NCBI GenBank assembly: GCA_963718875.1
Contig: OY970378.1
Coordinates: forward strand, 1,075,691 to 1,139,690
DNA length: 64,000 nt
Reading direction: 5' to 3'
DNA from: Candidatus Parcubacteria bacterium
GTDB lineage: Bacteria; Patescibacteriota; Saccharimonadia; UBA4664; JBIOIQ01
Part shown: positions 1 through 64,000 of the stretch, in pieces
How the letters are laid out: every line of letters starts with the position of its first letter
Position numbering within the stretch: position 1 is the first letter of the stretch
Notes under the pieces: model-generated
Told to the model about the DNA's origin: nothing
Seen by the model: the letters and a program-made list of their open reading frames with translations, nothing else
Databases searched by the model: none
Program-made: the position numbers and the translations under genes

Positions 1-166
1 TGGAACAATATTCCAAAGCCTAAGCCCCGAAGATTATGTTGTCATACCGGAAATGCTTGCTAGCTAAGCCGCAAACCCTGTATATTCAACCGATACATAT
101 CCATTATACCTTCTATATATTTAGAAGTACGTAAGGTATGACCATTACGCTTATGCTAAAATAGAA

Positions 167-712
167 TTGGTGAAAGATATGCCTCTCAATCGACTTCAAG
201 AAACCATTTTGTATACCCTTGCTAAGGCTCACGACAAGGGTATTAATAACTTGTCTAAATTTCAGCTAATGAAGCTTGTTTATATGATTGAGATCAATTC
301 ACAGAGGTTCTTAGGTGAGTCTTTTATTCATAATGTGAAGTTCTACCGAGAAAAGAATGGCCCTATCTCATATGATATCTATAAGGCTGTAGACGAATTA
401 ACCAAAACCGGGTTTATTGAGGCGTGGGCTGAAGATAATACAGAGTATGGCCACCCTAGGCATTGCCACCGTATTAAGAAGCAGCCGGCCCAAGTAAGCT
501 TTGGAAAGTCGGAAAAAGTATTTTTGAATAGCATTCTAGAAGACTACTTGCCTCTAACCATAGCTAAGCTCAAAGCAGAGGCTTATAAAACCGAGCCAAT
601 GCAGAAAGCCCAGCAAGAAGAAAAAAGGCAGGGACACCCTCTCAACGGCCGTCCTTTAGACTTAGACACAGTTGCCTTGGACGAAGACATTCTTTCTGCA
701 ATCCTGGGGTAG
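167..712 (+). CDS. Panacea-domain (DUF4065/SocA-like) protein, putative antitoxin; ATG at 179 may be the true start (167 is TTG)
   Basis: ORF translation shows the DUF4065-like core (LMKLVYMIEI...GP) and an acidic C-terminus. Sits 4 nt upstream of a small MazF-like ORF. Confidence 0.5.
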   Translation: MVKDMPLNRLQETILYTLAKAHDKGINNLSKFQLMKLVYMIEINSQRFLGESFIHNVKFYREKNGPISYDIYKAVDELTKTGFIEAWAEDNTEYGHPRHCHRIKKQPAQVSFGKSEKVFLNSILEDYLPLTIAKLKAEAYKTEPMQKAQQEEKRQGHPLNGRPLDLDTVALDEDILSAILG

Positions 713-715
713 TCT

Positions 716-1132
716 ATGAGCTACGATCCAGGGGATATCCTATATTTTAAGGAGTATACGTTCAACGATACGGGCGAGGTCGCCCGTCATTTCGGCTTAG
801 TTATACTCCCGACAGAACTAACGGACTTTGAAAGTCAGATCTACTGCTGCGTAATAACCTCCAACGCTCCACGAAACACTTATGCCGTTCACCTTTTAGA
901 TCACAACGACTACCCCTGCTTCAGTAAGCCCACGTACGCAAGGGTACATTTGCAAGATTACATACCAATTAGTGGCGTCGACACCGGCCGGAAACAGCCG
1001 GTAGGCAAACTAGATCTGGTCGATAGAAAGAAGGTTTTTAAGATCTTGCGGAACGTTCTGTTTTCGCAAACTAATCCCGTAGATAAATACTTGCGGGCAA
1101 CCATTATTAAAGAGTGGAAGAAAACTCTTTAG
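716..1132 (+). CDS. MazF/PemK-like putative toxin paired with the upstream Panacea protein
   Basis: N-terminal GDILYF...TGEV...LVILP...CCVITSNAPR pattern resembles the CcdB/MazF-fold toxins. Tight 4-nt spacing to 167..712. Confidence 0.4.
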   Translation: MSYDPGDILYFKEYTFNDTGEVARHFGLVILPTELTDFESQIYCCVITSNAPRNTYAVHLLDHNDYPCFSKPTYARVHLQDYIPISGVDTGRKQPVGKLDLVDRKKVFKILRNVLFSQTNPVDKYLRATIIKEWKKTL

Positions 1133-1138
1133 GCTACC

Positions 1139-1889
1139 TCATTCGGCTGTAGACCTAGCCGCATAGTAAGCACAGTAGTCGCAGTTCTTACCCGGCTTGG
1201 GTATGGTTCTCTTGCAAAGCACTTTGTAGGCGTCCATAACGGCCTTTTCTACCCAACCGTCATTACCTTCGTATGGGATCAGCTTAATATCAAAGTCTAG
1301 CCTACCGTCGAATGCGTCGTTATCCCGGCGACCATTGCAGTACACAAAGTAGCCGGTGTTTGATACCGGTAGGCCATTTTTACGAAATAGCCATTGATAG
1401 ATTTCCATTTGTCGTTTATAGCCGTCTTGCCAATCGGCGTCGAGCGATACCTCGCCCTTTTTGCTAGTGGCCTTATAGTCGACGATAACTACCTCGCAGG
1501 TCTGGGGATCTTCCCAAACGTCGTCTACGCCGCCGGTAAGGACTAAATTGGTATCCGGTATAGCGTATGTAATGCCACGGTGGAGGCTATCTCGCCACTC
1601 CTCAATGTATCTATGGGAAAGGTACTAAATCTAGCCCGTAGGCTTTAACGAGCGGGTGGACGGTCTTAGCCTGCCGGTGGATATCGAACTCCTTTTTGAG
1701 TAACTCGTCGACTGCACTATTGAGGTTAAACGGATACCCAGGTGGCCGGCCCACGCCTAGTTTACGATCCAAGTAGAAGCACCGAGGGCATTCGATAAAT
1801 AGATCGAGCTTACTTCGGCTTAGGCGAAAGGGCTTATCGCTAGTGTGCTCGTATAAGTTTCTCTTTCTAGTTTTATAGTATTCCGACAT
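1139..1889 (-). pseudogene. Cas4/RecB-like PD-(D/E)XK nuclease with Cys cluster, apparent frameshift around 1611-1627
   Basis: N-terminal piece (1611..1889) has a single Cys (CPRCFYL). My manual translation shows the downstream frame continues from ~1625 through IVDYKAT (D-x-K motif) and QMEIYQW (QxxxY) to a C-terminal CDYCAYY Cys triad. The two pieces lie in different frames and overlap by ~15 nt. Confidence 0.55.
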
Positions 1890-1918
1890 TAATCCCTATT
1901 TTCATTTTATTAGTCTAG

Positions 1919-3802
1919 CTAATCGACTTTATAAAACACCTTGCCGTGGGGCAACTTGATATTAGGTATCCAGAAAGGTTGCCCTCCCCATTTGTTCTCT
2001 CGTTTTCCGTTTAGCCTATACATAGTCAAAACTGGAAGATTTTGTATCGAATTACCTAATTGTCTGTCGTCCGGCGAGAGTAAGGTGCCAGTTCCTTGGC
2101 TGATATCTCGATTACGTCGTACTATAAGCTTTGCGAGATTCAATGAGCCCTTTTCGTTTTTCAAAGCGTCTAATGCAGCAATAAGTGAAGCAGTGTCCCA
2201 GTTATTTGGTGTATCAGATCTTAAGCTCGATAGTATTTTTTCCAGATCCGGCAAAGTTATGTCGTAGACAGGGTGCTGATCGTCGTAAGCACTCATTACG
2301 TCGTCGAGAGTACCTGAATTTGACTGGTCTGGATCGGGCGGAAAATAGTTTACTCCTCCAACCAAAATGTTAAGCAAACCCTGGTCGACAACGTTCTTTC
2401 TCGTCGGTTTGAACTTAGACGAAGTCATTATTTGAATTTCGTCAATGTTCGACTCCTGAACCTGCTTGAGTAGCACCTCGTTTGAGTTATTAATCTCTGC
2501 AAATACATTAAACAATGGCATAGGCATAAAAACCCGCATTAGCATAGGATCTCTGTCATATCCAAACATACGACTGTGCTGCCAAAACGTATCAGCTTGT
2601 GGCCTTTTCGACGACCGGCAATAGTACACAGTCTGAAGCCCTTTAAAAGTTACCCCTCTTCCGAGGCTGTTTCCACCAACTACTATATTCATTCCCTCGT
2701 CAAACGATACCCTGGGATCGCTTTCTGGGCCAGAATTCATGGTGAAGACATTTATTTCTGGTGCTGTTTTGATAAACTCTATCAACTCCTTGAAATGCCT
2801 AATATCTGGTTTAGACTTCTTCAAATCTGACCAGGCAGTTTCCAGCCTATCTTGGGTTGCTTTATCGTCAATAGTCCGTAGGACGTGTTGGAGATAATGC
2901 TTTGCTTTCTCTGCAATTTTCTCGTGATCTTCTATCCTAACGCTTGGGTGGATCAAGAAGTTGCAAACCTTAGAGTCTTTATTAACAAACTGGTGAGCTG
3001 CGGTGATTAGATAGGTATCAGTTGCAAGCTTTAGACCCTCGGCAATTTCGTCGGTTTTAAGGAGCACACTTAGCTCGTCGTCCTCTGTAAACCTGTTAGT
3101 GAAAGGTGCTGGCTTACTATAAAAAAACGAGCCACCAAGGTAACCTCTGCCCGGCGGGAAGTAATGAACAAATGCTGGTTTCCAATTTGACGATTTTGCT
3201 TGAAGTAATAAGGATTGGGGCGTAGCAGTTACTTGAAGATAAAAGCTGCTTGTTGATAGGTTTCTAATGTTTTCCAAGTGCCGGTTAATTGCACTTTGCT
3301 CTTCACGGTTTACTTCAGTATTTAAACTGGCTGCGTCAGCCTCGTCGTCTACTATGAAAATCGGCCTGCCTTTACTAAATCCCGTTGAGGCTAAAATATC
3401 TTTCCACTTTTTCAAAACAGTCGTATTTTTCTTTAAGATAATTAAAGCGGGCTTACGCATATTAAGAGCCTTGAACCTCAATTCGTCGCCCTCGTCGCAT
3501 ATATTAAAAGTATCTAAATTTAGTAAAGCACGCTCATAAGTCTGCTTTTGGAGGGCATTGATCGGGCTGGTTAATACGAAAAATATTTCGAAGCCAGCGT
3601 CTGCTGCTGCGGCCACTACTCCGAACATTTGACCTGTCTTACCGCTTTGGACTTCTCCGAGTAGTAGCCCGGTTATGTGCTCCTTAAAGTTAAACGCCTC
3701 TATATGTTCCGGCACAATCTCTTGGAGGGTTTCTTTAACAGATCCGACGGCATTAGGCGAGGACTCGGCGAGCCTAGCTAGATAGTTCTGTAAATGGCTC
3801 AC
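1919..3802 (-). CDS. DEAD-like P-loop ATPase with Z1 domain (H.CglI / N.NgoAVII-like R-M accessory ATPase)
   Basis: Walker A GEVQSGKTGQM and Walker B/DEAD IFIVDDEADAAS. The size and downstream region fit a Z1-domain protein. In an operon with a PLD nuclease and a C5-MTase. Confidence 0.55.
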   Translation of the reverse strand: MSHLQNYLARLAESSPNAVGSVKETLQEIVPEHIEAFNFKEHITGLLLGEVQSGKTGQMFGVVAAAADAGFEIFFVLTSPINALQKQTYERALLNLDTFNICDEGDELRFKALNMRKPALIILKKNTTVLKKWKDILASTGFSKGRPIFIVDDEADAASLNTEVNREEQSAINRHLENIRNLSTSSFYLQVTATPQSLLLQAKSSNWKPAFVHYFPPGRGYLGGSFFYSKPAPFTNRFTEDDELSVLLKTDEIAEGLKLATDTYLITAAHQFVNKDSKVCNFLIHPSVRIEDHEKIAEKAKHYLQHVLRTIDDKATQDRLETAWSDLKKSKPDIRHFKELIEFIKTAPEINVFTMNSGPESDPRVSFDEGMNIVVGGNSLGRGVTFKGLQTVYYCRSSKRPQADTFWQHSRMFGYDRDPMLMRVFMPMPLFNVFAEINNSNEVLLKQVQESNIDEIQIMTSSKFKPTRKNVVDQGLLNILVGGVNYFPPDPDQSNSGTLDDVMSAYDDQHPVYDITLPDLEKILSSLRSDTPNNWDTASLIAALDALKNEKGSLNLAKLIVRRNRDISQGTGTLLSPDDRQLGNSIQNLPVLTMYRLNGKRENKWGGQPFWIPNIKLPHGKVFYKVD

Positions 3803-4860
3803 GACGCCTCAACCCCAAAGTTCATAAACCATTTGTTGCTGCCCTCAATCCTCGATAATGAAATTGTGTTTCTTCCATATTTGCTTAAAACCTCGTCGGT
3901 TACGGGTGTCCCCGGTTCTAATGCACCGTTCACTTCTAATCTGCCCTTTATCCATTTTCCTAATATTTTAAGATCGCCGTCTGAACGCAGGTTTTTACTG
4001 TAGTCCCCACTTACCTTACAATCAAACTCCCAGCCGTCGTCAGTAACCACTTGAAATACTCCACCTTCACCACCTGAATCTGCTTTTGGATAATACGGCA
4101 GAGAGGTTATTTCTTTAGGTACAATCAATTCGACTTCGTACCAAGGGCGTGGCATAACAAAACCCTGTTGATTCCGGCGACCTTCTCCAAAGAAAGCATT
4201 CAAGTTGCTCTTTGGGGCGTCGTTGGCCTTCAAGGGTATTTCTATCTTATCTGACGACAATTGGTTTATGAGTGCCGATACCTCACTACTAGTTACTTTC
4301 GTAACTCCGTATTGGTCGTTCAAAAGAGGATTGGTAGACACCACTAGCGGGATATCTACTTCCCCTATCGGCTCGCAAGCTTTTTCTAGAAGTTCACCAA
4401 TGAATGTTTCTAGCCTGATAGCTTCGCTATGGTTCTCTATTAGGTAATCGGCCTCATAAAGTCTTTGCCCAAATACAATATTGGAAAGGTTTGAAGAACC
4501 GACAATAGACCCTATAATGCTACCCTTAGACTTAAAGCTGGCTAGCTTGCCGTGGAACGGAAATGTAACAGATACAAATACTCCACCCAGGTTGTTGAGG
4601 GTGAGGTAATCATTTAATGACTCCAAGGCCACTTTTTGAGAGTTGGTTAGTCCCTCGAAGAAGTGCATACCAATGCAAAGTGTCAATTTTGGGCCGTGGT
4701 TCTGTTCAATAATATTTCTTAGGTCTACCGCCGAGTCGGCAGAAATATACCCAGACGCAATAGACAGCTCGTCAGAGGATTTTATGAGTTTATGGAATAT
4801 TTCAGTATAAGAGTCGAGTTCGGTTTTGACAGGCGGGAAGTTTGAAAATAGTAGTGCCAT
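3799..4860 (-). CDS. PLD-family restriction endonuclease (NgoFVII/NgoAVII/CglI R-like) with C-terminal B3-like DNA-binding region
   Basis: HxK...GSxN phospholipase-D nuclease motif (FHGKLASFKSKGSIIGSIVGSSNLS). 4-nt overlap with the upstream MTase stop and downstream ATPase start. Confidence 0.55.
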   Translation of the reverse strand: MALLFSNFPPVKTELDSYTEIFHKLIKSSDELSIASGYISADSAVDLRNIIEQNHGPKLTLCIGMHFFEGLTNSQKVALESLNDYLTLNNLGGVFVSVTFPFHGKLASFKSKGSIIGSIVGSSNLSNIVFGQRLYEADYLIENHSEAIRLETFIGELLEKACEPIGEVDIPLVVSTNPLLNDQYGVTKVTSSEVSALINQLSSDKIEIPLKANDAPKSNLNAFFGEGRRNQQGFVMPRPWYEVELIVPKEITSLPYYPKADSGGEGGVFQVVTDDGWEFDCKVSGDYSKNLRSDGDLKILGKWIKGRLEVNGALEPGTPVTDEVLSKYGRNTISLSRIEGSNKWFMNFGVEAS

Positions 4861-4863
4861 TTG

Positions 4864-5958
4864 CTAGTCCGCCGATATTGCCAGTTGATTGAGTCCCACC
4901 CCGTTTAACGAAACGCTATATTCACTTACTTTAGCTGGTTCAGTTAACTTACTAGCTTCAAACACTGGCATTAGGTAGCCTGCGATAGTCTTTGCCGCTA
5001 CGGGGGGGACTGAATTGCCGATTTGCCTACGAACTTCCGTGATTGAGCCTTCGAAGATAAAGTCGTCAGGATAACCGAAAAGTCTAGCACGTTCCCTGTT
5101 AGTCAAAGGCCGTGGTTCTTCGTAATGATACCCCCAGGTGCCACCTCCGCCTCCTGCGATTATTGTGGTAGAGGGCTTGTTTTTGTCTAACCGACGATAT
5201 ACGTGGCTGATCATACCCTTAACATAGTAAGGACTATCTTTAGGCAAAGAGGAAAAATTGCCACCGGCGGGGATCAGTTTTAGCATTTCTCTGGTCTTGT
5301 CCTTGATATTCTGGTGCTCGTTGTTGTGGGGTACTTTTTCAACCCCCTCTAATGCCTCTCCAGCCGTTACGAAATTTCCGGCTGTGTGAGTGGGATCGGG
5401 TTTCTCGAAATTGAAATCAATGTCATTCCTGATACCAACTATCAATACACGTTCTCTCAATTGTGGTGCTCCATAGTGGGCGAAATTGTAGAGATCGGCT
5501 CGTATTTTGTATCCAAGTCGTGCGAAGTCCTCAATAATCTGTCGTATTGCCTTACCGTCATTCGCCGTTAGGAGGCCTTTAACGTTTTCAGCCACAAAAA
5601 CTTTTGGCTTCTTAGTTTCAACCGCACGTACAAAATGCTTGTACAGGTTTCCTCGGTCTGTTTCTAAACCGCCCCGTTTCCAAATCATTGAAAAATCCTG
5701 ACAGGGGAAACCACCGGTGATAATATCTGCGTCCGGTACTTTATTGAAATCGATATCCGTAATGCTAGCGTGGGTGATATGGGGGCCGAAATTACGTTCG
5801 TAGGTCTTGCAGGACGAGGCTTCAAAATCGTTAGCCCATACAACTTCAAAACCCGCTAGCTTGAAGCCAAGATCGAGCCCACCACAACCGGAAAATAGAG
5901 ATAAAAGCTTAGGACGTTTGGAAATTTTAGTATTCTTATTTATCATTTTCATACTCAT
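4864..5958 (-). CDS. DNA (cytosine-5)-methyltransferase
   Basis: Motif I LFSGCGGLDLGF, motif IV GGFPCQDFS and the ENV motif. Confidence 0.85.
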   Translation of the reverse strand: MSMKMINKNTKISKRPKLLSLFSGCGGLDLGFKLAGFEVVWANDFEASSCKTYERNFGPHITHASITDIDFNKVPDADIITGGFPCQDFSMIWKRGGLETDRGNLYKHFVRAVETKKPKVFVAENVKGLLTANDGKAIRQIIEDFARLGYKIRADLYNFAHYGAPQLRERVLIVGIRNDIDFNFEKPDPTHTAGNFVTAGEALEGVEKVPHNNEHQNIKDKTREMLKLIPAGGNFSSLPKDSPYYVKGMISHVYRRLDKNKPSTTIIAGGGGGTWGYHYEEPRPLTNRERARLFGYPDDFIFEGSITEVRRQIGNSVPPVAAKTIAGYLMPVFEASKLTEPAKVSEYSVSLNGVGLNQLAISAD

Positions 5959-6153
5959 ATACCCCTTTCGTATGATTATAGACTAAAGCGTTATAAATTG
6001 CCGCAACATTTTTCTCTGGAACGAAACTAATCTATTCGGCTTTTGTTCGGTATCTTTACTCTACGAGAATCGTCGAGAAAACACAACACTTAGTACTTAA
6101 TTTCTTAACACCTCAACGGGAGTGGAGGGTATGCTTTTTTATCGAAAAATACC

Positions 6154-6462
6154 CTACTTTCGGGCAAATTCTGGGTCGTGCCGTTCCAAGTACCAGCGAG
6201 CTGCGACTGCGTCCCCATTTCTTATAGCGTCTACAATTATCAGCCGTGCCTTTTCTTTAGTAGCACTCTCTGCACCAACGAATATATCGGTAAATTCACC
6301 CTCTCTACGGATATGGTCGTAATACGCCCCGTAGGACACGCCAGCGTAGCGACAGGCCGCCCGAACGCTCAAACCCCTATGTAGAGCCCCGACGATCTTA
6401 CTTACCGCCTCTGCGTCGATCACTGACGGTCTGCCGACATTTGTTTTGAGAGTTTGAGGCAT
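6154..6462 (-). CDS. HTH protein resembling phage terminase small subunit (gp3-like DNA-packaging protein)
   Basis: GRPSVID...ARWYLERHDPEF pattern. Start chosen at internal ATG 6462 with AAGGAG 8 nt upstream; the ORF-track start at 6567 is unsupported. Confidence 0.5.
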   Translation of the reverse strand: MPQTLKTNVGRPSVIDAEAVSKIVGALHRGLSVRAACRYAGVSYGAYYDHIRREGEFTDIFVGAESATKEKARLIIVDAIRNGDAVAARWYLERHDPEFARK

Positions 6463-6529
6463 ATAGTTCTCCTTATCGGTTCGCCTCCGAGTATCTCCAT
6501 TATACCCGTTCAGATATAATTGAAGCAGT

Positions 6530-7204
6530 ATGAAAATGACGACCGAAGAAAAGCACGAATATAACACTTGGCTGGTTTTATCCGCTTTGAGAGAAAAGCA
6601 ATTAACCGTAGGTAATACCTTTAGCTTCCCAACCGATTACGTTGACGACCTAAATCCCGAACTGACACACGGGATAATTCGTCTACTACACGAGCAGGGC
6701 TATCTGCTCCGGCTGGATTTCCCGTCTGAACTAAACATACCGATCAACGGCGATAGGATTATGGTGCCTAGGATAGACTGGCCCGATAATTTGGCACGCC
6801 GTATACAGGTGGAATTGATACCGAAAAAATTTAACCGTATTTATCAAACACTCACAAAAAAGTTTGCTATCAAATCGGCGGTAGAACCACGTTCTGGAAC
6901 CCCTATGCTTTCGTTCGCACAGGTCGACGGAATAGCCTCATTCAAAACAGGGTGGTACACATTTAAGCCTGGGACAAAGGCCCATACGATATTGGAGTTC
7001 TTGCAGTCCAATAAGGGCTGGCCACAAGGTACTAACGACATTATCGAGGGCTGTAATAAGAAAATAGCTACAGGTAACTATAAATTTCGTGCTGAAAAGG
7101 ACATACGGGATACCCTAAACAATATTAGAAAGAACTTAAAGGTGAACAAGGGTGAGTTTTTTCCAATTATCAAACAGGGCGACAAGTGGGTTTGGAAGGA
7201 GTAA
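6530..7204 (+). CDS. hypothetical protein (mobile-element cargo)
   Basis: 224-aa ORF divergent from the terminase-small-like gene. No recognisable motif. Confidence 0.4.
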   Translation: MKMTTEEKHEYNTWLVLSALREKQLTVGNTFSFPTDYVDDLNPELTHGIIRLLHEQGYLLRLDFPSELNIPINGDRIMVPRIDWPDNLARRIQVELIPKKFNRIYQTLTKKFAIKSAVEPRSGTPMLSFAQVDGIASFKTGWYTFKPGTKAHTILEFLQSNKGWPQGTNDIIEGCNKKIATGNYKFRAEKDIRDTLNNIRKNLKVNKGEFFPIIKQGDKWVWKE

Positions 7205-7317
7205 ACCCTACAACCTAAGCTAGCAAGGTTCGTTCACTTTTTTCACCTAGTAACTCAATTACTCCTGGTATCAGAAAATGACTAGTACAAGTCATTTTTT
7301 AATTTCGCAGGATTACT

Positions 7318-7560
7318 ATGAGCCAGGAAGAAAGCACAATCAAAACCGCCGATCTCGCCCTGGCTTCCGTTTTGGTTGAGAAAAATTATGAACTTCTTGA
7401 ACTCGAACGCAACTATGGCAATCGAGTTTCTTTTGTTTTTGAACGTACTCCTGAAATCGAGGGGGTCTTGGCGGACTATTGGGGAAACCGAATAACTGTA
7501 AACCCCCGTATCTACTTCGACGCAATCAAGCACCTTAAGACTCGGATTTATGGCGGCTGA
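7318..7560 (+). CDS. small DUF5659-like protein
   Basis: 80-aa ORF, ADLALASVLVEKNYELLELERN...FVFE pattern typical of a small phage/CPR domain family. Confidence 0.35.
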   Translation: MSQEESTIKTADLALASVLVEKNYELLELERNYGNRVSFVFERTPEIEGVLADYWGNRITVNPRIYFDAIKHLKTRIYGG

Positions 7561-7795
7561 TATGCAATTAACCGACTCTGACATTTTGGAGTTTAAAGAG
7601 CTTGCTAAGAAGCACCTCGGCGTAGATCTAACGTGGGAGGCCGCACAAGATCAAGCCATAAAGCTTGTCCGGCTAATGCAAATTGTTCACCGACCATTGA
7701 GCGTCGAGGATTATGAAGCTATTCGCCTAAAAGACGGCTTTAGCCGCAATAAAAATGAGAACGAATATGAGCCAAGCGGATCAAAAGAGATTTAA
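7550..7795 (+). CDS. hypothetical small acidic protein
   Basis: ORF overlapping its neighbours by a few codons, operon-like arrangement. Confidence 0.3.
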   Translation: MAADMQLTDSDILEFKELAKKHLGVDLTWEAAQDQAIKLVRLMQIVHRPLSVEDYEAIRLKDGFSRNKNENEYEPSGSKEI

Positions 7796-8276
7796 TAAGT
7801 ACTTCCGGCAAAAGGGCATTCTCTACCAGCCGGGCTACGCCATTATTTTTGGCAACCTAAATGCCGGTATCTTGCTAAGCCAGCTCCTATATTGGCACGG
7901 AAAGGGTAAAGACAGGGAGGGCTGGATTTACAAAACTGCCGAGGGTTGGAGGAAAGAAACTGGGCTTACCCGGTATGAGCTAGAAACTGCAAGACGTACT
8001 CTAATTAAGCACAGCATTCTCGACTACAAGCGATCGGGAAACCCCTGCACAAGCCACTATCGACTTAACCTTCTAAAGCTAGAAGAGGCACTTCCTAGTT
8101 TGCTGGAAACCAACAATCTGGTTTATCTGAAACCACCCGACAGTATTTCGGCAAAACCGCAAACTCTTATTTCAGAGAGTACCCAAAAGACTACGACAAA
8201 AAGTACTCCGCCGATTAATAAATCCAATTATAAAAAACAACGGACTGCATTACTTGATATGAAAGGTTTTCCCTAG
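7767..8276 (+). CDS. phage-type replication initiator / DnaD-like winged-HTH protein
   Basis: GWRKETGLTRYELETARRTLIKHSIL resembles replisome-organiser N-terminal wHTH. Start at second ATG. Confidence 0.35.
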   Translation: MSQADQKRFNKYFRQKGILYQPGYAIIFGNLNAGILLSQLLYWHGKGKDREGWIYKTAEGWRKETGLTRYELETARRTLIKHSILDYKRSGNPCTSHYRLNLLKLEEALPSLLETNNLVYLKPPDSISAKPQTLISESTQKTTTKSTPPINKSNYKKQRTALLDMKGFP

Positions 8277-8334
8277 CTAGAGATCACTATTCAAAGCACT
8301 AACAATATTGTGTAATATATAAGGAGTAATGACT

Positions 8335-9954
8335 ATGCAAAGCCAAAATCTAAAATATTTCCTCTACGCTCGTAAGTCCTCCGAGGACGAGGACAGACAA
8401 ATTCAGTCAATCGACGACCAAGTTAATTGGTTAATACAAAAAGCCAATCAAACAGGAGTTGTTCTAAAGAAAAATCAGATCTTTACAGAGGCTAAATCGG
8501 CTAAGAAGCCGAATAATCGGCCCGTGTTCGCCGAAATGCTAGCCCGGATCGAAAAGGGCGAAGCAAATGCCCTACTAGTTTGGGACATTTCTCGCTTATC
8601 GAGAAACCCGATCGATAGTGCGGCGATACAATGGCTGCTCCAAGAAGGTAAGCTACGGTTAATCCATACGCACACACGAGAGTACCGCCCAGAGGATAAT
8701 ACGCTTCTATATAGCGTCGAGAGCGGTATGGCCAATCAGTACATTATCGAGTTACGTGCGAATACACAGCGAGGGATCAATAGTAAGCTTGAAAAGGGCT
8801 GGAAGCCTGGTTTAGCTCCCGTTGGCTACATAAACAACCCCGATCCCGACGAACGCAAGGGTGAAAAAACAATAATCCCCGATCCGGAGCGGTTCGATAT
8901 AGTGCGGAAAGCCTGGGATTTAATGCTTACCGGCAATTACAATCCCCGCCAAATACACCAAATAGCTACAGAGGAATGGCATTTAACTACCAAGGAGCGA
9001 AAAACGAAGCGTGGCAAGGTAGCGATTAGCCGCACGATCTCTCACAACGGCACATACCGTCTACTAACTAATATATTCTACGCAAAGGTAATTGATTATG
9101 GTGGCAAAATATATGAGGGGAGCCATAAGCCAATGATCACAATGGCGGAGTTTGACCGGGTACAAATGTTACTCGGAGCTAAGGGTCGCCCTCGCCCCCA
9201 GTCCCGTGAGCATTCTTATACGGGCAGCATTACCTGCGGCGAATGCTCGGCTCAAGTAACGGCCGAAACCAAGACCAAGTTCGTGAAAAAGACCGGTCAG
9301 CTCAAGGATTACGTCTATTACCGCTGTACCCACCGTAAGACCGGCGTGCCGTGCAAACAGCGGCCGATCCGCCTGGAAGACCTAGAGCCACAAATGGACG
9401 CACAACTACGGCAATTTACGATCCTACCGGTATTTCGGGACTGGGCATTAGAAAAGCTGAACCGGTCTAATGACCAAGAGATCGTAGATCGTACAAAAGT
9501 CCAAGAGTCGCTTACTAAGGCTCTGGACGACAATCAACAGCAGCTAGATAACCTGACTAAAATGCGTTACAGGGATATGATCGACGACGACGAGTTCAAA
9601 AAGGAAAAGAAGGCCCTCCAAACGGAGCTAGCTAGGCTTCAACAAGAGCGGGACGGCAATGAGGGGCGAGCTAGGAACTGGCTTAAGCTCACGGAGGATA
9701 CCTTCAAGTTCGCTTGCTACGCCCAACGATCGTTTATGTTTGGCGACGTTAGAACTAAGCGGGAAATCTTCGCCGCTCTCGGTAAGGGTGCGACGCTAAA
9801 AGACGGCGTGCTAACAATCACTCCTCATAAATGGTTTCAACCGATCGTCGAAAATTACGCCGAATTAGAAGCTGCGTATGAGGAGGTTAGAACTAAAAAA
9901 ACAGCCAATCTCAATCGAGAAATGGCTGTTTTGATAAATAATTGGGGCGAGTGA
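8335..9954 (+). CDS. large serine recombinase (integrase)
   Basis: N-terminal resolvase catalytic domain (YARKSSEDEDRQ, catalytic Ser), recombinase domain, Cys-rich zinc ribbon (CGEC...C) and C-terminal coiled coil. AAGGAG RBS. 3' end overlaps tRNA-His. Confidence 0.85.
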   Translation: MQSQNLKYFLYARKSSEDEDRQIQSIDDQVNWLIQKANQTGVVLKKNQIFTEAKSAKKPNNRPVFAEMLARIEKGEANALLVWDISRLSRNPIDSAAIQWLLQEGKLRLIHTHTREYRPEDNTLLYSVESGMANQYIIELRANTQRGINSKLEKGWKPGLAPVGYINNPDPDERKGEKTIIPDPERFDIVRKAWDLMLTGNYNPRQIHQIATEEWHLTTKERKTKRGKVAISRTISHNGTYRLLTNIFYAKVIDYGGKIYEGSHKPMITMAEFDRVQMLLGAKGRPRPQSREHSYTGSITCGECSAQVTAETKTKFVKKTGQLKDYVYYRCTHRKTGVPCKQRPIRLEDLEPQMDAQLRQFTILPVFRDWALEKLNRSNDQEIVDRTKVQESLTKALDDNQQQLDNLTKMRYRDMIDDDEFKKEKKALQTELARLQQERDGNEGRARNWLKLTEDTFKFACYAQRSFMFGDVRTKREIFAALGKGATLKDGVLTITPHKWFQPIVENYAELEAAYEEVRTKKTANLNREMAVLINNWGE

Positions 9955-10020
9955 TGGGGCTCGAACCCACGACATTCTGCTCCACAAGCAGACGCTCTAA
10001 CCAACTGAGCTACACCCGCC
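9943..10020 (-). tRNA. tRNA-His (GTG) with genomically encoded G-1 and CCA
   Basis: Manual fold: 7-bp acceptor stem with G-1:C73, D-arm TAGCTCAGTTGG, anticodon loop ttGTGga, T-arm GTGGGTTCGAGCCCCAT, CCA at 9943-9945. Confidence 0.9.
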
Positions 10021-10023
10021 TCG

Positions 10024-10287
10024 TTAACTAACGGCCTTCATAATACCGTCGCTTATTATTTTCTCAATATAATCCTTTCTCTTCCAGCGTTTAATTCTTC
10101 TTTCAGCATCTCTCGCTTCAGATAATGAGCCAAATTCTTGATGAAACACAAGCTTTAGCTCTCCCATTCGACTAGTACTTGGGGTACTTCCAGCAGAATG
10201 CTGGGAAATACGCCGATTAAGATTTGTGGTACTCCCGACGTAATACTTACCTGAACTTGAATATAAGATATAGAGATAGCTTTTCAT
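10024..10287 (-). CDS. GIY-YIG nuclease family protein (small stand-alone)
   Basis: YLYILYSSSGKYYVGSTTNLNRRISQH is the GIY-YIG motif. Confidence 0.75.
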   Translation of the reverse strand: MKSYLYILYSSSGKYYVGSTTNLNRRISQHSAGSTPSTSRMGELKLVFHQEFGSLSEARDAERRIKRWKRKDYIEKIISDGIMKAVS

Positions 10288-10784
10288 ATATTCCTAACCA
10301 AAGCCGACGCAAAGGTCGGCTCCCCGACAACTATAGCTCGTCGGGGCTGAGCTACAACCGCCATATAAGTTTCATTTGTATAAGTTTCGAATTACATTTG
10401 TACTTGACAGCATGAAAATTGAAAATTGATTAAATGATACTTGCATTCTGGTGGAGGCAATCCCGCAAGCGGGACGGCCCCCGAACTAATTTCAATTCGT
10501 TGTTTCAAATTCAAATCAGATCGGGTATATTTTAGAGCTCTTTCAAAATCCCTCCGTCCTGCAAACCCGTTTGTAGGGCAATCTACTGATTTTTTACTTC
10601 TCAAGGTAGCACTATGGCTATCTCTCAAACTAAGAAAATCACTATATTACTCCTAAAACGGGTTTTCGGATTTCGAATGGGTTTTGAAAGGGCTTTATTA
10701 CATTTTACCTGTAACCTATGACATTTGACACTTCTTCTAATGGCTAAAAGCCATGAGCAATCCGTCAGCTGACGGAGAGTCGAA

Positions 10785-10861
10785 TGGTGCCCCCGGTTGG
10801 ATTCGAACCAACGACCTTAGGCTTAGAAGTCCTCTGCTCTATCCAGCTGAGCTACAGGGGC
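10785..10861 (-). tRNA. tRNA-Arg (TCT), anticodon stem appears weakly paired
   Basis: Acceptor GCCCCTG/CGGGGGC, D-arm GCTCAGCTGGATAGAGC, T-arm GTTGGTTCGAATCCAAC, CCA encoded. Anticodon loop cTTCTaa gives TCT. Only 3 central Watson-Crick pairs in the anticodon stem by hand folding. Confidence 0.75.
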
Positions 10862-10908
10862 GCATTGTCAAGTATACTTTAATATTAGGCTTTATTAATG
10901 GATGTTGG

Positions 10909-11340
10909 TTATTGGGTGTTTTTGAGCTTGACTTGGTAAACAAACTTATCTACGTCATCTACGGGGATATTATTGACACCCGACAGTCTGCCAAAAGCTA
11001 GGTTACTCCACGATGCTTGTCCAATTTGGTAAATTTCCATCTCTTTCTTTTTGGCAAAAGCATAGCCATTCTCAAGTTGAACCCCTGCAGAGACTCGTTC
11101 CTCCAAAAGAATGATTAATTTATCGGTATTATCAATTTCGTCAAAATCTTTTTGGAGTTCTGCTTCGGGCAGCTTAACCCCTCCCAAGCTCCATCGCGCA
11201 TGCTCCAAAGCGCAAAACACAACGTGATCGGCTTTGCGTAAGGAAACCAGCAAATCTTCTATTGCAGCTCGGTAATCTGCAGTCACCCGACCATCGGGAT
11301 CTACTTTAGACGAGAACGGGATTGAAAGAAATATACGCAT
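10909..11340 (-). CDS. nucleoside 2-deoxyribosyltransferase-like protein
   Basis: MRIFLSIPFSS... start and overall pattern resemble the Nuc_deoxyrib_tr family. Start moved to internal ATG 11340 because the longer ORF would run toward tRNA-Gly. Confidence 0.45.
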   Translation of the reverse strand: MRIFLSIPFSSKVDPDGRVTADYRAAIEDLLVSLRKADHVVFCALEHARWSLGGVKLPEAELQKDFDEIDNTDKLIILLEERVSAGVQLENGYAFAKKKEMEIYQIGQASWSNLAFGRLSGVNNIPVDDVDKFVYQVKLKNTQ

Positions 11341-11568
11341 AATACCTGACTCTTTCTCTGCCAAAGTTTGTGTCCATTTTGTTGATATGGGCACAAACTT
11401 TGGAGCGGGTGGCGGGGATGTGGCTTGTGCCACCTTCCTGCGGTGCTCGGAAAGACCAAAAGCCAACTTTAATCTTTCCTGCGCTCCTCGTACACCGAAC
11501 CTAAAGGTTCGCTCACCACCACCCATTGTACCAAGAAAATAGCCCCAAACAAGCTGAGACTATTTTCT

Positions 11569-11643
11569 TGGAGCGGGTGGCGGGGATCGAACCCGCGTCT
11601 CCAGCTTGGAAGGCTAGCATAATAGCCACTATACGACACCCGC
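11569..11643 (-). tRNA. tRNA-Gly (TCC)
   Basis: Acceptor GCGGGTG/CACCCGC, anticodon loop cTTCCaa, T-arm GCGGGTTCGATCCCCGC, CCA encoded. Confidence 0.9.
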
Positions 11644-11803
11644 ATGCTTACTGATTATCCGAAGTATTGTAGCAGAGAAAGGCTTTAGCGCAAAGGCTTA
11701 CTTAGGGCCAATAAGTCTCGGGTCATAATTAATTTGACTTCCCTGTGCACAAGTGCTATAATTGTGTGACGATTTTTGGCAGTTCTTGTTTCGGTCAACT
11801 CCT

Positions 11804-12571
11804 ATGAAAGGCCACGCCATGCGTCGAGCACTTGTCTTTGTTGTCGTAATCGGGCTACTGACCGTAGCCTGCAGAAGCGACAAGGAAGCCCCTTCAACAT
11901 CTTTCCAGCAAGTAGCAGCCGCCGCCGAAGCGGCGGCTCCGGTCAGCACAACCGTCGTCACAACCACCGCCCCACCAGTGGTATCAACTACCATGGTTGC
12001 GCCAACGGCTACCACAGCCCGGCCGACAACCACGATGATGGCTACCACCACAACGGTTCGTCCATCACCTACCACCACCGTGCCAGTCGCCACAACAGCG
12101 GCGCCCGACATGTTCAGCTCCGAACGAGAGTTCGACAAGGTGCTGATTGGCGGGTCGGCGGTTCGCATTGGCCAGGACTTTGCGTCGATGCAAGGCCGGT
12201 TCAGCGATCTGGGATTTGGCCGTTGGCAGTCCCAGACTGCCTTCACTACCTTCGTGTCGGTGAGCGGCGGTAAGATCGTGGCCATCGTCAGCATCCAAGA
12301 CCATGGCCGCCACGCAGCAACCGTGACGGTGCCGGATTTCTACTACGGCATGCAGCTCGCTGAACTACGCATTTGGTACCCCGAGATGCAGTTCGACAAG
12401 TTCGATACCCAGCCTGCGCTGCGAAAGAACCTGCGTAACGGTAGTTTCTACGCCGTAGGAGGAGGTTGCACCACAGGAGGGGTCGACGTGGTGGCAATAG
12501 CCCTAACGGGTTTTCAATCCACTGCGGAACAGATGGTTCATCTCGGGGACTGCAACCCCGACAAGGACTGA
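11804..12571 (+). CDS. Thr/Pro/Ala-rich secreted lipoprotein, compositionally foreign (high GC)
   Basis: Signal peptide with lipobox-like LTVAC, long T/P/A-rich linker, C-terminal globular part. A sampled 60-mer is ~65% GC versus ~47% background. Confidence 0.55.
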   Translation: MKGHAMRRALVFVVVIGLLTVACRSDKEAPSTSFQQVAAAAEAAAPVSTTVVTTTAPPVVSTTMVAPTATTARPTTTMMATTTTVRPSPTTTVPVATTAAPDMFSSEREFDKVLIGGSAVRIGQDFASMQGRFSDLGFGRWQSQTAFTTFVSVSGGKIVAIVSIQDHGRHAATVTVPDFYYGMQLAELRIWYPEMQFDKFDTQPALRKNLRNGSFYAVGGGCTTGGVDVVAIALTGFQSTAEQMVHLGDCNPDKD

Positions 12572-12578
12572 TCCGAAG

Positions 12579-12624
12579 CCCCGAGGACGACGCAATTCGC
12601 GCGTCGTCCTCGGGGCAGTTTTTT
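12579..12624 (+). terminator. intrinsic terminator (perfect 15-bp GC stem plus T6)
   Basis: ccccgaggacgacgc...gcgtcgtcctcgggg followed by tttttt immediately after the high-GC lipoprotein gene. Confidence 0.6.
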
Positions 12625-12688
12625 ATTATAAAGTGCTTGTGCTTATTTTTGCTGCGTGGTATAACCACATTATAAGCGCCGTTTAAAA

Positions 12689-13927
12689 ATGAAATTTCGT
12701 TCAAAATATTGGTTACTGGCCGCAGCATTACTGATTAACTTTCTACCTCTTAACTTTGCTGGCAACAATACTGCACTAGCAGAAAGCAACATCTGTCCCC
12801 TAGCGGGTGACCCACCCATAATGAGTGCTTACAGAACTGCAGAACGTCCCAACCACAAGGGTCTTGATTTGGATGTTCCTGAAGGTACAGCAATTTATGC
12901 AGTTGAGAGCGGCAGCGTTGAAGCGCCTCCGTATGATGACGGTGGTTATGGCGTGTGGCTAATTTTGTCGAGTGGAAATTATACGTTTCGCTACGGGCAT
13001 ATTGGTCAAATAGTCAAAACCGGCTCAGTTAACGCTGGGGACGTTATTGCCTATTCCGACACTAGCGGGAATGCTTCTGCACCTCATCTGCACTGGGAAG
13101 TGCGTAACCCCGTGAACGATATTGATCCAACACCGTTTTGGAATTCTTGCACTGAGCCGGGAGGCGGAGGTGGATCCACTCCAACCGCTCCTCCAGTAAC
13201 TTCACCACCAACTACAGCACCTGTAATAAACCCTGTCCCCGTTACAAACCCTACTCCGGTAAGCTCGGATAGCAGCTGCCACGCCCAGGTCTTGCGCCAA
13301 GGTACCTCTAGCGACTGCGTGACCCACCTTCAGAACCACTTGAACGGCTATGGCTACGGTATTCCTACCACCGGTTATTTTGGTACTATTACTTTCAACT
13401 CAGTCTGTGACTTTCAAAACAAGCACGGCTTATCTCCGTGTGATGGTGTGGTAGGCCCAAACACTTGGAATGCTCTGCATAGCGGCTCTGGTGCGTCAGC
13501 GCCTGTTCAGACAACTCAACCATCGAATCCAACTGTAAGCTCAAACTCTGGGCAAATCGTAAACGAGTATAACGGGTTATGTTTAGATGTACCGGGAGCC
13601 GATTTTAGCAACATGGTTTTTGTGCAGCTGTACGGCTGCAATGGAACTGCTGCCCAAAGATGGACACTAGCATCGAATGGCTCGCTTCAAACAGCCAACA
13701 ACATGTGCTTGGACGTTCGAGATGGCGATACTAGCAATGGCAAGCGTGTGCAAATTTATTCTTGCCTAAATAACGCCAACCAACAATGGCAGCGGCGGTC
13801 AGACCAAACAATTCGGCCAAATATTAATACCAATAAATGCTTGGAGGATTACGGCTTTGGTACCGGTGACGGTGCAATAGTAGCTTTATGGGACTGTAAC
13901 GGTGGGAGTAACCAAAAATGGCGATGA
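12689..13927 (+). CDS. secreted M23 (LytM) peptidase with peptidoglycan-binding domain and C-terminal ricin-B (QxW) lectin domain
   Basis: Signal peptide. HKGLDLDVPEGTAIYAVESGSV...PHLHWEV is the M23 motif set. A PG_binding_1-like segment follows. QxW repeats: AAQRW, NQQWQ, NQKWR. Confidence 0.8.
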   Translation: MKFRSKYWLLAAALLINFLPLNFAGNNTALAESNICPLAGDPPIMSAYRTAERPNHKGLDLDVPEGTAIYAVESGSVEAPPYDDGGYGVWLILSSGNYTFRYGHIGQIVKTGSVNAGDVIAYSDTSGNASAPHLHWEVRNPVNDIDPTPFWNSCTEPGGGGGSTPTAPPVTSPPTTAPVINPVPVTNPTPVSSDSSCHAQVLRQGTSSDCVTHLQNHLNGYGYGIPTTGYFGTITFNSVCDFQNKHGLSPCDGVVGPNTWNALHSGSGASAPVQTTQPSNPTVSSNSGQIVNEYNGLCLDVPGADFSNMVFVQLYGCNGTAAQRWTLASNGSLQTANNMCLDVRDGDTSNGKRVQIYSCLNNANQQWQRRSDQTIRPNINTNKCLEDYGFGTGDGAIVALWDCNGGSNQKWR

Positions 13928-14029
13928 CAGAGGTTAACGTAAATGTGAATAAGCAAGCTAACAAAAGGTCAGGGGTGGCGGCGCAAAAACAGCACAAGCA
14001 GCAGCAACAATCAGCCAGGATCAAACAAG

Positions 14030-14611
14030 GTGCTTTTTTCGGCAATTAGCTTTAGCCCCAAAAGCCCACTTTTAATTGGCTTGGCGCTAGCAATCCTGGC
14101 CGCAGTAACATTTGTGGTGGTCAAAGCTGCAACTATAACAAGCTTAGAGGAGTCTGTACGACTTTCCAACGGCCAAGAAGTGCGTCTAGGTCAACCTACA
14201 GGTGAGCTTAAAACCGGCATTCATAAAGTTAACGACCAATTGTTCCAATATCCTAACAACAGGTTCAGGCCCATCGAAGCAATCATATATGCCGAGAATA
14301 ATGTAGTCAGCGCCATTCAAATCATAAAGCCAAGCAGTAACTCATTGGCCTTGAGCGGGGTCAAAGTAGGGGCGTCAGCATTAGAAATATCAGCCCGATT
14401 AAGGGGGAAGCTTGAGCCATTAGAGGCAAGATTGCTTAGTTTGAATCGCCGCGGCAACCAAGTCAATCAGTCTCGATCGGTAGCATACTTCTTAAAGCCT
14501 CCGTGCAGTACTAGTGAGCAGGTTACTACAATTACACTAGCTTTGAAAGACTATGCAACCAAGCTGGCTGCGCGGACAATACCTTCTGACTGTAATACGG
14601 AAACAGACTAG
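14030..14611 (+). CDS. hypothetical membrane-anchored protein
   Basis: N-terminal TM helix, no recognised motif. Confidence 0.4.
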   Translation: MLFSAISFSPKSPLLIGLALAILAAVTFVVVKAATITSLEESVRLSNGQEVRLGQPTGELKTGIHKVNDQLFQYPNNRFRPIEAIIYAENNVVSAIQIIKPSSNSLALSGVKVGASALEISARLRGKLEPLEARLLSLNRRGNQVNQSRSVAYFLKPPCSTSEQVTTITLALKDYATKLAARTIPSDCNTETD

Positions 14612-14626
14612 TCATTTTATACTGAG

Positions 14627-15130
14627 TTAGAGAGCTTGGCCGCCGGCATGGTCTGTCCAGTCTTTTAAAAACCAACTTGAAGACCACTTTTTATCAAGCC
14701 CTACACCAGTCATAATTTCGATTCCGTGTTTTTGACAGGTGTCCCATTCGCGAATTGTTTTGGCGTCAACTCTATCACCACCTTTTGTAAATATATGAGG
14801 TTTAATTTCATTGAGCGCTTGAATAACCGATAAATCCCCTTCAATTTCAAAAGGTACAACATAATCCACGCCTCTAAGTGAACTTACAATTAGACTGCGA
14901 GTAGCTAAATCCTGAAAAGGCTTGCCTTTCTTGGCGGTTAGAAAAGCGTCACCATTAACAATTACAACCAGTGTGTCACCATATTGTTTGCTTTCAACAA
15001 TACAGCTGATGTGTCCGGGGTGAATAGGGTCATAGCCACCACTCGTGGCTACTATTTTTCCTAACTGGGGGCGCAAAATTTTAAGCTCATCCATACTTAT
15101 AATTGGCGCACCGAAATGTGTATGTTGCAT
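14627..15130 (-). CDS. cytidylyltransferase-like nucleotidyltransferase (RfaE domain II / TagD-like)
   Basis: GGYDPIHPGH matches the HxGH nucleotidyltransferase signature. Confidence 0.6.
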   Translation of the reverse strand: MQHTHFGAPIISMDELKILRPQLGKIVATSGGYDPIHPGHISCIVESKQYGDTLVVIVNGDAFLTAKKGKPFQDLATRSLIVSSLRGVDYVVPFEIEGDLSVIQALNEIKPHIFTKGGDRVDAKTIREWDTCQKHGIEIMTGVGLDKKWSSSWFLKDWTDHAGGQAL

Positions 15131-15277
15131 AAATAATCTCGACTACTTAGTTCATTTTTGCATAAACCAATTTGTAAACCAAGCCACCAGGCTGTTTACA
15201 AATTGGAAAGCGAGGCTTTGAGCAAAAGCCAGAATAATTTCAGTATGAAATTGTTTAGACTGAAGCACAAAATGAGC

Positions 15278-15352
15278 TGGTCGGGGTGAAAGGACTCGAA
15301 CCTTCGGCCTCCTGCTCCCAAAGCAGGCGCGCTACCAACTGCGCCACACCCC
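15278..15352 (-). tRNA. tRNA-Pro (TGG)
   Basis: Acceptor CGGGGTG/CACCCCG, anticodon loop tTTGGGa gives TGG, T-arm GAAGGTTCGAGTCCTTTC, CCA encoded. Confidence 0.9.
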
Positions 15353-15585
15353 GTCCTCCAAGTTGAACTGCGGCCTACAGAATATAATTAATATTCTTTC
15401 AGCCTTCGCTCAACTTCTCGTCTACCCTCGCCAAACAGGCTGGTGCCTTAGTTCGGCTCGGGTTATACGCTCAAGCGATGCTACTATCGCTGCTCCTCTA
15501 AGTTTTGCAAAAAAATAACCCAATGCGGAGCTCGGTTGAACCTGATAATTATAATGTTTTTGAGAAGAGATAGCCATACATGACT

Positions 15586-15618
15586 CGACCCGGCCCCACT
15601 GGTGGTGGGGCCGGGTCG
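15586..15618 (-). terminator. GC-rich 13-bp hairpin downstream of the pup-like gene (actinobacterial-style terminator lacking a clear U-tract)
   Basis: cgacccggcccca...tggggccgggtcg, a perfect inverted repeat. Confidence 0.4.
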
Positions 15619-15695
15619 TACTAGCTGCCGACTACTTGGCAATGTCCGCCGAAGATAGATCTGGATCACCTCCTAACTCGCGGTCGAAGCTCCCA

Positions 15696-15887
15696 TTACT
15701 GGCCGCCCTTCTGGACGTAACTGCGAACGAATTCTTCGGCGTTGTCCTCCAACACCTCGTCGATCTCGTCCAAGAGCTCGTCGAGCTCGGCCTTGAGCTT
15801 GTCACCTTGCTTGGCTGGGAGGGTCGTGTCCACCACCTCGTCTGTTCGAGTGGTGGATTGCTTCCTTTTCTGTTCCCTTTCGGCCAT
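15696..15887 (-). CDS. pup: prokaryotic ubiquitin-like protein Pup homologue (C-terminal GGQ)
   Basis: 63 aa. ...LDELLDEIDEVLEDNAEEFVRSYVQKGGQ is nearly identical in pattern to actinobacterial Pup. GAGGAG RBS. High-GC composition. Confidence 0.8.
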   Translation of the reverse strand: MAEREQKRKQSTTRTDEVVDTTLPAKQGDKLKAELDELLDEIDEVLEDNAEEFVRSYVQKGGQ

Positions 15888-15925
15888 GGGCCGACTCCTC
15901 TCGGGATGCAGTAATCGGATGATTG

Positions 15926-15958
15926 TTGGATAGGCAAGCCGCTGACTTGCCTATCCAA
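15926..15958. promoter_or_regulatory. 33-bp palindrome TTGGATAGGCAAG-N7-CTTGCCTATCCAA upstream of pup (candidate operator)
   Basis: 13-bp perfect inverted repeat. The half-site TTGGATAGG/CCTATCCA recurs upstream of another high-GC island gene at 54473..54492. Confidence 0.3.
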
Positions 15959-16105
15959 CTTCCCGCTCCTACTTAGTGCCTGCGCGCGACTTAGACAGCC
16001 ACAGCTGCGGCTGTCTCGGTTGGGTTGTCAGTGGGCATGGCCACCTCCGTAAATAGACGGATCCTTGATTACCCTTTTATAATACTCATGTAGTCAAGCA
16101 TTACC

Positions 16106-16139
16106 ACAAAAAAACCACCCAAAGTTGGTGGTTTTTTTA
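16106..16139. terminator. bidirectional intrinsic terminator (A7-hairpin-T7)
   Basis: aaaaaaaccaccc aaag ttggtggttttttt directly after the hup stop. Confidence 0.6.
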
Positions 16140-16158
16140 AAGTTTTGACGCAAAGAGA

Positions 16159-16431
16159 TTAGCGGACGATTTCTTTGAGTCGCTTACCCGCTCTAAAACG
16201 AGGCATGGGCATTTCAGGAATCCGAATTTCTGCACCAGTTTGCGGATTTACCCCGCGACGGGCTGCCCGTTTGCCGAGATCAAAAGTGCCAAATCCGGTA
16301 ACCGATACTTTTTCGCCTTTTTTAACAGTACGTCCTACAATTGAAACGAAGGTCGATAAAACCGTTTGAACTTGGCGCTTGGTCATCTTGGTCTCGCCGG
16401 CAAGTGTTTCAATTAGTTGTTGTTTTGTCAT
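16159..16431 (-). CDS. hup: HU family DNA-binding protein
   Basis: Classic HU sequence (GFGTF...RAARRGVNPQTG...). Confidence 0.9.
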   Translation of the reverse strand: MTKQQLIETLAGETKMTKRQVQTVLSTFVSIVGRTVKKGEKVSVTGFGTFDLGKRAARRGVNPQTGAEIRIPEMPMPRFRAGKRLKEIVR

Positions 16432-16580
16432 TATTAACTCCTTTTGTTATTAATCTAATACATTAAATACGAGGCTTTGGCTTAACTTTAATCCCTCAAT
16501 TTAATAGCCATTCTATCGTGATAAACCACCCGTCTGCAACTATAAGCAGTATAGCTTTATGCCTTATGGTAGTTTAAATA

Positions 16581-17180
16581 TTAATCCTTAAGAATACCTG
16601 AGACTTTAAGTGCTTTAACAGCAGACAATGCCGAGACCCAAGCATCAAAGCGAGGATTGTGATGTAAATTTGGAACATCAACAATTTGCTCGGCCACATA
16701 CCTATAGCGGACAGCCAAGGGTTTAACGCCAATCATAATAAACATTGAGGCAAGATCTAGCAATGGGAATGAATGGTCCCAATAGCGCTCCTCTAAGTCA
16801 TCGTCTTGGCAGTTTACGAGAAAGCGTGCCTCCACAGGATAGCCATTGTCGGTTAACATATAGTCGGACTGTTCTTTGGCAACTTTGTACCATTCCCAAA
16901 AATCATCGCGCATAGCTCGTGAGGTACGGTGGGTTTCAGGAAAATTTTCTAATACCGGTAAAACATTCTTTTTAACCCAAGGGTCAAGCTCGCCTTCGAC
17001 TGGACAGCGGGCGTAAAATTCGTCTACTACAGTGCCGTCCATTTTTATGACCACCGCACCCACGGCAAATGCTTTACCGTGCAAACCATTGCTTTCCACG
17101 TCGATCGAAAGCAATTTCGTTTCAGGTGTTATGGGTAAGGCAGGCTGGTCAGGTTCAATTTTCAATTCATCAATTTTCAC
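16581..17180 (-). CDS. DEDDh 3'-5' exonuclease family protein
   Basis: LSIDVESNG (Exo I D-x-E) and H...NPRFDA (Exo III) motifs. Confidence 0.65.
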   Translation of the reverse strand: MKIDELKIEPDQPALPITPETKLLSIDVESNGLHGKAFAVGAVVIKMDGTVVDEFYARCPVEGELDPWVKKNVLPVLENFPETHRTSRAMRDDFWEWYKVAKEQSDYMLTDNGYPVEARFLVNCQDDDLEERYWDHSFPLLDLASMFIMIGVKPLAVRYRYVAEQIVDVPNLHHNPRFDAWVSALSAVKALKVSGILKD

Positions 17181-17182
17181 TT

Positions 17183-17539
17183 TTATTTCCTTTTTTCGTC
17201 AACGTTTTCATTCTGTTCAGTATACCAGTCGGGGTTGGTGATGGTTAAAAGTTTAAGATGATTGCCAATTAGGTAGCTAGTGCTGCCGGAAGGTATAACG
17301 GCCACGTCACCAGGCAAAATGACGTCTTCTTTCCCATCTATGACTATCTGGGCGCTGCCTTCTAATACGTAATAAAACTCGTCACAAACGGTATTTTTTG
17401 CAGATCCATCAGCGGGGACTCGCCCATGAATCTCTTGGTAAGATAAGCCCATGCTAATACCGGGCAAGGCATAGTCATATAATTTTGACACTCCATTGTC
17501 TAGCTCTTTAACTCTGGTCTGTTTTCGAATAACAGTCAT
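17183..17539 (-). CDS. cupin domain protein
   Basis: Small beta-barrel pattern GDVAVIPSGSTSYLIGN. Confidence 0.6.
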   Translation of the reverse strand: MTVIRKQTRVKELDNGVSKLYDYALPGISMGLSYQEIHGRVPADGSAKNTVCDEFYYVLEGSAQIVIDGKEDVILPGDVAVIPSGSTSYLIGNHLKLLTITNPDWYTEQNENVDEKRK

Positions 17540-18081
17540 TGATGCAGCTTTCTTTTTAATTCCATTACAAGCTCATCAAAAGGTTTATCATATAAAAAGT
17601 GGCCGCGGTCATTCATTTCGTAATATTCGGTTTGCAACTGTTCGTGAACGAAGCGCGGTTCGTCGATGGGAATGTAAGGGTCGTCTGTGGAAGCGAACTG
17701 AATAATCCAACCTTGGTTGGATCGAATTGCTTCCCAATTCCAGGGTCGGTTAAAGTAACCGCTTTGCTTTTCGCCCTCGTCATCTAGGTCGGTGTGACTG
17801 GCTCCTATTAAAACTGATCCAAGAATGCGGTGGGTTTCGGCAAAGCGCATGGCGGCGATTGCTCCCGAAGAATGGCCAACTAGCACAGTGTTTTGGTCGG
17901 CCTTAAGCTCGTCCTGCAAGTAAGGGATCCAATATTGCTCACGGGCATGGACGGCGTCAGGGAAGTCGGGGCTAATCGCGGCAATGCCGGCATCTTTCAA
18001 TTTACGAACCACATCGGGCTGCCAATTATCTTGGCCGCTGGCGCCACCATTGCCGTGAATTAAAATTACTCGAATGCTCAT
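17536..18081 (-). CDS. alpha/beta serine hydrolase (YdeN/RBBP9-like)
   Basis: ILIHGNGG...GHSSGA nucleophile elbow. Start set at MSIRVILIHG (ATG 18081). Confidence 0.6.
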   Translation of the reverse strand: MSIRVILIHGNGGASGQDNWQPDVVRKLKDAGIAAISPDFPDAVHAREQYWIPYLQDELKADQNTVLVGHSSGAIAAMRFAETHRILGSVLIGASHTDLDDEGEKQSGYFNRPWNWEAIRSNQGWIIQFASTDDPYIPIDEPRFVHEQLQTEYYEMNDRGHFLYDKPFDELVMELKRKLHQ

Positions 18082-18100
18082 TTCTTTGTTTCCGATTCTT

Positions 18101-18160
18101 CTCCAAGGATACAAGAAACAAGAAGCAAGTTACAAACAACTTTCAAATTACAATATTCGG
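18101..18160. repeat. left arm of inverted-repeat element flanking the four-helix-bundle gene (CTCCAA..ATACAAGAAACAAG..ACAAACA..TTTCAAA)
   Basis: Homologous to 36415..36472 and inverted relative to 18533..18567. Confidence 0.5.
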
Positions 18161-18170
18161 AATCCACAGC

Positions 18171-18530
18171 CTAGCCCTGACTCTTAATAATGATGGCTGA
18201 AAGTATGTTTTTTAATTCGTTTGCCTCATTTTTTAATGTTTTAACCGAGATTCCATCGTTGGCTTCTTCAAGAAGCTCAAGCCAATGGAGGGTTTCTTTG
18301 GCTTCTTTACGAGCGGTTTTGAGCCTCAAGAGGAAATCTTTCTTGCCTAAAGCGTCATTTGCTTCTCGATAGTTTGCTCCGACGGAACCTGCAGACCCTA
18401 CTAGTTGGCCACAGATGCGACTATTTATTGAGTCCTTTGATACTGAACGGCACACTCGAACAACTTCACGGCCGAAAGCTGTCGTTCTGGCCTCTAGATC
18501 ATACTTTTGAACTGTTTCGGAATTGTTCAT
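18171..18530 (-). CDS. four-helix-bundle protein ('23S rRNA intervening sequence protein' / Avd-like family)
   Basis: ERTTAFGREVVRVC...GSAGSVGANYREA...RKEAKETLHWLEL pattern of the TIGR02436-type family. Confidence 0.75.
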   Translation of the reverse strand: MNNSETVQKYDLEARTTAFGREVVRVCRSVSKDSINSRICGQLVGSAGSVGANYREANDALGKKDFLLRLKTARKEAKETLHWLELLEEANDGISVKTLKNEANELKNILSAIIIKSQG

Positions 18531-18532
18531 TG

Positions 18533-18567
18533 AGCTTTGTTTGTATCCTTGTCTCTTGTATCTTGTT
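18533..18567. repeat. right arm of inverted-repeat element (TTTGTTTGTATCCTTGTCTCTTGTATCTTGTT)
   Basis: CTTGTATC-type heptamer repeats. Homologous to 36500..36541. Confidence 0.5.
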
Positions 18568-18580
18568 ACTTGCGTCAGTT

Positions 18581-20098
18581 CTACTTAGCAAATTCCATAG
18601 CACGGGTTTCACGAATAACATTCACTTTGATCGTTCCGGGGTATTTGAGAGTGGCTTCAATTTTAGTAGCCATGTCGCGGGCAAGCTTGATAGCGGAGAG
18701 GTCATCGATTTGCTCAGGGCGGACTATAACGCGAATTTCACGGCCGGCGCTGATGGCGTAAGCCTTGTTGATGCCAGGAAAGGTCATTGCGATGTTTTCG
18801 AGATCGGTCATACGCTTAGCGTAATTTTCGAGTGTGTCGCCTCGGGCACCAGGACGGCCGGCGCTGAGAGCATCGACAACCCGCACCACTAGAGCTTCAA
18901 CCGTGGTGGCTTCGATATCGTCATGATGGGCCTCGGCTGCGTGAGCGATTGTTTCATCCATACCATATTTACGGATGAGCATGCCCGAAATATGGTGATG
19001 GTTGCCTTCAATTTCATGGGTCATGGCTTTACCAATGTCGTGTAGTAGCGCAGCGGTTTTACAAATACGCACGTCGGCACCCAGTTCGGCAGCGATCATG
19101 CCGGCCATGTGGCCCATTTCCACAGAGTGACCCAACACATTTTGACTAAAACTGGTGCGGAACTTAAGTTGGCCTACTATTTGAACGAGCTCTGGTGGAA
19201 TACCGACTACGCCAACTTCTTTAATAGCCATTTCGCCGGCGTCTTTAATTATTTTATCAATTTCTTCTTCGGCTTTTGCAACTACCTCTTCGATCCTGGC
19301 TGGGTGGACTCGACCGTCGGCCAATAACTTTTCGATTGCTACCCTAGCCACCTGTCGGCGGATGGGGTCAAAACTGGAAAGCACAATTACGCCGGGTGTT
19401 TCGTCGATTAGTACATCGACTCCGGTAGCGCGCTCAATGGCTTGGATGTTACGGCCTTCTTTCCCTATGATCCGGCCTTTCATTTCATCACTAGGGATGG
19501 CAACAGTGGTAACTGTACGTTCGCTGGTTTGGTCGGAAGCAACCCTTTCCATAGCGCTTGCCACAATCATGCGAGCTTGCTCGTCGGCGGTTTCTTTGGC
19601 GGTGTCTTTAAGCTTATCAACCAACTTTACAAGATCAGTTTTAATGTCTCGCTCTGTCATGGCCATGAGCTTGTCTTTGGCTTCGTCTTTACTAAGCTTG
19701 GCAATTTTTTCGAGTGTTTCTTGTTGCTTGGTGCGCATGGAACGAATATCGTTTTTTAACTCCTCGAGCTCGGTTTCACTTTTTCGTAAAGCCTCGCCAC
19801 GCCTATCAAGCTCTTCAATTTTGCGGTCGAGGGTTGTTTCGCGGCTGCTAACGCGATTTTCGATTTCAGTAAGCTGTTTGCGCCGTTCACCATCTTCGCG
19901 TTTGCTTTCCTCGCTGGCTCGTAATGCCTGGGTCTTGGCCTCGAGAACAGTTTCTTTGGCTTTGGCTTCGGCATCGGACAGAATTTTAGCAGCCTTAGAG
20001 TCGGCTGAGTCGGTTTTGCGCTTGGCTATTACCATGTTGGCACCAAAACCAGCCCCACCGCCTAGCACGAGTGCGGCAATTACAAATAAAGCTAGCAT
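18581..20098 (-). CDS. rny: ribonuclease Y
   Basis: N-terminal TM helix, coiled coil, KH domain, HD domain (LLHDIGKA, HH...). Confidence 0.9.
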   Translation of the reverse strand: MLALFVIAALVLGGGAGFGANMVIAKRKTDSADSKAAKILSDAEAKAKETVLEAKTQALRASEESKREDGERRKQLTEIENRVSSRETTLDRKIEELDRRGEALRKSETELEELKNDIRSMRTKQQETLEKIAKLSKDEAKDKLMAMTERDIKTDLVKLVDKLKDTAKETADEQARMIVASAMERVASDQTSERTVTTVAIPSDEMKGRIIGKEGRNIQAIERATGVDVLIDETPGVIVLSSFDPIRRQVARVAIEKLLADGRVHPARIEEVVAKAEEEIDKIIKDAGEMAIKEVGVVGIPPELVQIVGQLKFRTSFSQNVLGHSVEMGHMAGMIAAELGADVRICKTAALLHDIGKAMTHEIEGNHHHISGMLIRKYGMDETIAHAAEAHHDDIEATTVEALVVRVVDALSAGRPGARGDTLENYAKRMTDLENIAMTFPGINKAYAISAGREIRVIVRPEQIDDLSAIKLARDMATKIEATLKYPGTIKVNVIRETRAMEFAK

Positions 20099-20656
20099 AA
20101 GCCCTTCTTTCTATAAGAATGTGGCAATAAAATCCACAGGTTAAGTCGCTTGGCGCGCTTGCCTGGTTACTCCAAGGTGGTCGTAGCAGTTAGGGAGAAA
20201 TAAAATGAATAAAATTGAGCGGGGAAACTGTAGATGACCGAGAAAAGAAGTAATAGCTTTGCGCTATAAAGCGAAAAATTGTTTAATATCAACATTTGTA
20301 ATTGTCGCTTTTTTTGCTAAGGCCGTCAAGCAAAAGCGATAAGCGATTTTATTAAGTCAGACTTCAAATCGGTTTACTTGGCTATCCAAGATTAAAGTCT
20401 GACTTTGTGTAACGCGATGTGTCACTAGCGAGAAGTCTCGCCCGGGCAGCACGACGTGGCAATCCTGCCTGCCGGCAGGCAGGCAGGCTCATGAGTTTTT
20501 AGAAGTCAGGCTTCGATAACAATAGTTTAAAAATCTGGATTTGAAATTTGACTTCGATACTCGATTATCACGCTTAACCTTGCAGGTCTGAGCTCAACGT
20601 TGTACTATGTTGAAACTGTTGGCCAATGAAGGCTGACTCGAGCTCGTAGGAGCAAG

Positions 20657-20890
20657 ATGAAAGCACTGACGACAAGGGGCGTGGCGTTTTGCAAGCGCCA
20701 TCTGACCTTACAGCCGACCCCCTCCACGACGCACGTACGCAGTCCCCTCCTTCCCATCCTCAACTCCACCTGCAGCAAGTGCCATGCAACGCTCAACCCG
20801 TGCGGAGTCTGTCACGGCCACCGCAGGCACAACTGCAGCACTTGCAACAACACAGGCACGGTCTGTCCCACGCACGGCGGGTTTCACTAG
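20657..20890 (+). CDS. small Cys-rich (CxxC x3) putative zinc-ribbon protein, high-GC island
   Basis: CSKCHATLNPCGVCHGHRRHNCSTCNNTGTVC. GC-rich composition. Followed by a 17-bp GC hairpin terminator. Confidence 0.4.
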   Translation: MKALTTRGVAFCKRHLTLQPTPSTTHVRSPLLPILNSTCSKCHATLNPCGVCHGHRRHNCSTCNNTGTVCPTHGGFH

Positions 20891-20917
20891 AACACGGACA
20901 CGTCGCCCATTCCCCAT

Positions 20918-20968
20918 GAGCCCCCGGCTCCGCCCACCATGGCGGAGCTGGGGGCTCGTTCCCTTTTA
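20918..20968 (+). terminator. intrinsic terminator (17-bp GC stem, one G-U, then T-rich)
   Basis: gagcccccggctccgcc...ggcggagctgggggctc gttcccttttatc. Confidence 0.55.
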
Positions 20969-21051
20969 TCTACCTATTTTAGTTCTCGTTGTCATCTCGA
21001 GCCTGTCGAGAGATGACAGGTGGTTAATACAAAGTTTTTATGGCGAGGCAT

Positions 21052-21540
21052 CTATCCTCTTGGCTTGGTAATGTTGGCCTCGGCGCCGTAGAATGGCATG
21101 ACGATGCCGGTAAAAATATTTGATTGTAATTTCCCAGTTCCCCACTCCAACCAATCTTCGCCGGTGGCTCCGACAATTGGTTTGTTTAGCACGAAAGCGG
21201 CTGTGTTTGCTACCGTTATGCCGATACGAAGGCCGGTAAAAGAACCCGGGCCTTCATAAACAACAATGCCTGAGAGATTTTGCCAAGTTAGATCATTGCG
21301 ATCCAAAAGTTCGTGGATTTTTGACAGCAATGTAGCCGACAGTTGGCGGCCGGCAGTCCAAACTATTTGATCGCTTAGTTTGCCATCATCGGATGCCAAC
21401 ACGAGACATGCCTCGGCGGTTTCGGTGCGGATACCTAGAAGAACTTTTGACCCTTCGACTCGGCTCAGGGTTGGCTTTTGAGCTTTGAGTGTTAACACAG
21501 AATTATTAATATCAAGCTTTTGATTGCTTGCTTTAACCAT
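21052..21540 (-). CDS. tsaB: tRNA threonylcarbamoyladenosine biosynthesis protein TsaB
   Basis: GPGSFTGLRIG motif. Confidence 0.8.
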   Translation of the reverse strand: MVKASNQKLDINNSVLTLKAQKPTLSRVEGSKVLLGIRTETAEACLVLASDDGKLSDQIVWTAGRQLSATLLSKIHELLDRNDLTWQNLSGIVVYEGPGSFTGLRIGITVANTAAFVLNKPIVGATGEDWLEWGTGKLQSNIFTGIVMPFYGAEANITKPRG

Positions 21541-22000
21541 TGTTTAAACTTTCAATGACGTAGTTAAATTTTGAATCAAGCGCGGTTACTTTAATGTGCC
21601 GTGTATTTTCGTCAACTGCTTCTATATCGATGCGAATGCGAGCGGAAGGCATGGCAGTGCCGGCGTTACCCGCCCACTCTACCGCCACAATTACGCTTGG
21701 ATCTCCAACTACTTCAGCCAGCTCTGTAGCGACAATGTCGTCGGAATCAATGCGGTAAAAGTCAAAATGATGCAGCTCCAGGTCATCCCGAACGTGGTAT
21801 ACCCGACTAATGGTAAAGGTTGGGCTTGTAACTTCACCATTATAGTCCAATCCAACAGCCACCCCTTTGACAAGCACGGTCTTGCCACCACCAAGATCGC
21901 TAGCGAGCTCGATTGTCTCGCCGCCTTGAAGGGCTTTACCGAGAGATTCCCCGAGCTTTAAGGTAGCGTTTAGTGATGTGGTAATAGTTTCGTACATCAT
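21533..22000 (-). CDS. tsaE: tRNA threonylcarbamoyladenosine biosynthesis ATPase TsaE
   Basis: SDLGGGKTVLVKG...VTSPTFTI P-loop pattern. Confidence 0.75.
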   Translation of the reverse strand: MMYETITTSLNATLKLGESLGKALQGGETIELASDLGGGKTVLVKGVAVGLDYNGEVTSPTFTISRVYHVRDDLELHHFDFYRIDSDDIVATELAEVVGDPSVIVAVEWAGNAGTAMPSARIRIDIEAVDENTRHIKVTALDSKFNYVIESLNNG

Positions 22001-23339
22001 GGCGGAATTCATAGATTGCGTATCCTATACTAAGCATGGCCAGCCCAATTAGCAACCATGTACCGGAATAATTATTTGCCGATGCTACTAAGGCGGTTTG
22101 GGGTGTGGTTGTCGATTTTTTAGCTTTGGAGGTTTTGGGCTTAGTTGCTTTGGGGACTTTAGGCTTAGCAGCTTTTGTGGTTTTTGTCGTAGACTTGGGT
22201 GTTGAAGTAGCCTTAGCTTTTGTAGTGGAGGCAACGGTTTTGGCTTTTGGAGTTGCAGCAGTTTTTAAGGCAACTGCAGGCACTACCAAAATATTGTCCG
22301 CCCCAGGAGTAGCCTGCATACTCCACCTCCATTCACCGTCGACTAATGACCAGCTTTGCCCGGTAGCGGCTTTGCCATAATCACCGGTTGTACCAACAAT
22401 GTTACCGGCTGGATCAAGTACTTGAGCCGATCCGCCTGCGTTGGTAAGCCCCACATGACTTTGGTTAGAGTAAACGGCTAGGTACGCTCCAGGGGCAATA
22501 ATTACATCTGGTAGATTGTAAAATGAATGAAAATTACTCCCTGCTCGAATTGTGTAGCCTTCAATATTAACGGGATCGGCATTGGGGTTATATAGCTCGA
22601 TAAACTCATTGTGAGCATCGGTTTGAGGTGAAGCTGGGTCGGGCACAAGTTCTGTAATCATTAGCGCTGCGTAAACTGTAGGGGCAGGAGCGGGTTGATC
22701 GTCGACTGGTGGATCTTCGATAGTAACCGGGGAGGTGATAGAAGGATCTTCTAAAACTGCAGTGGTCGACTGGGGTTGTGGGGTGCTTCGTATAACAAAG
22801 TCCTCGGTATTATTATCAGTATCGGTGGAGTTACCACCATCTTCGATCAATCGGCCGGGCAGACGTTCGATGCTCTCCTCTGTTGCAGGAGCCTCCACCG
22901 GAGTGGTTTCGGCCGCGTTGGCAGTCGTGCCCCATCCAACCAGATCAACCACTGCGTTACTCTGATCCTTGAGCCGCACGTGGCCGCCAGTACCAGAGAG
23001 ACCGGCCGTGGAAAGATCGGCATCGGCAGTAGATAAGTAGATCTTTTGGCTTATGAGATAAAACCCGTGCGACTTAACCACACCCGTCAGAGTTGCTCGC
23101 TTTGACCATGAGTTTTCAGCAAGTGCAGATGTAGCGGACTTATATTGCAACACCCATCCATCTACAGATATGTCGCTTGTAGTGGGGTTATAAAGCTCAA
23201 CAAACTCTTGGCCAGAACTTGTAGCTGAACCGGTTTGAATTTCGCTGATAACAAGGGATGTGCTGGCAGATTGAACACTGAGTGGCTTAATTACTAGCAA
23301 TAAAAGTAGACATAATGGAAGGGCTTTAAAGCGCGACAT
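21936..23339 (-). CDS. surface protein with two lamin-tail (LTD) domains, Lys/Thr-rich stalk and C-terminal TM anchor
   Basis: Signal peptide. Two ISEIQ/ITELVP...EF[VI]ELYNP...GW/GY LTD-like repeats. KTTK-rich region. Hydrophobic C-terminus. The stop overlaps tsaE by ~65 nt. Confidence 0.65.
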   Translation of the reverse strand: MSRFKALPLCLLLLLVIKPLSVQSASTSLVISEIQTGSATSSGQEFVELYNPTTSDISVDGWVLQYKSATSALAENSWSKRATLTGVVKSHGFYLISQKIYLSTADADLSTAGLSGTGGHVRLKDQSNAVVDLVGWGTTANAAETTPVEAPATEESIERLPGRLIEDGGNSTDTDNNTEDFVIRSTPQPQSTTAVLEDPSITSPVTIEDPPVDDQPAPAPTVYAALMITELVPDPASPQTDAHNEFIELYNPNADPVNIEGYTIRAGSNFHSFYNLPDVIIAPGAYLAVYSNQSHVGLTNAGGSAQVLDPAGNIVGTTGDYGKAATGQSWSLVDGEWRWSMQATPGADNILVVPAVALKTAATPKAKTVASTTKAKATSTPKSTTKTTKAAKPKVPKATKPKTSKAKKSTTTPQTALVASANNYSGTWLLIGLAMLSIGYAIYEFRHDVRNYYHITKRYLKARGISR

Positions 23340-23912
23340 TAAGAGGGCTCCTTTTTTTAATCACCCTCCTAAGTTTTATACGAGCTCCATAGACTGGAGC
23401 TTTATTTCCATAATATACGAACAAAAAGCGAACAGTCAACACTTTTCTTAGGCTTTTTTACAGTTTAGTAATAAACTAGCTGTTTCTGTTGTGATTTTGC
23501 ACTATTTCTGTTACAAAAGTTCCACGCGCTTCTACGGAAGATGGCGTTTTTTGAAAGGAGTTAGATCAGTGTCAGCGTTCCCTTTAGAAAGGACGGTTAC
23601 CGTGGAACGCGGAATAGTAGTTTTTACGGGAGTAATCCCAGGAACAACCAGTTTGGCTTTATCCGGTCGGAAGCAGGTGATGAGGTCTACTTCAATACAT
23701 TTGGGCGATCGTTCGTCCTAGTGGTTGAAGACGGCATCGGAAGATTTTCCCGAGGCTGGTCAGGGTGGGTTACACTGGTGCCTCCAGTGCAGTTAAGTTT
23801 TGAGTAATACTCGTATGTTACACGGGAGGCACCCGTGTAATCGAATTGTCAGATCGGGACGCGAGGCCTTCGACAAACTCAGGCAGTAAATAGGAATCCA
23901 ATAATAAGCCGG

Positions 23913-24830
23913 TTACCCCAAAATGTGCGCCAGCAAGGCCATCCTCACATACAGGCCGTTTTGGGCTTGACGAAAGTAGGCTGCGCGAGGATCGGTGTCT
24001 ATGATGGGATCGATTTCACCTACTCTTGGTAGCGGATTAAGAATGCGGGACTCGGGCTTCATGCGAGCCAATGTCTCGTTGCCCAATATAAAGCAGGTTT
24101 TATGTTTTTCATACTCTAGCGGATCGGCAAACCGCTCTTTTTGGATACGATTGATATAAACTATGTCGGTAGATCCATCGACGGCCGACAAGCTATCCAC
24201 TTGGCGGTATTTGATGTTTTTATCGTCTAAGTAATGTTTGTATTGCGATGGAAGCTGCAGCTGCTCCGGGGATATTAAGAGGATGGTGGGATGGAAGAGA
24301 CCCATTAGCAATAAAAACGAATGAATGGTGCGGCTATGCTCTAAATCGCCAACTACAGCGATATTTAGGCCTTCCACACTCCCCAACTCTTCCAAAATTG
24401 TAAAGATATCAAGCAGTGCCTGAGTGGGATGGTCTTTGCCTCCGTCACCAGCATTTATGATAGGAACACTTGAAACCGCGGTGGCTCGCTCGGCCGATCC
24501 TGGCTCGGGATGGCGCAAAACGATGGCATCGGCATATCCACCAATAATTTTTATGGTGTCTTCTAGATCCTCACCCTTGATGGCGGAAGAAAATTGCCCG
24601 GCCGATTCCGCCGAGATAGTAGAACCGCCTAGCCTCGTCATGGCTGATTCAAAAGAGAACCGAGTGCGGGTACTCGGTTCGTAGAAAAGATTGGCTAACA
24701 CCTTGCCCTGGAGCAGGGGTCCAGGGGCTTTTCCCTTCATATACTTAGAAGACTCAAATAACATATCCAATATCGAACGATCAAAAAACTGGTCTGTGGA
24801 GATGAAATGACGTGAGTCTGTAATAGTCAT
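23913..24830 (-). CDS. pyrB: aspartate carbamoyltransferase catalytic subunit
   Basis: STRTR, HPTQ and HxLP motifs. Confidence 0.9.
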   Translation of the reverse strand: MTITDSRHFISTDQFFDRSILDMLFESSKYMKGKAPGPLLQGKVLANLFYEPSTRTRFSFESAMTRLGGSTISAESAGQFSSAIKGEDLEDTIKIIGGYADAIVLRHPEPGSAERATAVSSVPIINAGDGGKDHPTQALLDIFTILEELGSVEGLNIAVVGDLEHSRTIHSFLLLMGLFHPTILLISPEQLQLPSQYKHYLDDKNIKYRQVDSLSAVDGSTDIVYINRIQKERFADPLEYEKHKTCFILGNETLARMKPESRILNPLPRVGEIDPIIDTDPRAAYFRQAQNGLYVRMALLAHILG

Positions 24831-24923
24831 TAGTGATAACTATACTACAAGAGTCAACACCTGCAACAGATGAAATGGCTAGGAGGTACGGAATCCATCT
24901 TGCTTATGGTAAAATGGTAGTAT

Positions 24924-26945
24924 ATGCGAATATCTGATGATGCGCTCAAGAAAATATTAACGGCTTCGGGGCGAGTAAAGGCCGAGGACCTGGCTGAGGC
25001 CGATAAAAATCATCAGCAGACGCAAGAACCACTTCTTGCCACTATTATAAAGCGCAATTTGATTAGTGAAAAAGATCTGACTCAATTGTATGCCAAAAGC
25101 ATTGATGTTCCGTTTGTTGAGCTCGCTGGGATTAAAATACCTCATGAAGTTCTCATAAAAATACCTGAGCGCATTGCCCGTAAATACCAGGCTGTGTTGT
25201 TTGGTTCAATTGACAACCAAATGCAACTAGCAATGGCCGACCCAGAAGATTTCCAAGCTGCCGACTTTATTCAAAAGCAAACAGTGGGGGGGGTAAAAAT
25301 ATACATTGCCACTCCGGCTGATATTGCCGGAGCCCTGGATCAGTATCAAGCGAATATGGATAGTGAGATCAGCAAGGCTATTCAAGACTCGGCAGTGCCT
25401 GATCAAGACGAACGAAAAGAGCCAGAGGTTAGCGCAAAAGACATTGCTGAAGATGCCCCTATCGCTAAAACAGTCAACGTGATGGTGGAATATGCCATGC
25501 GATCAAGGGCGTCTGATATCCACATTGAACCACACGAAAACATTGTGCAGGTGCGCTATCGCATTGATGGCGTTTTGCGAGAGTCAATGACGTTGCCTCG
25601 CAATATTCTGCCTGCCGTTGTAAGTAGAATCAAAATCCTGGCTAATCTTAAGATCGATGAGCATCGCATCCCACAAGATGGTCGGTTCAAATTTAGTATG
25701 GGGAGCAAAACCGTAGCCCTGCGAGTTTCAACCTTACCAGTAATGGACGGGGAGAAGGTTGTGATGCGTTTGCTAGATGAGTCAAGTCGAGCCCTAACCC
25801 TGGAAGAACTGGGTTTTTCCGGCCTTTCACTAGATATTATTAACCGTAACCTTCACAAACCCCACGGTATGACGCTTGTTACGGGGCCAACCGGGTCAGG
25901 AAAAAGCACAACACTTTATAGTGTTTTAAATGTACTTAACACAGCGGGAGTTAATATCTCGACAGTCGAAGACCCAGTAGAATACCGCATACAAGGCGTT
26001 AATCAAACCCAAGTTAACCCCAAAGCCGGTATGACTTTTGTAAGCGGTTTACGGGCTTTGTTGAGGCAAGACCCCAACATTATTATGGTGGGTGAAATTC
26101 GGGATGGCGAAACGGCTGATCTGGCCGTTCAAGCCGCTTTAACCGGCCACTTAGTGTTATCTACACTGCACACGAATAATGCGGCCACCTCCCTCCCCCG
26201 TCTGCTCGACATGGGAATTGAACCGTTTTTGATTGCGTCGACTGTTAACACTGTAATCGGGCAACGTCTGGTGCGTAAGCTTTGCCCTGCCTGTAGAGTA
26301 CCTTATGTTCCGCAAGGAAAGGAGCTTGAAGATATAAAAAAGGATTTTGATGTTGATGTGGCATTGAAGCATTACTTGGAACAAATTAACGTTCCTCCGG
26401 TTGTACCTGCGGCATCAGCTGCACCAGCCATAACTGTACCCGCACTTGCTCCTATTACTTCCCAAGGAGGTGTAGTCAGCGGCACTAAGGTTATCCATCC
26501 CGTGCGTGATATAGAAATGGATAAATCAATTTTAGATAAAATTGCCGCTGACCCAAACATTATAGACCGCAGCGTGGGCGCTGCTTCTATGAAACCAGTT
26601 ATAGCAGCCTCTCATGAAGACTTGACGACAACTCTGCCAGATGCTCCTGCTTTGACGACTGTTCCTATTCCAACAACTGTCAACTCTGAGGAGCTGCAAA
26701 TTTTTAAAGCAGGTCCAGGATGTGCTGAGTGTGGACAGGGCAGTTATCAAGGCCGAATGGGGATTTATGAAGTTTTGGAGATCAACGAAGGCATTAGTAA
26801 AATGATTGTGTCTCACGCCACGAGCGAGGAAATACAGGCTGCTGCCATTTCAAATGGTATGCTTACAATGCAACAAGACGGCTTTTTAAAAGTACTCAAA
26901 GGGCTAACTACCATAGAAGAAATATTGAGGGTTACGCGTGAATAA
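24924..26945 (+). CDS. pilB: type IV pilus assembly ATPase PilB (GspE family) with C-terminal extension
   Basis: T2SE N-terminal domain, Walker A GPTGSGKST, tetracysteine CPAC. Confidence 0.9.
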   Translation: MRISDDALKKILTASGRVKAEDLAEADKNHQQTQEPLLATIIKRNLISEKDLTQLYAKSIDVPFVELAGIKIPHEVLIKIPERIARKYQAVLFGSIDNQMQLAMADPEDFQAADFIQKQTVGGVKIYIATPADIAGALDQYQANMDSEISKAIQDSAVPDQDERKEPEVSAKDIAEDAPIAKTVNVMVEYAMRSRASDIHIEPHENIVQVRYRIDGVLRESMTLPRNILPAVVSRIKILANLKIDEHRIPQDGRFKFSMGSKTVALRVSTLPVMDGEKVVMRLLDESSRALTLEELGFSGLSLDIINRNLHKPHGMTLVTGPTGSGKSTTLYSVLNVLNTAGVNISTVEDPVEYRIQGVNQTQVNPKAGMTFVSGLRALLRQDPNIIMVGEIRDGETADLAVQAALTGHLVLSTLHTNNAATSLPRLLDMGIEPFLIASTVNTVIGQRLVRKLCPACRVPYVPQGKELEDIKKDFDVDVALKHYLEQINVPPVVPAASAAPAITVPALAPITSQGGVVSGTKVIHPVRDIEMDKSILDKIAADPNIIDRSVGAASMKPVIAASHEDLTTTLPDAPALTTVPIPTTVNSEELQIFKAGPGCAECGQGSYQGRMGIYEVLEINEGISKMIVSHATSEEIQAAAISNGMLTMQQDGFLKVLKGLTTIEEILRVTRE

Positions 26946-27001
26946 GAAAAAGATGAGCTTGTTATTGCTTATGCTGTCAGATCACAGAAAAGAAAAATAT
27001 T

Positions 27002-28231
27002 ATGGCTAGTTTTGAATATACGGCGCGAGATAAGAGCGGAACAATCAGCAAAGGCGCTATTGCTGCCAGCGATCGTGGAGCTGCGATCAATAGTTTAGGC
27101 GAAAAAGGCTTATCGCCCATTCTTTTAATTGAAGGGAAAGAGACTGGTAAGGCTGGGGGAGTGACGCCTTCATTCCTTAAAAATTTTAAGCTTCAGGGTA
27201 AGGTTAAGCTTAATGATAAAGTAATTTTCTCGCGGCAGTTTTCGACCATGATCAATGCTGGCGTTCCAATTACGAAAGCACTAAGTATTTTGAAGCAGCA
27301 AACTACATCTAAGGTTTTTGCCAATGCCATAAACGACATAGGTACGCGAGTCGAAGGCGGTTCGACGCTGGCCAACGCCCTTAATGAGCATCCAAATATT
27401 TTTTCAGGGGTCTATATTAACATGGTTCGTGCTGGAGAAACGGGGGGTATTTTAGACGACATCCTTAATAGGCTTGCCGAACAGCAAGAAAAAGATGCGG
27501 AAATAGTAGGTAAGGTCCGTGGTGCTATGATATACCCTGCTGTTATTACCTCCGTAACGATTGCGGCTTTTTTCTTCCTTATGACGGTTATTGTTCCTAA
27601 GCTTGGGGTAGTATTTGAAGGCCTCGGTGCCAAGTTGCCGATATATACCACGATATTGCTTGGTATTAGCCACTTTATGGTCAAATATGGCCTATTTCTC
27701 ATTATAGGTATGGTTGTAGGAGTCGTTGGGTTTATTCGTTTTATAAAAACCCAGAATGGAAAACGGATAATTGACAGTGTCCTTATAAAGTTGCCAATTT
27801 TTGGCCCCATAATTGTAAAAGTTAATGTCGCACGGTTTGCCCGCACCTTCGGGTCTTTAATGTCTTCCGGAATAGCCGTTTTGGACGCGCTTAATGCCAC
27901 CTCAAGCGCCATTGGCAACTCAGTCTTTAAAGAATCTTTGGCCGACATTGCCCAAGACGTTAAAAACGGCCGGCCGATTTCAGAAGGGATACACCGCAAC
28001 AAGCATTTTCCGCTTATAGTGGGGCAAATGGTTGCAGTCGGTGAAGAGACTGGTGAGCTTGATAAGATTTTGCTTAAGCTGGCAGAGTTTTATGAGAAAG
28101 AAGTCGACACGGTCGTAAGCGGTATGACTTCTATTATTGAGCCAATTTTGATAATGGTAATCGGCGGGATGGTTGGCTTCGTGGTTATTTCAGTGTTTGG
28201 GCCGTTAGCCGCACTTAATAATGCTGTTTAG
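27002..28231 (+). CDS. pilC: type IV pilus platform protein PilC (GspF family)
   Basis: Two GspF repeats with 3 TM segments. Confidence 0.9.
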   Translation: MASFEYTARDKSGTISKGAIAASDRGAAINSLGEKGLSPILLIEGKETGKAGGVTPSFLKNFKLQGKVKLNDKVIFSRQFSTMINAGVPITKALSILKQQTTSKVFANAINDIGTRVEGGSTLANALNEHPNIFSGVYINMVRAGETGGILDDILNRLAEQQEKDAEIVGKVRGAMIYPAVITSVTIAAFFFLMTVIVPKLGVVFEGLGAKLPIYTTILLGISHFMVKYGLFLIIGMVVGVVGFIRFIKTQNGKRIIDSVLIKLPIFGPIIVKVNVARFARTFGSLMSSGIAVLDALNATSSAIGNSVFKESLADIAQDVKNGRPISEGIHRNKHFPLIVGQMVAVGEETGELDKILLKLAEFYEKEVDTVVSGMTSIIEPILIMVIGGMVGFVVISVFGPLAALNNAV

Positions 28232-28257
28232 GTAAAATGCTTGTGTTTTTATGAAGA

Positions 28258-28286
28258 TTGCAATATAGTAAATTTCAGTATATTAA
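28258..28286 (+). promoter_or_regulatory. candidate sigma70-type promoter for the major pilin (TTGCAA-17-TATTAA)
   Basis: Hexamers read by eye. AAGGAG RBS follows. Confidence 0.3.
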
Positions 28287-28318
28287 AAGTAATTATATGC
28301 AAGGAGTGAGCACTTAGC

Positions 28319-28726
28319 ATGAAAAGTATTTTAAAGAAGAGTGGTGGGTTTACCCTCCTAGAGCTTCTGATCGTCATCGTCATCATCGGCATTTTAGCCG
28401 TTTTAATTGTACCAAACCTAACAGCTGGACCAAAACGAGCCCGTGACTCTCAACGTAAGAGCGATATGCGCAACGTTAAGACTGCCCTTGAGACCTATTT
28501 CAACGATAACAACGTCTATCCATCAGCAGCCAACTATGCAGGGTTGACTTCGGTTCTAGTGCCTGGCTTTATTAAAGCCATGCCAACCGACCCCAAAGCC
28601 GGTAACGCTGCCTATACTTACACATCAGCTTCACCTTATTCAACCTACAGTATAACGGCTACTTGTGAAGTTGCCACCGATCCTAAATGTCCCGGCGGTG
28701 TCCATACTGTTACCAGCGTCAACTAA
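28319..28726 (+). CDS. pilA: type IV major pilin (prepilin, G/FTLLE cleavage-methylation motif)
   Basis: KKSGGFTLLELLIVIVIIGILA N-terminus. Confidence 0.85.
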   Translation: MKSILKKSGGFTLLELLIVIVIIGILAVLIVPNLTAGPKRARDSQRKSDMRNVKTALETYFNDNNVYPSAANYAGLTSVLVPGFIKAMPTDPKAGNAAYTYTSASPYSTYSITATCEVATDPKCPGGVHTVTSVN

Positions 28727-28754
28727 CGACTAGAAACGTCAAAGTTAGAATAAA

Positions 28755-28780
28755 AAGCGGCTTAACAGCCGCTTTTTATA
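28755..28780 (+). terminator. intrinsic terminator after the major pilin
   Basis: aagcggct taac agccgctt followed by tttt. Confidence 0.65.
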
Positions 28781-28859
28781 TTTTAAAGTTGGTAGAACTC
28801 GCACCCAAACAGACCATTGCGTTATGCTTTTATTGCGGTTACGTTTATAATGAATTCTG

Positions 28860-29261
28860 ATGGATAGGAATAAAAGACAAGCTGGTTTCACTTTACTAGA
28901 AGTAGTTGTAACGATTGCAATTATTGCAATCGGCACGCTAGCCATCGCAACAATATCAATAAATACTGGAAACTTAAATCGTCAATCTCGGAACTTGGCA
29001 ATCGCAACGGCTATTGCTCAGCAAAAGATGGAGGCAGTCCGCAATTTACCTTACGCCTCAATTTCGGCTAACGAAAACTTTACAAGTTCACTGCCACCAC
29101 AACTTGGTTCGCCACGCTCGGCAACCGCCACTTTTAATAACCTTACTCCACCAGTGCCAAACCTTAAGCGATTCGACATAATAATTTACTATACCGATAG
29201 AGGCCTGAGGCGTGACGCACATGTATCAACATTAATCTACGCGCAAGGGATTAATCGGTGA
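28860..29261 (+). CDS. minor pilin (prepilin-type N-terminus)
   Basis: QAGFTLLEVVVTIAIIAIG. Confidence 0.7.
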   Translation: MDRNKRQAGFTLLEVVVTIAIIAIGTLAIATISINTGNLNRQSRNLAIATAIAQQKMEAVRNLPYASISANENFTSSLPPQLGSPRSATATFNNLTPPVPNLKRFDIIIYYTDRGLRRDAHVSTLIYAQGINR

Positions 29262-29923
29262 GGGTTTTTTTAGAAACTGAGGGCTATTCATTAATTGAAA
29301 TGGTATTTGTCATGAGCATATTGGGTGGACTCTTTTTGATTATGTCAGATTTTTATGCAAACGAGCTGGTTAGCTACAATCGAAACTTCACGCAAACAAT
29401 TCTTCAAAACAATGTTAAGCAAGCACTTGAGACGGTTGGAAGGGATTTAAGAGAAGCAAGTAGCGTTCAAGATAGCAACGTTTGGGGTGATCCCAATAGG
29501 CCCGGAGGATGGCAAAGCACGCCTACTGCAATTGTATTGGCTGAGCCTGCCTTAGATTCCTCTGATAACGTAATTTATGCCGACCCTACTCACACAACAA
29601 TCAAGACAAATGATGTAATTTATTTTGTGGGGTCAGATAACTCCTTATATAGACGGCGTATAGCGAACCCCGATGTAAATAATGCGGAGCCAACAACTTG
29701 TCCGGCTGCATCGGCTAGCCCGAGCTGTCCCCCCGATGGTAAGGTTGTGGAAAACATTGCTTCTCTTTCAATTTTATATTTTGATACTTCTAACAATAAC
29801 GTACCTAGTTCTCCGTATAGCGCAGTTTATTCTGTTCAGCTTACAATGACTCAAAGTCTTACTTCATTCGGCAAGACTTATACCACTGGACTTACAAGCC
29901 AATCGTCATTGAGGAACCGATAA
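29258..29923 (+). CDS. minor pilin / PilW-like prepilin-type protein
   Basis: EGYSLIEMVFVMSILGG N-terminus. Confidence 0.6.
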   Translation: MRVFLETEGYSLIEMVFVMSILGGLFLIMSDFYANELVSYNRNFTQTILQNNVKQALETVGRDLREASSVQDSNVWGDPNRPGGWQSTPTAIVLAEPALDSSDNVIYADPTHTTIKTNDVIYFVGSDNSLYRRRIANPDVNNAEPTTCPAASASPSCPPDGKVVENIASLSILYFDTSNNNVPSSPYSAVYSVQLTMTQSLTSFGKTYTTGLTSQSSLRNR

Positions 29924-31275
29924 TGGGAAAACTTATGAATCTTAAAATCATTACCCATGTTTTACGTTCAAGCGTTCAGCTTGTAGAGAACGGTAAGGAT
30001 CAAGGTGGCTCGGTCTTGGTGGGTGTACTCATTAGCATGGTGTTCTTTATGACTGTGACTGTAGCTGTCTCTGAATATAGCGTTAATCATTTTTCCAGCA
30101 CAAAGCGCACACTAGCCGCACTTGACGCCTTAGCTGTGGCTGAGGCTGGTGCAGATAGTTTTTTGTACAATATTAACCAAGTAAACACATACACCGGTAC
30201 TGCTGAGACAAATCTATACACCAATGACCCAGTTAAAGGAAGGGGAACATATCAGTCAAGCGTAGCCAATGGGACTGTGCCAAATGAAAAAATCGTTTTT
30301 ATCACTGGCCGGGTTTATCTGCCTCACACTGCCACTACTCCAAAAGTTACCCGTAAAATAAAGTTAGTTATTAATAGCACTAATCCTACTCCACCTGTTT
30401 TGCCAGGTTCTTTTAATTTGCCCATAGACATATTAACTGGCAACGACAATGATAGTTTGGTTATGAACAACGGTGCCTTTATAAACAATGGGAAGGTTCA
30501 CTCTAATGGGGGAATCCGGCTTAGCAATATGGCTAGAATCGGTTCGGTCGCGATACCGGTGCCTGTAACTGTATCCAATAGTAATAACATTGCAAACCCC
30601 ATAAATATTCTTAACATGTCTCGAATCATTGGCGATGTCAGTGCCAACCTGCAGACAGATGGTTCCGACATGAGCAATGCCGGGTTGATTGCCTCAGGAG
30701 GTGTAGCACCAGTAGCATTTCCAAATCATAATCGAGCGGGACAAATAGCAGTAGCTAGCCCGGCCGTCTCAGGAGCCTCAGCAAGCTGTAGTGGTTCTAC
30801 TGCTACTTGGCCCGCTAATTTTCATGTTAGCGGTGATGTCACTATCTCTAACTGCACCATTACAATAATGGGTGATGTCTGGATTGAAGGTCGTTTGACA
30901 TTACAAAACTCCACAATACTTCAAGTCGACTCGTCTGTCGTGACCTTTCCAGTCCTCATGGTAGATGGGAATGCTGGTGGAGGTATAGCCCTACATAACT
31001 CTGCGGCTTTTACACCAAATTCCGCTGGCTTTGGTTTTATAGTGGCCTCATATAGTACTGCTAACAATAGTATTATTTTTAATAACACATCTAATGCTGT
31101 GGGGAGCGTCTTGTATTCTCCGGTGGGGACAACTGCTTTTAATAATAACAGCGGGATTGGCACAAGAGCTGTTTTTAGCTATAGGATTGTGATGAATAAT
31201 GTTTTTACGCTAACAATTGGATCTCCGGGAACTCTTATATGGAGCGTCGGGTATTATCAGCAAGATTTTAGCTAG
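29923..31275 (+). CDS. PilX-like minor pilin / large pilus-tip protein
   Basis: N-terminal hydrophobic helix GSVLVGVLISMVFFMTVTVAV. Long Ser/Thr/Asn-rich beta-rich C-terminal region. Confidence 0.55.
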   Translation: MGKLMNLKIITHVLRSSVQLVENGKDQGGSVLVGVLISMVFFMTVTVAVSEYSVNHFSSTKRTLAALDALAVAEAGADSFLYNINQVNTYTGTAETNLYTNDPVKGRGTYQSSVANGTVPNEKIVFITGRVYLPHTATTPKVTRKIKLVINSTNPTPPVLPGSFNLPIDILTGNDNDSLVMNNGAFINNGKVHSNGGIRLSNMARIGSVAIPVPVTVSNSNNIANPINILNMSRIIGDVSANLQTDGSDMSNAGLIASGGVAPVAFPNHNRAGQIAVASPAVSGASASCSGSTATWPANFHVSGDVTISNCTITIMGDVWIEGRLTLQNSTILQVDSSVVTFPVLMVDGNAGGGIALHNSAAFTPNSAGFGFIVASYSTANNSIIFNNTSNAVGSVLYSPVGTTAFNNNSGIGTRAVFSYRIVMNNVFTLTIGSPGTLIWSVGYYQQDFS

Positions 31276-31350
31276 CCTTGACAAGCTAATCTTAGACTAT
31301 GCCTAGTAAGAGGTGTTATAATTAACATGCTAATGCTTAATTAGTTAGAG

Positions 31351-32412
31351 GTGAGATTGCGCGTCCCGATCGTATATAAAAATTTACCCGTACTGGGCTT
31401 GGATATTGGGAGTCGGACGGTCAAGTTGGTGCAGTTGGCGACTCAAGGATCACCGAGCCGTGTACTTGGTTATGGATTTGCGGCTTTTCCACCCGATTCT
31501 ATTACAGAAGGCATTATTTCTGACCCTGAGCCTATTGCTGCTGCTATTAAGTCGGTTTTGCGAGACCCTAAAGGTGGCCATTTTTCTGCGCGACGAGTAA
31601 TTATGTCTGTCCCTGTCGCCAAAGTTTTTACCCGGACACTTCAGCTCCCCACCCTACTATCTTCGGCAGAGCTCGAGCAAGCAGTTAAACTTGAGGCGGA
31701 ACAATACGTACCAGTACCGCTGGCCGATCTTTATATTGATTATGAGATAATCCCAGCCAGTGAGAGCCAAGACTACCTTGAAATACTAATGGTGGCTGCG
31801 CCAAAAGCAATCATTGATTCATATATAAAACTATTCGACTTTGTCGATTTTGAAGTTGAGGCCATAGAAACAGGTTTAACATCCATCACTCGTGCTATGG
31901 TGGCTGCCAGTAGGCCTAAGGGCAATGCATTGATAGTAGATTTTGGCACCCGATCAGCTGACCTTGCCATTTACGATAAAGCGGTTCGACTGACAGGGAC
32001 TTTTGCCGTTGGTGGAGAGGACTTAACTCAGACCCTTGTGAAACAACTAGGAATTACGGCTGATCAAGCTACGGAGATAAAGTATAAATTTGGTATTAAT
32101 CAAAGTGGGTTACAGGCCAAAATACTAGAAGCTCTTCGCCCACAACTCAATACTTTGACGAATGAAATTAAAAAGGTTTTAAAATACTACGAAGATCGCA
32201 GTCGAAACCAAACCAAGATTGAAGCCATGATTGCCACAGGGGGGAGCGCTAGTATGCCGGGGTTGGTTGATTATATGTACCATAATATTGGAGTGCCCAT
32301 TATCGTAGGTAATCCGTGGTATGGGTTACAAGTAGATACCTCCCCCGATAAACTTGAGGCACCGATGTATGCTACAGCTATTGGCCTGGCTCAACGGAGT
32401 CTTAAAGAATGA
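31351..32412 (+). CDS. pilM: type IV pilus assembly protein PilM (actin-like ATPase fold)
   Basis: LGLDIGSRTVKLVQL N-terminus, actin-like second domain. GTG start. Confidence 0.8.
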   Translation: MRLRVPIVYKNLPVLGLDIGSRTVKLVQLATQGSPSRVLGYGFAAFPPDSITEGIISDPEPIAAAIKSVLRDPKGGHFSARRVIMSVPVAKVFTRTLQLPTLLSSAELEQAVKLEAEQYVPVPLADLYIDYEIIPASESQDYLEILMVAAPKAIIDSYIKLFDFVDFEVEAIETGLTSITRAMVAASRPKGNALIVDFGTRSADLAIYDKAVRLTGTFAVGGEDLTQTLVKQLGITADQATEIKYKFGINQSGLQAKILEALRPQLNTLTNEIKKVLKYYEDRSRNQTKIEAMIATGGSASMPGLVDYMYHNIGVPIIVGNPWYGLQVDTSPDKLEAPMYATAIGLAQRSLKE

Positions 32413-32936
32413 TTAATCTTATTCCCCCTGCAATAAAGGAAGAAATGAAGTTTGCGCGCTGGAATACTTCATTAATTCGATATATTGCTGTGGTAGCTTT
32501 AGTGGCAATACTGCTTGGAGCAAGCTTTGCGGGAACGTTTATTTATTTAAAACGAAAAGTCTCTAGCATAGATCAAAGCTTGGTTGAAAAGCAGCTAAAG
32601 ATTGACTCCTATGAATCAGTCGTAAAAGCTGCCAGTGAGCTCAATGAGAGGGTAGCGGCAATTAAAATTATTCAAAAGAACCAGCCTAAGTTTTCTCTAT
32701 TACTTGAAGATATTGCTAAGTTCTCCTTAAAAGGCACTTCTATTACGAGCATAGCCTTAACTGGTGACGACAAAAAATCGGTACAAGTATCTGCTACGAC
32801 TAATGGGTACGTGGCGGGGGTAAGTTTGCGCGACGCCTTAGCATCGTCTCCTCGCGTAAATGCCGCTGATATAGTTTCAGTCAGCAACACCAACGTAGTA
32901 ATTGTGATTGGATTTAAACCGGGGCAGGCAAGATGA
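32409..32936 (+). CDS. pilN: PilN-like bitopic membrane protein
   Basis: Position after pilM, single TM helix, coiled coil. Confidence 0.65.
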   Translation: MINLIPPAIKEEMKFARWNTSLIRYIAVVALVAILLGASFAGTFIYLKRKVSSIDQSLVEKQLKIDSYESVVKAASELNERVAAIKIIQKNQPKFSLLLEDIAKFSLKGTSITSIALTGDDKKSVQVSATTNGYVAGVSLRDALASSPRVNAADIVSVSNTNVVIVIGFKPGQAR

Positions 32937-33487
32937 GTGCAAGACGATTTTATTTTGGTGCACTTGGAGGTTTAGGAGTGCTGGTGGCGATAGGGGTAGC
33001 AGGTGACTACTTTGCAACCGTAACGCTACGCAAGCAAAAAACCGTATTGCAAACGAGGCTAGCTTTTGACGAAGTAACAAGTAATAAAATTATTCAGTTG
33101 GCTGAACTTGAAAAGACTTACAAAAAACTCAAGCCTCTGGTGCCACAGATCCAGGCCGCCCTTCCAAAAAGCAAACAACAATCCGAAGTTGCCCTCCAGC
33201 TACAAAAATTGGCGGCTTCAGCTGAAATGACTATACCTAGCGTATCATTTACTGCCCCAAAGGATTTACCAAACGCTACTAGCCAAACAATAGCCGAAAA
33301 CGGAGTGCTGGCATTACCAGTAACTTTTCAAATGGAGGGTACTTACCCCAAGCTTCAAACCTTTTTGCGAAGTGTCGAAAATCTTAATCGCTATACGGGG
33401 GTTTCATCCCTTTCAATATCACGCAAAGATGATAAGTCTGACTTGCTTAAATTTGATATAACTGTGAAGGTATATATAAAGCCATGA
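32933..33487 (+). CDS. pilO: PilO-like protein
   Basis: Position, single TM helix, coiled coil. Confidence 0.6.
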   Translation: MSARRFYFGALGGLGVLVAIGVAGDYFATVTLRKQKTVLQTRLAFDEVTSNKIIQLAELEKTYKKLKPLVPQIQAALPKSKQQSEVALQLQKLAASAEMTIPSVSFTAPKDLPNATSQTIAENGVLALPVTFQMEGTYPKLQTFLRSVENLNRYTGVSSLSISRKDDKSDLLKFDITVKVYIKP

Positions 33488-33777
33488 GTAAGCCGCAAGA
33501 TAGCCTTAAGCCGATACTGTCAACAATCGTTAAATTCCGCGCATTTCTTGTTACTCTCGTAATTTTGGCAGTTTGCGGATACACGACTTACCAAATCAGC
33601 GGGGTTGTAGCTGTAAGCCCTGACGCTACCAGCATTGAAAGTGCAAATAAAGCTGTGGGAGCTACTGAGGTAAGGTTTGATATGCCAACAATTAACACTA
33701 TAGTGAAGCAAAATCCGCTTCAAGTTAGCACAGACTTAAATGGGATTGGTACTTCCAACCCATTTTTGGGAAATTGA
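33484..33777 (+). CDS. small membrane protein at the end of the pil operon
   Basis: TM helix. Translationally coupled to pilO. Confidence 0.4.
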   Translation: MSKPQDSLKPILSTIVKFRAFLVTLVILAVCGYTTYQISGVVAVSPDATSIESANKAVGATEVRFDMPTINTIVKQNPLQVSTDLNGIGTSNPFLGN

Positions 33778-33799
33778 TTCCTTTTAAAAACTCCTAAGG

Positions 33800-34339
33800 C
33801 TAAGGTCGGACATAGGTATGCTCTTTTTCAAATATTTCATGAGCATCGTTAATTGTTTCGGCCACCGTTAGCGGATCGCCTACCGGGCGAAAAACAAAGT
33901 TTTCGTTCTCTCCGGCCGTTTCGATCAAAATTTCGCCGTAATTAAGCAGGGTAGGTAAAACCCCTTTGCGCGTACCTTTTACATCTTGTAACTCGTCAAG
34001 GCTAAATTTGGATAATACCCGACCAAACAGACCGGTTTGGGTAATCTGGGTCAAATGTTGGTTGGTGAGGATAACGCGGTTTTGGCGAAATATAATGTAA
34101 GCAACTACTGCAACCACAATCATTAGTAAATCTACGACCATTATGAGTGTAGTGACTGTTGCGGCACTAACCAGCGACCCAAAAACATTGGTATTAGCGG
34201 TTAGCCAACTTTGGGCAAAAGCACTTGCAAGCAGCACCAAGACCGTTGCCACTATTACTGGAACATAGTTTATGATATGGCGATGATATATATACAGAAC
34301 TTCTTCGCCAGGATTTAATGTCATATATGTTTCGGGCAC
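33800..34339 (-). CDS. bacterial PH-domain (bPH_2/YdbT-like) membrane protein
   Basis: Two TM helices followed by a PH-like domain pattern. Confidence 0.55.
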   Translation of the reverse strand: MPETYMTLNPGEEVLYIYHRHIINYVPVIVATVLVLLASAFAQSWLTANTNVFGSLVSAATVTTLIMVVDLLMIVVAVVAYIIFRQNRVILTNQHLTQITQTGLFGRVLSKFSLDELQDVKGTRKGVLPTLLNYGEILIETAGENENFVFRPVGDPLTVAETINDAHEIFEKEHTYVRP

Positions 34340-34529
34340 TTGCTTGTCTCGTTAAATGTTTATGTATTATACAACCTCTCGACCACTTTTACTAGAGTTC
34401 GGGGTTGTCGCCAGCTCAAAAATGACGACGCCCCTGAACTACGGGGAATCGCCAAAGCGATTGCGACCGTGGCCCAAGGGCGGAATCAGGCCGAAAGCTC
34501 GGCAAGTTCTGGTCAAGGCGGACAATGAA

Positions 34530-35003
34530 TTACGTTTTCAAAGGAACGGGTTTGCCCAGGCGAGAACTCAGGGTGTCAGACTCAAGAACCTGGAGTCGTA
34601 CGGTGTATCCCCTATGTGTGGGCTCTTGGCGGCGGTCCACCCCTGGTGACATTGTCCAACCTTCTCCCATGTCCAACCTGAATGTGGTGTATGCCATAGG
34701 CCCTTCACCGGGCTCAGGCACGATCGCACGATTAAACCCGATCTTGCACGAAGCGACTGGCTTTCCCTCAAGGAATAATGCAATAACTTGGTCACGAATG
34801 ACTCGAGAAAGTGTCTCTGAACCCAACTCTGTGCGAGGGCCATACACTGTCACGACAAGGTTGACTTGCGCCTTTCCCCATCGGGCATAATGGATTCCGA
34901 CAGAGAACCCTGGGTGATCTGGCAGTTCCATACTGGTGCAACCACCTTCGGCAAAGCTTAACTGAGCTAATGCATGGGATACCGATTCGAGTAGACTAAG
35001 CAC
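34530..35003 (-). CDS. hypothetical protein in a GC-elevated segment; GTG start with AAGGAGG RBS
   Basis: AAGGAGG then 5 nt then GTG at 35003. No motif recognised. The region is open in several frames on both strands. Confidence 0.4.
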   Translation of the reverse strand: MLSLLESVSHALAQLSFAEGGCTSMELPDHPGFSVGIHYARWGKAQVNLVVTVYGPRTELGSETLSRVIRDQVIALFLEGKPVASCKIGFNRAIVPEPGEGPMAYTTFRLDMGEGWTMSPGVDRRQEPTHRGYTVRLQVLESDTLSSRLGKPVPLKT

Positions 35004-35376
35004 AACAGCCTCCTTAAAGCTTCCGGGAATGCGCAACATTTGTGCACATAATGGTGATTATGAACTCGCTAAAGTGTTTTTTCAAGCATAAGCAGTCCCA
35101 ACGCGTTTTTGTTTTCGGGCAAAATAAAAGAATTCATCTAATATACTTCGTGTCAGCTGAAACTAATTTTTCAACCCTCTGGAAGCGCTTATACCTTTTC
35201 CCCATAGCTCAATTTGTAATACAATACATTACAATCCGTTATAATCCGAAGCTTCTAAAAAGACCGGGGTGCTCCTTGGGAGGGTTGAATAAATTGGTGT
35301 TTATAATACAAGAGCCACGAGTCACAAAATAATATCATTAGAGGTTAACTGAACGTACGAAAGAAGAACAGTCGGA

Positions 35377-36408
35377 TTAGAGGAGAGTCGTTTGGTCAAT
35401 TGTAGTGGGCGGTTGAACGCCAAGGTGTAGATAAGCCTTGGGCGTAACCTTGCGACCACGGTTGGTGCGTTCAAGTAACCCGAGTTGCATTAAGTAAGGC
35501 TCATAGACATCTTCTACGGTAGCTTTTTCTTCTGAACAAATAGCCGCAATCGTCTCAATCCCCACCGGCCCACCTGCGTAATGCTCGATAATAGCAGACA
35601 AAATACGGCGGTCATTGGCATCTAGGCCTAGTTCGTCAATTTCCAGCATATCCAGTGCTTGTCCGGCCAAGCTAACATTAATGGTGCCACTCCCATTAAC
35701 CTGGGCAAAGTCCCTCACCCTTTTAAGTAAGCGGTTAGCTATGCGAGGCGTCAAGCGAGAGCGTTTGGCAACTTCGGCGGCCGAAGCCTGGTCTATGTCG
35801 ACATTTAAAATACCAGCGGCGCGTTGAAGGATTTGTTCAATCTCAGCCTGTGAATAGTATTCAAAGCGGTGGACAATGCCAAAGCGGTCACGTAGCGGCG
35901 CCGACAGCGCTCCTACTCGAGTAGTAGCTCCAATAAGAGTAAATTTGGGCAGGTCGAGCCGAATCGACTTTGCCGATGGACCTTTGCCCAGCATAACGTC
36001 AATACCGTAGTCTTCCATGGCAGGATATAAAACTTCTTCGACTGTTTTAGGCAGACGATGGATTTCGTCAACAAATAATATGTCACCATCACTTAAGTTT
36101 GTCAGGATCGACGCCAGGTCTCCAGCCCGTTCAATAGCCGGTCCGCTAGTGACTCTAAGTCCTGACCGCATTTCAGCGGCTATCACGCCCGCCATAGTAG
36201 TTTTACCTAAACCCGGGGGACCATATAGCAATACGTGGTCTACCGGCTCGCCGCGCTTGCTAGCTGCTTCAATAGCGAGCTGCAGGTTGTCCTTAATGGC
36301 TCTTTGGCCAATTAGACTGGCAAAGCTTCGTGGCCGCAGGGTTTCTTCAATTTGCTGCTCGCCTGGGTCTAGCTGCTCCTCGTCGGCGGCCGTGATTCGC
36401 TCAATCAT
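35377..36408 (-). CDS. ruvB: Holliday junction branch migration ATPase RuvB
   Basis: [15 protein letters not shown], sensor motifs. Confidence 0.95.
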
Positions 36409-36414
36409 CGCTTA

Positions 36415-36541
36415 CTCCAACCAACAAGATACAAGAAACAAGGCACAAACAGACTCCTACTTTCAAAATCCAAAGAGTTTGATTATTGAATATTGATACT
36501 TGGAGATTCTTTGTATCTTGTATCTTGTATCTTGTATCTTT
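36415..36541. repeat. 'empty' copy of the inverted-repeat element: left arm CAACAAGATACAAGAAACAAGG, ~65-nt spacer, right arm (CTTGTAT)x4
   Basis: Left arm 36425..36443 is the near reverse complement of 36511..36530, 17 of 19 positions. Homologous to the arms at 18101..18160 and 18533..18567. Confidence 0.5.
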
Positions 36542-36546
36542 AAAAA

Positions 36547-37113
36547 TCATCGTGCGGCCTTTAATGCTGCCTTAATCCGTTCTTGATCGCCTGTTACGCT
36601 AGCTGGTATTTTGGCAACGGCGGCGGCGGCTTGAACAGGAGTGAAGCCCAATCCTACTAAAGCCTGATAAGCCGCATCGCCTTCAGCGGCGGCATTGGAA
36701 TGGACGTCATTTAGCTTCCCCCGTAACTCCACAATAATCCGCTCGGCGGTTTTTTTACCTACTCCGGCAGTGCCTTTGAGCAAATCTGAATCGCCGCTGG
36801 CAATAGCTTGCTGCAAGCGCGATAAAGAGGCGGCTGAAAGCACTGCCAAGGCTACTTTTGGACCTACACCACTAACGCCAAGGAGGGAGGTAAATAAATC
36901 CTTGGCCGCTAGTTCGCTAAATCCAAATAAGTTATGGGCGTCCTCTCGGATTTGTTCATATATATAGTAGCGGCCCTCTTGACCCACTTTGGCAGCACCC
37001 CAATCAGAGGTTGCAACGTGCAACTCATATTCAACCGCTCCCGCGCCTACCAGTAGGGTATCGGGCAATTTTTCGGTCACTAGTCCTGTAATTCGCCCAA
37101 TCAATTTTGACAC
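36547..37113 (-). CDS. ruvA: Holliday junction DNA helicase RuvA
   Basis: Domains I-III, HhH motifs. Confidence 0.9.
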   Translation of the reverse strand: MSKLIGRITGLVTEKLPDTLLVGAGAVEYELHVATSDWGAAKVGQEGRYYIYEQIREDAHNLFGFSELAAKDLFTSLLGVSGVGPKVALAVLSAASLSRLQQAIASGDSDLLKGTAGVGKKTAERIIVELRGKLNDVHSNAAAEGDAAYQALVGLGFTPVQAAAAVAKIPASVTGDQERIKAALKAAR

Positions 37114-37197
37114 TCAGACAGTAGGAAGAAGGCAGAAGGCGGTAGTTTTTGATAGTACTGACCCCTGATGCCTGACCCCTGATGCCTATAACGAGAT

Positions 37198-37413
37198 TTA
37201 GTGAACATGAGATTTAGCTTTTAGCTCGATCATATCGGCTGAGTGTTCATGGATGACGCCCTTTATTATTTGGATATCAGATTTTACCTCTGCCATATCG
37301 GTCTTAAGCACGCCGATATCCTCACGAGTAGCAAGAACCACCTCAACTACACCATCAATCTTTGAGTGCAGATCTTCTAAAATAACTTCAAAATGTTCTT
37401 TTTTCACATTCAT
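37198..37413 (-). CDS. small hypothetical protein
   Basis: 71-aa ORF. Confidence 0.35.
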   Translation of the reverse strand: MNVKKEHFEVILEDLHSKIDGVVEVVLATREDIGVLKTDMAEVKSDIQIIKGVIHEHSADMIELKAKSHVH

Positions 37414-37477
37414 CCTTTTTATTCTAAACCAGGTCTATTAGATAGTATACCGAACTAAAGCCGAACAAGCAAGTTAC

Positions 37478-37515
37478 CCCTTTAAATACAAAAGAAGCCG
37501 TTTGACGGGCTTCTT
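37478..37515 (-). terminator. intrinsic terminator for the minus-strand gene ending at 37767
   Basis: aaagaagccg tttga cgggcttctt. The minus-strand reading is followed by ttttgtattt. Confidence 0.4.
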
Positions 37516-37766
37516 GTTGCGATGGTGTGTTTTTAATAAACCATCTTTACCACCTGTAGTGGTACAAGTTCATTATGCTTTTTTGAACAATGCTAACTAA
37601 TGGATATTGTTACAATTATTGGTTACTTTGGCGGTCGAGTTATTGGAACCGTAGCCTGTAATTGTGTACCAATCTAAAACCTCGATTCGCGATCAAGGGC
37701 TTGGGTTGGGGCGGCTCCCCGGTCGATGTGACCGAGGAGCCGCAAGATGGACGAGAGCGATCTTGG

Positions 37767-38204
37767 CTAGCCGACGTGGATGCTCCTGCCTTGTGCGGAG
37801 ATGTTCACGTTCTGGAACTTGGCCAACTCTGGAACCAGGGCCTTGGGGATGATGACCCAGCCGTTCCGGTCAACGAATGAAAGGGTGCCCGTGATTTGGC
37901 CCATTGACCTGGGCGAAAGTCCAGTGGGTGTCTCAACGACCCTGTACACCGTTGCGCGGAAATTAACGAGAGAGTCGAGGCTGGCTCGCTCAGTCCCAAC
38001 GGCTGTGAATCGCACGTTCAGAGTCAGCTGCTTGCCACCCCAGACGGAACTCGCCTGAAGGGTGATCACAACAATCCGGCGGTCCGCCAGACTGCGGTTG
38101 ATGGTGTCCATCTCAGACGGGGATGCGACGATGCCGAACTCCTCGTAGAGGTCGGTGTCGACTTCAACCATCTGCAGATGCTTGGCACGGATAGGGTGAC
38201 CCAT
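37767..38204 (-). CDS. hypothetical protein, high-GC island
   Basis: 145-aa ORF with ~58% GC. No motif recognised. Confidence 0.45.
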   Translation of the reverse strand: MGHPIRAKHLQMVEVDTDLYEEFGIVASPSEMDTINRSLADRRIVVITLQASSVWGGKQLTLNVRFTAVGTERASLDSLVNFRATVYRVVETPTGLSPRSMGQITGTLSFVDRNGWVIIPKALVPELAKFQNVNISAQGRSIHVG

Positions 38205-38619
38205 GATGGGCGCTCCTTTGGAACAGGTTCCTTGACAGGCAGGAACGACCTCTTATTTCGGCCTAAACCGAAACGGCCTGGCCATAACGACACAGGACTT
38301 TTATTATACCAATAATGCTCATGTTTGTCAACTTTGCGCTCAGTTTGATGGCTTTGTCGGTATTTACTCCCTGAGCCTGTCGAAGGGCCGATTTTTGCGC
38401 TGTCTAGATTAATAGATCCCGGATCCGGAGCGCCACCGTAGACATCGTTCGCGGTGGCTTCCGGTGCGGGATGACAGTGTAGGAAGAAGTCGGGCTGTTT
38501 GCACTTTGCTACTTACTCTGCAGCCATTGCTTGATTCGTTATTCTCAAAAACCATATGCAGACTGGGCTAAATATGTCAAGACTATCGTCTGCACGCTCA
38601 AACGGGTATAATAGCAGCT

Positions 38620-40188
38620 ATGTCAAAACTTACCCCTCCCCCATCACCGTTGAAGGTGTTATTTGTTTCAGCCGAAGTTGCTCCCTTTTCTTTTGTGGGC
38701 GGCTTATCCCAGGTATCTTATTTTTTGCCCCGTGCGCTGGTAAAGCGCGGTCTCGATGTGCGCGTTTTTACACCGCGTTATGGCAATTTTAAGGAAGAGC
38801 TTATCCCGATGCTGGAACCAGTCATACCCAGCCTTATGGTCCCGACGGGCGAGGCAAAGGGCGGAGAGCACCCTCACGAATTGGAGGTAGCGATTAAAAC
38901 TATCAAAGGCGCAAAAGGCGATGAGCCCATTGTTTATCTATTGGAAAACTTGGAATACTACCAACATCGTGCCAATGTTTATTCCTACGGCGATGACCAT
39001 GTCCGCTTTGGACTGCTGTGCCGAGCAGCTTTGGAGTTTCTTAAATCCGGCGTTTTTGTACCTGATATTATCCATTCAAATGATTGGCATACGGCTTATT
39101 TATTAAACTTGTTACGGGTTGAAGAGGCTAAAAATATTGATTTCAAAAAAATCGCCGGTATGCTTACCATCCACAACACACATCAGGGTAACTTTGATTT
39201 TCGACATGCACCAGAGAGCGAAGCCGACGATGGGTCTGGTCACCTAGCGCCGTTGTTTAACGCGCGATTTAAACGCCAAAACGGTCTTAAGCGCGGCGTT
39301 ATCCATGCTGATCTTGCAAACACCGTTTCAGGGACCTACGCACAAGAATTAATGACCGAGGAGTTGGGAGCAGGTTTGGATCGAATCTTTCGAGAAATGC
39401 GAGGCAAATTGTATGGCGTTATTAATGGCTTAGATTATGATGATTTTAACCCCAAAACTGACCGGCTAGTGCGGCATAATTATGACAAAGACGAGCTAAA
39501 CTTGAGAGCAAAAAACAAAGACGAGCTGCAGCGGCTATTTGGTCTTGACCAAGAGCCAGATACGCCGCTTTTGGCATTATCGGGACGGCTAGATACTCAA
39601 AAAGGCATTGAGCTGGTTATAAAAGTACTTGAGCGGCTAATGAACGAGCTTGAGATGCAGATTGTGGTGATGGGCGCGCCTTCAGGAGCAAACAGAGATG
39701 AATACCGCAAGTTTTTTGAGGGACTAGCTAAGCTATTTCCAGGTCGTGTAGGTTTACACCTGCAGTCTGATTTTAGCTTGCCACGGCAAATTTTTGCCGG
39801 AGCCGACATGCTACTTATGCCAAGCAAATTTGAGCCCGGGGGAATCGTAGCCGTTGAAGCCATGCGTTATGGCTGTGTACCAATTGTGCGCGCCACTGGC
39901 GGCCTGGCTGATACGGTCAAAGATTTTGATCCCACAACTGGTGAGGGTTGGGGATTTTCGTTTAAACGATTTTCGGAACTCAGTTTGTTAATCGCCATAG
40001 TGCGAGCTATTGAAACGTTCAAGCATAATGACGCATGGGAAAGTGTGGTGCTTCAAGCTATGGAGCAGGACTTTAGTTGGGATAAAACTGCGCTGGAATA
40101 TCTTGACCTCTATGAAAGAGCTATAAAGTTTCGCGAAGCTTCAACCAAGGCCAACCCCGCCATGGCATTTAAGCAAAAGGTGCGCTAG
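38620..40188 (+). CDS. glgA: glycogen/starch synthase (GlgA-like, GT5 plus GT1 domains)
   Basis: KVLFVSAEVAPFSFVGGLSQV N-terminus typical of the starch synthase catalytic domain. Confidence 0.75.
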   Translation: MSKLTPPPSPLKVLFVSAEVAPFSFVGGLSQVSYFLPRALVKRGLDVRVFTPRYGNFKEELIPMLEPVIPSLMVPTGEAKGGEHPHELEVAIKTIKGAKGDEPIVYLLENLEYYQHRANVYSYGDDHVRFGLLCRAALEFLKSGVFVPDIIHSNDWHTAYLLNLLRVEEAKNIDFKKIAGMLTIHNTHQGNFDFRHAPESEADDGSGHLAPLFNARFKRQNGLKRGVIHADLANTVSGTYAQELMTEELGAGLDRIFREMRGKLYGVINGLDYDDFNPKTDRLVRHNYDKDELNLRAKNKDELQRLFGLDQEPDTPLLALSGRLDTQKGIELVIKVLERLMNELEMQIVVMGAPSGANRDEYRKFFEGLAKLFPGRVGLHLQSDFSLPRQIFAGADMLLMPSKFEPGGIVAVEAMRYGCVPIVRATGGLADTVKDFDPTTGEGWGFSFKRFSELSLLIAIVRAIETFKHNDAWESVVLQAMEQDFSWDKTALEYLDLYERAIKFREASTKANPAMAFKQKVR

Positions 40189-40775
40189 TTTTTTTTGCGA
40201 ATTATGAATCAAGAATCATGAATTATGGCGCCAGTATGGGCAATTGTTTTTCGAAGTAGCGACCCGTACTGTCATCCTCGATCGGAAGGCCGAAATACAA
40301 TTGCCTTTACGTACAATCGTCCGCTCCGGATCGGGGATCCACCATCGATGTGCACAGTGAATTGACGGCTGTGCATTCTTCTAACAATGATCGAGCCATA
40401 CTTATTGTGGAGTCATTATTTATAACTGTATTTTATCCTAACCCAGATTATTAAAAAATGATTACGGGGGAATATAATTCATTTTAGCCCTTTTTAGAAT
40501 TATATAACTTGTTATATAATTCTTGCTACTTATGAAAATTGCAAGCTTGTAGTGCAGCATATTCATAAAAATATGAGTTATTTTTGCAAACTCTTTATAA
40601 AATACGCCAAACATTTTTGAAAATTATATAACTCCTAAAACCGCCAAAAGGCGATATGCCTACCTGTAGCTAAAATTTACATATCGGTCAGAAAAAATGA
40701 TTTTTTGCTTTTTCAGCCGGGAAAATTATTGAAAATGAATTGCTGACCGTGAATTATCAAATCTCCCATTAAACT

Positions 40776-40838
40776 GTCATTCCCTATAGGAAGCCAAACT
40801 CCACCATTGCCTAGTTTGGTACTCCTGATAGGGAATCC
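40776..40838 (+). other. conserved two-tier hairpin element, copy X
   Basis: Outer stem TCCCTATAGGA/TCCT(G)ATAGGGA, inner stem CCAAACT/AGTTTGG, 12-nt loop. Homologous to 58314..58372 on the opposite strand. Confidence 0.4.
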
Positions 40839-41053
40839 AGAATAAAAACATTCTAAATTTTTCATACTGGGTCCCCGATTAGAAGCGGTCGTTGACCTCT
40901 AAAGAGTGACTGAAAAGACCTTTCTGTCGAGGATGACATACGGGGTGTTAGTGGATGTTTAGGGATTCACGGACGAATAAGTTTGCAATTTTTCTATTAT
41001 TAGTGTAAAGTATGTTTACTTTTGTCCAACCCAAGACCACGAGGTGATAAGAA

Positions 41054-41575
41054 ATGGCAAACGTACCAACCGCACCTGTCACGATAACCGAAGAGCAGTT
41101 CATGGCCTTGCACACGCTCTGGCTGGCAATCCCCACCCACAGCCCTCTCGACTTCGCACGCATCCTCTGCGAAGTACTGGATTTGCCGTTTGAGGCAGTT
41201 AGAGACGGGATGGAGTTCAAGCTGCTCGGGGGTGTGTTCGACGAAGACGGCGAGGACGAATGTCTAATAGGTTGGCTTCATGGAATTATCCCCGGAGTCG
41301 TCCTTTACAGCGACCCATTGCTCGATAACAGCCTACTGGCAGGGTTGTTACAACGACAAACAGACGGGGTGTTGTATTCGGTGCGTCACTTCGACCCATG
41401 CGCCAGGGTGCGCATCTATGACACCCGTCATGTCTCGGCCGGTTTCCGGATTTGTCCAGCTGTCATGACGGGGGACTATGACCGACAGCAAGCGCTACCG
41501 ACGGTCGGCTTCGCGCCCCATCGCTGGAATCAAGAACTTCAGCCCTGGCTCGAGCGCTGGCTTCCCAAGACCTGA
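41054..41575 (+). CDS. hypothetical protein, high-GC island
   Basis: 173-aa ORF with ~58% GC, flanked by AT-rich DNA. Followed by a cttacgc...gcgtaag hairpin. Confidence 0.45.
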   Translation: MANVPTAPVTITEEQFMALHTLWLAIPTHSPLDFARILCEVLDLPFEAVRDGMEFKLLGGVFDEDGEDECLIGWLHGIIPGVVLYSDPLLDNSLLAGLLQRQTDGVLYSVRHFDPCARVRIYDTRHVSAGFRICPAVMTGDYDRQQALPTVGFAPHRWNQELQPWLERWLPKT

Positions 41576-41666
41576 CCGAAGATCCGGCCAATAACCACAC
41601 ACAACCACGCCTCCAGGCGGCCACTTACGCTTCCGCTTGGAGGCGTAAGTCGTTTCATATATAGTA

Positions 41667-43355
41667 GTGAACATGACCAATCAAAACCTTAATTCGCTCT
41701 CCAATCCTGTCCCAAAGTTAACCCCCCAACATCCAATCGCATTTTTTAGTGCCGAATACGCGATAGAAAACAGCCTGCCAATTTACGCTGGAGGCCTTGG
41801 CGTGCTGGCTGGCGACATGGTGCTTGAAGCGCAAGCCGAAAACCTGCCTTTTGTGGCATTTGGAGTCCTATATTCCTACGGCTTTGATACTGCCGGCCAG
41901 AAAAATGGCCGTTTAGACCCTGTGACCGCTGGCTTTTCACTGATAGTGGATGGAGATGAAACCTTAACTGTAGAGGTGCCCTGTAACGACCATTTGGTAT
42001 TAGTGCAGGCTTGGCAAAAAGATTATGGCTCGGCTAAATTAATTTTGCTCGATACCGACCATCCTCGTAATAACACCGAGGATCGCCAGTTAACAGCGCA
42101 TCTGTATGACCCGAATATTATAACTAGGACGTGCCAGGAGTGGGTGGTGGGCCTAGCAGCTGGACAATTTATGCGTAAGCTCGGTATAACCCCGGCAGTA
42201 CATCATATTAATGAAGGTCATACGGCTTTTGTTATTGTGGGTCTGGTTCTAGATTATCTGCAAAATAATTTACATTCCAGTTTTGAAGAGGCGAGAGAAG
42301 TAGTGAGGCAGCAGGTGGTTGCTAGCAAACACACCATTCTGCCGGGCGCAGGATTGTTTATAGACCGCTTGGTGCTGCGCTCGATTGCTGGAGCCGCGCT
42401 TCATAACGTAAATTTTGACGACTTATTTGCGCTCGGCACGACCCCTGGCCGACCAGATCATTTCTCTACGACCAAATTCATTTTAGCCCATGCCCGCGCC
42501 GTCAGTGGCGTAAGCAAGCTCCATGTAGCGCGCGAAAAAGCCGACCACCCCACTAGCAAACTAATTCCAGTAACAAATGGGGTGGCCAGTCAAAGATGGT
42601 TGGCACAGAACTTTCGCGAGCGCCCGCATACCGAGTTATCCGACAATGAATTATGGAAATTGCACACTAGTAACCGTAGCGACCTCACGGCCATGGTGAA
42701 TGATACTGTTGGCAGCCGCTTAGACCCAAACTTCCTAACTGTGGTGTGGGCAAGGCGAATTACAGCCTATAAGCGTCCGGCGCTATTGTTTAACAACCTC
42801 GAGCGGCTGGAGCGCTTGGTAAGCTCTACTAAAATACCGGTGCAATTCATTATTGCGGGCAAGGCCAACACTGAAGATACCGAGGCAAGACGGATTTTAG
42901 AAGAAATATTAAAAAATTGCCGTTTGCCAAAATTAGAAGGGCGAGTTGTATATTTACCCGGTTATTCCGTACGCACCACCCAGGCCTTGTCCGCTGGAGC
43001 CGACCTTTGGTTAAATACTCCCATTCGAGGGCAAGAGGCCTGTGGTACTAGCGGGATGAAGGCTAGCCTTAACGGTGCATTGCAGCTTTCTACCAGCGAC
43101 GGATGGATTGATGAAGTGTCGGCCGACTGTATTGGATGGAAACTGCCTGAAGAAGGTATTGAAAGCGCCCTTTATGACACATTAGAAAATAAGATTGCGC
43201 CGACTTTTTACGATTGCAACAAGGATGGTGTCCCAGAGCAGTGGGTCCGCCGCATGCGAGATACAATGACTTTGATTGAAAATGACTTTACAGCCAAACG
43301 CATGCTCCATGATTACATGACTAGGCTGTATTTTTCTAGCGCTCAAGGACTTTGA
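41667..43355 (+). CDS. glgP: alpha-glucan phosphorylase (GT35, short GlgP-like form)
   Basis: FSAEYAIENSLPIYAGGLGVLAGD N-terminal motif. Confidence 0.8.
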   Translation: MNMTNQNLNSLSNPVPKLTPQHPIAFFSAEYAIENSLPIYAGGLGVLAGDMVLEAQAENLPFVAFGVLYSYGFDTAGQKNGRLDPVTAGFSLIVDGDETLTVEVPCNDHLVLVQAWQKDYGSAKLILLDTDHPRNNTEDRQLTAHLYDPNIITRTCQEWVVGLAAGQFMRKLGITPAVHHINEGHTAFVIVGLVLDYLQNNLHSSFEEAREVVRQQVVASKHTILPGAGLFIDRLVLRSIAGAALHNVNFDDLFALGTTPGRPDHFSTTKFILAHARAVSGVSKLHVAREKADHPTSKLIPVTNGVASQRWLAQNFRERPHTELSDNELWKLHTSNRSDLTAMVNDTVGSRLDPNFLTVVWARRITAYKRPALLFNNLERLERLVSSTKIPVQFIIAGKANTEDTEARRILEEILKNCRLPKLEGRVVYLPGYSVRTTQALSAGADLWLNTPIRGQEACGTSGMKASLNGALQLSTSDGWIDEVSADCIGWKLPEEGIESALYDTLENKIAPTFYDCNKDGVPEQWVRRMRDTMTLIENDFTAKRMLHDYMTRLYFSSAQGL

Positions 43356-43362
43356 AATTAAT

Positions 43363-43977
43363 ATGACTCCAGACACGCCCTTTTCGCCAGACTCTCCCGA
43401 TGCAGAGGACCTTTTACTGGAAGGTACTGATACGGGTGAGCGTCGTGAAAAAATTGCATTCAATGGCACTATCAGACCTATTGCTCCTGGGGACACTGAT
43501 CAGATTAGGCCTATTTTAGAAGAGTTGGTGCGAGATAGCGAGACTGGACAGCCAATAAGAGATGAGATAGAACGCTACATTCAGGCAATGGAAGAAAGCG
43601 CTCAAGGTAACAGCGACCGCATTTTCATGGTGGCTCAATCTGGCGAGGGCCAAACTGTGGGAGTTATGGGACTTGCAAGCCCAGATGAAGAACTGAGACA
43701 TTACGCTGAAACGGATTTGCCGATTGAAGCTATTAATGCGTATGTGACGGGTAGCCATCGTGATAGAGGTATCGGTAAACTTTTATACTATGCTTTAGAA
43801 GAAAAGGTACGTCTGATGGGATTTACTGAAGTTTTGGTAGGTAGTGGCCCACGTTACGAGAAGCTTGGGTATCCTTTTTGGATAAGTTTGTTTGGTCAGC
43901 CTATAGCGATTATAAAAAATAAGTACGGTCCGGGACAGGATGCTCCAGTGTGGCGCAAAAGCCTAATCGAAAATTAA
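43363..43977 (+). CDS. GNAT family N-acetyltransferase
   Basis: RDRGIGKLL acetyl-CoA-binding motif A. Confidence 0.65.
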   Translation: MTPDTPFSPDSPDAEDLLLEGTDTGERREKIAFNGTIRPIAPGDTDQIRPILEELVRDSETGQPIRDEIERYIQAMEESAQGNSDRIFMVAQSGEGQTVGVMGLASPDEELRHYAETDLPIEAINAYVTGSHRDRGIGKLLYYALEEKVRLMGFTEVLVGSGPRYEKLGYPFWISLFGQPIAIIKNKYGPGQDAPVWRKSLIEN

Positions 43978-44015
43978 AGGGAGCCTCCCTTGAAGTTGTT
44001 ATGTTTAATGATCAT
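43974..44015 (+). repeat. REP-like palindromic element copy 1 (AAGGGAGCCTCCCTT + GAAGTTGTTATG)
   Basis: Palindrome immediately after the GNAT stop. Same consensus as 45651, 50036 and 50694. Confidence 0.45.
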
Positions 44016-44029
44016 GTTAAAATAGCTTC

Positions 44030-44347
44030 ATGGATCAAATGCAGCTTATAAAAGACCTTGGTATTGAAGGACTCGACGAGAAACATCAGCAGCAGTTACT
44101 AGCCAGTTTTGCCGACTTGGTGCAACTACGTATGACCGAAAAATTAAATGCTTACCTGGATGACGCTGCCTTAACCGAGTTAGATGACTTGGCCGAACAA
44201 CAAAAAGGCGATGAAGCTTTGGCAAGCCTTGAACAATATGTTCCCAATTATCAAACTATTCTTGCAGAAACAATCGAGGAGACTAAAGTAGAGCTAAAGC
44301 AAGACGCCCAAGCTGTGCTTCAACGCGTAAATAGACCAACGTCCTAA
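44030..44347 (+). CDS. hypothetical acidic protein
   Basis: 105-aa ORF. Confidence 0.4.
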   Translation: MDQMQLIKDLGIEGLDEKHQQQLLASFADLVQLRMTEKLNAYLDDAALTELDDLAEQQKGDEALASLEQYVPNYQTILAETIEETKVELKQDAQAVLQRVNRPTS

Positions 44348-45654
44348 TGGGCGCTGACACTTTACCAGCCTCGCCTGAAGCAGACGGTGAATTTCGCTCA
44401 GCCTTGAATGTGGCTGACTTATTGGGCGAAAGAACACCAAATGATTTGTCTGGTTTGCCAGAATCGACTTTGACCGATACTTCTCCTGACCGCAGTGATC
44501 ACGCACCATCTGCAGAGGACTTTGCAGATCTACCACCTATACAGAGTTGGGGTGATGCCGTGCGTGAGAGCGACGCACTGAACGCCAAATATACCGACAG
44601 CGACGGTCGTCATCTACCAATGACTCCAGAGGATGCCAGGCGCCACATGCAGCTGATTGTCTATCGCGGTGACTACAATAGCGCCTATCACGAAACGGCC
44701 GACCGCCTACACGATGAACTTGATGACGCCAGAGAAGCGTTTCTTCAGGCACGAGTCAAGGGACATACTAACGAAGAAAAGGAAGCTACCCAAAAAGCTT
44801 ACAAAGCTAAGCTCTTTGAACTTATTGGATCTGATATTAAATACCAAACCGGAGAAACTGCCAGGCCAGAGCTTTCTACCGTCATAGGGACTCTCATAAC
44901 TGAGGCTCAAAAACGCGAAGAACGGATTACGGAGATGCGCGCCGGAACAGTAGGCGGTAAATTTCGAAAGTTTTTCCGTAACCACCCGGGAATATTAATG
45001 GGTACGGCGGTAGCTGCCTTCGGGGGAAGTTTACTGACTGCCAAAACTGGTATATTACCAGAAGTAGCTACCGATACAGCCAACTATATAGCCACGTTTA
45101 TGGTGGGGGTAGCTGGATATGCATCTACGCGCGATTCTATGGCGGCAGTGCTGGCAAGACGCGTGCAGAAACAAGATAGTGAAATAACTGCCACCCGGGA
45201 AGAGGCTTTTTATGGTGACGAGAGCGCCGTCTCTCGTTATATTGATCAGCGACAAGTAAGTTCTTTGCCTGATCTTCAAAAGCAAACCGCTAGTGACGAC
45301 CCAGATCAAAACAGAAAAACCGTTAAGTGGCTTGAAAAAGCTAGGGATTTGCATTACGACAAAGACGATGCCGATGAGGCTCAAATGCTACGGGCCAACT
45401 CGGAAGATCTGCTGTCGAACAATGGGCTCGTTGAACTACTTAAAAGCCAACCTGAATCCGCCCAAACTTATGAAGTTTTGGCTCGGTTAATTGAACGACA
45501 AGTAGACGAAGCGGGCAAAAAAATTGATCAAAGCCGTCGACATACGCGAATATCAAAGCTCGTTGGGGCAACTGCTGGCGTCGCAACCCTTGGAATGACG
45601 TCGTTATTCGGGTATCAACGCATAGACGCTCCAAGCACTACCTCAAATGATTAA
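44347..45654 (+). CDS. hypothetical protein with acidic N-terminal region and central TM segments
   Basis: 435-aa ORF. No motif recognised. Confidence 0.45.
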   Translation: MGADTLPASPEADGEFRSALNVADLLGERTPNDLSGLPESTLTDTSPDRSDHAPSAEDFADLPPIQSWGDAVRESDALNAKYTDSDGRHLPMTPEDARRHMQLIVYRGDYNSAYHETADRLHDELDDAREAFLQARVKGHTNEEKEATQKAYKAKLFELIGSDIKYQTGETARPELSTVIGTLITEAQKREERITEMRAGTVGGKFRKFFRNHPGILMGTAVAAFGGSLLTAKTGILPEVATDTANYIATFMVGVAGYASTRDSMAAVLARRVQKQDSEITATREEAFYGDESAVSRYIDQRQVSSLPDLQKQTASDDPDQNRKTVKWLEKARDLHYDKDDADEAQMLRANSEDLLSNNGLVELLKSQPESAQTYEVLARLIERQVDEAGKKIDQSRRHTRISKLVGATAGVATLGMTSLFGYQRIDAPSTTSND

Positions 45655-45690
45655 GAGGGAGCTTCCCTCGAATTTGTTATGGTTAATGAC
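45651..45690 (+). repeat. REP-like palindromic element copy 2 (GAGGGAGCTTCCCTC + GAATTTGTTATG)
   Basis: Directly after the stop of 44347..45654. Confidence 0.45.
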
Positions 45691-45731
45691 TTGCGCTACA
45701 TCTGGATATTTGGTAACTTAAAGTACAAGTT

Positions 45732-46844
45732 ATGAGCAAACGTTTGACTAAACCAGTTGAAACCAAAAAAAACGTTAAGGGTCGTCCCGAAAGGGGCGAT
45801 TTTTTTAAAATCAGCCCGAGCGAGTTAGTGCTGTCCGACGGGGCGCGCTTTAATGGATTTTCGCCGATTTGGCAGTCCGAGAAGTACGAAGGAGAGGTGG
45901 TCTTTAACACCGGCATGACCGGATATGTCGAGTCTTTAACTGATCCGTCCTATTCCGGTCAAATACTGGTCTTTACCTATCCATTGATTGGAAATTACGG
46001 AGCTTTGTCGAATTCTAGTTGGGAGTCAGATAAAATTTATGCAGCCGGTGTGGTAGTAAGTGAGGCTTGTACAAACTGGAGCCACAGCGCTAGCCAGAGT
46101 TCGCTATTGGAATGGTTGCAGCAACAAAATATCCCAATAATAACGGGGATTGATACGCGGGAGTTGACAAAACATTTGCGCTCACGCGGGACTATGTCCG
46201 GTGTCATTACCGATAAGATCGGTTCGGCCGCGCCATTAAACAATTTAAAGACCGTTAAGGTTAAGCTCCAACCGCCCAAAGTTTATAACGAGCATGAGTC
46301 AAAACTGGTAATCGTTGTTGATTGCGGTATGAAACAAAATATTTTGAGATCCTTACTCGCCCTTCCCTTGCAGGTAAAGCGCGTCGCTTATAACTATGAC
46401 TACAGCGGTGAAAGTTATGATGGGCTGTTGATATCTAATGGACCCGGAGACCCAACTGATTACCCCGAAACAATTGCTATCGCAGCTAAGGCTATGAAGC
46501 TTGGCCGGCCCATGTTTGGCATATGCTTAGGAACACAAATAATGGGGCTGGCGGCAGGAGCGCAAACTTATAAGCTGCCTTTTGGGCATCGTGGGCACAA
46601 CCAACCTTGTATTGAGCCTGAAAATGGGCGTTGTGTAATAACCAGTCAGAACCACGGATATGCCATAGACGAAACTACTTTGCCTAAGGGGTGGAAGGTT
46701 ATTTTTCGAAATCTCAATGACGGCTCCGTGGAAGGGATTGCTCACAATACCAAGCCATTTTGGTCGGTTCAATTCCACCCTGAAGCGACACCAGGTCCAA
46801 CCGATACCAAAGGGCTATTTGAGAGGTTTTACGCGAGCCTATGA
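45732..46844 (+). CDS. carA: carbamoyl-phosphate synthase small (glutaminase) subunit
   Basis: GICLGTQ catalytic Cys, HRGHNQP. Confidence 0.9.
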   Translation: MSKRLTKPVETKKNVKGRPERGDFFKISPSELVLSDGARFNGFSPIWQSEKYEGEVVFNTGMTGYVESLTDPSYSGQILVFTYPLIGNYGALSNSSWESDKIYAAGVVVSEACTNWSHSASQSSLLEWLQQQNIPIITGIDTRELTKHLRSRGTMSGVITDKIGSAAPLNNLKTVKVKLQPPKVYNEHESKLVIVVDCGMKQNILRSLLALPLQVKRVAYNYDYSGESYDGLLISNGPGDPTDYPETIAIAAKAMKLGRPMFGICLGTQIMGLAAGAQTYKLPFGHRGHNQPCIEPENGRCVITSQNHGYAIDETTLPKGWKVIFRNLNDGSVEGIAHNTKPFWSVQFHPEATPGPTDTKGLFERFYASL

Positions 46845-49800
46845 GCAAGCCTAAGCAAACTAAAATACTTATACTTGGATCGGGCGGCTTGCGCATTGGA
46901 CAGGCAGGTGAATTTGATTATTCTGGATCCCAAGCCATAAAAGCCCTCAAGGAAGAGGGCATCTATACTGTGTTGATAAACCCAAATGTAGCCACCGTCC
47001 AAACGGATGGAGACATGGCCGATAGGGTCTATTTTCAGCCGCTCAATACGGCGACGGTCACAAAAATTATCAAGCGAGAACGTCCAACTGCTATTTTCCT
47101 AAGTTTTGGTGGTCAAACCGCCCTCAACCTTGGACTAGCGCTAAACGACGATGGAACGCTCGCAAAATACAAAGTTGAGGTACTCGGTACGCCGGTAAAA
47201 GTCATTAAGACCACCGAAGACAGGGAGTTATTTAAAAAAGCATTGTCCCAGATTAATGTTAAAACTGCCAATAGTTTGGCGGTGTACTCTGTGGCAGAGG
47301 CACTAAGCGCTGCCAAAAAAATTGGCTACCCAGTAATGATGCGGTCTGGATACAGCCTAGGCGGTCTGGGGTCAGGACGGGTAGAAACAGCTGGGGAACT
47401 CAAGACCAAAACTGCCGAAGCATTTCAGGCTGTGCCCCAAATATTAATTGAAGAATATTTGGGAGGATGGAAAGAGGTGGAATACGAGGTAGTTAGGGAT
47501 GCAGGTGGTAATGCTATAACCGTATGCAACATGGAAAACTTGGATCCTATGGGTATCCATACCGGAGAAAGCATTGTGGTGGCACCGTCACAAACTTTGA
47601 CCAATGAAGAATACCACCGCTTGCGGGAAATTGCCATCAAGACCATTTCACACCTGGGGATTATTGGTGAATGCAACATCCAATATGCGCTGAATCCAAT
47701 TAGTGGCGACTATCGGGTTATTGAGGTTAATGCCCGCCTCAGCCGCTCGAGCGCTTTAGCCTCCAAAGCTACCGGATACCCGCTGGCACATGTGGCGACC
47801 AAGCTAATGTTGGGTCAGCTGTTAAACGAAATTAAAAATTCTGTTACCGGTTCCACGCCAGCTTTTTTTGAGCCAGCTTTGGACTACATTGCAGTCAAAA
47901 TGCCGCGCTGGGACCTAGATAAGCTCAAATCGAGTAGTCATAGATTAGGTTCTGAAATGAAAAGCGTAGGGGAGGTCATGGCCCTCGGGCGTTCTTTCCC
48001 AGAGGCTTTGCAAAAAGCCATTCGAATGCTTGGCATTGGCGCAGATGGACTATCTTATAATCCTCATAAATTCCTTAAACCCATTGATGAAGTCCAGCAG
48101 GCTACGGATAGGCGCTTGTTTGCTGTATACGAGCTGTTTAAACGCGGTCACGACGTGGAAGAACTTCACCGAATGTCCTCTATTGACCGGTGGTTTTTAC
48201 ATCACATTAAGTCAATTCAGGAATTGGAGAAGGAATTAGGCGCTTCCCCGCTGTCACGCGACCGTTTGCTTCAAGCTAAAAAAATGGGGTTTTCAGATAA
48301 GTCTCTGGCTAGATTGCAGGGTACAACCGAACCTGTTATTCGAGCACGACGTAAAAAGCTTGGGATTACGCCGGTTATAAAGCAAATTGACACATTGGCA
48401 GGAGAGTTTGATGCTGAAACCAATTATCTTTATGCGACTTATCATGGTTCTAGTACGGACGTCAAACCACTTAGCAAAAAACCGGTAATCGTTTTGGGGT
48501 CTGGCCCATACTGCATTGGCTCATCGGTTGAGTTTGACTGGTGCGCTGTCAATACCGCTAAAACATTGCGACAGCAGAACCGTCCTACAATTATCATTAA
48601 CTCTAATCCTGAAACGGTTTCGACAGATTTTGACCATTCTGATAGATTGTATTTTGAAGAGTTGACATTAGAGAGGGTGCAAGACATTGCGGAATTTGAG
48701 TCTGGTGCAAGTATTGTAGTGTCAGTTGGAGGCCAAATTGCGAATAACTTGGCGTTGCCTCTGAATAAGGCCGGTTTTAGTATTTTGGGAACTGCAGCAG
48801 AATCAATCGACCAAGCGGAGGATCGAAAAAAGTTTTCATCAATGCTAAACCGTCTTGGGGTTGACCAGCCAGAATGGGAAGAGGTGACAACCTATGCGAA
48901 TGCCAAAAAATTTGCGAAAAAAGTAGGTTATCCCGTGTTGATTCGTCCTTCATACGTTTTGTCTGGCGGAGCCATGAACGTTGTAACGGACGAATTTGAG
49001 CTTAAGCATTATTTGGAGGCGGCAACTCACCTTTCCCCAGATCATCCGGTAGTATTGTCGCAGTTTATTACTAATGCCAAAGAGCTAGAAGTTGATGGAG
49101 TAGCCGATAATGGCCAAGTAGTGATTTATGCGATCAGTGAGCATGTGGAAAACGCTGGCATTCATTCTGGAGATGCCACAGTAGTGTTGCCGCCTCAGCG
49201 GTTGTACCTGGAAACGATTCGTCGCAGTAAAAGCATTACTAAGCAAATTGTTAAGACTCTCGGTATTACTGGTCCTTTTAATATCCAGTTTATTGCTAAG
49301 GATAACGATATAAAAGTTATTGAGTGCAACGTCCGGGCCTCCCGTTCATTCCCTTTTGTTTCTAAAGTAACCAACCATAACTTCATTGCCATCGCTACTA
49401 TGACTATGCTTGGCAAGGCGCCGAGGGCAGAGTATCAAACTTTGGAGCTTGATTATGTCGGCGTAAAAAGTCCGCAATTTTCGTACAACCGCCTTAAAGG
49501 AGCCGACCCAGTGGCGGGAGTGGAAATGGCCTCTACTGGCGAGGTGGCATGCTTGGGAAGTGACCTTGTGGAAGCATTTTACGCCTCTTGGCTTGCTACC
49601 GAGCAAAGCGTACGTGGTAAAAGTCTGTTTGTTAGTATTGGCGGGGATCATAAGCACAAGCTGATTGATGAAATCCAAAAACTTCATGGGTTGGGTTGGA
49701 AATTATCTGCCACTGAAGGAACGCGAGATTATTTGAAGGTTCGCGGCGTCCCTTCCAAGTGTCTTTACAAGCTGAGCGAGCAGGTTGAGCCAAGTGTGGC

Positions 49801-50023
49801 GACGGCTATTTTAAAACGTAAACTTGATCTAATCATAAGCATTCCATCAGGCACGGATACCAACAAAGACGGATTTGAAATGAGGCGCCTCGCAATAGAC
49901 AACCACATACCTCTGGTAACTAACGCGGAAATTGCCAAGTTATTATTGCGTTGCTTAGCCGAAGTTGATCTCAATAAACTTGAACCAAGATCGTGGCAGG
50001 AGTTTATGGAAGCACGAGATTAA
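46841..50023 (+). CDS. carB: carbamoyl-phosphate synthase large subunit
   Basis: 1060 aa, two ATP-grasp halves, MGS-like C-terminus. Confidence 0.95.
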   Translation: MSKPKQTKILILGSGGLRIGQAGEFDYSGSQAIKALKEEGIYTVLINPNVATVQTDGDMADRVYFQPLNTATVTKIIKRERPTAIFLSFGGQTALNLGLALNDDGTLAKYKVEVLGTPVKVIKTTEDRELFKKALSQINVKTANSLAVYSVAEALSAAKKIGYPVMMRSGYSLGGLGSGRVETAGELKTKTAEAFQAVPQILIEEYLGGWKEVEYEVVRDAGGNAITVCNMENLDPMGIHTGESIVVAPSQTLTNEEYHRLREIAIKTISHLGIIGECNIQYALNPISGDYRVIEVNARLSRSSALASKATGYPLAHVATKLMLGQLLNEIKNSVTGSTPAFFEPALDYIAVKMPRWDLDKLKSSSHRLGSEMKSVGEVMALGRSFPEALQKAIRMLGIGADGLSYNPHKFLKPIDEVQQATDRRLFAVYELFKRGHDVEELHRMSSIDRWFLHHIKSIQELEKELGASPLSRDRLLQAKKMGFSDKSLARLQGTTEPVIRARRKKLGITPVIKQIDTLAGEFDAETNYLYATYHGSSTDVKPLSKKPVIVLGSGPYCIGSSVEFDWCAVNTAKTLRQQNRPTIIINSNPETVSTDFDHSDRLYFEELTLERVQDIAEFESGASIVVSVGGQIANNLALPLNKAGFSILGTAAESIDQAEDRKKFSSMLNRLGVDQPEWEEVTTYANAKKFAKKVGYPVLIRPSYVLSGGAMNVVTDEFELKHYLEAATHLSPDHPVVLSQFITNAKELEVDGVADNGQVVIYAISEHVENAGIHSGDATVVLPPQRLYLETIRRSKSITKQIVKTLGITGPFNIQFIAKDNDIKVIECNVRASRSFPFVSKVTNHNFIAIATMTMLGKAPRAEYQTLELDYVGVKSPQFSYNRLKGADPVAGVEMASTGEVACLGSDLVEAFYASWLATEQSVRGKSLFVSIGGDHKHKLIDEIQKLHGLGWKLSATEGTRDYLKVRGVPSKCLYKLSEQVEPSVATAILKRKLDLIISIPSGTDTNKDGFEMRRLAIDNHIPLVTNAEIAKLLLRCLAEVDLNKLEPRSWQEFMEARD

Positions 50024-50029
50024 CGATAA

Positions 50030-50066
50030 GCACTTAAAGGGAGGCTCCCTCTAAGCACTTAAGCTT
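50030..50066 (+). repeat. REP-like palindromic element copy 3 (AAGGGAGGCTCCCTCT) immediately upstream of the Y1-transposase-like gene
   Basis: Same GGGAG..CTCCC palindrome. The tail differs: TAAGCACTTAA direct repeat on both sides. Confidence 0.35.
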
Positions 50067-50098
50067 GCTTAGGCGAACAAAAACCGTACAATGATTTT

Positions 50099-50725
50099 AT
50101 GCCAAGGATCAATGCCGTAAAACCCTATATCGAAAACACCTACTACCATGTATACAACCGTGGAGTAGATAAGGAATTGATATATATTGATGATCAGGAT
50201 TACCATTACTTTATTCGCCTGTTAAATTTCTACTTGACTCCAGCTAAGTTTGAAGCGGAAACCTTATTTCGAAATCGATCGTGGAGATCAATAGAAAATG
50301 ATTTATCAATGGACGTAAAGCTTATATCCTATTGTTTGATGCCAAATCATTTTCATCTTCTACTCAAGCAACTACCCAATGATGGCCTAACTAAATTAAT
50401 GAAACGAGTTAGTGCGTCTTACGCCCTTTATTTCAATCTCAAGCATCAAAGAGTTGGACATTTGTTTGAGTCGAGCTGCAAAGCCAGGGCTATTTTCAAT
50501 GATGAGGATTTTATTGGGACCAACGCATACGTTCATCGAAACGCAAAAGATATTATGTACGACTACACTAAGTACCCTTACTCAAATCTGAAAGATATTA
50601 TTACGATGACAAAAAATTCTTGGACGAGTCCAACAGAGTTGCTTGAATTCTTTAACGGCGATCCCGTTAATTATCGTGATTACGTTTTAGTTGAGAGGGA
50701 GGCTCCCTTGAAATTGTTATGCTAA
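50099..50725 (+). CDS. HUH Y1 transposase-like protein (IS200-like; possibly REP-associated tyrosine transposase, RAYT)
   Basis: YHVYNRG near the N-terminus, HuH motif LMPNHFHLLL, conserved Tyr region NAYVHRN. Flanked by REP-like palindromes. Confidence 0.55.
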   Translation: MPRINAVKPYIENTYYHVYNRGVDKELIYIDDQDYHYFIRLLNFYLTPAKFEAETLFRNRSWRSIENDLSMDVKLISYCLMPNHFHLLLKQLPNDGLTKLMKRVSASYALYFNLKHQRVGHLFESSCKARAIFNDEDFIGTNAYVHRNAKDIMYDYTKYPYSNLKDIITMTKNSWTSPTELLEFFNGDPVNYRDYVLVEREAPLKLLC

Positions 50726-50730
50726 GCGGA
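50694..50730 (+). repeat. REP-like palindromic element copy 4 (GAGGGAGGCTCCCTT + GAAATTGTTATG) overlapping the 3' end of the transposase-like ORF
   Basis: Consensus shared with copies 1 and 2. Confidence 0.45.
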
Positions 50731-51193
50731 TTTGACTAGAGTGGGTGATGGCAATAGCGAGGGCGTCGGCGGCGTCATCGGGTTTTGGTATAGTGTTCAG
50801 GCCTAGCAAGCTTTTGACCATTTCCTGGATTTGATGTTTGTCTGCCTTGCCGTACCCTGTAACGGCCTGCTTGACTTGCAATGGAGTATATTCGGCAATA
50901 GGTAAATTAGCTTGGGCCGCCACTAGAATTGCCACTCCCCTTGCCTGGCCTACTGTCATGGCAGTGGTTACATTTGTAGCAAAATACAGCAGTTCAATGG
51001 CTACGACGTTGGGTTTATGCTCTGATATTAACTCCCCGAGCTCATCGTAAATCGTTATTAAGCGGTCCTTCATGTCGACATCCGATTTTGTGGTAATAAC
51101 GCCAGCATCGATAAACTTCAGTTTCCCTCTCTCTATATCAATAACGCCAAAACCGGTGGTGGCGGTGCCGGGGTCAATGCCAAGTATTCTCAC
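50717..51193 (-). CDS. ruvC: crossover junction endodeoxyribonuclease RuvC
   Basis: MRILGIDPGTATTGFGVI. Confidence 0.9.
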   Translation of the reverse strand: MRILGIDPGTATTGFGVIDIERGKLKFIDAGVITTKSDVDMKDRLITIYDELGELISEHKPNVVAIELLYFATNVTTAMTVGQARGVAILVAAQANLPIAEYTPLQVKQAVTGYGKADKHQIQEMVKSLLGLNTIPKPDDAADALAIAITHSSQIRLA

Positions 51194-51687
51194 TAGACCT
51201 TACCGAAATTGATACTGCCACCGTTTAGTAGCTCTAGCCCGCGCTTAACTACCGCTATTTCTGGGTCATCGGCTGGTCTAGATACGAACATATCGCTAAT
51301 GTTGGCAGGCCCAACCCAGATATACTCGGAATGATCGTTAGGATCCAACTTGAGCTGGTCGATCGGCTCGACAAAAGTAGAAAAATAATCTACTTCTATA
51401 GTATGTTCACCTTTTTCTTCATAAACATACGTAAAAGCAGCGAATGGATCGCTCACAACAATGTGCATTCCAAACTCTTCCATAATCTCACGCTTGAGGC
51501 CTTCGACGATGTCTTCACCTACCTCAATATGTCCTCCAGGTAATTCATATACACCTGGCAAAAACTTCTTTGTAGCTGCCCGCTTAGCCAAAAAGACTTT
51601 TTCAACTCCATCAAAACTTTGATGGATAAAAGCACAGGCTGTTATCACTTGATGAATCTTGATAGATGTTTCGGCTTCGCTCAACAT
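51193..51687 (-). CDS. NUDIX hydrolase
   Basis: Nudix box GGHIEVGEDIVEGLKREIMEEFG. Confidence 0.7.
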   Translation of the reverse strand: MLSEAETSIKIHQVITACAFIHQSFDGVEKVFLAKRAATKKFLPGVYELPGGHIEVGEDIVEGLKREIMEEFGMHIVVSDPFAAFTYVYEEKGEHTIEVDYFSTFVEPIDQLKLDPNDHSEYIWVGPANISDMFVSRPADDPEIAVVKRGLELLNGGSINFGKV

Positions 51688-51691
51688 GACC

Positions 51692-52417
51692 CTAGGCCGG
51701 TTCTTCTGGCAAATCGGCATTGGTATAGGTTTCTGTCACATCGTCTAGTTCGTCTAGTGCTTCCATCAGTTTCATAACAGTTTCGGCGGATTTGCCGTCT
51801 ACTGCCACCATAGTTTGAGGAATGTAGCTTAAGACGGCTGATTCAATTTCATATTGTGCATCACTCAAAGCTTTGCGAACTTTATCCAGGTCAGAAGGAG
51901 CGGTATATGCTAATAGGCCTTTTTCAATTTCGTCAATGTCTTCAGCGCCTGCTTCGATGGCGTCCAAAGTCCCCTGGTCTTTGTCGCTGGCCTTGATCTC
52001 GATCACGCCCTTTTGGTCAAACTGGTACGCCACAGAACCGGCCGTGCCCATACTGCCGCCGTGCTTGGAAAATGCTGAACGCACTTCTGGTGCCGTGCGA
52101 TTGCGATTATCGGTGGCTGTTTCGACAATAACTGCCACTCCACCAGGACCATAACCTTCATAAATTACTTCTTCTAGCGCCGCTCCCCCATCCAGCCCGG
52201 CTCCACGCCTAATGGCGCGCTCGATATTATTGTTTGGGACGCCCGCTTTGCGGGCTTGATCAACGGCCAGACGTAGCTTAAAGTTCGACTCAGGTTCTGC
52301 GCCACCGCGGGCGGCAACGGAAATAAGATTAGCGAATTTGGTAAAAGCCGCTCCACGACGGGCATCTTTGATACCTTTTTGGTGCTTGATTGTGGCCCAT
52401 TTAGAATGTCCTGACAT
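51692..52417 (-). CDS. yebC: YebC/PmpR family DNA-binding transcriptional regulator
   Basis: MSGHSKWATIKH start. Confidence 0.9.
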   Translation of the reverse strand: MSGHSKWATIKHQKGIKDARRGAAFTKFANLISVAARGGAEPESNFKLRLAVDQARKAGVPNNNIERAIRRGAGLDGGAALEEVIYEGYGPGGVAVIVETATDNRNRTAPEVRSAFSKHGGSMGTAGSVAYQFDQKGVIEIKASDKDQGTLDAIEAGAEDIDEIEKGLLAYTAPSDLDKVRKALSDAQYEIESAVLSYIPQTMVAVDGKSAETVMKLMEALDELDDVTETYTNADLPEEPA

Positions 52418-52509
52418 CTGTGTTTACCTTCCTGACCTGAGCTTAGTCGAATGGTTGACTTTTAACCCTTAACTTTTGACTTACGCTCGGCGATAGCGTC
52501 AGTTAAACG

Positions 52510-53943
52510 TCAGCGTGTTACTTGTTCATTAAGCGTTTCTTTAAGTATTATATCACCGGCCGCTGAAGCTGTGGGTTTTCTTCGACTAAATGCCACTGCT
52601 GCAATTACTATGGCCGCGTACAACAATAGAATGGTAGCAAATGAGACTTTTAGGCTGATGCTAGCCCAGTTAAGACTGGCTAGTAGTTCTACTACTCCTA
52701 GCATTACCTTGAGCACAATATAGGCTGGCAAGCTGGCCCAACCGAAGGCAGGAGTAAGTAAATTTATGACTCCAGCTACGAAGCTTGCGAGCATAGCAAG
52801 TGGTACAAGTGGCAAAACAAGGACGTTAGCCAGCACTCCAACCACTGAGAATTGATGAAAAACGCTCAAAATAATGGGGAAGGTTAGGAGTTGAGCGCAA
52901 AACGCTTCAACTATAATTTTTTTGACCCAAGTGGGGCGTTTTAGGCGTTTTTCTATCATGGGTGCAACTACCAAAATACCGATAAAAGCTAAAAATGATA
53001 GTTGCCACCCTACGTCGCTCCATAAGTATTCTGGTTTCCATAGGGTGGTCAGCACAGCTGGTACTGCCACCAGCACCCATGGTTTAATTTTACGACCGTA
53101 ATAATAGGTTATGAGTGCAAACACAGAGACTACGGCCGCACGAACAATCGAAGCGCTGGTTCCCGCTACGACTACGAACCCGCCAATTAACCACAAGTTG
53201 ATAGTTAAGGCCACAAAACGGGAGGTACGCGTTAACAAGCGCCTGACAGTTTGGACTATGATGGTGAGGTTATACCCCGATACCGCCACAAGGTGAGAAA
53301 GCCCGACGATGGCTAACTGGTTCTGTAAGTTTTTTGGTATTAGTGACCGGGCGCCCATCAAAAGTCCTAAAGCAAAGCTATTGAGGGGGTCGGGAACAGT
53401 GCTGTTGATGCTGGCTATAAAACGCTGGCGCAATTTTTCCAGTCCGGTTTGAGTGCGCGAAATAATAACTACTGAACCGTAGACACCGGCTTGACGACTA
53501 CCGAGGACCGAATAAAGTTTTCCGGTAACTTGGACCTTGTATCCCCGTTGATATTTGGCGCTATAGGTTTTAACAGTCAAAGCGCCTGGTACTGACTGGT
53601 TTTGCAGCGTAAGCGACCCTAGCAAGAAAGTAGTGGTGCCTTTTTCATTAGTAGCAGGATCGTCTTTTACAGTCCCGTTAAAACTTACACTGCGCCCTAT
53701 TAGGTTATTTATGACCTGATAGCGCGATAACGATTGATGCCCATAAAATATTCCGAGCGCTAAACCTATAGTTAGCATGGCTATTATTAATAACCGAGAC
53801 CTCCAGGCGACCATGCAAACTACAATTGCCACCACAGCAAGCGAAATGTTGGCGTACCAGCCGAGGTGACCAAGCCATAAACCAGCCAGCCAGGCGGTGG
53901 AAAAACCGACGATGCTCCATGAATACTGGTTTCTTAAACGCAA
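52510..53943 (-). CDS. comEC: ComEC/Rec2 family DNA uptake channel protein (DUF4131 plus Competence domain, no beta-lactamase domain)
   Basis: Multi-TM protein with IVGLSHLVAVSG competence-domain pattern. Confidence 0.75.
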   Translation of the reverse strand: MRLRNQYSWSIVGFSTAWLAGLWLGHLGWYANISLAVVAIVVCMVAWRSRLLIIAMLTIGLALGIFYGHQSLSRYQVINNLIGRSVSFNGTVKDDPATNEKGTTTFLLGSLTLQNQSVPGALTVKTYSAKYQRGYKVQVTGKLYSVLGSRQAGVYGSVVIISRTQTGLEKLRQRFIASINSTVPDPLNSFALGLLMGARSLIPKNLQNQLAIVGLSHLVAVSGYNLTIIVQTVRRLLTRTSRFVALTINLWLIGGFVVVAGTSASIVRAAVVSVFALITYYYGRKIKPWVLVAVPAVLTTLWKPEYLWSDVGWQLSFLAFIGILVVAPMIEKRLKRPTWVKKIIVEAFCAQLLTFPIILSVFHQFSVVGVLANVLVLPLVPLAMLASFVAGVINLLTPAFGWASLPAYIVLKVMLGVVELLASLNWASISLKVSFATILLLYAAIVIAAVAFSRRKPTASAAGDIILKETLNEQVTR

Positions 53944-54112
53944 AATGAGGGCTCCAAGCCCTCATTAAATATTGGTCTTATTGTGTCATGGAACTAGTTA
54001 GAATTTCAAGCTAAATTTAGTTTAGTCAGCTTTGTACATTATATGACAACGTCCTCTAGCCGAACCCTAAGGATCCAGCTAGAGGACGTTTGAGCAGAAC
54101 GAGGCGATGTGG

Positions 54113-54454
54113 CTAGAACACCAAGCGACCGTTCCGGCGAACTTCGATGACTTCACCCGTGCTGGTGTTGTTGACGCCGAACTTGCGACCGAACCTGACG
54201 ATTCGATCGACCGATGTCCGATCCGGACTGATCAGAAGCTGTCCGAAGGTCCGGCTATTGGTCTGGATGAAGACCCCATGCACCCGGGTCGACGTAACGG
54301 TAGAGCCGGTAGCCCTTGTGAAGTACCAGTTCGACGCGTCAGTTCGGACCCAAAGCACCTCGCCAGGGTCCAGCTCGGCCAGATCGAACTCGAACGTTCG
54401 ATTGGTGCTCGGGTGGGGCTTGACGGTGCCACCGTCTCTCATTGCTGATCTCAT
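54113..54454 (-). CDS. hypothetical protein, high-GC island; start chosen at ATG 54454 with GGAGG RBS
   Basis: ~56% GC. Palindrome CCTATCCA-ctc-TTGGATAGG just upstream. Confidence 0.4.
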   Translation of the reverse strand: MRSAMRDGGTVKPHPSTNRTFEFDLAELDPGEVLWVRTDASNWYFTRATGSTVTSTRVHGVFIQTNSRTFGQLLISPDRTSVDRIVRFGRKFGVNNTSTGEVIEVRRNGRLVF

Positions 54455-54518
54455 TGGGCCTCCCCAATGTAGCCTATCCACTCTTGGATAGGAGTTGTCG
54501 GCCAATCCCTCCATTCCG

Positions 54519-55530
54519 TTTTGAATCAGGACAGTCAACCCGTAGAGTGTCATCATGGTAAAAGCTACTAAACTAACATCGGCAGAGCGTTCGGAAATAG
54601 AAATTCTTTTAAATAAAGGTCACACTCTTAGGGCCATTGGTCGGGCTTTGGGCCGGAGCCTCAATACCATCAGTGATGAGGTGAAGCGTAATAAGACCCC
54701 GGAAGGCTACAATGCCCGCATCGCCAAACAAAAAGCCTACGTCAAACGCAAGTATGCCAAGTACCAGGGCAAGAAGATCCAGGAGAATGATGATTTGCGC
54801 TGGTACATCATTGTGCGCCTCATGGATGGCTGGAATCCCGATGAGATAGCGGGACGACTAAAAAAAGATCAGCACGGTTACTATGCCTCTAAGACAGCCA
54901 TCTACGAATGGCTCGACAGCGCCAGAGGGCAGAAGTACTGTGACTACCTGCCCTCCCGTAGGTACAGACCAAAGAAGCGCAAACCAAAGACCGATCGGGT
55001 GATGATTCCAGATCGGGTGAGTATTACAGAGCGCCCCCATGAAGCTACCGTCCGGAGCGAAGTGGGCCACTATGAGGGGGATACCATCGTTAGCGGCAAG
55101 CGGACTGGATCAAAAGCAGCAATCGTAGTGATTCAGGAACGAGTCACCAGACTGATTGCTGCTAGACCCATCCCAGACTTGTGTCCGGTGAGCTTTAATG
55201 GAGCCATCAGCTCTTCCAAACTGGTCTTGCTCTCATCAGCAGTCTGACTCTCGACAACGGTATCGAGAACCGTTGGCACAGATTGCTCGATATGCTCGTT
55301 TTTTTCTGTGACCCCTATTCTAGCTGGCAAAAAGGAGGGGTGGAAAACGCCAACCGAATGATTCGGCACTACTTGCCCAAAGGCATGGATCTAGCCACCG
55401 TGACGAACAAAGAATTGCAGCGTATCATTACGATCATAAACAACAAACCCAGGAAGATCCTGGGATATATGTCCGCTATTGAAATGGCTAAAGAGAAAGG
55501 AGTTTTACGAGAGACTGTCCTGATTGAGGG
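54519..55530 (+). mobile_element. IS30-family insertion sequence with 13-bp terminal inverted repeats (AATCAGGACAGTC)
   Basis: IR at 54524..54536 and its exact reverse complement at 55513..55525. Internal IS30-type transposase. Confidence 0.7.
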
Positions 55531-55534
55531 GTGA
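54555..55534 (+). pseudogene. IS30 transposase, split into two frames (230 aa plus 83 aa) by a frameshift near 55247-55283
   Basis: N-terminal HTH, DDE region with HYEGDTIV, C-terminal SWQKGGVENANRMIRHYLPKG in a different frame. Confidence 0.6.
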
Positions 55535-55605
55535 ATTCAGGATCCGACAAGTTAAATTACTATACTACATTAGAAGCATAAATAATAGTTTTAATTTGCC
55601 AAAGA

Positions 55606-57288
55606 CTAATGAGCAAGCCTTAGCTTATATCGAACGACTGAACGGGCACGCCGAACTGCTGCCAAGGCTTTATGGTTATATGAATATTTGAACTTCCACG
55701 CTGCCGTCGAATCCAGGCGATAAGGATAATGTGGGTAGAGTCGATTTTGAGCCTGAAGTGTTTTAACAACCTCAAGTTTTGGGTTAGATAGAAACAGCTT
55801 GTGGTCCAGGCGAGCTTGCCATCCGTTTTCGCTATCATGACGCGTGGGTCGGCGGTGAGATTTGGCAATAACAGCCAGCGCGGATAGAGTCCAGGCTTGG
55901 GTTTGTTCAGGAATGTTTGTCCCCCTTATAAGGGTAAAATTATCAATGTGAAGGTGGGTTTGGGGAGGGCCAAAATAAACCCGGTTGTCTGGACCGCAGT
56001 AAAAAAATTCGGGATACCCTTGGGTAATGATCGAGCCGTTTACCAGGCAGGTCTCGAGCTGGTTAGCTAAGCGGGCGAATCCTTGCCGCCGCAAACCTCT
56101 GGAAATGTTAAAAGTTTCCTTAGGCCAGACTGTCCAAGCGCCATGATAGTCGTGATGCCCTACCACATTTGCAAAGCGCAGGGAGCGACTACGTATCCCT
56201 ACAGGTGTGAGAAACTGGTGACTATATATGCCCCTTACCAAAACTTCGACATATTTCTGAGATAGTGATTTGGCAAGATTATCGAATATTGATGTGCCAA
56301 GTAACAATGCCGGGTTGGATGAAGAGATGGTAATTTGTCTGGTAACTCCGGTTACCGGATGACGGTCGAGTGCTTGGGCAAAATAGTGTTTCGACGGCAT
56401 CCAAAATAATTTAAAAGTCTGAGCTTGAACCGTATCTGCCAAAACTTTCCACTGGTGTGCCGGTCCGGGGTGTTGCCTATGCAATAGTTGATGTCCCCGC
56501 GTAAAAGCATCATAGGTGTAACCCTGCACCTCAATCGGTGCTATCGGAGCCGCGTGATTGGCTATTTCGCCGTTTGCATGAACATATGCTTCTAAAGAAT
56601 CTTTCCAGACTTGGTTTTCAATTCCTCTTGAATTGGTTCGGTGGTACTCCAACAGGCTTATTTCAGAGTTGTTAATCCTGGTGCTAAGCCATTGCAAACT
56701 CGCTAAAATTGATTGTTCAATGGTGACGACATGACCGTCTTTATTAACGACTGTTTCAGCTAATATTGCGGCGCCATGAACACGACAATAATCTGCCACT
56801 AGGCAAACATATTGCGGCGTGGCGTCAATACAGCCGTAATAAAGTAAAAAATCTTCTTCTGGGTAGCCCCACTTTTTTTGTAAATCCCGTAGTATTGCCT
56901 CCGAGCTAGGTGCAATCCTACTCCCGTCGATAAATAAGGAACGATATTCGTGATGGATCCGGCCGGGCTCTTCCTCTGTATGCTTGTTATATTTGGTGCC
57001 CTGAAGCTTGGCCAGGGTTAAGATTACTTCTTTGGCGACGTCGGGAAAAATTGATAAAACGTCACTGGCAACTTCTATTGAGTCACGCCCAATCACGGCA
57101 TCTTTGAACAAATTGTTATTGCTGGCATACACCCCCATGCCGGTTTTAGATCGAATCCGGTCAAAATCGGCTATGGGATTGGGAATGTTTATAGATGTTT
57201 GTTGGGCAACACGGGTGGCCATACCATCTATTATACCCTTTTTGCTTATGCTTTGATTAGGAAAGATCTCTAATAATGATAACGACAA
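55606..57288 (-). CDS. glycogen debranching enzyme-like protein (amylo-alpha-1,6-glucosidase / GDE_C family)
   Basis: Size and several segments resemble the (alpha/alpha)6-barrel GDE family. Assignment by pattern only. Confidence 0.6.
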
Positions 57289-57475
57289 GAGGAGATTCTA
57301 ATTTCATCATCGGCGACTATATAGACTAAGCGGTGCTCATCGTTAATCCTACGCGACCAAGCACCCGATAAATCCCCTTTGAGTGGCTCTGGTTCCCCGT
57401 GCTGGCACGTTTGATTGAATGCCGCGTCCCTGTGTGTCTGTATCAGGAATCAAACAAAACTGTTATATTATCAAT

Positions 57476-57994
57476 ATGTTCAATATTGGTGCAGGCTTTA
57501 TGGCATTTGGGTTAATGTTGTGGCTGTACAAGAAGTTACCTGCGATTGGTGGCGGAACGCGTTTGACAACAACTGGAACTATTGTAGGATACAAGCAGTT
57601 CCCGTCTGACAAGACAATAACCAATAACAATATTTTTCGAGGTCAAAATTTTACATGGCTACGTGTCGTAACATTCAAGAATCCTCAAACTAGTGAAACT
57701 TTAGAGATGCACAGTAACCCGGGAGTCGCCAATCCTGAGCCAATTGGCACAGAAATTAAAATAGGTTTTAATCCAAAAAAAACTGATTCAGCGAAAGATT
57801 TTGTATGGGTACAAAACGGAATGCGTGCCGTTGGAACAATCGCACATGTAAGTTTTGTTACAGGCCTGGTGGTTTTCGTTATTTTACTGTTTGTGTCAAA
57901 ATCTTCACCATTGCAATTTATCCTTATAATACCGGCATTCATGATTGTGTTTGTTGCCAGCTATATAAACGTCTGGAAACGGCCTAATCAATAA
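57476..57994 (+). CDS. hypothetical membrane protein
   Basis: Two predicted TM helices flanking a soluble domain. Confidence 0.35.
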   Translation: MFNIGAGFMAFGLMLWLYKKLPAIGGGTRLTTTGTIVGYKQFPSDKTITNNNIFRGQNFTWLRVVTFKNPQTSETLEMHSNPGVANPEPIGTEIKIGFNPKKTDSAKDFVWVQNGMRAVGTIAHVSFVTGLVVFVILLFVSKSSPLQFILIIPAFMIVFVASYINVWKRPNQ

Positions 57995-58121
57995 GATTAT
58001 TGATTAGCATCATCGTTTTTAACCACTTTAATGAAGCTGCACCGCCACAACACCGTGAGCAAGTTACTGGAATTGCCCGGATCGTAGTCCGGGGTAAGCT
58101 ACTCGCCCCACCGTTTTCTTC

Positions 58122-58160
58122 CCAAGAAAAAACCCGACACGAGGTCAGGTTTTTTCTTGG
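58122..58160. terminator. A/T-flanked 13-bp hairpin abutting the tRNA-Lys 3' end
   Basis: ccaagaaaaaacc...ggttttttcttgg. Confidence 0.4.
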
Positions 58161-58233
58161 AGGGCCCAGTGGGGCTCGAACCCACGACACAAGGCTTAAA
58201 AGGCCTCTGCTCTACCGACTGAGCTATGGGCCC
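58158..58233 (-). tRNA. tRNA-Lys (TTT)
   Basis: Acceptor GGGCCCA/TGGGCCC, anticodon loop cTTTTaa, T-arm GTGGGTTCGAGCCCCAC, CCA encoded. Confidence 0.9.
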
Positions 58234-58313
58234 TCGTCGCAACGACATTTCGGTTTACGTATCATATCCGAATACTTCAACCTCATGTCGTTGTTCCTAA
58301 AGACGGGGTGATC

Positions 58314-58372
58314 CCCTATCCGGAGCGCCAAACTAGGCAGTAGTTTGAGTTTGGCTTCCGATAGGGAATGAC
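58314..58372 (-). other. conserved two-tier hairpin element, copy Y (reverse orientation), ~75 nt upstream of tRNA-Lys
   Basis: The reverse complement aligns with 40776..40838. Outer stem TCCCTATCGGA/TCCG(G)ATAGGG. Confidence 0.4.
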
Positions 58373-58515
58373 GGTGATATGCTTTTTCACGAGGGGCAAG
58401 CGTTTTTAACAACCGAGCTACTATATCTTAAATCAGCCTCAAAATCAATTTGGCAGTTTGCACAAAGCTTTTACACAAGCAGTATGGCATCCTTAATTAA
58501 CTAATCGAGGGAAAT

Positions 58516-59763
58516 ATGCGCAAACTAAAAGTTGCTATGATCGCGCCGCCGTGGTTAAAAATCCCACCCAAAGGTTATGGCGGAATTGAAACTGTGTTGG
58601 ATTATTTAGTCCCTGGTTTGCAAAAATTGGGTTGCGACGTTACCTTGTTTTCCATTGGTGCTACCGACATGCCTGGAGTCGACACGCGCTACTTTTACGA
58701 AGAAGAGCAGTATTCTCATATCCACAAAGAAATTTACGACGTGGCGGCAATTCCGATTACACAAGCTTTGTTTGCCTTAAATCAAATTCGCGAAAGCGGT
58801 GATTACGACATTATTCATAACCACAATGGTTATATTGGAGATGCAATCATGGCGTTTCTTGATCCGGCACATTTTCCACCAGTAGTTAATACTCTTCATG
58901 GTCCTTTCGTTAACCATGAAAATGAAATATTCGATTATCGTTCGATGTACGCAGAGATGGCTTTAGCTAAGCGCAGTTTTTACGTAAGTATTTCTGAGGC
59001 GATGGTAGCGACTGCGCCTGATGCTATCCGCCCACAGCTGCTAGGGACAGTCCATAATGCAGTAAAGCTGGAGGAGTGGCCATTTCAGCCAAGGAAAAGT
59101 GATTATTTTGTAACGCTGGCGCGTTTTACTAAAGACAAAGGTCAAGACATTGCCATTAAACTGTGTCAAAAGCTGGGTATTAAACTGAGAATGTCTGGAG
59201 TAGTAGCAGGAATTACCAACTCACGGAAACTTTTACTTGAACTAGCAAACCCTTTGAGCTCTTACAGAAATATGGCTGACTTTAAGTATTATAGCGACAA
59301 AATTTTTCCTCATATCGATTCAAGCATGATTGACTACGTCGGTAATGCCAGTGGCAAAGATAAAGTAAAGCTCTTGACCAAAGCGCGTGCATTACTCTTT
59401 CCAATCCGTTGGAACGAGCCATTTGGCGTAGCCGTGATCGAGGCTCTTGCATGTGGGACTCCAGTTATTGCCATGAATAAAGGCGCCATGCCTGAAATTA
59501 TCCAACATGGAGTAAACGGCTTTTTGGCCAATAGCGAAGATGAATTTGAAGAATATATGCAGCGAGTAGATGAAATTGACCCTGCCAAATGCCGTCAAAG
59601 CGTGAGAGATAATTTTTCGGCACCGGTAGCCGCTCGAAAGTATTTAGAAAAATATTACGAAGCGATGTTTCGAGTCGAACCTAACGAAACAATTTACAAA
59701 GCTTCGCGAGCTGGGTTACTACAAGCCGGAGCATTTGCTGAAATGCTAAACCAATATATTTAA
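58516..59763 (+). CDS. GT4-family glycosyltransferase
   Basis: N-terminal KVAMIAPPW...GYGGIE and C-terminal EPFG...E GT-B motifs. Confidence 0.7.
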   Translation: MRKLKVAMIAPPWLKIPPKGYGGIETVLDYLVPGLQKLGCDVTLFSIGATDMPGVDTRYFYEEEQYSHIHKEIYDVAAIPITQALFALNQIRESGDYDIIHNHNGYIGDAIMAFLDPAHFPPVVNTLHGPFVNHENEIFDYRSMYAEMALAKRSFYVSISEAMVATAPDAIRPQLLGTVHNAVKLEEWPFQPRKSDYFVTLARFTKDKGQDIAIKLCQKLGIKLRMSGVVAGITNSRKLLLELANPLSSYRNMADFKYYSDKIFPHIDSSMIDYVGNASGKDKVKLLTKARALLFPIRWNEPFGVAVIEALACGTPVIAMNKGAMPEIIQHGVNGFLANSEDEFEEYMQRVDEIDPAKCRQSVRDNFSAPVAARKYLEKYYEAMFRVEPNETIYKASRAGLLQAGAFAEMLNQYI

Positions 59764-59772
59764 GTTGTCGCT

Positions 59773-60264
59773 TTAATGAGAGCCTTTGGGCTTTATAAAC
59801 ATCCCAACAATAATGGCTATTGGCACTGCGGCTAGCCATACTAGGCGCAGATTAAACAGTTGAGTCGCAATCTGGGAATTGTTGAGGTATTCTACTGTCG
59901 TCTTAGGATCCATTAAATGCATGTAGCTTGCCACTATTAGGCAGGCGATCAACACGCTAGTGACAAGTGTAATAATAAGGCCTTTTTGGTGCTTTTTTGA
60001 CTTTGAATGTTTCCCAAAGGCCAAAAACAAAATTGGAGCTACAAATAGACTTAGGCGGATGCTGGCGGGAGCAAAGGACTGCCCGTGGCCGTTTACAAAG
60101 TCACCCACTATCCCGCTGAGCTCGTAGGCTAGAGCCAGGCCAACATAGATCGTCAATGCGAATGATCTCAGGCGTTCTTGGCCGAGGGCAAACCCAAACA
60201 GGACTACCAGAGCAAACGTGCCCAGAATTACAACATCAACCGATAAATTTATATGTGGTAGCAT
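59773..60264 (-). CDS. small multi-pass membrane protein (possibly CvpA-like)
   Basis: 4 predicted TM helices. Start at internal ATG. Confidence 0.3.
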   Translation of the reverse strand: MLPHINLSVDVVILGTFALVVLFGFALGQERLRSFALTIYVGLALAYELSGIVGDFVNGHGQSFAPASIRLSLFVAPILFLAFGKHSKSKKHQKGLIITLVTSVLIACLIVASYMHLMDPKTTVEYLNNSQIATQLFNLRLVWLAAVPIAIIVGMFIKPKGSH

Positions 60265-60356
60265 TTTTATTACGCTTAAGCTTCTTCTGTAAGTATACCA
60301 CGACGACAAGCGCTCCTAGCAATCAATGGGCCTATCAGGTTACAATTAAGGTTGTT

Positions 60357-61538
60357 ATGCCAAATTGGATTCACAATGCCGTTATATACCAAATATTTAT
60401 AGACCGCTTCGCTGGCTATGCCCCAAACGCGGACGATTCCAGGCCAGAGTGGTGCGGCGGTAATTTAGCCGGGATAACAAGTAAACTAGACTATCTTGCA
60501 GATTTAGGGGCAACTGCATTGTGGGCCACCCCTTTTTTAAAAGCCGCTGATTACCATGGCTATAGTACGGTTGACTTATACCAAGTAGACCCCCATTTTG
60601 GTACGCTAGCTGATGCAAAAAAACTGGTCCAGGAGTGCCATAAACGCGGTATTAAATTTATTTTGGACTTTACCGCCAACCATGTATCGGAATACCATCC
60701 ATTTTTTATTGAGGCAAAAAGAGATCAAAAAAGCCCATACCGCGATTGGTTTTACTTTGACCCTAAAAATCCTGATACTTATTTAACATTTTTACAATTT
60801 ACGACTTTGCCCAAGATTAATTTGGATTTTGGCCCAGCCAGAGAGCATGTAATAGGTAGTGCATTACATTGGATTTCTGAGCTCGATATTGACGGAATTC
60901 GTCTGGATCATGCGGTAGGTCCAAGTTTGGACTTTTGGAGTGAGTTTGGACGACGTTGCCGAGAGTTAAAACAGGATATTGTACTGCTTGGAGAAGTGGC
61001 TTTTTTTGGTGTTAAACCAATTGATCTAAAAACTTTTTTACTGCCAAGTGCGCGGCGAATTTATTGGAGCAATAAAATGTTGATCGGAGACCCTTTTGCG
61101 GCTGCAGTAAAAGAATATGTAGGCATACTTGATGGCTGTTTTGATTTTGGTTTTCGTGAAACGATGGATAGGTTTGCAAAGGATGAATTAGACGAGAGTC
61201 AGGTGCGAAAAAGGCTTGCCAAACATTATCGTCGCTTACCGGCTAAATATATACTTCCGACTTTTCTAGACAATCAAGACTATAGCCGATATTTATACCT
61301 AGCCAACCAGAGTTACGACAAACTTAAAGCCGCTTTAACCATTCAGTTTAGCTTTCCACACCCTAAAGTTATTTATTACGGCAGTGAAGTTGGCATGACC
61401 CATAAAGACGTGGTGGTGCAAAACTCTGGCTGGGCCGGAGACTTACCCACTAGACGTAAAATGAATTGGAATCCAAACGCCAAAGAGCAGGAGCTGTTAG
61501 GATTTTATAAAGAGCTAATTGCAAAATCAAAGGCTTGA
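60357..61538 (+). CDS. GH13 alpha-amylase family enzyme
   Basis: DGIRLDHAV (catalytic Asp region), GEV, FLDNQD. Start at ATG 60357 with AAGG RBS. Confidence 0.75.
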   Translation: MPNWIHNAVIYQIFIDRFAGYAPNADDSRPEWCGGNLAGITSKLDYLADLGATALWATPFLKAADYHGYSTVDLYQVDPHFGTLADAKKLVQECHKRGIKFILDFTANHVSEYHPFFIEAKRDQKSPYRDWFYFDPKNPDTYLTFLQFTTLPKINLDFGPAREHVIGSALHWISELDIDGIRLDHAVGPSLDFWSEFGRRCRELKQDIVLLGEVAFFGVKPIDLKTFLLPSARRIYWSNKMLIGDPFAAAVKEYVGILDGCFDFGFRETMDRFAKDELDESQVRKRLAKHYRRLPAKYILPTFLDNQDYSRYLYLANQSYDKLKAALTIQFSFPHPKVIYYGSEVGMTHKDVVVQNSGWAGDLPTRRKMNWNPNAKEQELLGFYKELIAKSKA

Positions 61539-61798
61539 CTATGGAAAGAGATGAGCGATTTTTGGATAGTGACAGCCGAGTTGTTCAATGGCCATCCAAG
61601 CAGGCAGATAAAGAATCAATTTTGGGATACTTAGCTAGCAAGTTTAGTAAGGAGCGGCCTTATAGCGAAATTGAAGTAAATGAAATATTGAAAGAATGGC
61701 ATACCTTTAGTGATTGGCCATTGCTGCGGCGTGAACTTTATGAGCGTGGTTATTTCGACCGGAACATCTCGGGGAGTGAGTACCGGCGACTGAAATGA
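61535..61798 (+). CDS. small DUF2087-like protein
   Basis: Pattern ...WHTFSDWPLLRRELYERGYFDR. Confidence 0.35.
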   Translation: MTMERDERFLDSDSRVVQWPSKQADKESILGYLASKFSKERPYSEIEVNEILKEWHTFSDWPLLRRELYERGYFDRNISGSEYRRLK

Positions 61799-61880
61799 CA
61801 TGACGACTCGACAGATCGACTTGTTTAGTTTATAATTTGGCATTAGGTGAATCCAACGAGTCTTTCGAGGAGGAGTTGAC

Positions 61881-62540
61881 ATGAGCAAAAGCCACACGAT
61901 TTGCATTGATGGAGGTCCGGGGTCTGGAAAGAGCACTGTCGGGATGATGCTCGCCCGATTGCTCGGGTACAGGTTCTTCAGCGCAGGTGATCACTTCCGA
62001 ACCTTCGCTCTGGCTGCACTTCGATATGGAGTTATCCAAGATGGCGAGGTCGACATGACTCGCTGTTTGGAGCTACTTGGCAATGTCGGCATAACAACCG
62101 ACGGCCGCGGAAGCTTCTATCTAAACGGTCTGTTGTTCAAGCAGACTGAGCTTCACTCCAAAGAAGCGACGGCGGCAGTCCACCTCGTAGCAGCAGTGCA
62201 GGAAGTGCGCGATTGGCACAACCGATGCATGCGTGACTATGCCGCAGGGCACGACGGGTGCGTCGTGTTCGAGGGACGACTGACGTGGGAGGTCTTCTCT
62301 GAGGCCATGCACTTTGCCTTCCGCGTACGCGACGAAGTCGCTCACCAGCGGACGACGAGCGGTAAAGGTGCTGACGTGGCGGAAGTCAACCACGATCGGC
62401 ACCGACACGATCTCACAAGGAAAGTTGCTCCAGTTAAGGAAGCTCCGGACGCCCACGTCATTGACACCTCCGATCGAACCCCCGATTCGGTGGTTGAGGA
62501 GATAGATCGAGTCAGAAAAGAGTGGCTGGTCGCCGTATAG
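61881..62540 (+). CDS. cytidylate kinase-like P-loop NMP kinase, high-GC island
   Basis: ICIDGGPGSGKSTVG...SAGDHFR resembles the Cmk N-terminus. GAGGAGG RBS. ~58% GC. Confidence 0.55.
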   Translation: MSKSHTICIDGGPGSGKSTVGMMLARLLGYRFFSAGDHFRTFALAALRYGVIQDGEVDMTRCLELLGNVGITTDGRGSFYLNGLLFKQTELHSKEATAAVHLVAAVQEVRDWHNRCMRDYAAGHDGCVVFEGRLTWEVFSEAMHFAFRVRDEVAHQRTTSGKGADVAEVNHDRHRHDLTRKVAPVKEAPDAHVIDTSDRTPDSVVEEIDRVRKEWLVAV

Positions 62541-62754
62541 CCACTTTCGTAGCACTTAACCGGTCGGATCATCAAATCTGACTGGTCGGCGGGATCCAAG
62601 TATGGATCCCGCCACAACCCAAGGTTTTAATCGCAACGATTGAAGTTTTAGGTTGTCATGACAGCATCAAGACTATTGCCTGAGCCTGTCGAAGGCCTTA
62701 CTTTTATGCCCTTCGATTACACTCAGGGTCTTCGACAGGGAATAAAAGAAACGA

Positions 62755-63855
62755 CTAGCCAAACAACCCTTTACGTTTGGGTTCGGCGGCAAATTGTTCC
62801 AATAGTTGCTTTTGGTGACTAGTAAGTTTGGTGGGGATTTCAACGGTCACTTCTATTAAATGATCCCCTCTCCCCCTTCCGCTGGTATGCGGAACTCCCC
62901 GTTCACTAAGTTTAAAAATTTTACCGCTTTGGGTGCCGGCTGGTATTTTAAGTTTAACATTTCCGTCCACCGTTTCTATCTGCACTTCAGTACCAAGGGC
63001 GGCCTGGACCATGCTGATAGTGGCTTCAGAAATAATGTTTTGACCTTCGCGGTTAAAGCGTTTGTCGCGGCGGACTCGAATATGGATGTATAAGTCACCT
63101 CTATGACCACCTTGGACGGCTTCACCTTGCCCAGTCATTCGAATTGTGTTGCCTTGGTCAACTCCGGCCGGTATTTTGGCCGTAATTTTTTTGGTGTGGC
63201 GAATAACGCCGCGGCCGTTACATTTTGTACAAGGCTTTTCGGGAATTTCACCGATGCCGTGACAGGTGTTACACGGACGGGTTTGGCGGATAGAGCCAAG
63301 GATGGTTTGTTGGACGGAAGCCACCTGTCCGCTACCCTGACATGTAGGGCAGGTTTTTAGCCTGGTTCCGGGCTCCGCGCCCTTGCCATGGCACCGGTCG
63401 CATTCATCTTGCAGTTCAAAAGCCAGCTCGCGCTCTATGCCAAAAACAGCTTCCTGAAAAGTTAAGTCGATGCCAACTTCGATGTCTCGACCGCGGCGTT
63501 CGCGCTGACCACCCCCGCCAAAACCGCCGCCCATGAACTGACTTAGTATGTCGCCCATGTCAAAACCGGCACCGTTAAAATCAAAGCCTCCAAAACCTTG
63601 GGCTCCGCCCCCTCCCCCACCGTTCCCGCCTGGACCGAAGGGTCCGCTGTGGCCATATTGATCGTACTGAGCCTTCTTTTGAGGGTCCTTTAACACATCA
63701 TAGGCCTCGCCCAGCTCCTTAAACTTGGTGTCGTCGCCACCGTGTTTGTCGGGATGGTGCTGCATGGCTTGCTTGCGATAGGCGCGCTTAATCTCGTCCG
63801 CCGAGGCTGACTTTGCAACTCCTAGAACTTCATAGTAATCGCGTTTATCGGCCAT
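62755..63855 (-). CDS. dnaJ: molecular chaperone DnaJ
   Basis: J domain with HPD, G/F-rich region, four CxxCxGxG zinc-finger repeats. Confidence 0.95.
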
Positions 63856-64000
63856 TACTTCTTAGCTTTCTTTAACATTATAGTTGTCAGTATCAAGCCG
63901 AGACCTGCAAAAACCAGATCTGCTGGCTTGTACTGGATCGGGCCGGAGCCATTCAAGTATCGATCATACATCTGCGGATAATTAAGGTAAAGCTTGCCAT

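Follow-up and report, generated by a model that had tools for sequence, protein, structure and literature searches.

A CglI/NgoAVII-family restriction-modification operon, very probably intact, on a prophage-like island of a probable Saccharimonadales genome

Three adjacent full-length open reading frames (ORFs) on the minus strand of the window, that is, the whole 64,000-nucleotide stretch of DNA analysed here, raise the question whether they constitute an ATP-dependent restriction-modification (R-M) system of the CglI/NgoAVII kind, in which the nuclease and motor subunits form an R2H2 complex, cleavage needs H and ATP hydrolysis, and the cut falls 6-7 nt downstream of GCCGC (PMC4267653, PMC5737866). 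A sequence-only reading had placed such a system at 1919-5958 and called it Type II. The ORFs, in the order M, R, H at 5958..4864, 4860..3799 and 3802..1919, have exactly these outer limits, and ORF calling gave no internal stops or frameshifts in any of them. Based on the domain architectures, the named residues, the gene order and the homology of each protein to its NgoAVII counterpart, we propose that the operon is very probably an intact CglI/NgoAVII-family R-M system carried on a prophage-like integrative island. The family assignment of the sequence-only reading thus stood, whereas its Type II label is too narrow, as the authors who characterised CglI/NgoAVII place the family between Type I and Type II (PMC4267653, PMC5861437). 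The features are listed below.

4864..5958, minus strand: M, C5-cytosine DNA methyltransferase, 364 aa (Pfam DNA_methylase, 3.9e-81)
3799..4860, minus strand: R, site-specific nuclease subunit, 353 aa (Pfam, PDB and PADLOC matches)
4375-4800, minus strand: N-terminal PLD nuclease domain of R, residues 21-162 (Pfam RE_NgoFVII, 3.8e-30)
3847-4266, minus strand: C-terminal B3-like DNA-binding domain of R, residues 199-338 (Pfam RE_NgoFVII_C, 2.9e-36)
1919..3802, minus strand: H (= N), DEAD-Z1 helicase-like motor subunit, 627 aa, GTG start
3635-3658 and 3335-3349, minus strand: Walker A variant GEVQSGKT (residues 49-56) and DDEAD (residues 152-156) in the DEAD N-core of H, which also has TATP (residues 192-195)
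2435-3034, minus strand: Z1 C-core of H, residues 257-456 (Pfam Z1, PF10593, 2.6e-29)
1922-2407, minus strand: C-terminal DNA-binding domain of H, residues 466-627 (PDB 6F1S match)
3799..3802, minus strand: R/H overlap GTGA, read from the sequence, the H GTG start sharing 4 nt with the R TGA stop
4861..4863, minus strand: M/R spacer of 3 nt (caa), read from the sequence, from the M TAG (4866-4864) to the R ATG (4860)
5959..6153, minus strand: 195-nt intergenic region 5' of M, presumed promoter region
6154-8276: phage-like genes (replication-initiator O-like, 7.1e-27; small-terminase-like, 1.1e-12)
8329..9954, plus strand: large serine integrase (Pfam Resolvase and Zn_ribbon_recom; phrog_95 integrase, 2e-62)
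9943..10019, minus strand: tRNA-His (tRNA scan), overlapped by the integrase 3' end

The three subunits

The C5-methyltransferase, the PLD nuclease with HxK..GSxN and the DEAD/Walker ATPase with a Z1-like region that the sequence-only reading had named are all present, adjacent on one strand, and the PLD/NgoFVII, B3-like and Z1 domains were each matched above the curated cut-offs. The REBASE comparison that it had recommended was made with the REBASE-derived PADLOC models, which match the three proteins essentially end to end (M, MTase_II, 7.6e-117; R, REase_II, 1.4e-94; H, Helicase_II, 2.2e-215).

M carries motifs I (FSGCGG, residue 22), IV (PCQ, residues 85-87, nt 5698-5706), VI (ENV, 124), VIII (QLRER, 166), IX (TNRE, 286) and X (GNSVP, 314), and also matches TIGR00675 dcm (9.6e-75). 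Its identity with M.NgoAVII is 61% across 341 aa and likewise 61% in the variable target-recognition region (residues 176-285); for M.CglI and M.NgoAVII, a common specificity and 62% identity are reported. Therefore, M likely shares the specificity of M.NgoAVII and M.CglI, m5C in GCSGC. The sequence-only reading had written GCSGC/GCCGC as one motif, and both parts have a place in the literature, as two different sites: the asymmetric GCCGC belongs to the enzyme and GCSGC to the methylase. Neither GCCGC (149 observed against 127 +/- 12 in shuffles) nor GCWGC (128 against 133 +/- 11) is avoided in the window.

Along its entire length R matches the R.NgoAVII crystal structure 4RCT (E 5.7e-76, residues 3-348), and its B3 domain matches 4RD5 (1.8e-47); R is 43% identical to R.NgoAVII. 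Its PLD motifs are H103-G-K105 (nt 4546-4554), GSSN at 121-124 and E136; the active-site residues H103, K105, N124 and E136 align with NgoAVII H104/K106/N124/E137 and are kept in 78-80 of 80 family sequences. The NgoAVII residues H104/K106/N124/E137/K212/E241/E243/K275/R285 are all conserved, R having K211 and K282, which clamp phosphates, R292, the reader of the central G, and E242 and E244. This check covers the DNA-reading residues named in the main text of the structure paper, R.NgoAVII having nine base-contacting residues in total. Where that paper writes 'D124', 'D241' and 'D243', the NgoAVII sequence itself has N124, E241 and E243. Among the DNA-reading arms, the N-arm is 75% and the C-arm 71% identical to NgoAVII, and at the N-arm tip 4 of 13 positions are unlike NgoAVII (D229N, K230Q, R231Q, K235M), the same positions varying within the family.

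H is 39% identical to N.NgoAVII over 627 aa, and its residues 1-627 match positions 1-620 of the 621 in the Helicase_II model ('Type II helicase domain protein'); its homologues align from H residue 1-3. Besides the Q-variant Walker A, DDEAD and TATP, it has an H/H motif (H285...H293), motif V with its arginine (GGNSLGRG, 376-383) and a short QxxR motif VI (WQHSR, 407-411). The same motifs, from the Q-variant Walker A to the QxxR motif VI, have been described and mutated in H.CglI, and they are invariant in the family alignment and stand at equivalent positions in N.NgoAVII. The C-terminal domain matches that of H.CglI (6F1S) by sequence at 5.7e-25 over residues 466-627. In a Foldseek search with the AlphaFold model (pLDDT 78), 6F1S was likewise the best match, at the C-terminus (TM 0.80, rmsd 2.9 Å, 37% identity), followed by SF2 helicases of the two-RecA type, aligned across about 480-600 columns. 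The public protein collection contains thousands of H homologues (6256 of the candidates that were scored), the best match to H being 75% identical there and 63% among GTDB species genomes.

Operon layout, mobile island and family conservation

The 4-nt overlaps that the sequence-only reading had assigned to the gene junctions exist at R/H, where the overlap suggests, from its sequence, translational coupling and GAGG, Shine-Dalgarno-like, lies 6 nt upstream of the H start; M and R, in contrast, are separated by the 3-nt gap without overlap, R being in the same reading frame as M. A terminator-like hairpin (6166..6150) precedes the 195-nt region upstream of M and includes the 3' end of the neighbouring HTH gene (stop 6156-6154). 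The promoter and terminator scan of 900-6700 returned nothing convincing for the operon; promoters of this lineage may not follow the sigma-70 consensus.

The integrase at tRNA-His and the phage-like genes mark a mobile island that carries the operon, and are themselves outside the R-M system. In a Saccharimonadales locus (L003), the same set of integrase, orf173, orf81 and orf80 stands beside M-R-H. A direct repeat of the tRNA-His 3' end, as an att site, was not found in 1-10100, and the island may extend leftwards past the first position of the window. In CPR episymbionts, the Saccharimonadales branch of the family, with R 43% and H 39% identical to NgoAVII, is carried by prophage-like elements that have a serine integrase. 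Directly downstream of the operon, at 1139-1889, is a frameshifted PD-(D/E)XK (Cas4-like) nuclease gene. A fourth component, for which the Cas4-like fragments, a SocA-like gene and orf138 were considered, was rejected because homologues of these neighbours adjoin H in none of 80 genome loci.

Of the 118 loci fetched, from many phyla, 80 contain all of M, R and H in colinear order, and R-H adjacency is retained in essentially every locus examined. Each of K212, R237, E241, E243, K282, N283 and R285 is retained by 79-80 of the 80 R proteins of colinear-M loci, and all occur in the R of the window. The family alignment sets this NgoAVII-like group apart from a second subgroup, whose methylase is different and oppositely oriented, whose R carries R285S, E243Q and N283Q, and which is a candidate for another specificity.

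Proposed mechanism and alternative explanations

On the model of CglI/NgoAVII, whose papers supply each step (PMC4267653, PMC5737866, PMC5861437, PMC4267654), M alone would methylate cytosine-5 in GCSGC on host DNA, while R would form a dimer, joined by the PLD domains and having one HxK active site, that reads unmethylated 5'-GCCGC-3' with its B3-like domains. Together with two H subunits, the R dimer would make up an R2H2 complex, wherein each on-target DEAD-Z1 motor would hydrolyse ATP and translocate along double-stranded DNA, and collision with a second site-held complex would trigger cutting about 6-7 nt downstream of the site. The GTGA overlap of R and H would balance the amounts of both subunits.

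Another reading retains the family and the mechanism and changes the recognition sequence, to GCWGC as in BceSIV or to a new site. We consider this unlikely, while granting it some weight, as the family already includes the GCWGC of BceSIV (PMC4267653), R is just 43% identical to R.NgoAVII, the four charged residues at the N-arm tip differ, and B3 base contacts are, according to the structure paper, hard to predict from sequence. However, M with its target-recognition region is as close to M.NgoAVII (61%) as is M.CglI of the same specificity, the arms of R are highly identical to those of NgoAVII (75% and 71%), the colinear group keeps R285, for the central G, and E241/E243 invariant and the window R has all three, and the exchanges R285S, E243Q and N283Q are found in the subgroup with the different M. 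There is a slim chance that the Saccharimonadales branch has changed its recognition sequence or cleavage geometry, or that the frameshifted Cas4-like nuclease was once a fourth, lineage-specific component. Slimmer still is the chance of a decayed or silent cassette, in which the genes look intact and restriction is inactive, for example an island remnant with M alone working: the frameshifted nuclease gene immediately downstream does indicate some decay nearby, and the scan found no promoter, but none of the three ORFs is truncated relative to the family profiles, their catalytic and motor motifs are all intact, and they contain neither stops nor frameshifts.

Two further readings fare worse. 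An ordinary two-gene Type II pair beside an unrelated Z1 defence ATPase, such as the MzaC of MZA, is highly improbable. H does match MzaC models in part (NCBIfam, 78.7 bits; PADLOC, 1.6e-15), owing to the Z1 domain common to both; the NCBIfam model NF041933, however, has a cut-off of 1500 bits and is matched in the Z1 region only, whereas the Helicase_II model is matched by H end to end, the H C-terminal domain has the 6F1S fold specific to CglI, the R and H genes share 4 nt and are neighbours in essentially every locus examined, and R.CglI and R.NgoAVII alone do not cleave, as the introduction of the paper states citing unpublished data. MzaC/MZA and Gabija were rejected as the identity of H, their scores being partial and sub-threshold. 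The probability is close to negligible for a modification-dependent Type IV nuclease, a SauUSI-like PLD-helicase attacking methylated DNA, even if a PLD nuclease and an SF2 motor are likewise joined in SauUSI, whose papers cite CglI/NgoAVII for comparison: here the operon itself encodes a cognate C5-methyltransferase, which is conserved together with R and H, DNA is read by the NgoAVII B3-like domain, which binds unmethylated GCCGC, and nuclease and motor are separate polypeptides.

A CglI/NgoAVII-family R-M operon is a correct but ordinary identification, the family being well studied, characterised biochemically and structurally since 2014 and covered by dedicated Pfam and PADLOC models. Its significance beyond annotation is small and its value modest: it places a very probably intact CglI-type system, dependent on ATP, on a mobile island of what is probably a Saccharimonadales (CPR) genome. 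Such a barrier would matter for the genetic manipulation of these episymbionts, and DNA pre-methylated at GCSGC should escape it. Of further use are the second subgroup that the family alignment sets apart and the correction of two small details of the sequence-only reading.

Comparison with known systems

NgoAVII (= NgoFVII-type) of Neisseria gonorrhoeae FA1090 agrees with the window in its three genes and in their order and orientation, with identities of 61% (M), 43% (R) and 39% (H), which bears out the M-R-H(N) architecture that the sequence-only reading had recognised. In common are the PLD active-site residues, the clamp lysines and the central-base reader R285/E241/E243 of R, as well as the unusual helicase motifs of H. 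The junctions differ, M/R being a 4-nt overlap and R/N abutting in NgoAVII, whereas the window has the 3-nt gap at M/R and the 4-nt overlap at R/H; in addition, the B3 domain of the window R carries a 6-residue insertion, GGEGGV, and the host is probably a CPR bacterium instead of a proteobacterium.

CglI of Corynebacterium glutamicum ATCC 13032 (NCgl1703-1705) has the same architecture and similar sizes (R 358 and H 632 aa, against 353 and 627 in the window), the direct sequence comparison being limited to the H C-terminal domain (6F1S). The CglI H motifs also occur in the window H, with 8-residue spacing of the H/H motif, and CglI resides in prophage CGP3 as the window operon resides in a prophage-like island; the phenotype reported for CglI is stress sensitivity. 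BceSIV/Bce14579I of Bacillus cereus, compared by description, is a homologous NTP-dependent pair of PLD nuclease and ATPase (PMC4267653) with the reported site GCWGC, cutting on both sides of it, while the window M and R group with NgoAVII and not with the subgroup without R285. Finally, the Type IIS enzyme BfiI follows an R-like plan, a PLD dimer with a single HxK active site and a B3-like reader (PMC4267654). However, BfiI cuts alone without ATP or a motor, whereas the window R is accompanied by a conserved and apparently translationally coupled H.

Operon layout and domain content

Three open reading frames, all on the minus strand, fill window positions 1919-5958 exactly and encode a C5-cytosine DNA methyltransferase (M), a PLD/B3-like nuclease (R) and a DEAD-Z1 helicase-like motor (H, or N in NgoAVII):
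5958..4864, minus strand, M, 364 aa
4860..3799, minus strand, R, 353 aa
3802..1919, minus strand, H, 627 aa, GTG start

The sequence-only reading described these genes as translationally coupled with 4-nt overlaps, which holds for one of the two junctions. At R/H, the GTG start of H overlaps the TGA stop of R (GTGA, 3802-3799), with GAGG 6 nt upstream of the H start; at M/R, the sequence reads the M stop TAG (4866-4864), then 'caa', then the R ATG at 4860, and the genes are therefore spaced by 3 nt in the same frame, with no overlap. As M and R are in frame, read-through of this single stop (TAG-CAA, 4858-4866, minus strand) would yield an M-R fusion, although the arrangement is probably a coincidence.

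The enzyme types named from the sequence were confirmed by profile searches, which found both the PLD and the Z1 domains. M matches Pfam DNA_methylase (3.9e-81); R matches RE_NgoFVII over its N-terminal PLD domain (3.8e-30) and RE_NgoFVII_C over its B3-like DNA-binding domain (2.9e-36); and H matches Z1 (PF10593, 2.6e-29), its N-terminal ATPase part also giving a weak ResIII-like signal. The PADLOC restriction-modification models span almost the whole of each protein (M, MTase_II, 7.6e-117; R, REase_II, 1.4e-94; H, 'Type II helicase domain protein', 2.2e-215, with residues 1-627 placed on positions 1-620 of the 621-position model). An identification of H as MzaC was rejected, as the NCBIfam match is partial (78.7 bits against a cut-off of 1500) and arises because the Z1 domain is common to both, nothing more.

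Residues 3-348 of R align with crystallised R.NgoAVII (4RCT, E 5.7e-76), its C-terminal half with the DNA-bound B3 domain crystal (4RD5, 1.8e-47), and residues 466-627 of H with the crystallised H.CglI C-terminal domain (6F1S, 5.7e-25). The PDB entry closest to an AlphaFold model of H (input alignment of 18 sequences, mean pLDDT 78) is again 6F1S (TM 0.80 on the target, rmsd 2.9 A, 37% identity). Behind it come RECQL5, Hef, Hel308, Chd1 and EcoR124I HsdR, helicases and translocases of the two-RecA SF2 type, matched over about 480-600 alignment columns. The SF2 matches of this predicted model agree with the published view that DEAD and Z1 together form one SF2-like motor (PMC5861437).

Functional residues and predicted recognition sites

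The R active site residues H103, K105, N124 and E136 correspond to H104, K106, N124 and E137 of NgoAVII, the clamp-phosphate lysines K211 and K282 to K212 and K275, the acidic N-arm pair E242 and E244 to positions 241 and 243, and the central-G reader R292 to R285, which in R.NgoAVII contacts the central G via bidentate hydrogen bonds (PMC4267654). The NgoAVII sequence shows N124, E241 and E243 where the paper text prints D124, D241 and D243. H carries all the motifs that have been described and mutated in H.CglI, at the same positions as in N.NgoAVII: a glutamine-containing Walker A (GEVQSGKT), DDEAD, TATP, an H/H motif spaced by 8 residues (H285, H293), an arginine in motif V (GGNSLGRG) and a short QxxR motif VI in WQHSR. 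These residues do not vary across 18 aligned homologues (51-75% identity).

The 112 aligned R proteins include 80 whose M is NgoAVII-like and colinear, and 31 others. The residues K212, S217, N220, R237, E241, E243, K282, N283 and R285 (NgoAVII numbering) are kept in 79-80 of those 80, and the window R has all nine. At the N-arm tip it differs from NgoAVII by D229N, K230Q, R231Q and K235M, four positions with no fixed residue in the NgoAVII-like group. Based on these conserved reading residues and freely varying tip positions, we propose GCCGC for R and GCSGC for M as the most likely sites. A homologous system, BceSIV, recognises GCWGC (PMC4267653), and the authors of the structure paper caution against predicting B3 contacts from sequence (PMC4267654). 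Within the window, GCCGC and GCWGC are about as frequent as chance predicts.

Distribution and genomic setting

Among 8000 candidates scored, 6256 H relatives were found at E <= 1e-10, the best 75% identical, and a scan of one genome per GTDB species with two exact peptide patterns recovered 262. The closest GTDB relatives (58-63%) are mostly Candidatus Saccharimonadales/Saccharibacteria MAGs, and the remoter ones (43-51%) include Omnitrophota, Legionella, Treponema, Bacteroidota, Clostridia, Akkermansia, an archaeon and others. Complete colinear M-R-H operons occur in 80 of the 118 loci fetched, and another 6 loci are cut by contig ends.

H relatives also occur on 37 IMG/VR viral contigs. Of the viral-contig loci, 29 were not classed as colinear, and most of these pair R-H with an opposite-strand methylase only about 40% identical to the window M. 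In loci L087-L116 (e.g. L087, 6835-11633), R and H, about 29% and about 41% identical, lie side by side, and the C5-methylase (about 40%) is encoded on the other strand, usually beyond H on its downstream side. The 31 R proteins outside the colinear group show R285S, E243Q, N283Q and an N-arm tip of reduced length, features that also mark R of the L087-L116 subgroup. This subgroup, on predicted viral contigs, is a candidate for reading a different recognition sequence. At three loci from Scalindua and Paludibacteraceae MAGs (L046, L061, L080), the H relative matches only from residue 41-44, the M match is partial and tblastn detected no R; these may be degraded cassettes or a fused or variant architecture.

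The window operon sits in a prophage-like island, with the following module at 6154-10019, which also holds an 81-aa ORF:
6154..6567, minus strand, small-terminase-like HTH gene
6530..7204, 224-aa ORF without assigned function
7318..7560, DUF5659 gene
7755..8276, replication-initiator O-like/DnaD-like gene
8329..9954, large serine integrase (Resolvase + Zn_ribbon_recom; phrog_95, 2e-62)
9943..10019, minus strand, tRNA-His, its 3' end overlapped by the last integrase codons

No att repeat was found within the window, and the island may extend leftwards past position 1. In locus L003, from Saccharimonadales, the integrase, orf173, orf81 and orf80 all have homologues (33-41% identity), arranged as here and next to that locus's own M-R-H; the cassette is therefore cargo of a recurring element type.

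Downstream of H, after a 29-nt gap, lies a Cas4/RecB-like PD-(D/E)XK nuclease gene (1139-1889, minus strand) split by one frameshift near 1610. Its N-terminal part (1889..1611) contains CPRC, its C-terminal part, in the other frame down to 1139, contains D...DYK, QxxxY and CxxC, and Pfam PDDEXK_1 matches the 250-aa protein obtained by conceptual repair (2.9e-13). No homologue adjoins H in 80 related genome loci, and therefore the gene is not a component of the restriction-modification cassette. At the window's left edge, a gene resembling SocA/Panacea-domain antitoxins (167..712, plus strand, Pfam 1.5e-06) ends 3 nt before an unannotatable ORF of 138 aa (716..1132, plus strand); 167-1132 looks like a PanA-type toxin-antitoxin pair which, if true, would be a second addiction/defence module on the island.

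Beyond the integrase, a stand-alone GIY-YIG nuclease-domain gene (10024-10287, minus strand, 87 aa, Pfam 8.1e-16) lies between tRNA-His and tRNA-Arg, where three tRNA genes (His, Arg, Gly; 9943-11643) cluster. Across 11698-12571 the GC content rises locally to 0.58-0.60, from about 0.45 in the flanking sequence, over a low-complexity ORF rich in Thr, Val, Ala and Pro (11762..12571, plus strand, 269 aa); long mirror ORFs there, in an alternative frame and on the other strand, are probably composition artefacts. The remaining window is ordinary chromosome, compatible with Saccharibacteria, with genes for RNase Y, PilB/PilC-like proteins of type IV pili, an M23 peptidase that carries a ricin-type lectin domain, glycogen synthase, glycogen phosphorylase and carB.

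Proposed mechanism and comparison with CglI and NgoAVII

By analogy with the CglI/NgoAVII family, M would protect host GCSGC sites, while an R dimer with a single shared PLD active site would bind unmethylated GCCGC via its B3 domains, and two H subunits would complete an R2H2 complex. ATP hydrolysis, which in CglI proceeds at about 170 per second per monomer, would power translocation, by preference downstream of the site; meeting another complex at a site would trigger strand cleavage 6-7 nt downstream, and a double-strand break would take two complexes (PMC4267653, PMC5737866, PMC5861437).

The NgoAVII locus was located by tblastn of H against a plasmid collection. The record hit, 2.17 Mb from N. 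gonorrhoeae, is evidently a chromosome, and the region was fetched as L118:
1806..2930, M
2927..3964, R, 345 aa, the published length
3965..5854, N

Two such 2.17-Mb Neisseria gonorrhoeae records filed in PLSDB as plasmids, NZ_CP119142.1 and NZ_CP119140.1, carry the locus without listed annotation and are evidently chromosomes.

Identity of the window proteins to their NgoAVII counterparts, over essentially the full length, is 61% for M, 43% for R and 39% for H, which, together with the 6F1S match of H, supports the interpretation as a restriction-modification system of the CglI/NgoAVII kind. The variable target-recognition region of M (motifs VIII-IX, residues 176-285) is also 61% identical to that of M.NgoAVII, conserved to the same degree as the catalytic parts; M.CglI and M.NgoAVII, which both methylate GCSGC, share 62% identity (PMC4267653). 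CglI is carried in the prophage CGP3 (PMC4267653), as the window operon is in a prophage-like island. The window M-R-H belongs to an already known and well-characterised kind of system.

Follow-up and report, generated by a model that had tools for sequence, protein, structure and literature searches.

Seven blocks of unusually high GC content in a Saccharimonadia chromosome, each built around a single ORF, are in our reading accessory genes that arrived, or were exchanged, by horizontal transfer, with gene pools richer in GC as the source, and we put the probability of this at roughly 0.6. They lie in a window of 64,000 nucleotides (the whole stretch of DNA analysed), which belongs to a chromosome of 1,189,924 bp (about 1.19 Mb) from a Saccharimonadia (CPR/TM7) bacterium; in a nearest-locus comparison the closest glgA loci belong to Saccharimonadia MAGs. 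Bacteria of this type are small and parasitic, living on high-GC Actinomycetota; the hosts known for cultured Saccharibacteria belong to this phylum. All islands are monocistronic and lie between conserved core genes, in intergenic slots that are variable.

Composition of the GC-rich blocks

The original prediction listed eight high-GC blocks, numbered here I1 to I8. Their features are given below; L171 and L172 are related genomes, L172 being the closest relative, with housekeeping proteins 75–88% identical to those of the window.

11734..11762, plus strand: I1 promoter-like site, TTGACT-17-TATAAT with TG, 11/12 matches, AT-rich and just outside the GC-rich segment
11804..12571, plus strand: I1 ORF, 255 aa, GC 0.59, GC3 0.65, synonymous GC excess z 4.2
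12578..12616, plus strand: I1 hairpin, 16-bp GC stem then TTTTTT, -38.1 kcal/mol
15588..15617, minus strand: I2 hairpin without U-tract, -27.3 kcal/mol
15696..15887, minus strand: I2 pup, prokaryotic ubiquitin-like protein, 63 aa, ending GGQ, Pfam PF05639 2e-20, GC3 0.77
20657..20890, plus strand: I3 ORF, 77 aa, Cys-rich mini-protein with CxxC motifs of DnaJ zinc-finger type, GC3 0.78
20918..20957, plus strand: I3 hairpin, 17–19 bp stem, -40.3 kcal/mol
34530..35003, minus strand: I4 ORF, 157 aa, annotated P0148, in a variable slot and not of the GC-rich codon class
37674..37741, minus strand: I5 GC hairpin (37712–37741), then small hairpin with T-run (37674–37707), -25.9 kcal/mol
37767..38204, minus strand: I5 ORF, 145 aa, orphan, GC3 0.74
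38303..38331, minus strand: I5 promoter, TTGACA-17-TATAAT with TG, perfect consensus, 12/12
40995..41053, plus strand: I6 promoter and RBS block, TAGTGTAAAGTATG...CGAGGTGA, conserved with L171 and L172
41054..41575, plus strand: I6 ORF, 173 aa, rare family with conserved C-terminal WLxxWLP motif
41607..41646, plus strand: I6 hairpin, -26.3 kcal/mol, conserved in L171 and L172
54049..54088, minus strand: I7 hairpin, -31.4 kcal/mol
54113..54454, minus strand: I7 ORF, 113 aa, orphan, GC3 0.73, GGAGG upstream of ATG, hairpin downstream
61808..61836, plus strand: I8 promoter-like site, TCGACA-17-TATAAT, 11/12 matches
61881..62540, plus strand: I8 ORF, 219 aa, divergent cytidylate-kinase-like P-loop kinase, PF02224 2e-26, GC3 0.62
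62588..62651, plus strand: I8 GC hairpin (62588–62613), then small hairpin with T-run (62616–62651), -23.4 kcal/mol

The GC content of the window is 46.1% (400-nt sliding windows: mean 46.1%, sd 4.5%). From I1 to I8 the blocks have 59.2, 58.1, 62.5, 52.7, 58.4, 57.1, 58.5 and 56.8%, and their 1-kb flanks 38–50%. The background set of 44 genes, each of at least 150 aa, has a GC of 0.456±0.033 and a GC3 of 0.436±0.051, with a maximum GC3 of 0.56. In seven of the eight blocks (all but I4) GC3 is 0.62–0.78 (z 3.7–6.8 against these genes), and a GC excess of 6–11 points (z 3.5–6.2) remains in the same seven after amino-acid composition is corrected with host codon usage; the excess of these blocks sits at synonymous sites. 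Their tetranucleotide distances to the host have z scores of 3.2–6.6. The proposed check by sliding-window GC, tetranucleotides and codon usage was thus run, and the seven blocks are outliers in all three, so that the composition is not uniform. The predicted contrast with the background holds for these seven (56.8–62.5% GC), but not for I4 (52.7%). We rejected I4 as a GC-rich island on account of its native codon usage (GC3 0.50, synonymous excess z 1.1, host codon model best); its hairpin is weak (-15.7 kcal/mol). Three GC peaks (22621–23021, 51921–52361 and 63141–63861) were also rejected as islands, being conserved native genes with GC3 of at most 0.50, and no further islands of the GC-rich class were found within the window.

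The maximal GC-rich segments are 11810–12616, 15586–16049 and 20631–20963 for I1–I3, and 37688–38283, 41070–41645, 54050–54465 and 61911–62620 for I5–I8. In all seven their borders match one ORF plus its hairpin, in agreement with the claim of a single ORF per block.

The codon usage of the islands departs from the background in CAG (0.65 vs 0.36), AAG (0.75 vs 0.39), CTG (0.28 vs 0.13) and TTC (0.83 vs 0.22). A codon model taken from a Saccharimonadia locus of 57% GC (L008) beats the host model for all seven blocks, and the host model is best for five of five control host genes; foreign composition at synonymous sites is therefore borne out by the synonymous excess, the tetranucleotides and the codon models alike. 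Moreover, the pooled island codons fit a genome model of about 57% GC better than 69% GC actinobacterial contigs, and I8 is at most 34% identical to any relative, which lends no support to the one common high-GC donor that had been proposed.

High GC3 might instead reflect codon adaptation in small, very highly expressed native genes with strong promoters, Shine-Dalgarno sequences and terminators. The near-consensus promoters of I1, I5 and I8 and the preference for C-ending codons in two-fold pyrimidine families would fit. However, C-ending and G-ending codons are both elevated, and the rise of CAG, GAG, AAG, CTG, GCG and ACG is the mark of a general GC pressure. The native HU gene, presumed to be highly expressed, has a GC3 of 0.38, and those of DnaJ and RNase Y have 0.49–0.50; the foreign 57% GC codon model is also likelier than the host model for the islands. 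Native optimal codons are only loosely calibrated here, since the window has no ribosomal protein genes, but we regard codon adaptation as very unlikely.

Hairpins, promoters and ribosome-binding sites

Hairpins of -23.4 to -40.3 kcal/mol lie within about 80 nt of the stop codon in the seven blocks, while none of 54 background genes has a hairpin below -18.2 kcal/mol (median -9.9). Strong hairpins are island-specific within the window, a result that goes beyond the original claim of strong terminators. The ribosome-binding sites claimed for the islands are visible as AGGAG or GGAGG upstream of the ORFs (in I3, AGGAG 6 nt before the ATG), and near-consensus promoters were found in the three islands scanned, with 11/12 matches in I1, 12/12 plus TG in I5 and 11/12 in I8.

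The donor's terminators had been supposed to be retained. According to published work (PMC3152330, and references 36–38 there), the form that predominates among predicted terminators of the high-GC actinobacterium Mycobacterium tuberculosis is "I-shaped", a GC hairpin that lacks a U-trail. The hairpins of I2, I5, I7 and I8 resemble this form, with long GC stems and no U-tract directly after; unlike it, I1 and I3 possess U-tracts, and the GC hairpins of the I5 and I8 slots are followed by a second, small terminator that has a U-tract. The hairpins of I5 and I6 need not be donor-derived, because they are conserved among Saccharimonadia in those slots. In particular, the 3' arm of the I5 hairpin and the ensuing CCCCAACCCAAGC...TTTAG are kept in L172 behind an unrelated ORF, so part of the I5 terminator is resident and the claim stands only in part.

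Two further possibilities are that the islands stem from chimeric assembly or from contaminating reads of high GC, and that they are structured RNA genes in place of protein genes. High-GC Actinomycetota co-occur in the same sample type, and a pup homologue (L169) and L172 come from adjacent run accessions, presumably of one project. Against this, I5 and I8 have the same host flanks in a separate Logan assembly of ERR12037361 (possibly the same reads), I6 itself and the flanks of the I5 slot are conserved in other genomes, and the islands are exactly ORF-sized with host-type promoters. An Rfam search of the islands yields nothing, the ORF bodies are no more stably folded than shuffled sequences (z -1.2, -0.6 and +1.6), and GC3 > GC1 > GC2 periodicity is seen in the blocks. 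Both possibilities are hardly credible.

A pup gene from Actinomycetota

I2 is pup, as predicted: the match to PF05639 is joined by 67.8 bits against TIGR03687 (cutoff 41). Pup has 6,331 homologues, the best of which are 92–94% identical, and the named matches are Acidimicrobiales and Actinomycetota. The nearest relatives (89–94% amino-acid identity) are found within canonical mpa-dop-pup-prcBA clusters on Acidimicrobiales-type contigs of 64–70% GC. Five matches were traced. In three of them dop (Pup_ligase) comes immediately before the gene; mpa, prcB, prcA and pafA are also present on the longer contigs, and all five contigs have 63–70% GC. DNA identity is 75–79% and does not extend beyond the ORF with its RBS. 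Of the native proteins in the window, RuvB is conserved best, and it is 88% identical to its closest relative. Because Pup reaches 89–94% identity in Actinomycetota while the best housekeeping protein reaches 88% in the nearest relative, pup was clearly transferred from Actinomycetota, from a donor of Acidimicrobiales type. Among the islands, sequence comparison points to a donor for pup alone.

Like its actinobacterial counterparts, the window's pup is full-length, keeps the GGQ end and passes the Pfam and TIGRFAM thresholds; unlike them, it stands alone in a CPR genome, between hupB and tRNA-Pro (15278–15353, 235 nt from the I2 hairpin), with no dop, pafA, mpa or prcAB within the 64-kb window. 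No literature linking Saccharibacteria with Pup was found in the papers searched.

Products of the other islands

The I1 protein combines a signal peptide, whose lipobox-like motif reads TVAC, with a Thr/Ala/Pro-rich linker and a C-terminal domain of no assigned family; its only Pfam match is weak (Mucin-like). I3 is weakly similar to the zinc-finger part of a dnaJ gene and is absent from the called proteins of the collection. The I5 protein has no match in Pfam, NCBIfam, PHROGs, PADLOC, PDB, phage or plasmid searches.

The Cmk-like identification of I8 was upheld by PF02224, although its score against TIGR00017 (76 bits) is under the cutoff of 135.55. Its best homologues are 31–34% identical and none is above 34%; three of six were traced, all to ordinary bacterial aroA-cmk-plsC operons on metagenome contigs. 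As for I7, public annotation puts a gene on the opposite strand, at 54107–54448.

Variable slots between conserved genes

At the positions of I3, I5, I6 and I8, the junctions of more distant relatives measure 8–180 nt. In L004, ruvA|glgA (the I5 slot) is 144 nt, glgA|glgP 90 nt and amylase|dnaJ (the I8 slot) 8 nt, the last being 1.2 kb in the window; L085 and L091 have about 180 nt at tsaB|rny (the I3 slot), where the window has 954 nt. The window gaps at these four junctions are about 1.0–1.5 kb.

L172 has an unrelated 144-aa ORF at the I4 position and, at the I5 position, a 132-aa ORF of GC3 0.71 unrelated to I5. Smith-Waterman z scores between the slot proteins of the two genomes are 1.4 (I5 slot) and -0.3 (I4 slot), while the flanking proteins are 74–88% identical. 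The TTGACAAACATGAG block of the I5 promoter is kept in L172. The slots are hot spots, in that L172 has different GC-rich ORFs where the window has I4 and I5; the swap of a payload flanked by promoter and terminator was seen in this one pairwise comparison (window vs L172).

A cassette-type mechanism had been offered as an alternative, and it fits loosely, as slots with conserved flanks and a swapped payload; in the integron sense it has no support. It would make the islands integron-like or other site-specific cassettes whose hairpins are recognised by a dedicated recombinase. Like integron cassettes, the unit is a single ORF followed by an imperfect palindrome, and related genomes have differing payloads at one position. 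A 3' element of the I5 slot recurs, homologous, behind I8, and the window contains a large serine recombinase, an IS200-like transposase and a degenerate IS30 remnant (54524–55525), whose left inverted repeat lies 70 nt from I7; tRNA genes adjoin I1 (tRNA-Gly, 11569–11643, 160 nt from the ORF start) and I2. However, the units are spread over 50 kb and not arrayed, each has its own promoter, and the seven hairpins have seven different sequences without the GTTRRRY/RYYYAAC cores of attC sites. The window has no intI, and no tyrosine integrase was found among the scanned ORFs. The ends of the IS200 element (AAGGGAGGCTCCCTT) are unlike the island hairpins, and the common I5/I8 3' element resembles a small terminator of the ordinary kind. 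Searches of the islands gave no integron, phage or plasmid signal, and no integrase or recombination site tied to them. We consider such cassettes highly improbable.

An old, fast-evolving island

I6 orthologues of 40–48% identity occupy the same slot in L171 and L172, with conserved termini. For the I6 protein, a 3-helix bundle and then an 8-strand beta-barrel are predicted. The dN/dS of I6 is about 0.35–0.4 vs 0.05 for glgA, and the synonymous sites of neighbouring genes are saturated between the lineages. The ancestor shared by L171, L172 and the window genome already had I6 in this slot, and the gene has evolved fast since. GC3 is 0.65–0.68 in two genomes, and the L172 orthologue has drifted to host composition (0.52). 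A distant family member (29% identical) has 64% GC and forms an island between flanks of 43% GC. No I6 relatives outside Saccharimonadia-like contexts were found among 1.84 billion representative proteins. The persistent high GC3 of I6 is not explained by passive retention of donor composition.

These results divide two earlier claims. Repeated independent uptake agrees with I3, I5, I6 and I8 lying at tight junctions of distant relatives, but not with the residence of I6 since before three lineages split; the transfers are neither all recent nor all independent. The suggested check of taxonomic affiliation places pup nearest to Actinomycetota, on contigs of 63–70% GC, but the relatives of I6 only in Saccharimonadia-like contexts.

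Such persistence also fits a different origin, in which the islands are native, lineage-specific and fast-evolving genes whose GC is actively maintained, for instance where GC-biased gene conversion acts at recombination hot spots or where selection favours stable mRNAs with a GC-rich body and a very stable 3' hairpin, with pup the sole true import. I6 keeps its promoter, RBS, termini and hairpin in the same slot of three genomes, and its GC3 stays high despite saturation nearby; its 29% identical relative is even more GC-rich. The I5 slot of L172 retains promoter and hairpin around an ORF of similar length (145 vs 132 aa), and pup itself has a GC3 of 0.77, no lower than the 0.57–0.71 of five actinobacterial homologues. 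However, the I4- and I5-slot proteins lack similarity to those of L172 between well-conserved flanks, the slots are empty in L004, L085 and L091, and the L172 orthologue of I6 shows that maintenance is not universal. We also know of no mechanism of local GC bias in such bacteria. A native origin is therefore unlikely, though it deserves serious weight.

Probable origin by horizontal transfer and comparison with known systems

Each unit consists of an AT-rich sigma-70-type promoter, a Shine-Dalgarno sequence, one ORF with the synonymous codon usage of a genome of about 55–60% GC, and a very stable GC hairpin. DNA may have entered by natural transformation, ComEC and the type IV pilus protein PilB being encoded in the window; we can only infer this route, because neither an integrase nor a recombination site accompanies the islands. 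With the genome so compact, short fragments would be fixed only where transcriptionally insulated, which may be why each unit has one gene and a strong hairpin. Recombination across the conserved flanks, promoter on one side and terminator on the other, could then exchange the payload of an existing slot.

Hypervariable loci such as those for capsule, O-antigen and bacteriocin-immunity are replaced via homologous flanks and keep atypical GC for long. The slots resemble them in their conserved flanks, unrelated or highly divergent alleles, persistent atypical composition and the raised dN/dS of I6, but the units here are single small genes, and the conserved flanks are merely promoter and terminator, about 40–60 nt.

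In Patescibacteria, singly transferred genes and small genomic islets, with competence as the route, have been described and were recognised by atypical composition and best-hit incongruence (PMC12455944). The window islands are similarly foreign in composition and missing at relatives' junctions, in a genome with competence and pilus genes and a pup that clearly crossed phyla from Actinomycetota. Unlike those islets, they are strictly one gene each, GC-rich and not AT-rich, with an exceptionally stable hairpin; in at least two cases the slot keeps its promoter and terminator from genome to genome, and I6 is old yet still GC-rich. Transfer between a Saccharimonadia genus and its actinobacterial partner has been reported (bioRxiv 10.64898/2026.09.16.751625), while TM7x gave no strong sign of host-derived genes (McLean et al. 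2020, PMC7427843), unlike the present genome with its actinobacterial pup. Gene acquisition in this genome is real, and its kind is unusual, not unprecedented.

GC-rich single-gene islands in the window

The source chromosome sequence is 1,189,924 bp long, and the closest glgA loci belong to Saccharimonadia MAGs (66% identity to GcC11-16). Genes typical of the group occur in the window, namely those for RNase Y, TsaBE, PilB, PilMNO, ComEC, a lamin-tail-domain protein and glycogen metabolism. Five MAG contigs titled 'uncultured Gammaproteobacteria' (L005, L006, L007, L009 and L010) carry glgA genes 54-59% identical to that of the window, closer to it than most Saccharimonadia loci are; L009 and L010 also have a Saccharimonadia-type glgP, and these five bins are probably mislabelled. 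De novo pyrimidine genes are uncommon in CPR bacteria. The window contains pyrB, carA and carB (23913-24830 and 45732-50023), which recall a Saccharimonadia genus described with complete nucleotide biosynthesis (bioRxiv 10.64898/2026.09.16.751625).

Eight blocks had been predicted to contrast in GC content with the rest of the window:

I1, 11804-12625: 59.2% GC; signal peptide, lipobox-like TVAC, Thr/Ala/Pro-rich linker and a C-terminal domain without family match; adjoins tRNA-Gly
I2, 15586-15960: 58.1% GC; pup; near tRNA-Pro
I3, 20657-20968: 62.5% GC; CxxC-rich mini-protein of 77 aa, reminiscent of the DnaJ zinc finger
I4, 34530-35003: 52.7% GC
I5, 37767-38204: 58.4% GC; orphan
I6, 41054-41575: 57.1% GC; upstream of glgP
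I7, 54113-54454, minus strand: 58.5% GC; orphan; adjoins an IS30 remnant
I8, 61881-62540: 56.8% GC; divergent cytidylate-kinase-like protein

The whole window has a GC content of 46.1%, and the 1-kb flanks of the blocks range from 38 to 50%. As background we used 44 non-overlapping ORFs of at least 150 aa, with GC of 0.456±0.033 and GC3 of 0.436±0.051 (maximum 0.56). Against this set, seven of the eight blocks have GC3 values of 0.62-0.78 (z 3.7 to 6.8), synonymous-codon log-likelihoods 3.4-5.7 sd under the mean of the host model, and outlying tetranucleotide distances (z 3.2-6.6). When the seven proteins were re-encoded with host codon usage, the predicted GC was just 47-52%, and the residual excess of 6-11 points (z 3.5-6.2) is synonymous. 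The predicted contrast therefore stands for these seven, hereafter called islands, which are not uniform in composition with their host, but not for I4, in which GC3 is 0.50, the synonymous excess has a z of 1.1 and the host codon model fits best; the modest GC of I4 is due to its amino-acid composition. The maximal GC-rich segments begin near the start codon and close with a downstream hairpin, and the promoters lie outside, in AT-rich DNA. No further block of this kind was found in the window, whose other GC peaks fall on conserved native genes of normal GC3.

The codons raised in the islands end in C and G alike (CAG, GAG, AAG, CTG, GCG, ACG, GTC and TTC), which points to GC pressure of a general kind. 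GC3 is 0.38 in native HU, a gene presumed to be highly expressed; the highly expressed native reference genes used in this argument were HU, DnaJ and RNase Y only, and the ORF at 8329-9954 is a serine recombinase, not GroEL. A codon model from a Saccharimonadia locus of 57% GC fits all seven islands better than the host model. It is clearly ahead of a 69% GC Acidimicrobiales-type model for five islands, and the two foreign models are nearly level for I2, I5 and I7. These fits point to a source pool that is either moderately GC-rich, or very GC-rich with partial amelioration of the genes. Relatives of the window genome span 30 to 57% GC, so GC-rich Saccharimonadia exist and are candidates for a moderately GC-rich source.

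Structure of the islands

As predicted, each island is a single ORF. Each also has a ribosome-binding site (AGGAG/GGAGG), and position-specific GC follows the coding-type order GC3 > GC1 > GC2. The promoters of I1, I5 and I8 match the sigma-70 consensus at 11/12, 12/12 and 11/12 positions, respectively. In each of the seven, the stop codon is followed within about 80 nt by a GC-rich hairpin of -23.4 to -40.3 kcal/mol. The best hairpin behind any of 54 background genes is -18.2 kcal/mol and the median -9.9 kcal/mol; since none reaches -23 kcal/mol, the strong hairpin is a feature of this class and not a habit of the genome. A U-tract directly after the hairpin is missing in I2, I5, I7 and I8, which in this respect resemble the 'I-shaped' form, reported as the prevailing type among terminator predictions in Mycobacterium tuberculosis (PMC3152330). 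Moreover, in I5 and I8 the GC hairpin is followed by a second small hairpin with a T-run. This belongs to an element of about 35 nt, AACCCAAG...ATCGC...TTTTAG, which the two islands have in common:

37674-37707, minus strand: shared 3' element, at I5
62616-62651, plus strand: shared 3' element, at I8

It is kept in the I5 slot of L172, a closer relative (about 5185-5269), and no other copy was found in the 2.3 Mb of loci compared.

The islands might have been RNA genes. We rejected this possibility because a scan of the whole window at the Rfam gathering threshold gave five tRNAs and nothing else, permissive Rfam scans of I3 and I4 gave no match, and the ORF bodies fold no better than shuffled sequence. 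Pfam searches of alternative-frame ORFs revealed no out-of-frame fragments of donor genes. For I7, the annotated protein P0149 on the plus strand (54107-54448) has a GC1 of 0.72 and a GC3 of 0.54, and the minus-strand frame has a GC3 of 0.73, a ribosome-binding site and the hairpin; judged by these coding signals, P0149 is probably a wrong-strand gene call.

An intergenic motif, CCTGAGCCTGTCGAAGG, is dispersed in the window, with three copies near islands, and also occurs in a related MAG (L005, 2462-2475):

38365-38396: motif copy
62674-62705: motif copy
23864-23888, reverse complement: motif copy
20999-21009: motif copy

We considered GAGCCTGTCGA as a boundary motif of I3, I5 and I8 and discarded it, as it is a dispersed intergenic repeat that occurs elsewhere and in L005; its enrichment is marginal (2/100 shuffles).

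The tRNA genes at I1 and I2 and the IS30 remnant at I7 are only suggestive as a mobility context, and neither a tRNA nor a mobility gene lies near I3, I5, I6 or I8. The mobile elements seen in the window are as follows:

54524-55525: degenerate IS30-family element whose 13-bp terminal inverted repeats match perfectly (54524-54536 and 55513-55525) and whose transposase is split (54555-55247 and 55283-55534); I7 is located 70 nt beyond its left end
50019-50725: IS200-like element bounded by AAGGGAGGCTCCCTT hairpins, with a Y1 transposase gene of 37% GC at 50099-50725; present at the same place in L172 (15048-15674; protein identity 79%)
43974-44009: solo copy of the AAGGGAGGCTCCCTT hairpin

A pup gene of actinobacterial type

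I2 encodes the prokaryotic ubiquitin-like protein Pup, with matches to Pfam PF05639 (2e-20; 73.8 bits against a cutoff of 27) and TIGR03687 (67.8 bits against 41.45) and the C-terminus ...YVQKGGQ, that is, a GGQ end. The gene (15696-15887) stands solitary between hupB (16159-16431) and tRNA-Pro. It has 6,331 homologues; the top ones share 92-94% identity along the whole protein, and those with names come from Acidimicrobiales and Actinomycetota. By comparison, RuvB, the native protein with the strongest conservation in the window, reaches 88% identity to its closest relative, and most others are 50-80% identical. The nearest homologues of Pup (89-94% identity) thus lie in a lineage other than that of the neighbouring genes. 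We traced five of them to their contigs, all of which have a GC content of 63-70%. In three, pup is directly downstream of dop (Pup_ligase), and mpa, prcB, prcA and pafA are present as well on the longer contigs; in the fourth, pup directly follows a cut ORF of 353 aa bearing no annotation, and the fifth contig starts just upstream of pup. DNA identity to the traced homologues is 75-79% and is limited to the ORF and its ribosome-binding site.

None of the nearest Pup genes was found in a low-GC or CPR context, and the 64-kb window contains no dop, pafA, mpa, prcBA or other proteasome gene. We conclude from the comparison that pup came by transfer from an Acidimicrobiales-like actinobacterium. 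The many synonymous differences imply either that the donor species is unsampled or that the transfer was not very recent. The predicted high-GC donor is thereby borne out for pup, at the level of a high-GC phylum, but a single donor for all islands is not demonstrated by the codon models. No paper linking Saccharibacteria with Pup was found in the literature searched.

Islands occupy variable slots between core genes

We then compared the window with homologous loci of closer (L171 and L172) and more distant (L004, L085 and L091) relatives. Between conserved core genes, intergenic gaps of only 8-180 nt in the distant loci place I3, I5, I6 and I8 exactly at synteny gaps.

Slots between core genes and their occupants in the window
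Slot; gap in relatives; length in window; occupant
ruvA|glgA; 144 nt (L004); 1.5 kb; I5
glgA|glgP; 90 nt (L004); 1.5 kb; I6
amylase|dnaJ; 8 nt (L004); 1.2 kb; DUF2087 gene and I8
tsaB|rny; about 180 nt (L085 and L091); 954 nt; I3

These four islands are missing at the syntenic junctions of L004, L085 and L091, and I6 is present in L171 and L172. The DUF2087 gene (61541-61798), missing in L004, has native GC (about 42%). Insertions of ordinary GC were also found at 43363-45654 and 21936-24830, so slot variability is not confined to GC-rich genes. Assembly artefacts were considered as well: I5 and I8 with their host flanks also occur in a separate Logan assembly of ERR12037361, possibly built from the same reads, and other genomes also contain I6 and the slot flanks.

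In L172, the I5 slot holds an intact ORF of 132 aa, whose GC3 of 0.71 is the highest of its locus and which is unrelated to I5 (Smith-Waterman z 1.4); likewise, the I4 slot holds an ORF of 144 aa unrelated to I4 (z -0.3). The promoter of the I5 slot (TTGACAAACATGAG...) and the 3' arm of the hairpin are conserved between the window and L172, as is the small terminator CCCCAACCCAAGC...TTTAG, the same 3' element that follows the I8 hairpin; the 5'UTR and the ORF cannot be aligned. With control elements conserved around unrelated ORFs, the I5 slot resembles a resident site of expression in which one payload, meaning the ORF that occupies the slot, has been exchanged for another. Alternatively, the payload may have diverged beyond recognition. 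The terminators had been predicted to be retained from the donor: the strong hairpins are indeed specific to the islands, but some of them, as at I5, are resident elements of the slot.

An orthologue of I6 lies directly upstream of glgP in both L171 (glgP 78% identical) and L172 (housekeeping proteins 75-88% identical), with identities to I6 of only 46-48% and 40-42%. In all three genomes the promoter block, the ribosome-binding site, the first residues, the C-terminus and the hairpin are conserved. I6 has a dN/dS of about 0.35-0.4, compared with 0.05 in glgA, and its neighbours have reached saturation at synonymous sites. The shared slot with its conserved flanks, the dN/dS and this saturation together place I6 in the common ancestor of the window genome, L171 and L172. 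GC3 of I6 is 0.65 in the window (host 0.44) and 0.68 in L171 (host 0.56), and in the L172 orthologue it has come down to that of the host (0.52). Another member of the family, only 29% identical, has 64% GC and a GC3 of 0.83 and forms an island amid flanks of 43% GC. Passive retention of donor composition is insufficient to explain the GC of this family. The original prediction of repeated independent uptake is not upheld, as the acquisitions are not all recent, I6 being ancestral, and their independence is not demonstrated. A taxonomic affiliation outside the host lineage was found for pup (Acidimicrobiales/Actinomycetota) but not for I6, whose relatives are confined to Saccharimonadia-like contexts.

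I6 belongs to a rare protein family, and in its predicted structure a barrel is preceded by a 3-helix domain. An MliC/PliC-type lysozyme inhibitor was considered for I6; the N-terminus of I6, MANVPTAPVTITEEQF, has no hydrophobic signal for export. Matches to giant proteins with PKD or ankyrin repeats were judged spurious. Between glgA and I6 lies an AT-rich insert of 800 nt (40192-40994; 27-37% GC), missing in L172. This insert contains a repeat of about 65 nt, found again in inverted orientation at 58310-58375 beside tRNA-Lys, and resembles a small dispersed element of MITE type.

Other payloads

I8 matches PF02224 over residues 7-209 (2.2e-26) and has the P-loop GGPGSGKST, and it scores 76 bits against the cutoff of 135.55 for the bacterial Cmk equivalog TIGR00017. 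It has no close relative; the best homologues are merely 31-34% identical, and the three traced to metagenome contigs lie in aroA-cmk-plsC operons. I5 and I7 found no match in the Pfam, NCBIfam, PHROGs, PADLOC, PDB or phage libraries searched, and a single-sequence AlphaFold2 model of I5 was unusable (pLDDT 38). PDB sequence searches with I1 were also negative, as was the PADLOC defence-system scan of the islands.

A phage or plasmid origin received no support: PHROGs gave no match for the islands, nor did IMG/VR scans of I5, I6, I7 and the I6 family. When phage records were searched by tblastn, I8 had only remote cmk matches and I5 and I7 had none; in plasmids, neither I5 nor the I1 domain had a match.

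Possible origin and mechanism

The comparisons establish foreign composition, genes present in some genomes and missing in others at core-gene junctions, a donor from another phylum in one case, and re-use of a slot. We regard the islands as accessory genes of GC-rich origin that were gained or exchanged by horizontal transfer, and the original prediction was partly right. The cassette-type mechanism that it offered as an alternative fails in the integron sense. An integron has intI, attI and Pc beside a tandem cassette array, whereas the islands are scattered over 11.8-62.6 kb; no tyrosine integrase was found among the window ORFs scanned with Pfam or NCBIfam. Inspection revealed no attC cores (RYYYAAC ... 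GTTRRRY), and the seven island hairpins are mutually unrelated in sequence. Lacking integrase, attC-like core and array, the islands are not an integron. Moreover, integron cassettes are promoterless, whereas I1, I5 and I8 have near-consensus promoters and I6 has a conserved promoter block.

The Saccharimonadia live as obligate epibionts, those in culture on Actinomycetota. The genes may have entered by natural transformation, as ComEC and type IV pilus genes are present in the window and competence is a route proposed for Patescibacteria (PMC12455944). A selective filter might then favour short inserts ending in a strong terminator, since the intergenic spacers of relatives are just 8-180 nt, and payloads could later be replaced via conserved flanks. 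A broader reading, which we consider unlikely as a whole (probability about 0.15), is that Saccharimonadia maintain dedicated monocistronic expression slots into which GC-rich ORFs, serving interaction with the host, are repeatedly swapped. Each slot would be bordered by two resident elements, a consensus promoter and, at the opposite end, a hairpin-terminator; swapping would need no integrase and would rely on transformation and on recombination across the short conserved flanks. The ORFs would come from the actinobacterial hosts of the epibiont or from a shared GC-rich accessory pool, and host-derived Pup, with no pupylation enzyme genes in the 64 kb, could act on pupylation in the host.

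The extent to which Saccharimonadia take up DNA from their hosts is unsettled, and TM7x was reported to have no strong signal of host-derived DNA (PMC7427843). Against this background, pup is a clear instance in which a Saccharimonadia chromosome has fixed a gene from Actinomycetota. From few comparisons, both the I5 slot, with control elements kept around unrelated payloads, and I6, with high GC3 persisting in a resident fast-evolving gene, bear on accessory-gene turnover in tiny syntenic genomes. One GC-rich ORF with a very stable hairpin in a conserved intergenic slot is a recognisable signature that would allow more such genes to be counted across the genome. Two leads emerge: promoter-terminator slots with swapped, persistently GC-rich payloads, and an orphan actinobacterial Pup in a CPR epibiont. 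Carried by a parasite of bacteria that pupylate, such a Pup offers a testable hint of host manipulation.

Follow-up and report, generated by a model that had tools for sequence, protein, structure and literature searches.

Pupylation is treated as a self-contained actinobacterial pathway. We asked how a gene for its modifier, the prokaryotic ubiquitin-like protein Pup, comes to stand by itself in a 64-kb stretch of DNA from a CPR bacterium (called the window below, always meaning the whole stretch that was analysed), and what the gene might do there. A locus with the modifier only would be surprising for both pupylation and CPR specialists. The initial annotation of the window had described a stand-alone pup in a high-GC, single-gene cassette, and had suggested either acquisition from a high-GC host or a chimeric assembly.

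A stand-alone pup gene and its surroundings

The pup coding sequence encodes a protein of 63 aa with the translation MAEREQKRKQSTTRTDEVVDTTLPAKQGDKLKAELDELLDEIDEVLEDNAEEFVRSYVQKGGQ. It scored well above the cut-offs of two family models: 73.8 bits against PF05639, the Pfam model for Pup (cut-off 27, E 2.2e-20), and 67.8 bits against TIGR03687, the NCBIfam equivalog for the Pup C-terminus (cut-off 41.45). Pup proteins are 50-90 aa long and carry a C-terminal G-[EQ] signature (PMC2588565); the window Pup lies within this size range and ends in ...DEIDEVLEDNAEEFVRSYVQKGGQ, with QKGGQ as its last residues. The N-terminal peptide TTRTDEVVDTTLPAK would be specific to the epibiont. The alignment with M. 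tuberculosis Pup in structures of Mpa, PafA and Dop complexes (7px9, 3m9d, 4bjr, 7oxy) spanned the whole protein, and residues 25-63 aligned without gaps (3m91, 3m9d, 7px9, 7oxy, 4bjr). By this alignment, the helix segment bound by Mpa and by PafA/Dop is present. Judged by family models, size and signature, the window Pup is an ordinary member of its family, and the earlier identification of a genuine Pup with the hallmark C-terminus was borne out.

The surrounding genome is that of a CPR bacterium. The RNase Y encoded in the window (18581-20098) has relatives at 70-90% identity; apart from two MAG entries that carry other labels, the named ones are Candidatus Saccharimonadia, Saccharimonadales or Saccharibacteria. 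The window holds genes for PilB, PilC and PilM (type IV pilus), ComEC and glycogen metabolism, as well as a restriction-modification cluster. No rRNA gene was found within the 64 kb with Rfam. One contig of 1,189,924 bp is on record with proteins identical to the Pup, HU and RNase Y of the window. The RNase Y relatives, the gene content and the 1.19-Mb contig together identify the genome as Saccharimonadia (TM7/CPR). An earlier description of the genome as CPR-like and low in GC was right about the lineage, as the RNase Y relatives indicate, and wrong about composition, which at 46% GC is moderate. The following features surround pup.

15278..15353, minus strand: tRNA-Pro (UGG), the downstream neighbour of pup (ARAGORN and Rfam)
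15560..16075, no strand assigned: compositionally foreign block of leader, pup and 3' hairpin, ~520 bp, 57-58% GC
15586..15618, minus strand: 3' GC hairpin of pup, perfect 14-bp stem (15586-15599 / 15605-15618)
15696..15887, minus strand: pup coding sequence (ORF list, PF05639, TIGR03687, alignment to M. tuberculosis Pup structures, GC3)
15895..15902, minus strand: Shine-Dalgarno sequence GAGAGGAG, with AGGAG 7 nt 5' of the pup ATG (read from the sequence)
15925..15959, minus strand: 5' leader hairpin 2, perfect 14-bp stem (15925-15938 / 15946-15959)
15991..16038, minus strand: putative 15-aa upstream ORF MPTDNPTETAAAVAV with a GGAGG RBS (read from the sequence)
16076..16101, minus strand: promoter-like region, ATGCTTGACT (16092-16101) followed by TATTATAAA; conserved in relatives, native AT-rich, 32.5% GC
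16108-16138, minus strand: intrinsic terminator of the HU gene (inverted repeat and fold)
16159..16431, minus strand: HU gene (Bac_DNA_binding, Pfam), the conserved upstream neighbour of pup

The signals around the gene give it the look of an expressed gene. The leader folds with an MFE of -61.1 kcal/mol (z = -4.19 against shuffled sequence). Its hairpin 1, an inverted repeat at 15993-16016, overlaps the putative upstream ORF, and the equivalent place holds an ORF of 22 aa in L177 and of 89 aa in L165, two related Saccharimonadia loci. A promoter scan returned no canonical sigma-70 promoter for pup on the minus strand, and the conserved TTGACT upstream lies only ~8 nt from a TATAAT-like box; because of this short gap and the missing sigma-70 call, we term the motif promoter-like. 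The 3' GC hairpin folds more stably than shuffled sequence (z = -3.1). It is followed by no T-run or U-tract and drew no call in a terminator scan, so its role as a terminator is unproven. In L165 and L177, a hairpin and then a U-rich tract occupy the same place 3' of pup. All three elements claimed earlier, the RBS, the upstream palindrome (leader hairpin 2) and the GC hairpin, are therefore present, and only the reading of the last as a terminator is in doubt.

The earlier description of a ~500-bp, single-gene block of much higher GC also stands. GC content is 58.1% at 15560-15695, 56.8% at 15696-15887 and 56.9% at 15888-16075, compared with 44.4% and 32.5% in the immediate flanks and 46.1% in the whole window. 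The GC3 of pup is 0.766, 7 SD higher than that of 28 window genes (0.432 +/- 0.045). The block is edged by native motifs common to relatives, with the promoter motif upstream and TATAATTATCAGGT (15540-15554), a promoter-like sequence of tRNA-Pro, downstream.

Two further observations concern the edges of this region. The block lies between the two copies of an imperfect direct repeat of 16 nt (15508-15523 / 16107-16122); the copies are A-rich and could match by chance, and we do not claim them as a target-site duplication. The tRNA array beside pup contains many insertions, and a serine recombinase adjoins it.

The abrupt step in GC at both edges is what would be expected if an actinobacterial read or contig had been joined into a CPR genome by misassembly or contamination. 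An independent assembly argues against this. A 4,534-bp contig from the Logan assembly of ERR12037361 carries RNase Y, IVP, hydrolase, cupin, a 199-aa ORF, HU and Pup, and extends ~390 bp beyond pup into tRNA-Pro, so both GC junctions are covered. Homologous loci, with pup downstream of HU, occur in three other Saccharimonadia lineages on contigs from other samples and sources (DNA was read for two of the three). The DNA of the block also matches sampled actinobacterial pup genes at just 74-79% identity, with the match confined to the ORF. The suspicion of a chimera voiced in the initial annotation is thus effectively refuted, and we give it a vanishingly small probability.

We searched the surroundings of pup for the enzymes that act on Pup. 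Pfam analysis of nine large window ORFs and pup gave no match to PF03136. The tblastn queries comprised seven Acidimicrobiia Dop proteins, Dop_L001 and a partial PafA, together with Mpa, PrcA and PrcB; all were run against the window and the related loci L165, L166 and L170, and one query set only against L171, L172 and L177. For Dop and PafA, these searches returned noise only in the window and in all six related loci. Mpa, PrcA and PrcB were found neither in the window nor in the related loci, with no match better than E 0.004, which corresponds to a 37-residue AAA-like stretch at 36124-36234. The searches covered 64 kb of a 1.19-Mb genome (~5%) and about 20 kb per related locus. Within this visible region, the linkage to dop/pafA, Mpa/ARC and PrcA/PrcB that defines a Pup-proteasome system (PPS) is absent, in keeping with the earlier remark that no Dop, PafA or proteasome gene lies near pup. 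Full-text literature searches turned up no paper that relevantly links pupylation, Pup, PafA or the proteasome with Saccharibacteria, Patescibacteria or CPR, and a large survey of Saccharibacteria genomes makes no mention of Pup or the proteasome (PMC11659515).

Ancestry of the gene and the HU-pup locus in relatives

We compared the window Pup with its homologues in sequence databases. The best of 6,331 homologues share 89-94% aa identity with it and are either unnamed or named as Acidimicrobiales/Actinomycetota. In GTDB, sampled as one genome per species and with a representative set that does not include the window's own genome, the best 80 loci all belong to Acidimicrobiia or other Actinomycetota, with a top identity of 92%. 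These pup genes sit among the genes of their pathway: the order is Mpa-Dop-Pup-EndoVII in L001, Dop-Pup-EndoVII in L004 and L178, and Mpa, Dop, Pup, PrcB, PrcA, PafA in L176, and the 38 nt before pup in L003 are the 3' end of dop. The last 38 residues of the window Pup, KQGDKLKAELDELLDEIDEVLEDNAEEFVRSYVQKGGQ, are identical in the Acidimicrobiia loci L005 and L006. The GC3 of the window gene (0.77) falls inside the donor range of 0.63-0.89.

Likeness at the DNA level is confined to the gene and its RBS. Over the whole gene, the window pup is 74-79% identical to any sampled actinobacterial pup. In a blastn search (word size 7) of window positions 15200-16300 against 84 loci, similarity was found only in the ORF and ~14 nt of the RBS, and similarity to Acidimicrobiia dop-pup junctions begins only at the RBS (15895..15902). 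Neither tblastn with Dop, Mpa, PrcA, PrcB, PafA and EndoVII nor blastn revealed a dop tail or an EndoVII fragment. We thus rejected the idea that remnants of the donor locus accompany the gene. A phage source was rejected as well: there was no match in INPHARED, and IMG/VR held only three contigs at 45-57% identity.

The closest Pups are of Acidimicrobiia type and lie in Mpa-Dop-Pup loci, which supports transfer from an actinobacterium. The DNA identity of only 74-79% and the lack of dop or EndoVII carry-over point to an unsampled member of the Acidimicrobiia Pup subgroup as the donor. These homology searches show that the window pup came from Acidimicrobiia-type Actinomycetota, as far as ancestry can be read from its relatives, and it is almost certainly a real gene of actinobacterial origin. 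The earlier proposal that an Actinobacteria-type Pup was acquired from a high-GC source agrees with these matches.

The useful relatives of the locus itself came from a protein search combined with contig look-ups. In the JGI loci L165-L169 (contigs up to 872 kb) the order is RNase Y-cupin-S51-YmdB-HU-PadR-ORF89-Pup, with an RNase Y 75% identical to that of the window. A 9,134-bp contig of JGI 3300071358 carries RNase Y-hydrolase-cupin-193aa-HU-Pup; its Pup has 68 aa and matches PF05639, and its RNase Y is 90% identical to the window's. The Logan locus L177 reads IVP-YmdB-HU-Pup-hairpin-tRNA-Pro, the same HU-pup-tRNA-Pro order as in the window, and its Pup protein is also found on a second Logan contig. 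Identity of RNase Y and HU divides these loci into two clades: clade A, at 84-90%, contains the window, L170, L171, L172 and the JGI 3300071358 contig, and clade B contains L165 and L177. Pup occurs in both.

Sequence upstream of pup is conserved along with the gene order. The pattern TTTTTGTG..ATGCTTGACT..GTAT precedes pup in the window, L165 and L177, and the latter two share ~70 nt of promoter and leader. The exact 10-mer ATGCTTGACT occurs once in the 64-kb window; among 178 loci it was found only upstream of pup in L165-L169 and L177, apart from one unrelated match. These comparisons show a conserved site, HU - promoter - pup - hairpin - tRNA-Pro, common to several related Saccharimonadia as judged from their contigs. 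The one-off recent accident implied by the initial annotation does not fit such a locus. That annotation had also held that its reading would fall if the organism belonged to a Pup-encoding lineage with a Pup-proteasome locus elsewhere and uniform GC. The lineage does encode Pup; no Pup-proteasome locus was found in the regions searched, and GC is not uniform.

The site is variable. Pup is absent between HU and tRNA-Pro in L170 and L172, close relatives of the window, and is therefore dispensable in some strains. Unrelated small ORFs of 55-60% GC take its place in these two loci. ORF89 of L165, ORF100 and ORF85 of L172 and ORF63 of L170 have no significant similarity to one another and no Pfam match, so we rejected common ancestry of these small ORFs. 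One replacement ORF in L172 stands behind a promoter and leader homologous to that before pup in clade B, which indicates that the HU-tRNA-Pro interval holds different small genes in different strains, behind a promoter that is conserved. The interval may simply be an insertion hotspot. Pup is also absent from 80 more distant metagenome loci recovered by an RNase Y scan (45-63% identity); synteny in these ends at RNase Y, and we rejected them as an empty-site comparison.

The copies of pup differ in how far they resemble their surroundings. The excess of pup GC3 over that of neighbouring genes is +0.34 in the window, where the non-coding flanks are GC-rich too, ~+0.13 in L165 and ~+0.14 in L177 (0.585 vs 0.33-0.53 in the three genes beside it), whose pup has native, AT-rich flanks. 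In a neighbour-joining tree of Pup, built on ~64 residues, L165 and L177 were sisters in 467 of 500 bootstraps, and the window Pup grouped with the 63-aa Acidimicrobiia type (L003, L004); an exclusive clade of the three CPR members appeared in only 42 of 500 replicates. We read these patterns as pointing to an old pup locus in this Saccharimonadia group; the allele in the window would be a later arrival, captured or substituted more recently. The high GC3 of the window allele, its GC-rich flanks and its 63-aa indel type, found on Acidimicrobiia contigs, suggest that host alleles have been captured more than once, with DNA uptake as a plausible route (the window encodes ComEC and type IV pilus proteins). 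With a tree of ~64 residues, a single ancient gain followed by uneven amelioration may also account for the data.

Selection on pup and its possible roles

We examined the clade B pair for signs of selection. L165 and L177 share promoter, leader and derived N-terminal residues, which indicates that their pup copies diverged inside Saccharimonadia. Over the last 38 codons the two genes have ~15.5 synonymous differences (dS ~1.9, saturated) and 0 amino-acid changes, and all 9 amino-acid differences between the two proteins lie in the disordered N-terminal part. The window, L005 and L006 have the same last 38 residues as this pair. PafA/Dop and the Mpa coiled coil bind to helices formed by the C-terminal part of Pup, and a Pup that ends in GGQ must be processed by Dop before it can be ligated (PMC8223512). 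The codon comparison in this pair thus shows strong purifying selection on the half of Pup whose actinobacterial counterpart folds onto Mpa, PafA and Dop. Conservation of the protein despite saturated synonymous divergence indicates that pup was kept by selection, and on the basis of this pair we think it likely that the gene is retained by selection in Saccharimonadia. The ORF is intact, with its RBS, in every copy read at the DNA level. The L177 copy is partly ameliorated and its flanks are native and AT-rich, which marks it as a long resident that is intact nonetheless.

To our knowledge, the means by which CPR epibionts manipulate their hosts are largely unknown. We propose that Pup could be one of them, as a host mimic: the epibiont would produce it and either deliver it into an actinobacterial host or present it to that host. 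Since the epibiont Pup matches the host type in sequence, host Dop would act on its GGQ end by deamidation, and host PafA would conjugate it. Free epibiont Pup might instead occupy the Mpa coiled coils as a competitor. Either way, pupylation-dependent proteolysis in the host would be shifted, and the possible gain for an auxotrophic epibiont would be more protein turnover with release of amino acids, or a blunted host stress response. Recycling of amino acids during starvation is a role that has been proposed for the Pup-proteasome system. The hosts of cultured Saccharibacteria are Actinobacteria (PMC8406219; PMC10031880; PMC11659515). A T4SS without a relaxase is common across CPR, and Saccharibacteria depend on this system to grow as epibionts (bioRxiv 10.1101/2025.01.22.634366). 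The Pup has no signal peptide, which counts against delivery to the host. The ancestry of pup would point to Acidimicrobiia as the host of this lineage. That Pup acts on the pupylation system of the host seems to us a serious possibility, if somewhat doubtful. The fuller model is more tentative: this Saccharimonadia clade might use captured host Pup as an effector, passed to the host (the CPR T4SS and the zone of cell-cell contact being possible routes) and either processed and conjugated by host Dop and PafA or saturating Mpa, so that host proteasomal turnover is reprogrammed to the benefit of the epibiont. The HU-tRNA-Pro interval would then serve as a cassette for repeated capture of host-matched alleles, keeping the mimic compatible with its host.

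Two other readings would give Pup a task within the epibiont. Pup might tag the epibiont's own proteins if genes for PafA and Dop, possibly joined by those for Mpa or a proteasome, lie in another part of the genome, unlinked to pup. Purifying selection on the half that binds the enzymes and Mpa is what an endogenous system would give, complete systems occur sporadically outside Actinobacteria (PMC2588565), and our search covered ~5% of the genome. Against this, every actinobacterial locus that we inspected has pup directly 3' of dop, with mpa as a neighbour; in the 64 kb of the window and in five related Saccharimonadia loci (2 to 21 kb) we found no trace of these genes. The window Pup is of a specific Acidimicrobiia type and arrived without a dop tail, and our literature searches found no link of Saccharibacteria or CPR to pupylation or a proteasome. 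We judge endogenous pupylation to be distinctly unlikely. The protein might instead have been co-opted for a role independent of pupylation, for example as an acidic, disordered adaptor or regulator for another AAA+ machine or for a nucleoid protein. Conservation of pup beside HU in several lineages, with its own promoter-like motif and leader, fits such a role; selection acts on the gene, while its target could differ, and a secretion signal is lacking. A new partner would however be expected to relax or redirect constraint, and no candidate partner was identified. The conserved residues are instead identical to those of the donor clade, including a GGQ end that is relevant only to Dop/PafA chemistry. 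Co-option of this kind strikes us as unlikely, although it deserves consideration.

The gene might also do nothing, as a fragment of host DNA taken up by a competent epibiont, inserted at a hotspot between HU and a tRNA array and now decaying. The unameliorated window copy (GC3 0.77) with its GC-rich flanks, the unrelated small GC-rich ORFs in the same interval of L170 and L172, the insertions that fill the neighbouring tRNA array, the abutting serine recombinase and the presence of ComEC would all suit a neutral passenger. Such a passenger would hardly be found at the same site in four lineages of two host clades, with ORF and RBS intact wherever the DNA was read, without a single amino-acid change in 38 codons between L165 and L177 while synonymous sites became saturated, and still whole in L177 after long residence. 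We regard this explanation as quite improbable.

The proposal that Pup serves as an effector is small and lends itself to testing, since a 63-aa peptide can be combined with purified Dop, PafA and Mpa. The gene would also provide a sequence-based pointer to the hosts (Acidimicrobiia) of a Saccharimonadia clade from the environment. Should the effector idea prove wrong, the locus still documents gene flow from host to epibiont and a variable small-gene site under a conserved promoter.

Comparison with known Pup systems and host mimics

We compared the window locus with other Pup systems and with genes that parasites have taken from their hosts. Actinobacterial Pup, such as M. tuberculosis Rv2111c, and in particular the Acidimicrobiia subgroup, shares with the window Pup its family, length, disordered N-terminus, C-terminal helix segment and GGQ end. 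The loci differ. In the window, dop does not precede pup, and mpa, prcBA and pafA are missing from its surroundings; the gene lies in the ~1.2-Mb genome of a CPR episymbiont between HU and tRNA-Pro, with its own promoter-like motif and a structured leader. In sum, its sequence and setting mark it as a genuine stand-alone pup that looks expressed, in an episymbiont of the Saccharimonadia (TM7/CPR). Sporadic Pup conjugation systems in Nitrospirae, Verrucomicrobia, Planctomycetes and Deltaproteobacteria combine Pup with PafA-family enzymes (PMC2588565). The window locus resembles these systems in placing Pup in a non-actinobacterial lineage, presumably by lateral transfer, but it shows the modifier only, with no PafA-family enzyme found there.

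Among genes acquired by epibionts, the arginine deiminase system offers a comparison. It was horizontally acquired in epiparasitic Saccharibacteria and has been proposed to shape the relationship between host and epibiont (PMC8764695). The window pup was likewise acquired horizontally in an epibiont. Whereas the arginine deiminase system is a complete pathway that works in the epibiont, pup is a single, substrate-like part that needs partner enzymes.

Parasites of eukaryotes mimic the modifiers of their hosts, as in the case of virus-encoded ubiquitin. By analogy, an epibiont with a captured pup would carry the tagging modifier of its host without the conjugation enzymes and would rely on host machinery. 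The cases differ in that here a bacterium lives on a bacterium, the Pup system is unrelated to ubiquitin, and both delivery and use by the host are inferred. If the proposal is correct, pup would be a first candidate for mimicry of a protein-degradation tag by one bacterium living on another.

Variable content of the HU-tRNA-Pro interval

The content of the interval between the HU gene and tRNA-Pro differs between loci (window 15354-16158; L172 9960-11150; L170 12532-13197). The stand-alone pup gene occupies this interval in the window and in L177, a Saccharimonadia clade B locus. Among clade A loci, L172 carries two unrelated ORFs of 100 and 85 aa (56-57% GC) and L170 a 63-aa ORF. The promoter and leader (TTGACAGCGAAGCGTATAAT...GAGCACCATGAGG) upstream of the 85-aa ORF in L172 are homologous to those preceding pup in L177 and L165, a second clade B locus. 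Two further features of the window lie around pup:

15508-15523 / 16107-16122: imperfect 16-nt direct repeat, A-rich, 14/16 identical, flanking the promoter-plus-pup segment
15991-16038 (-): 15-aa upstream ORF with a GGAGG RBS, within the pup leader and overlapping a hairpin

The downstream copy of the repeat is similar to the HU terminator's 3' half. The repeat could be an insertion scar, or it could have arisen by chance. The position equivalent to the 15-aa ORF holds a 22-aa ORF in L177; in L165 it is taken by an orphan ORF of 89 aa and 60% GC, which gave no Pfam match. The upstream ORF could encode a leader peptide or be the remnant of a second cassette gene.

Gene turnover on both sides of pup

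We compared the segment from RNase Y to HU (window 16581-18530) with its counterparts in L170, L171, L172 and L165 and found that gene content varies among close relatives. Genes for a 23S-IVP protein, a Ser_hydrolase, a cupin, YmdB and a 193/199-aa orphan have been gained or lost. Because this gene set comes and goes, the entire neighbourhood is fluid. On the tRNA side, the Pro/Gly/Arg/His array spans 560 bp in the relative L170 (13198-13757) and is stretched to ~5.4 kb in the window by inserted genes (region 8329-15353). This region includes the following:

8329-9954: large serine recombinase with Resolvase and Zn_ribbon_recom domains, terminating within tRNA-His (9943-10019)
12689-13927 (+): within the split array, 412-aa protein with a signal-peptide-like N-terminus, Peptidase_M23, PG_binding_1 and a ricin-type lectin

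The split array and the recombinase look like an integration hotspot adjoining the pup site. The 412-aa protein is plausibly a secreted cell-wall hydrolase for host attack.

DNA uptake and related Pup genes

Elsewhere in the window we identified the following:

1919-5958 (-): restriction-modification cluster of a Z1-domain protein, an NgoFVII-type endonuclease and a C-5 cytosine methylase
24924-32412 and 52510-53943: type IV pilus genes PilB (T2SSE), PilC (T2SSF) and PilM, with ComEC

The pilus genes and ComEC are machinery for attachment to the host and DNA uptake, and their presence could account for host DNA capture. Among Acidimicrobiia-type Pups of the 63-aa kind, the most similar is at L003 (SRR22742742), and L171, a clade A Saccharimonadia contig whose RNase Y is 88% identical, comes from SRR22742740. 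These neighbouring run accessions hint that the donor-like Acidimicrobiia and relatives of the window's epibiont share a habitat. Pup homologues with 45-57% identity also occur on three IMG/VR contigs classed as viral (L173-L175). These contigs probably represent prophage regions of actinobacteria or host DNA that was misclassified; their homologues are unrelated to the window's pup allele.
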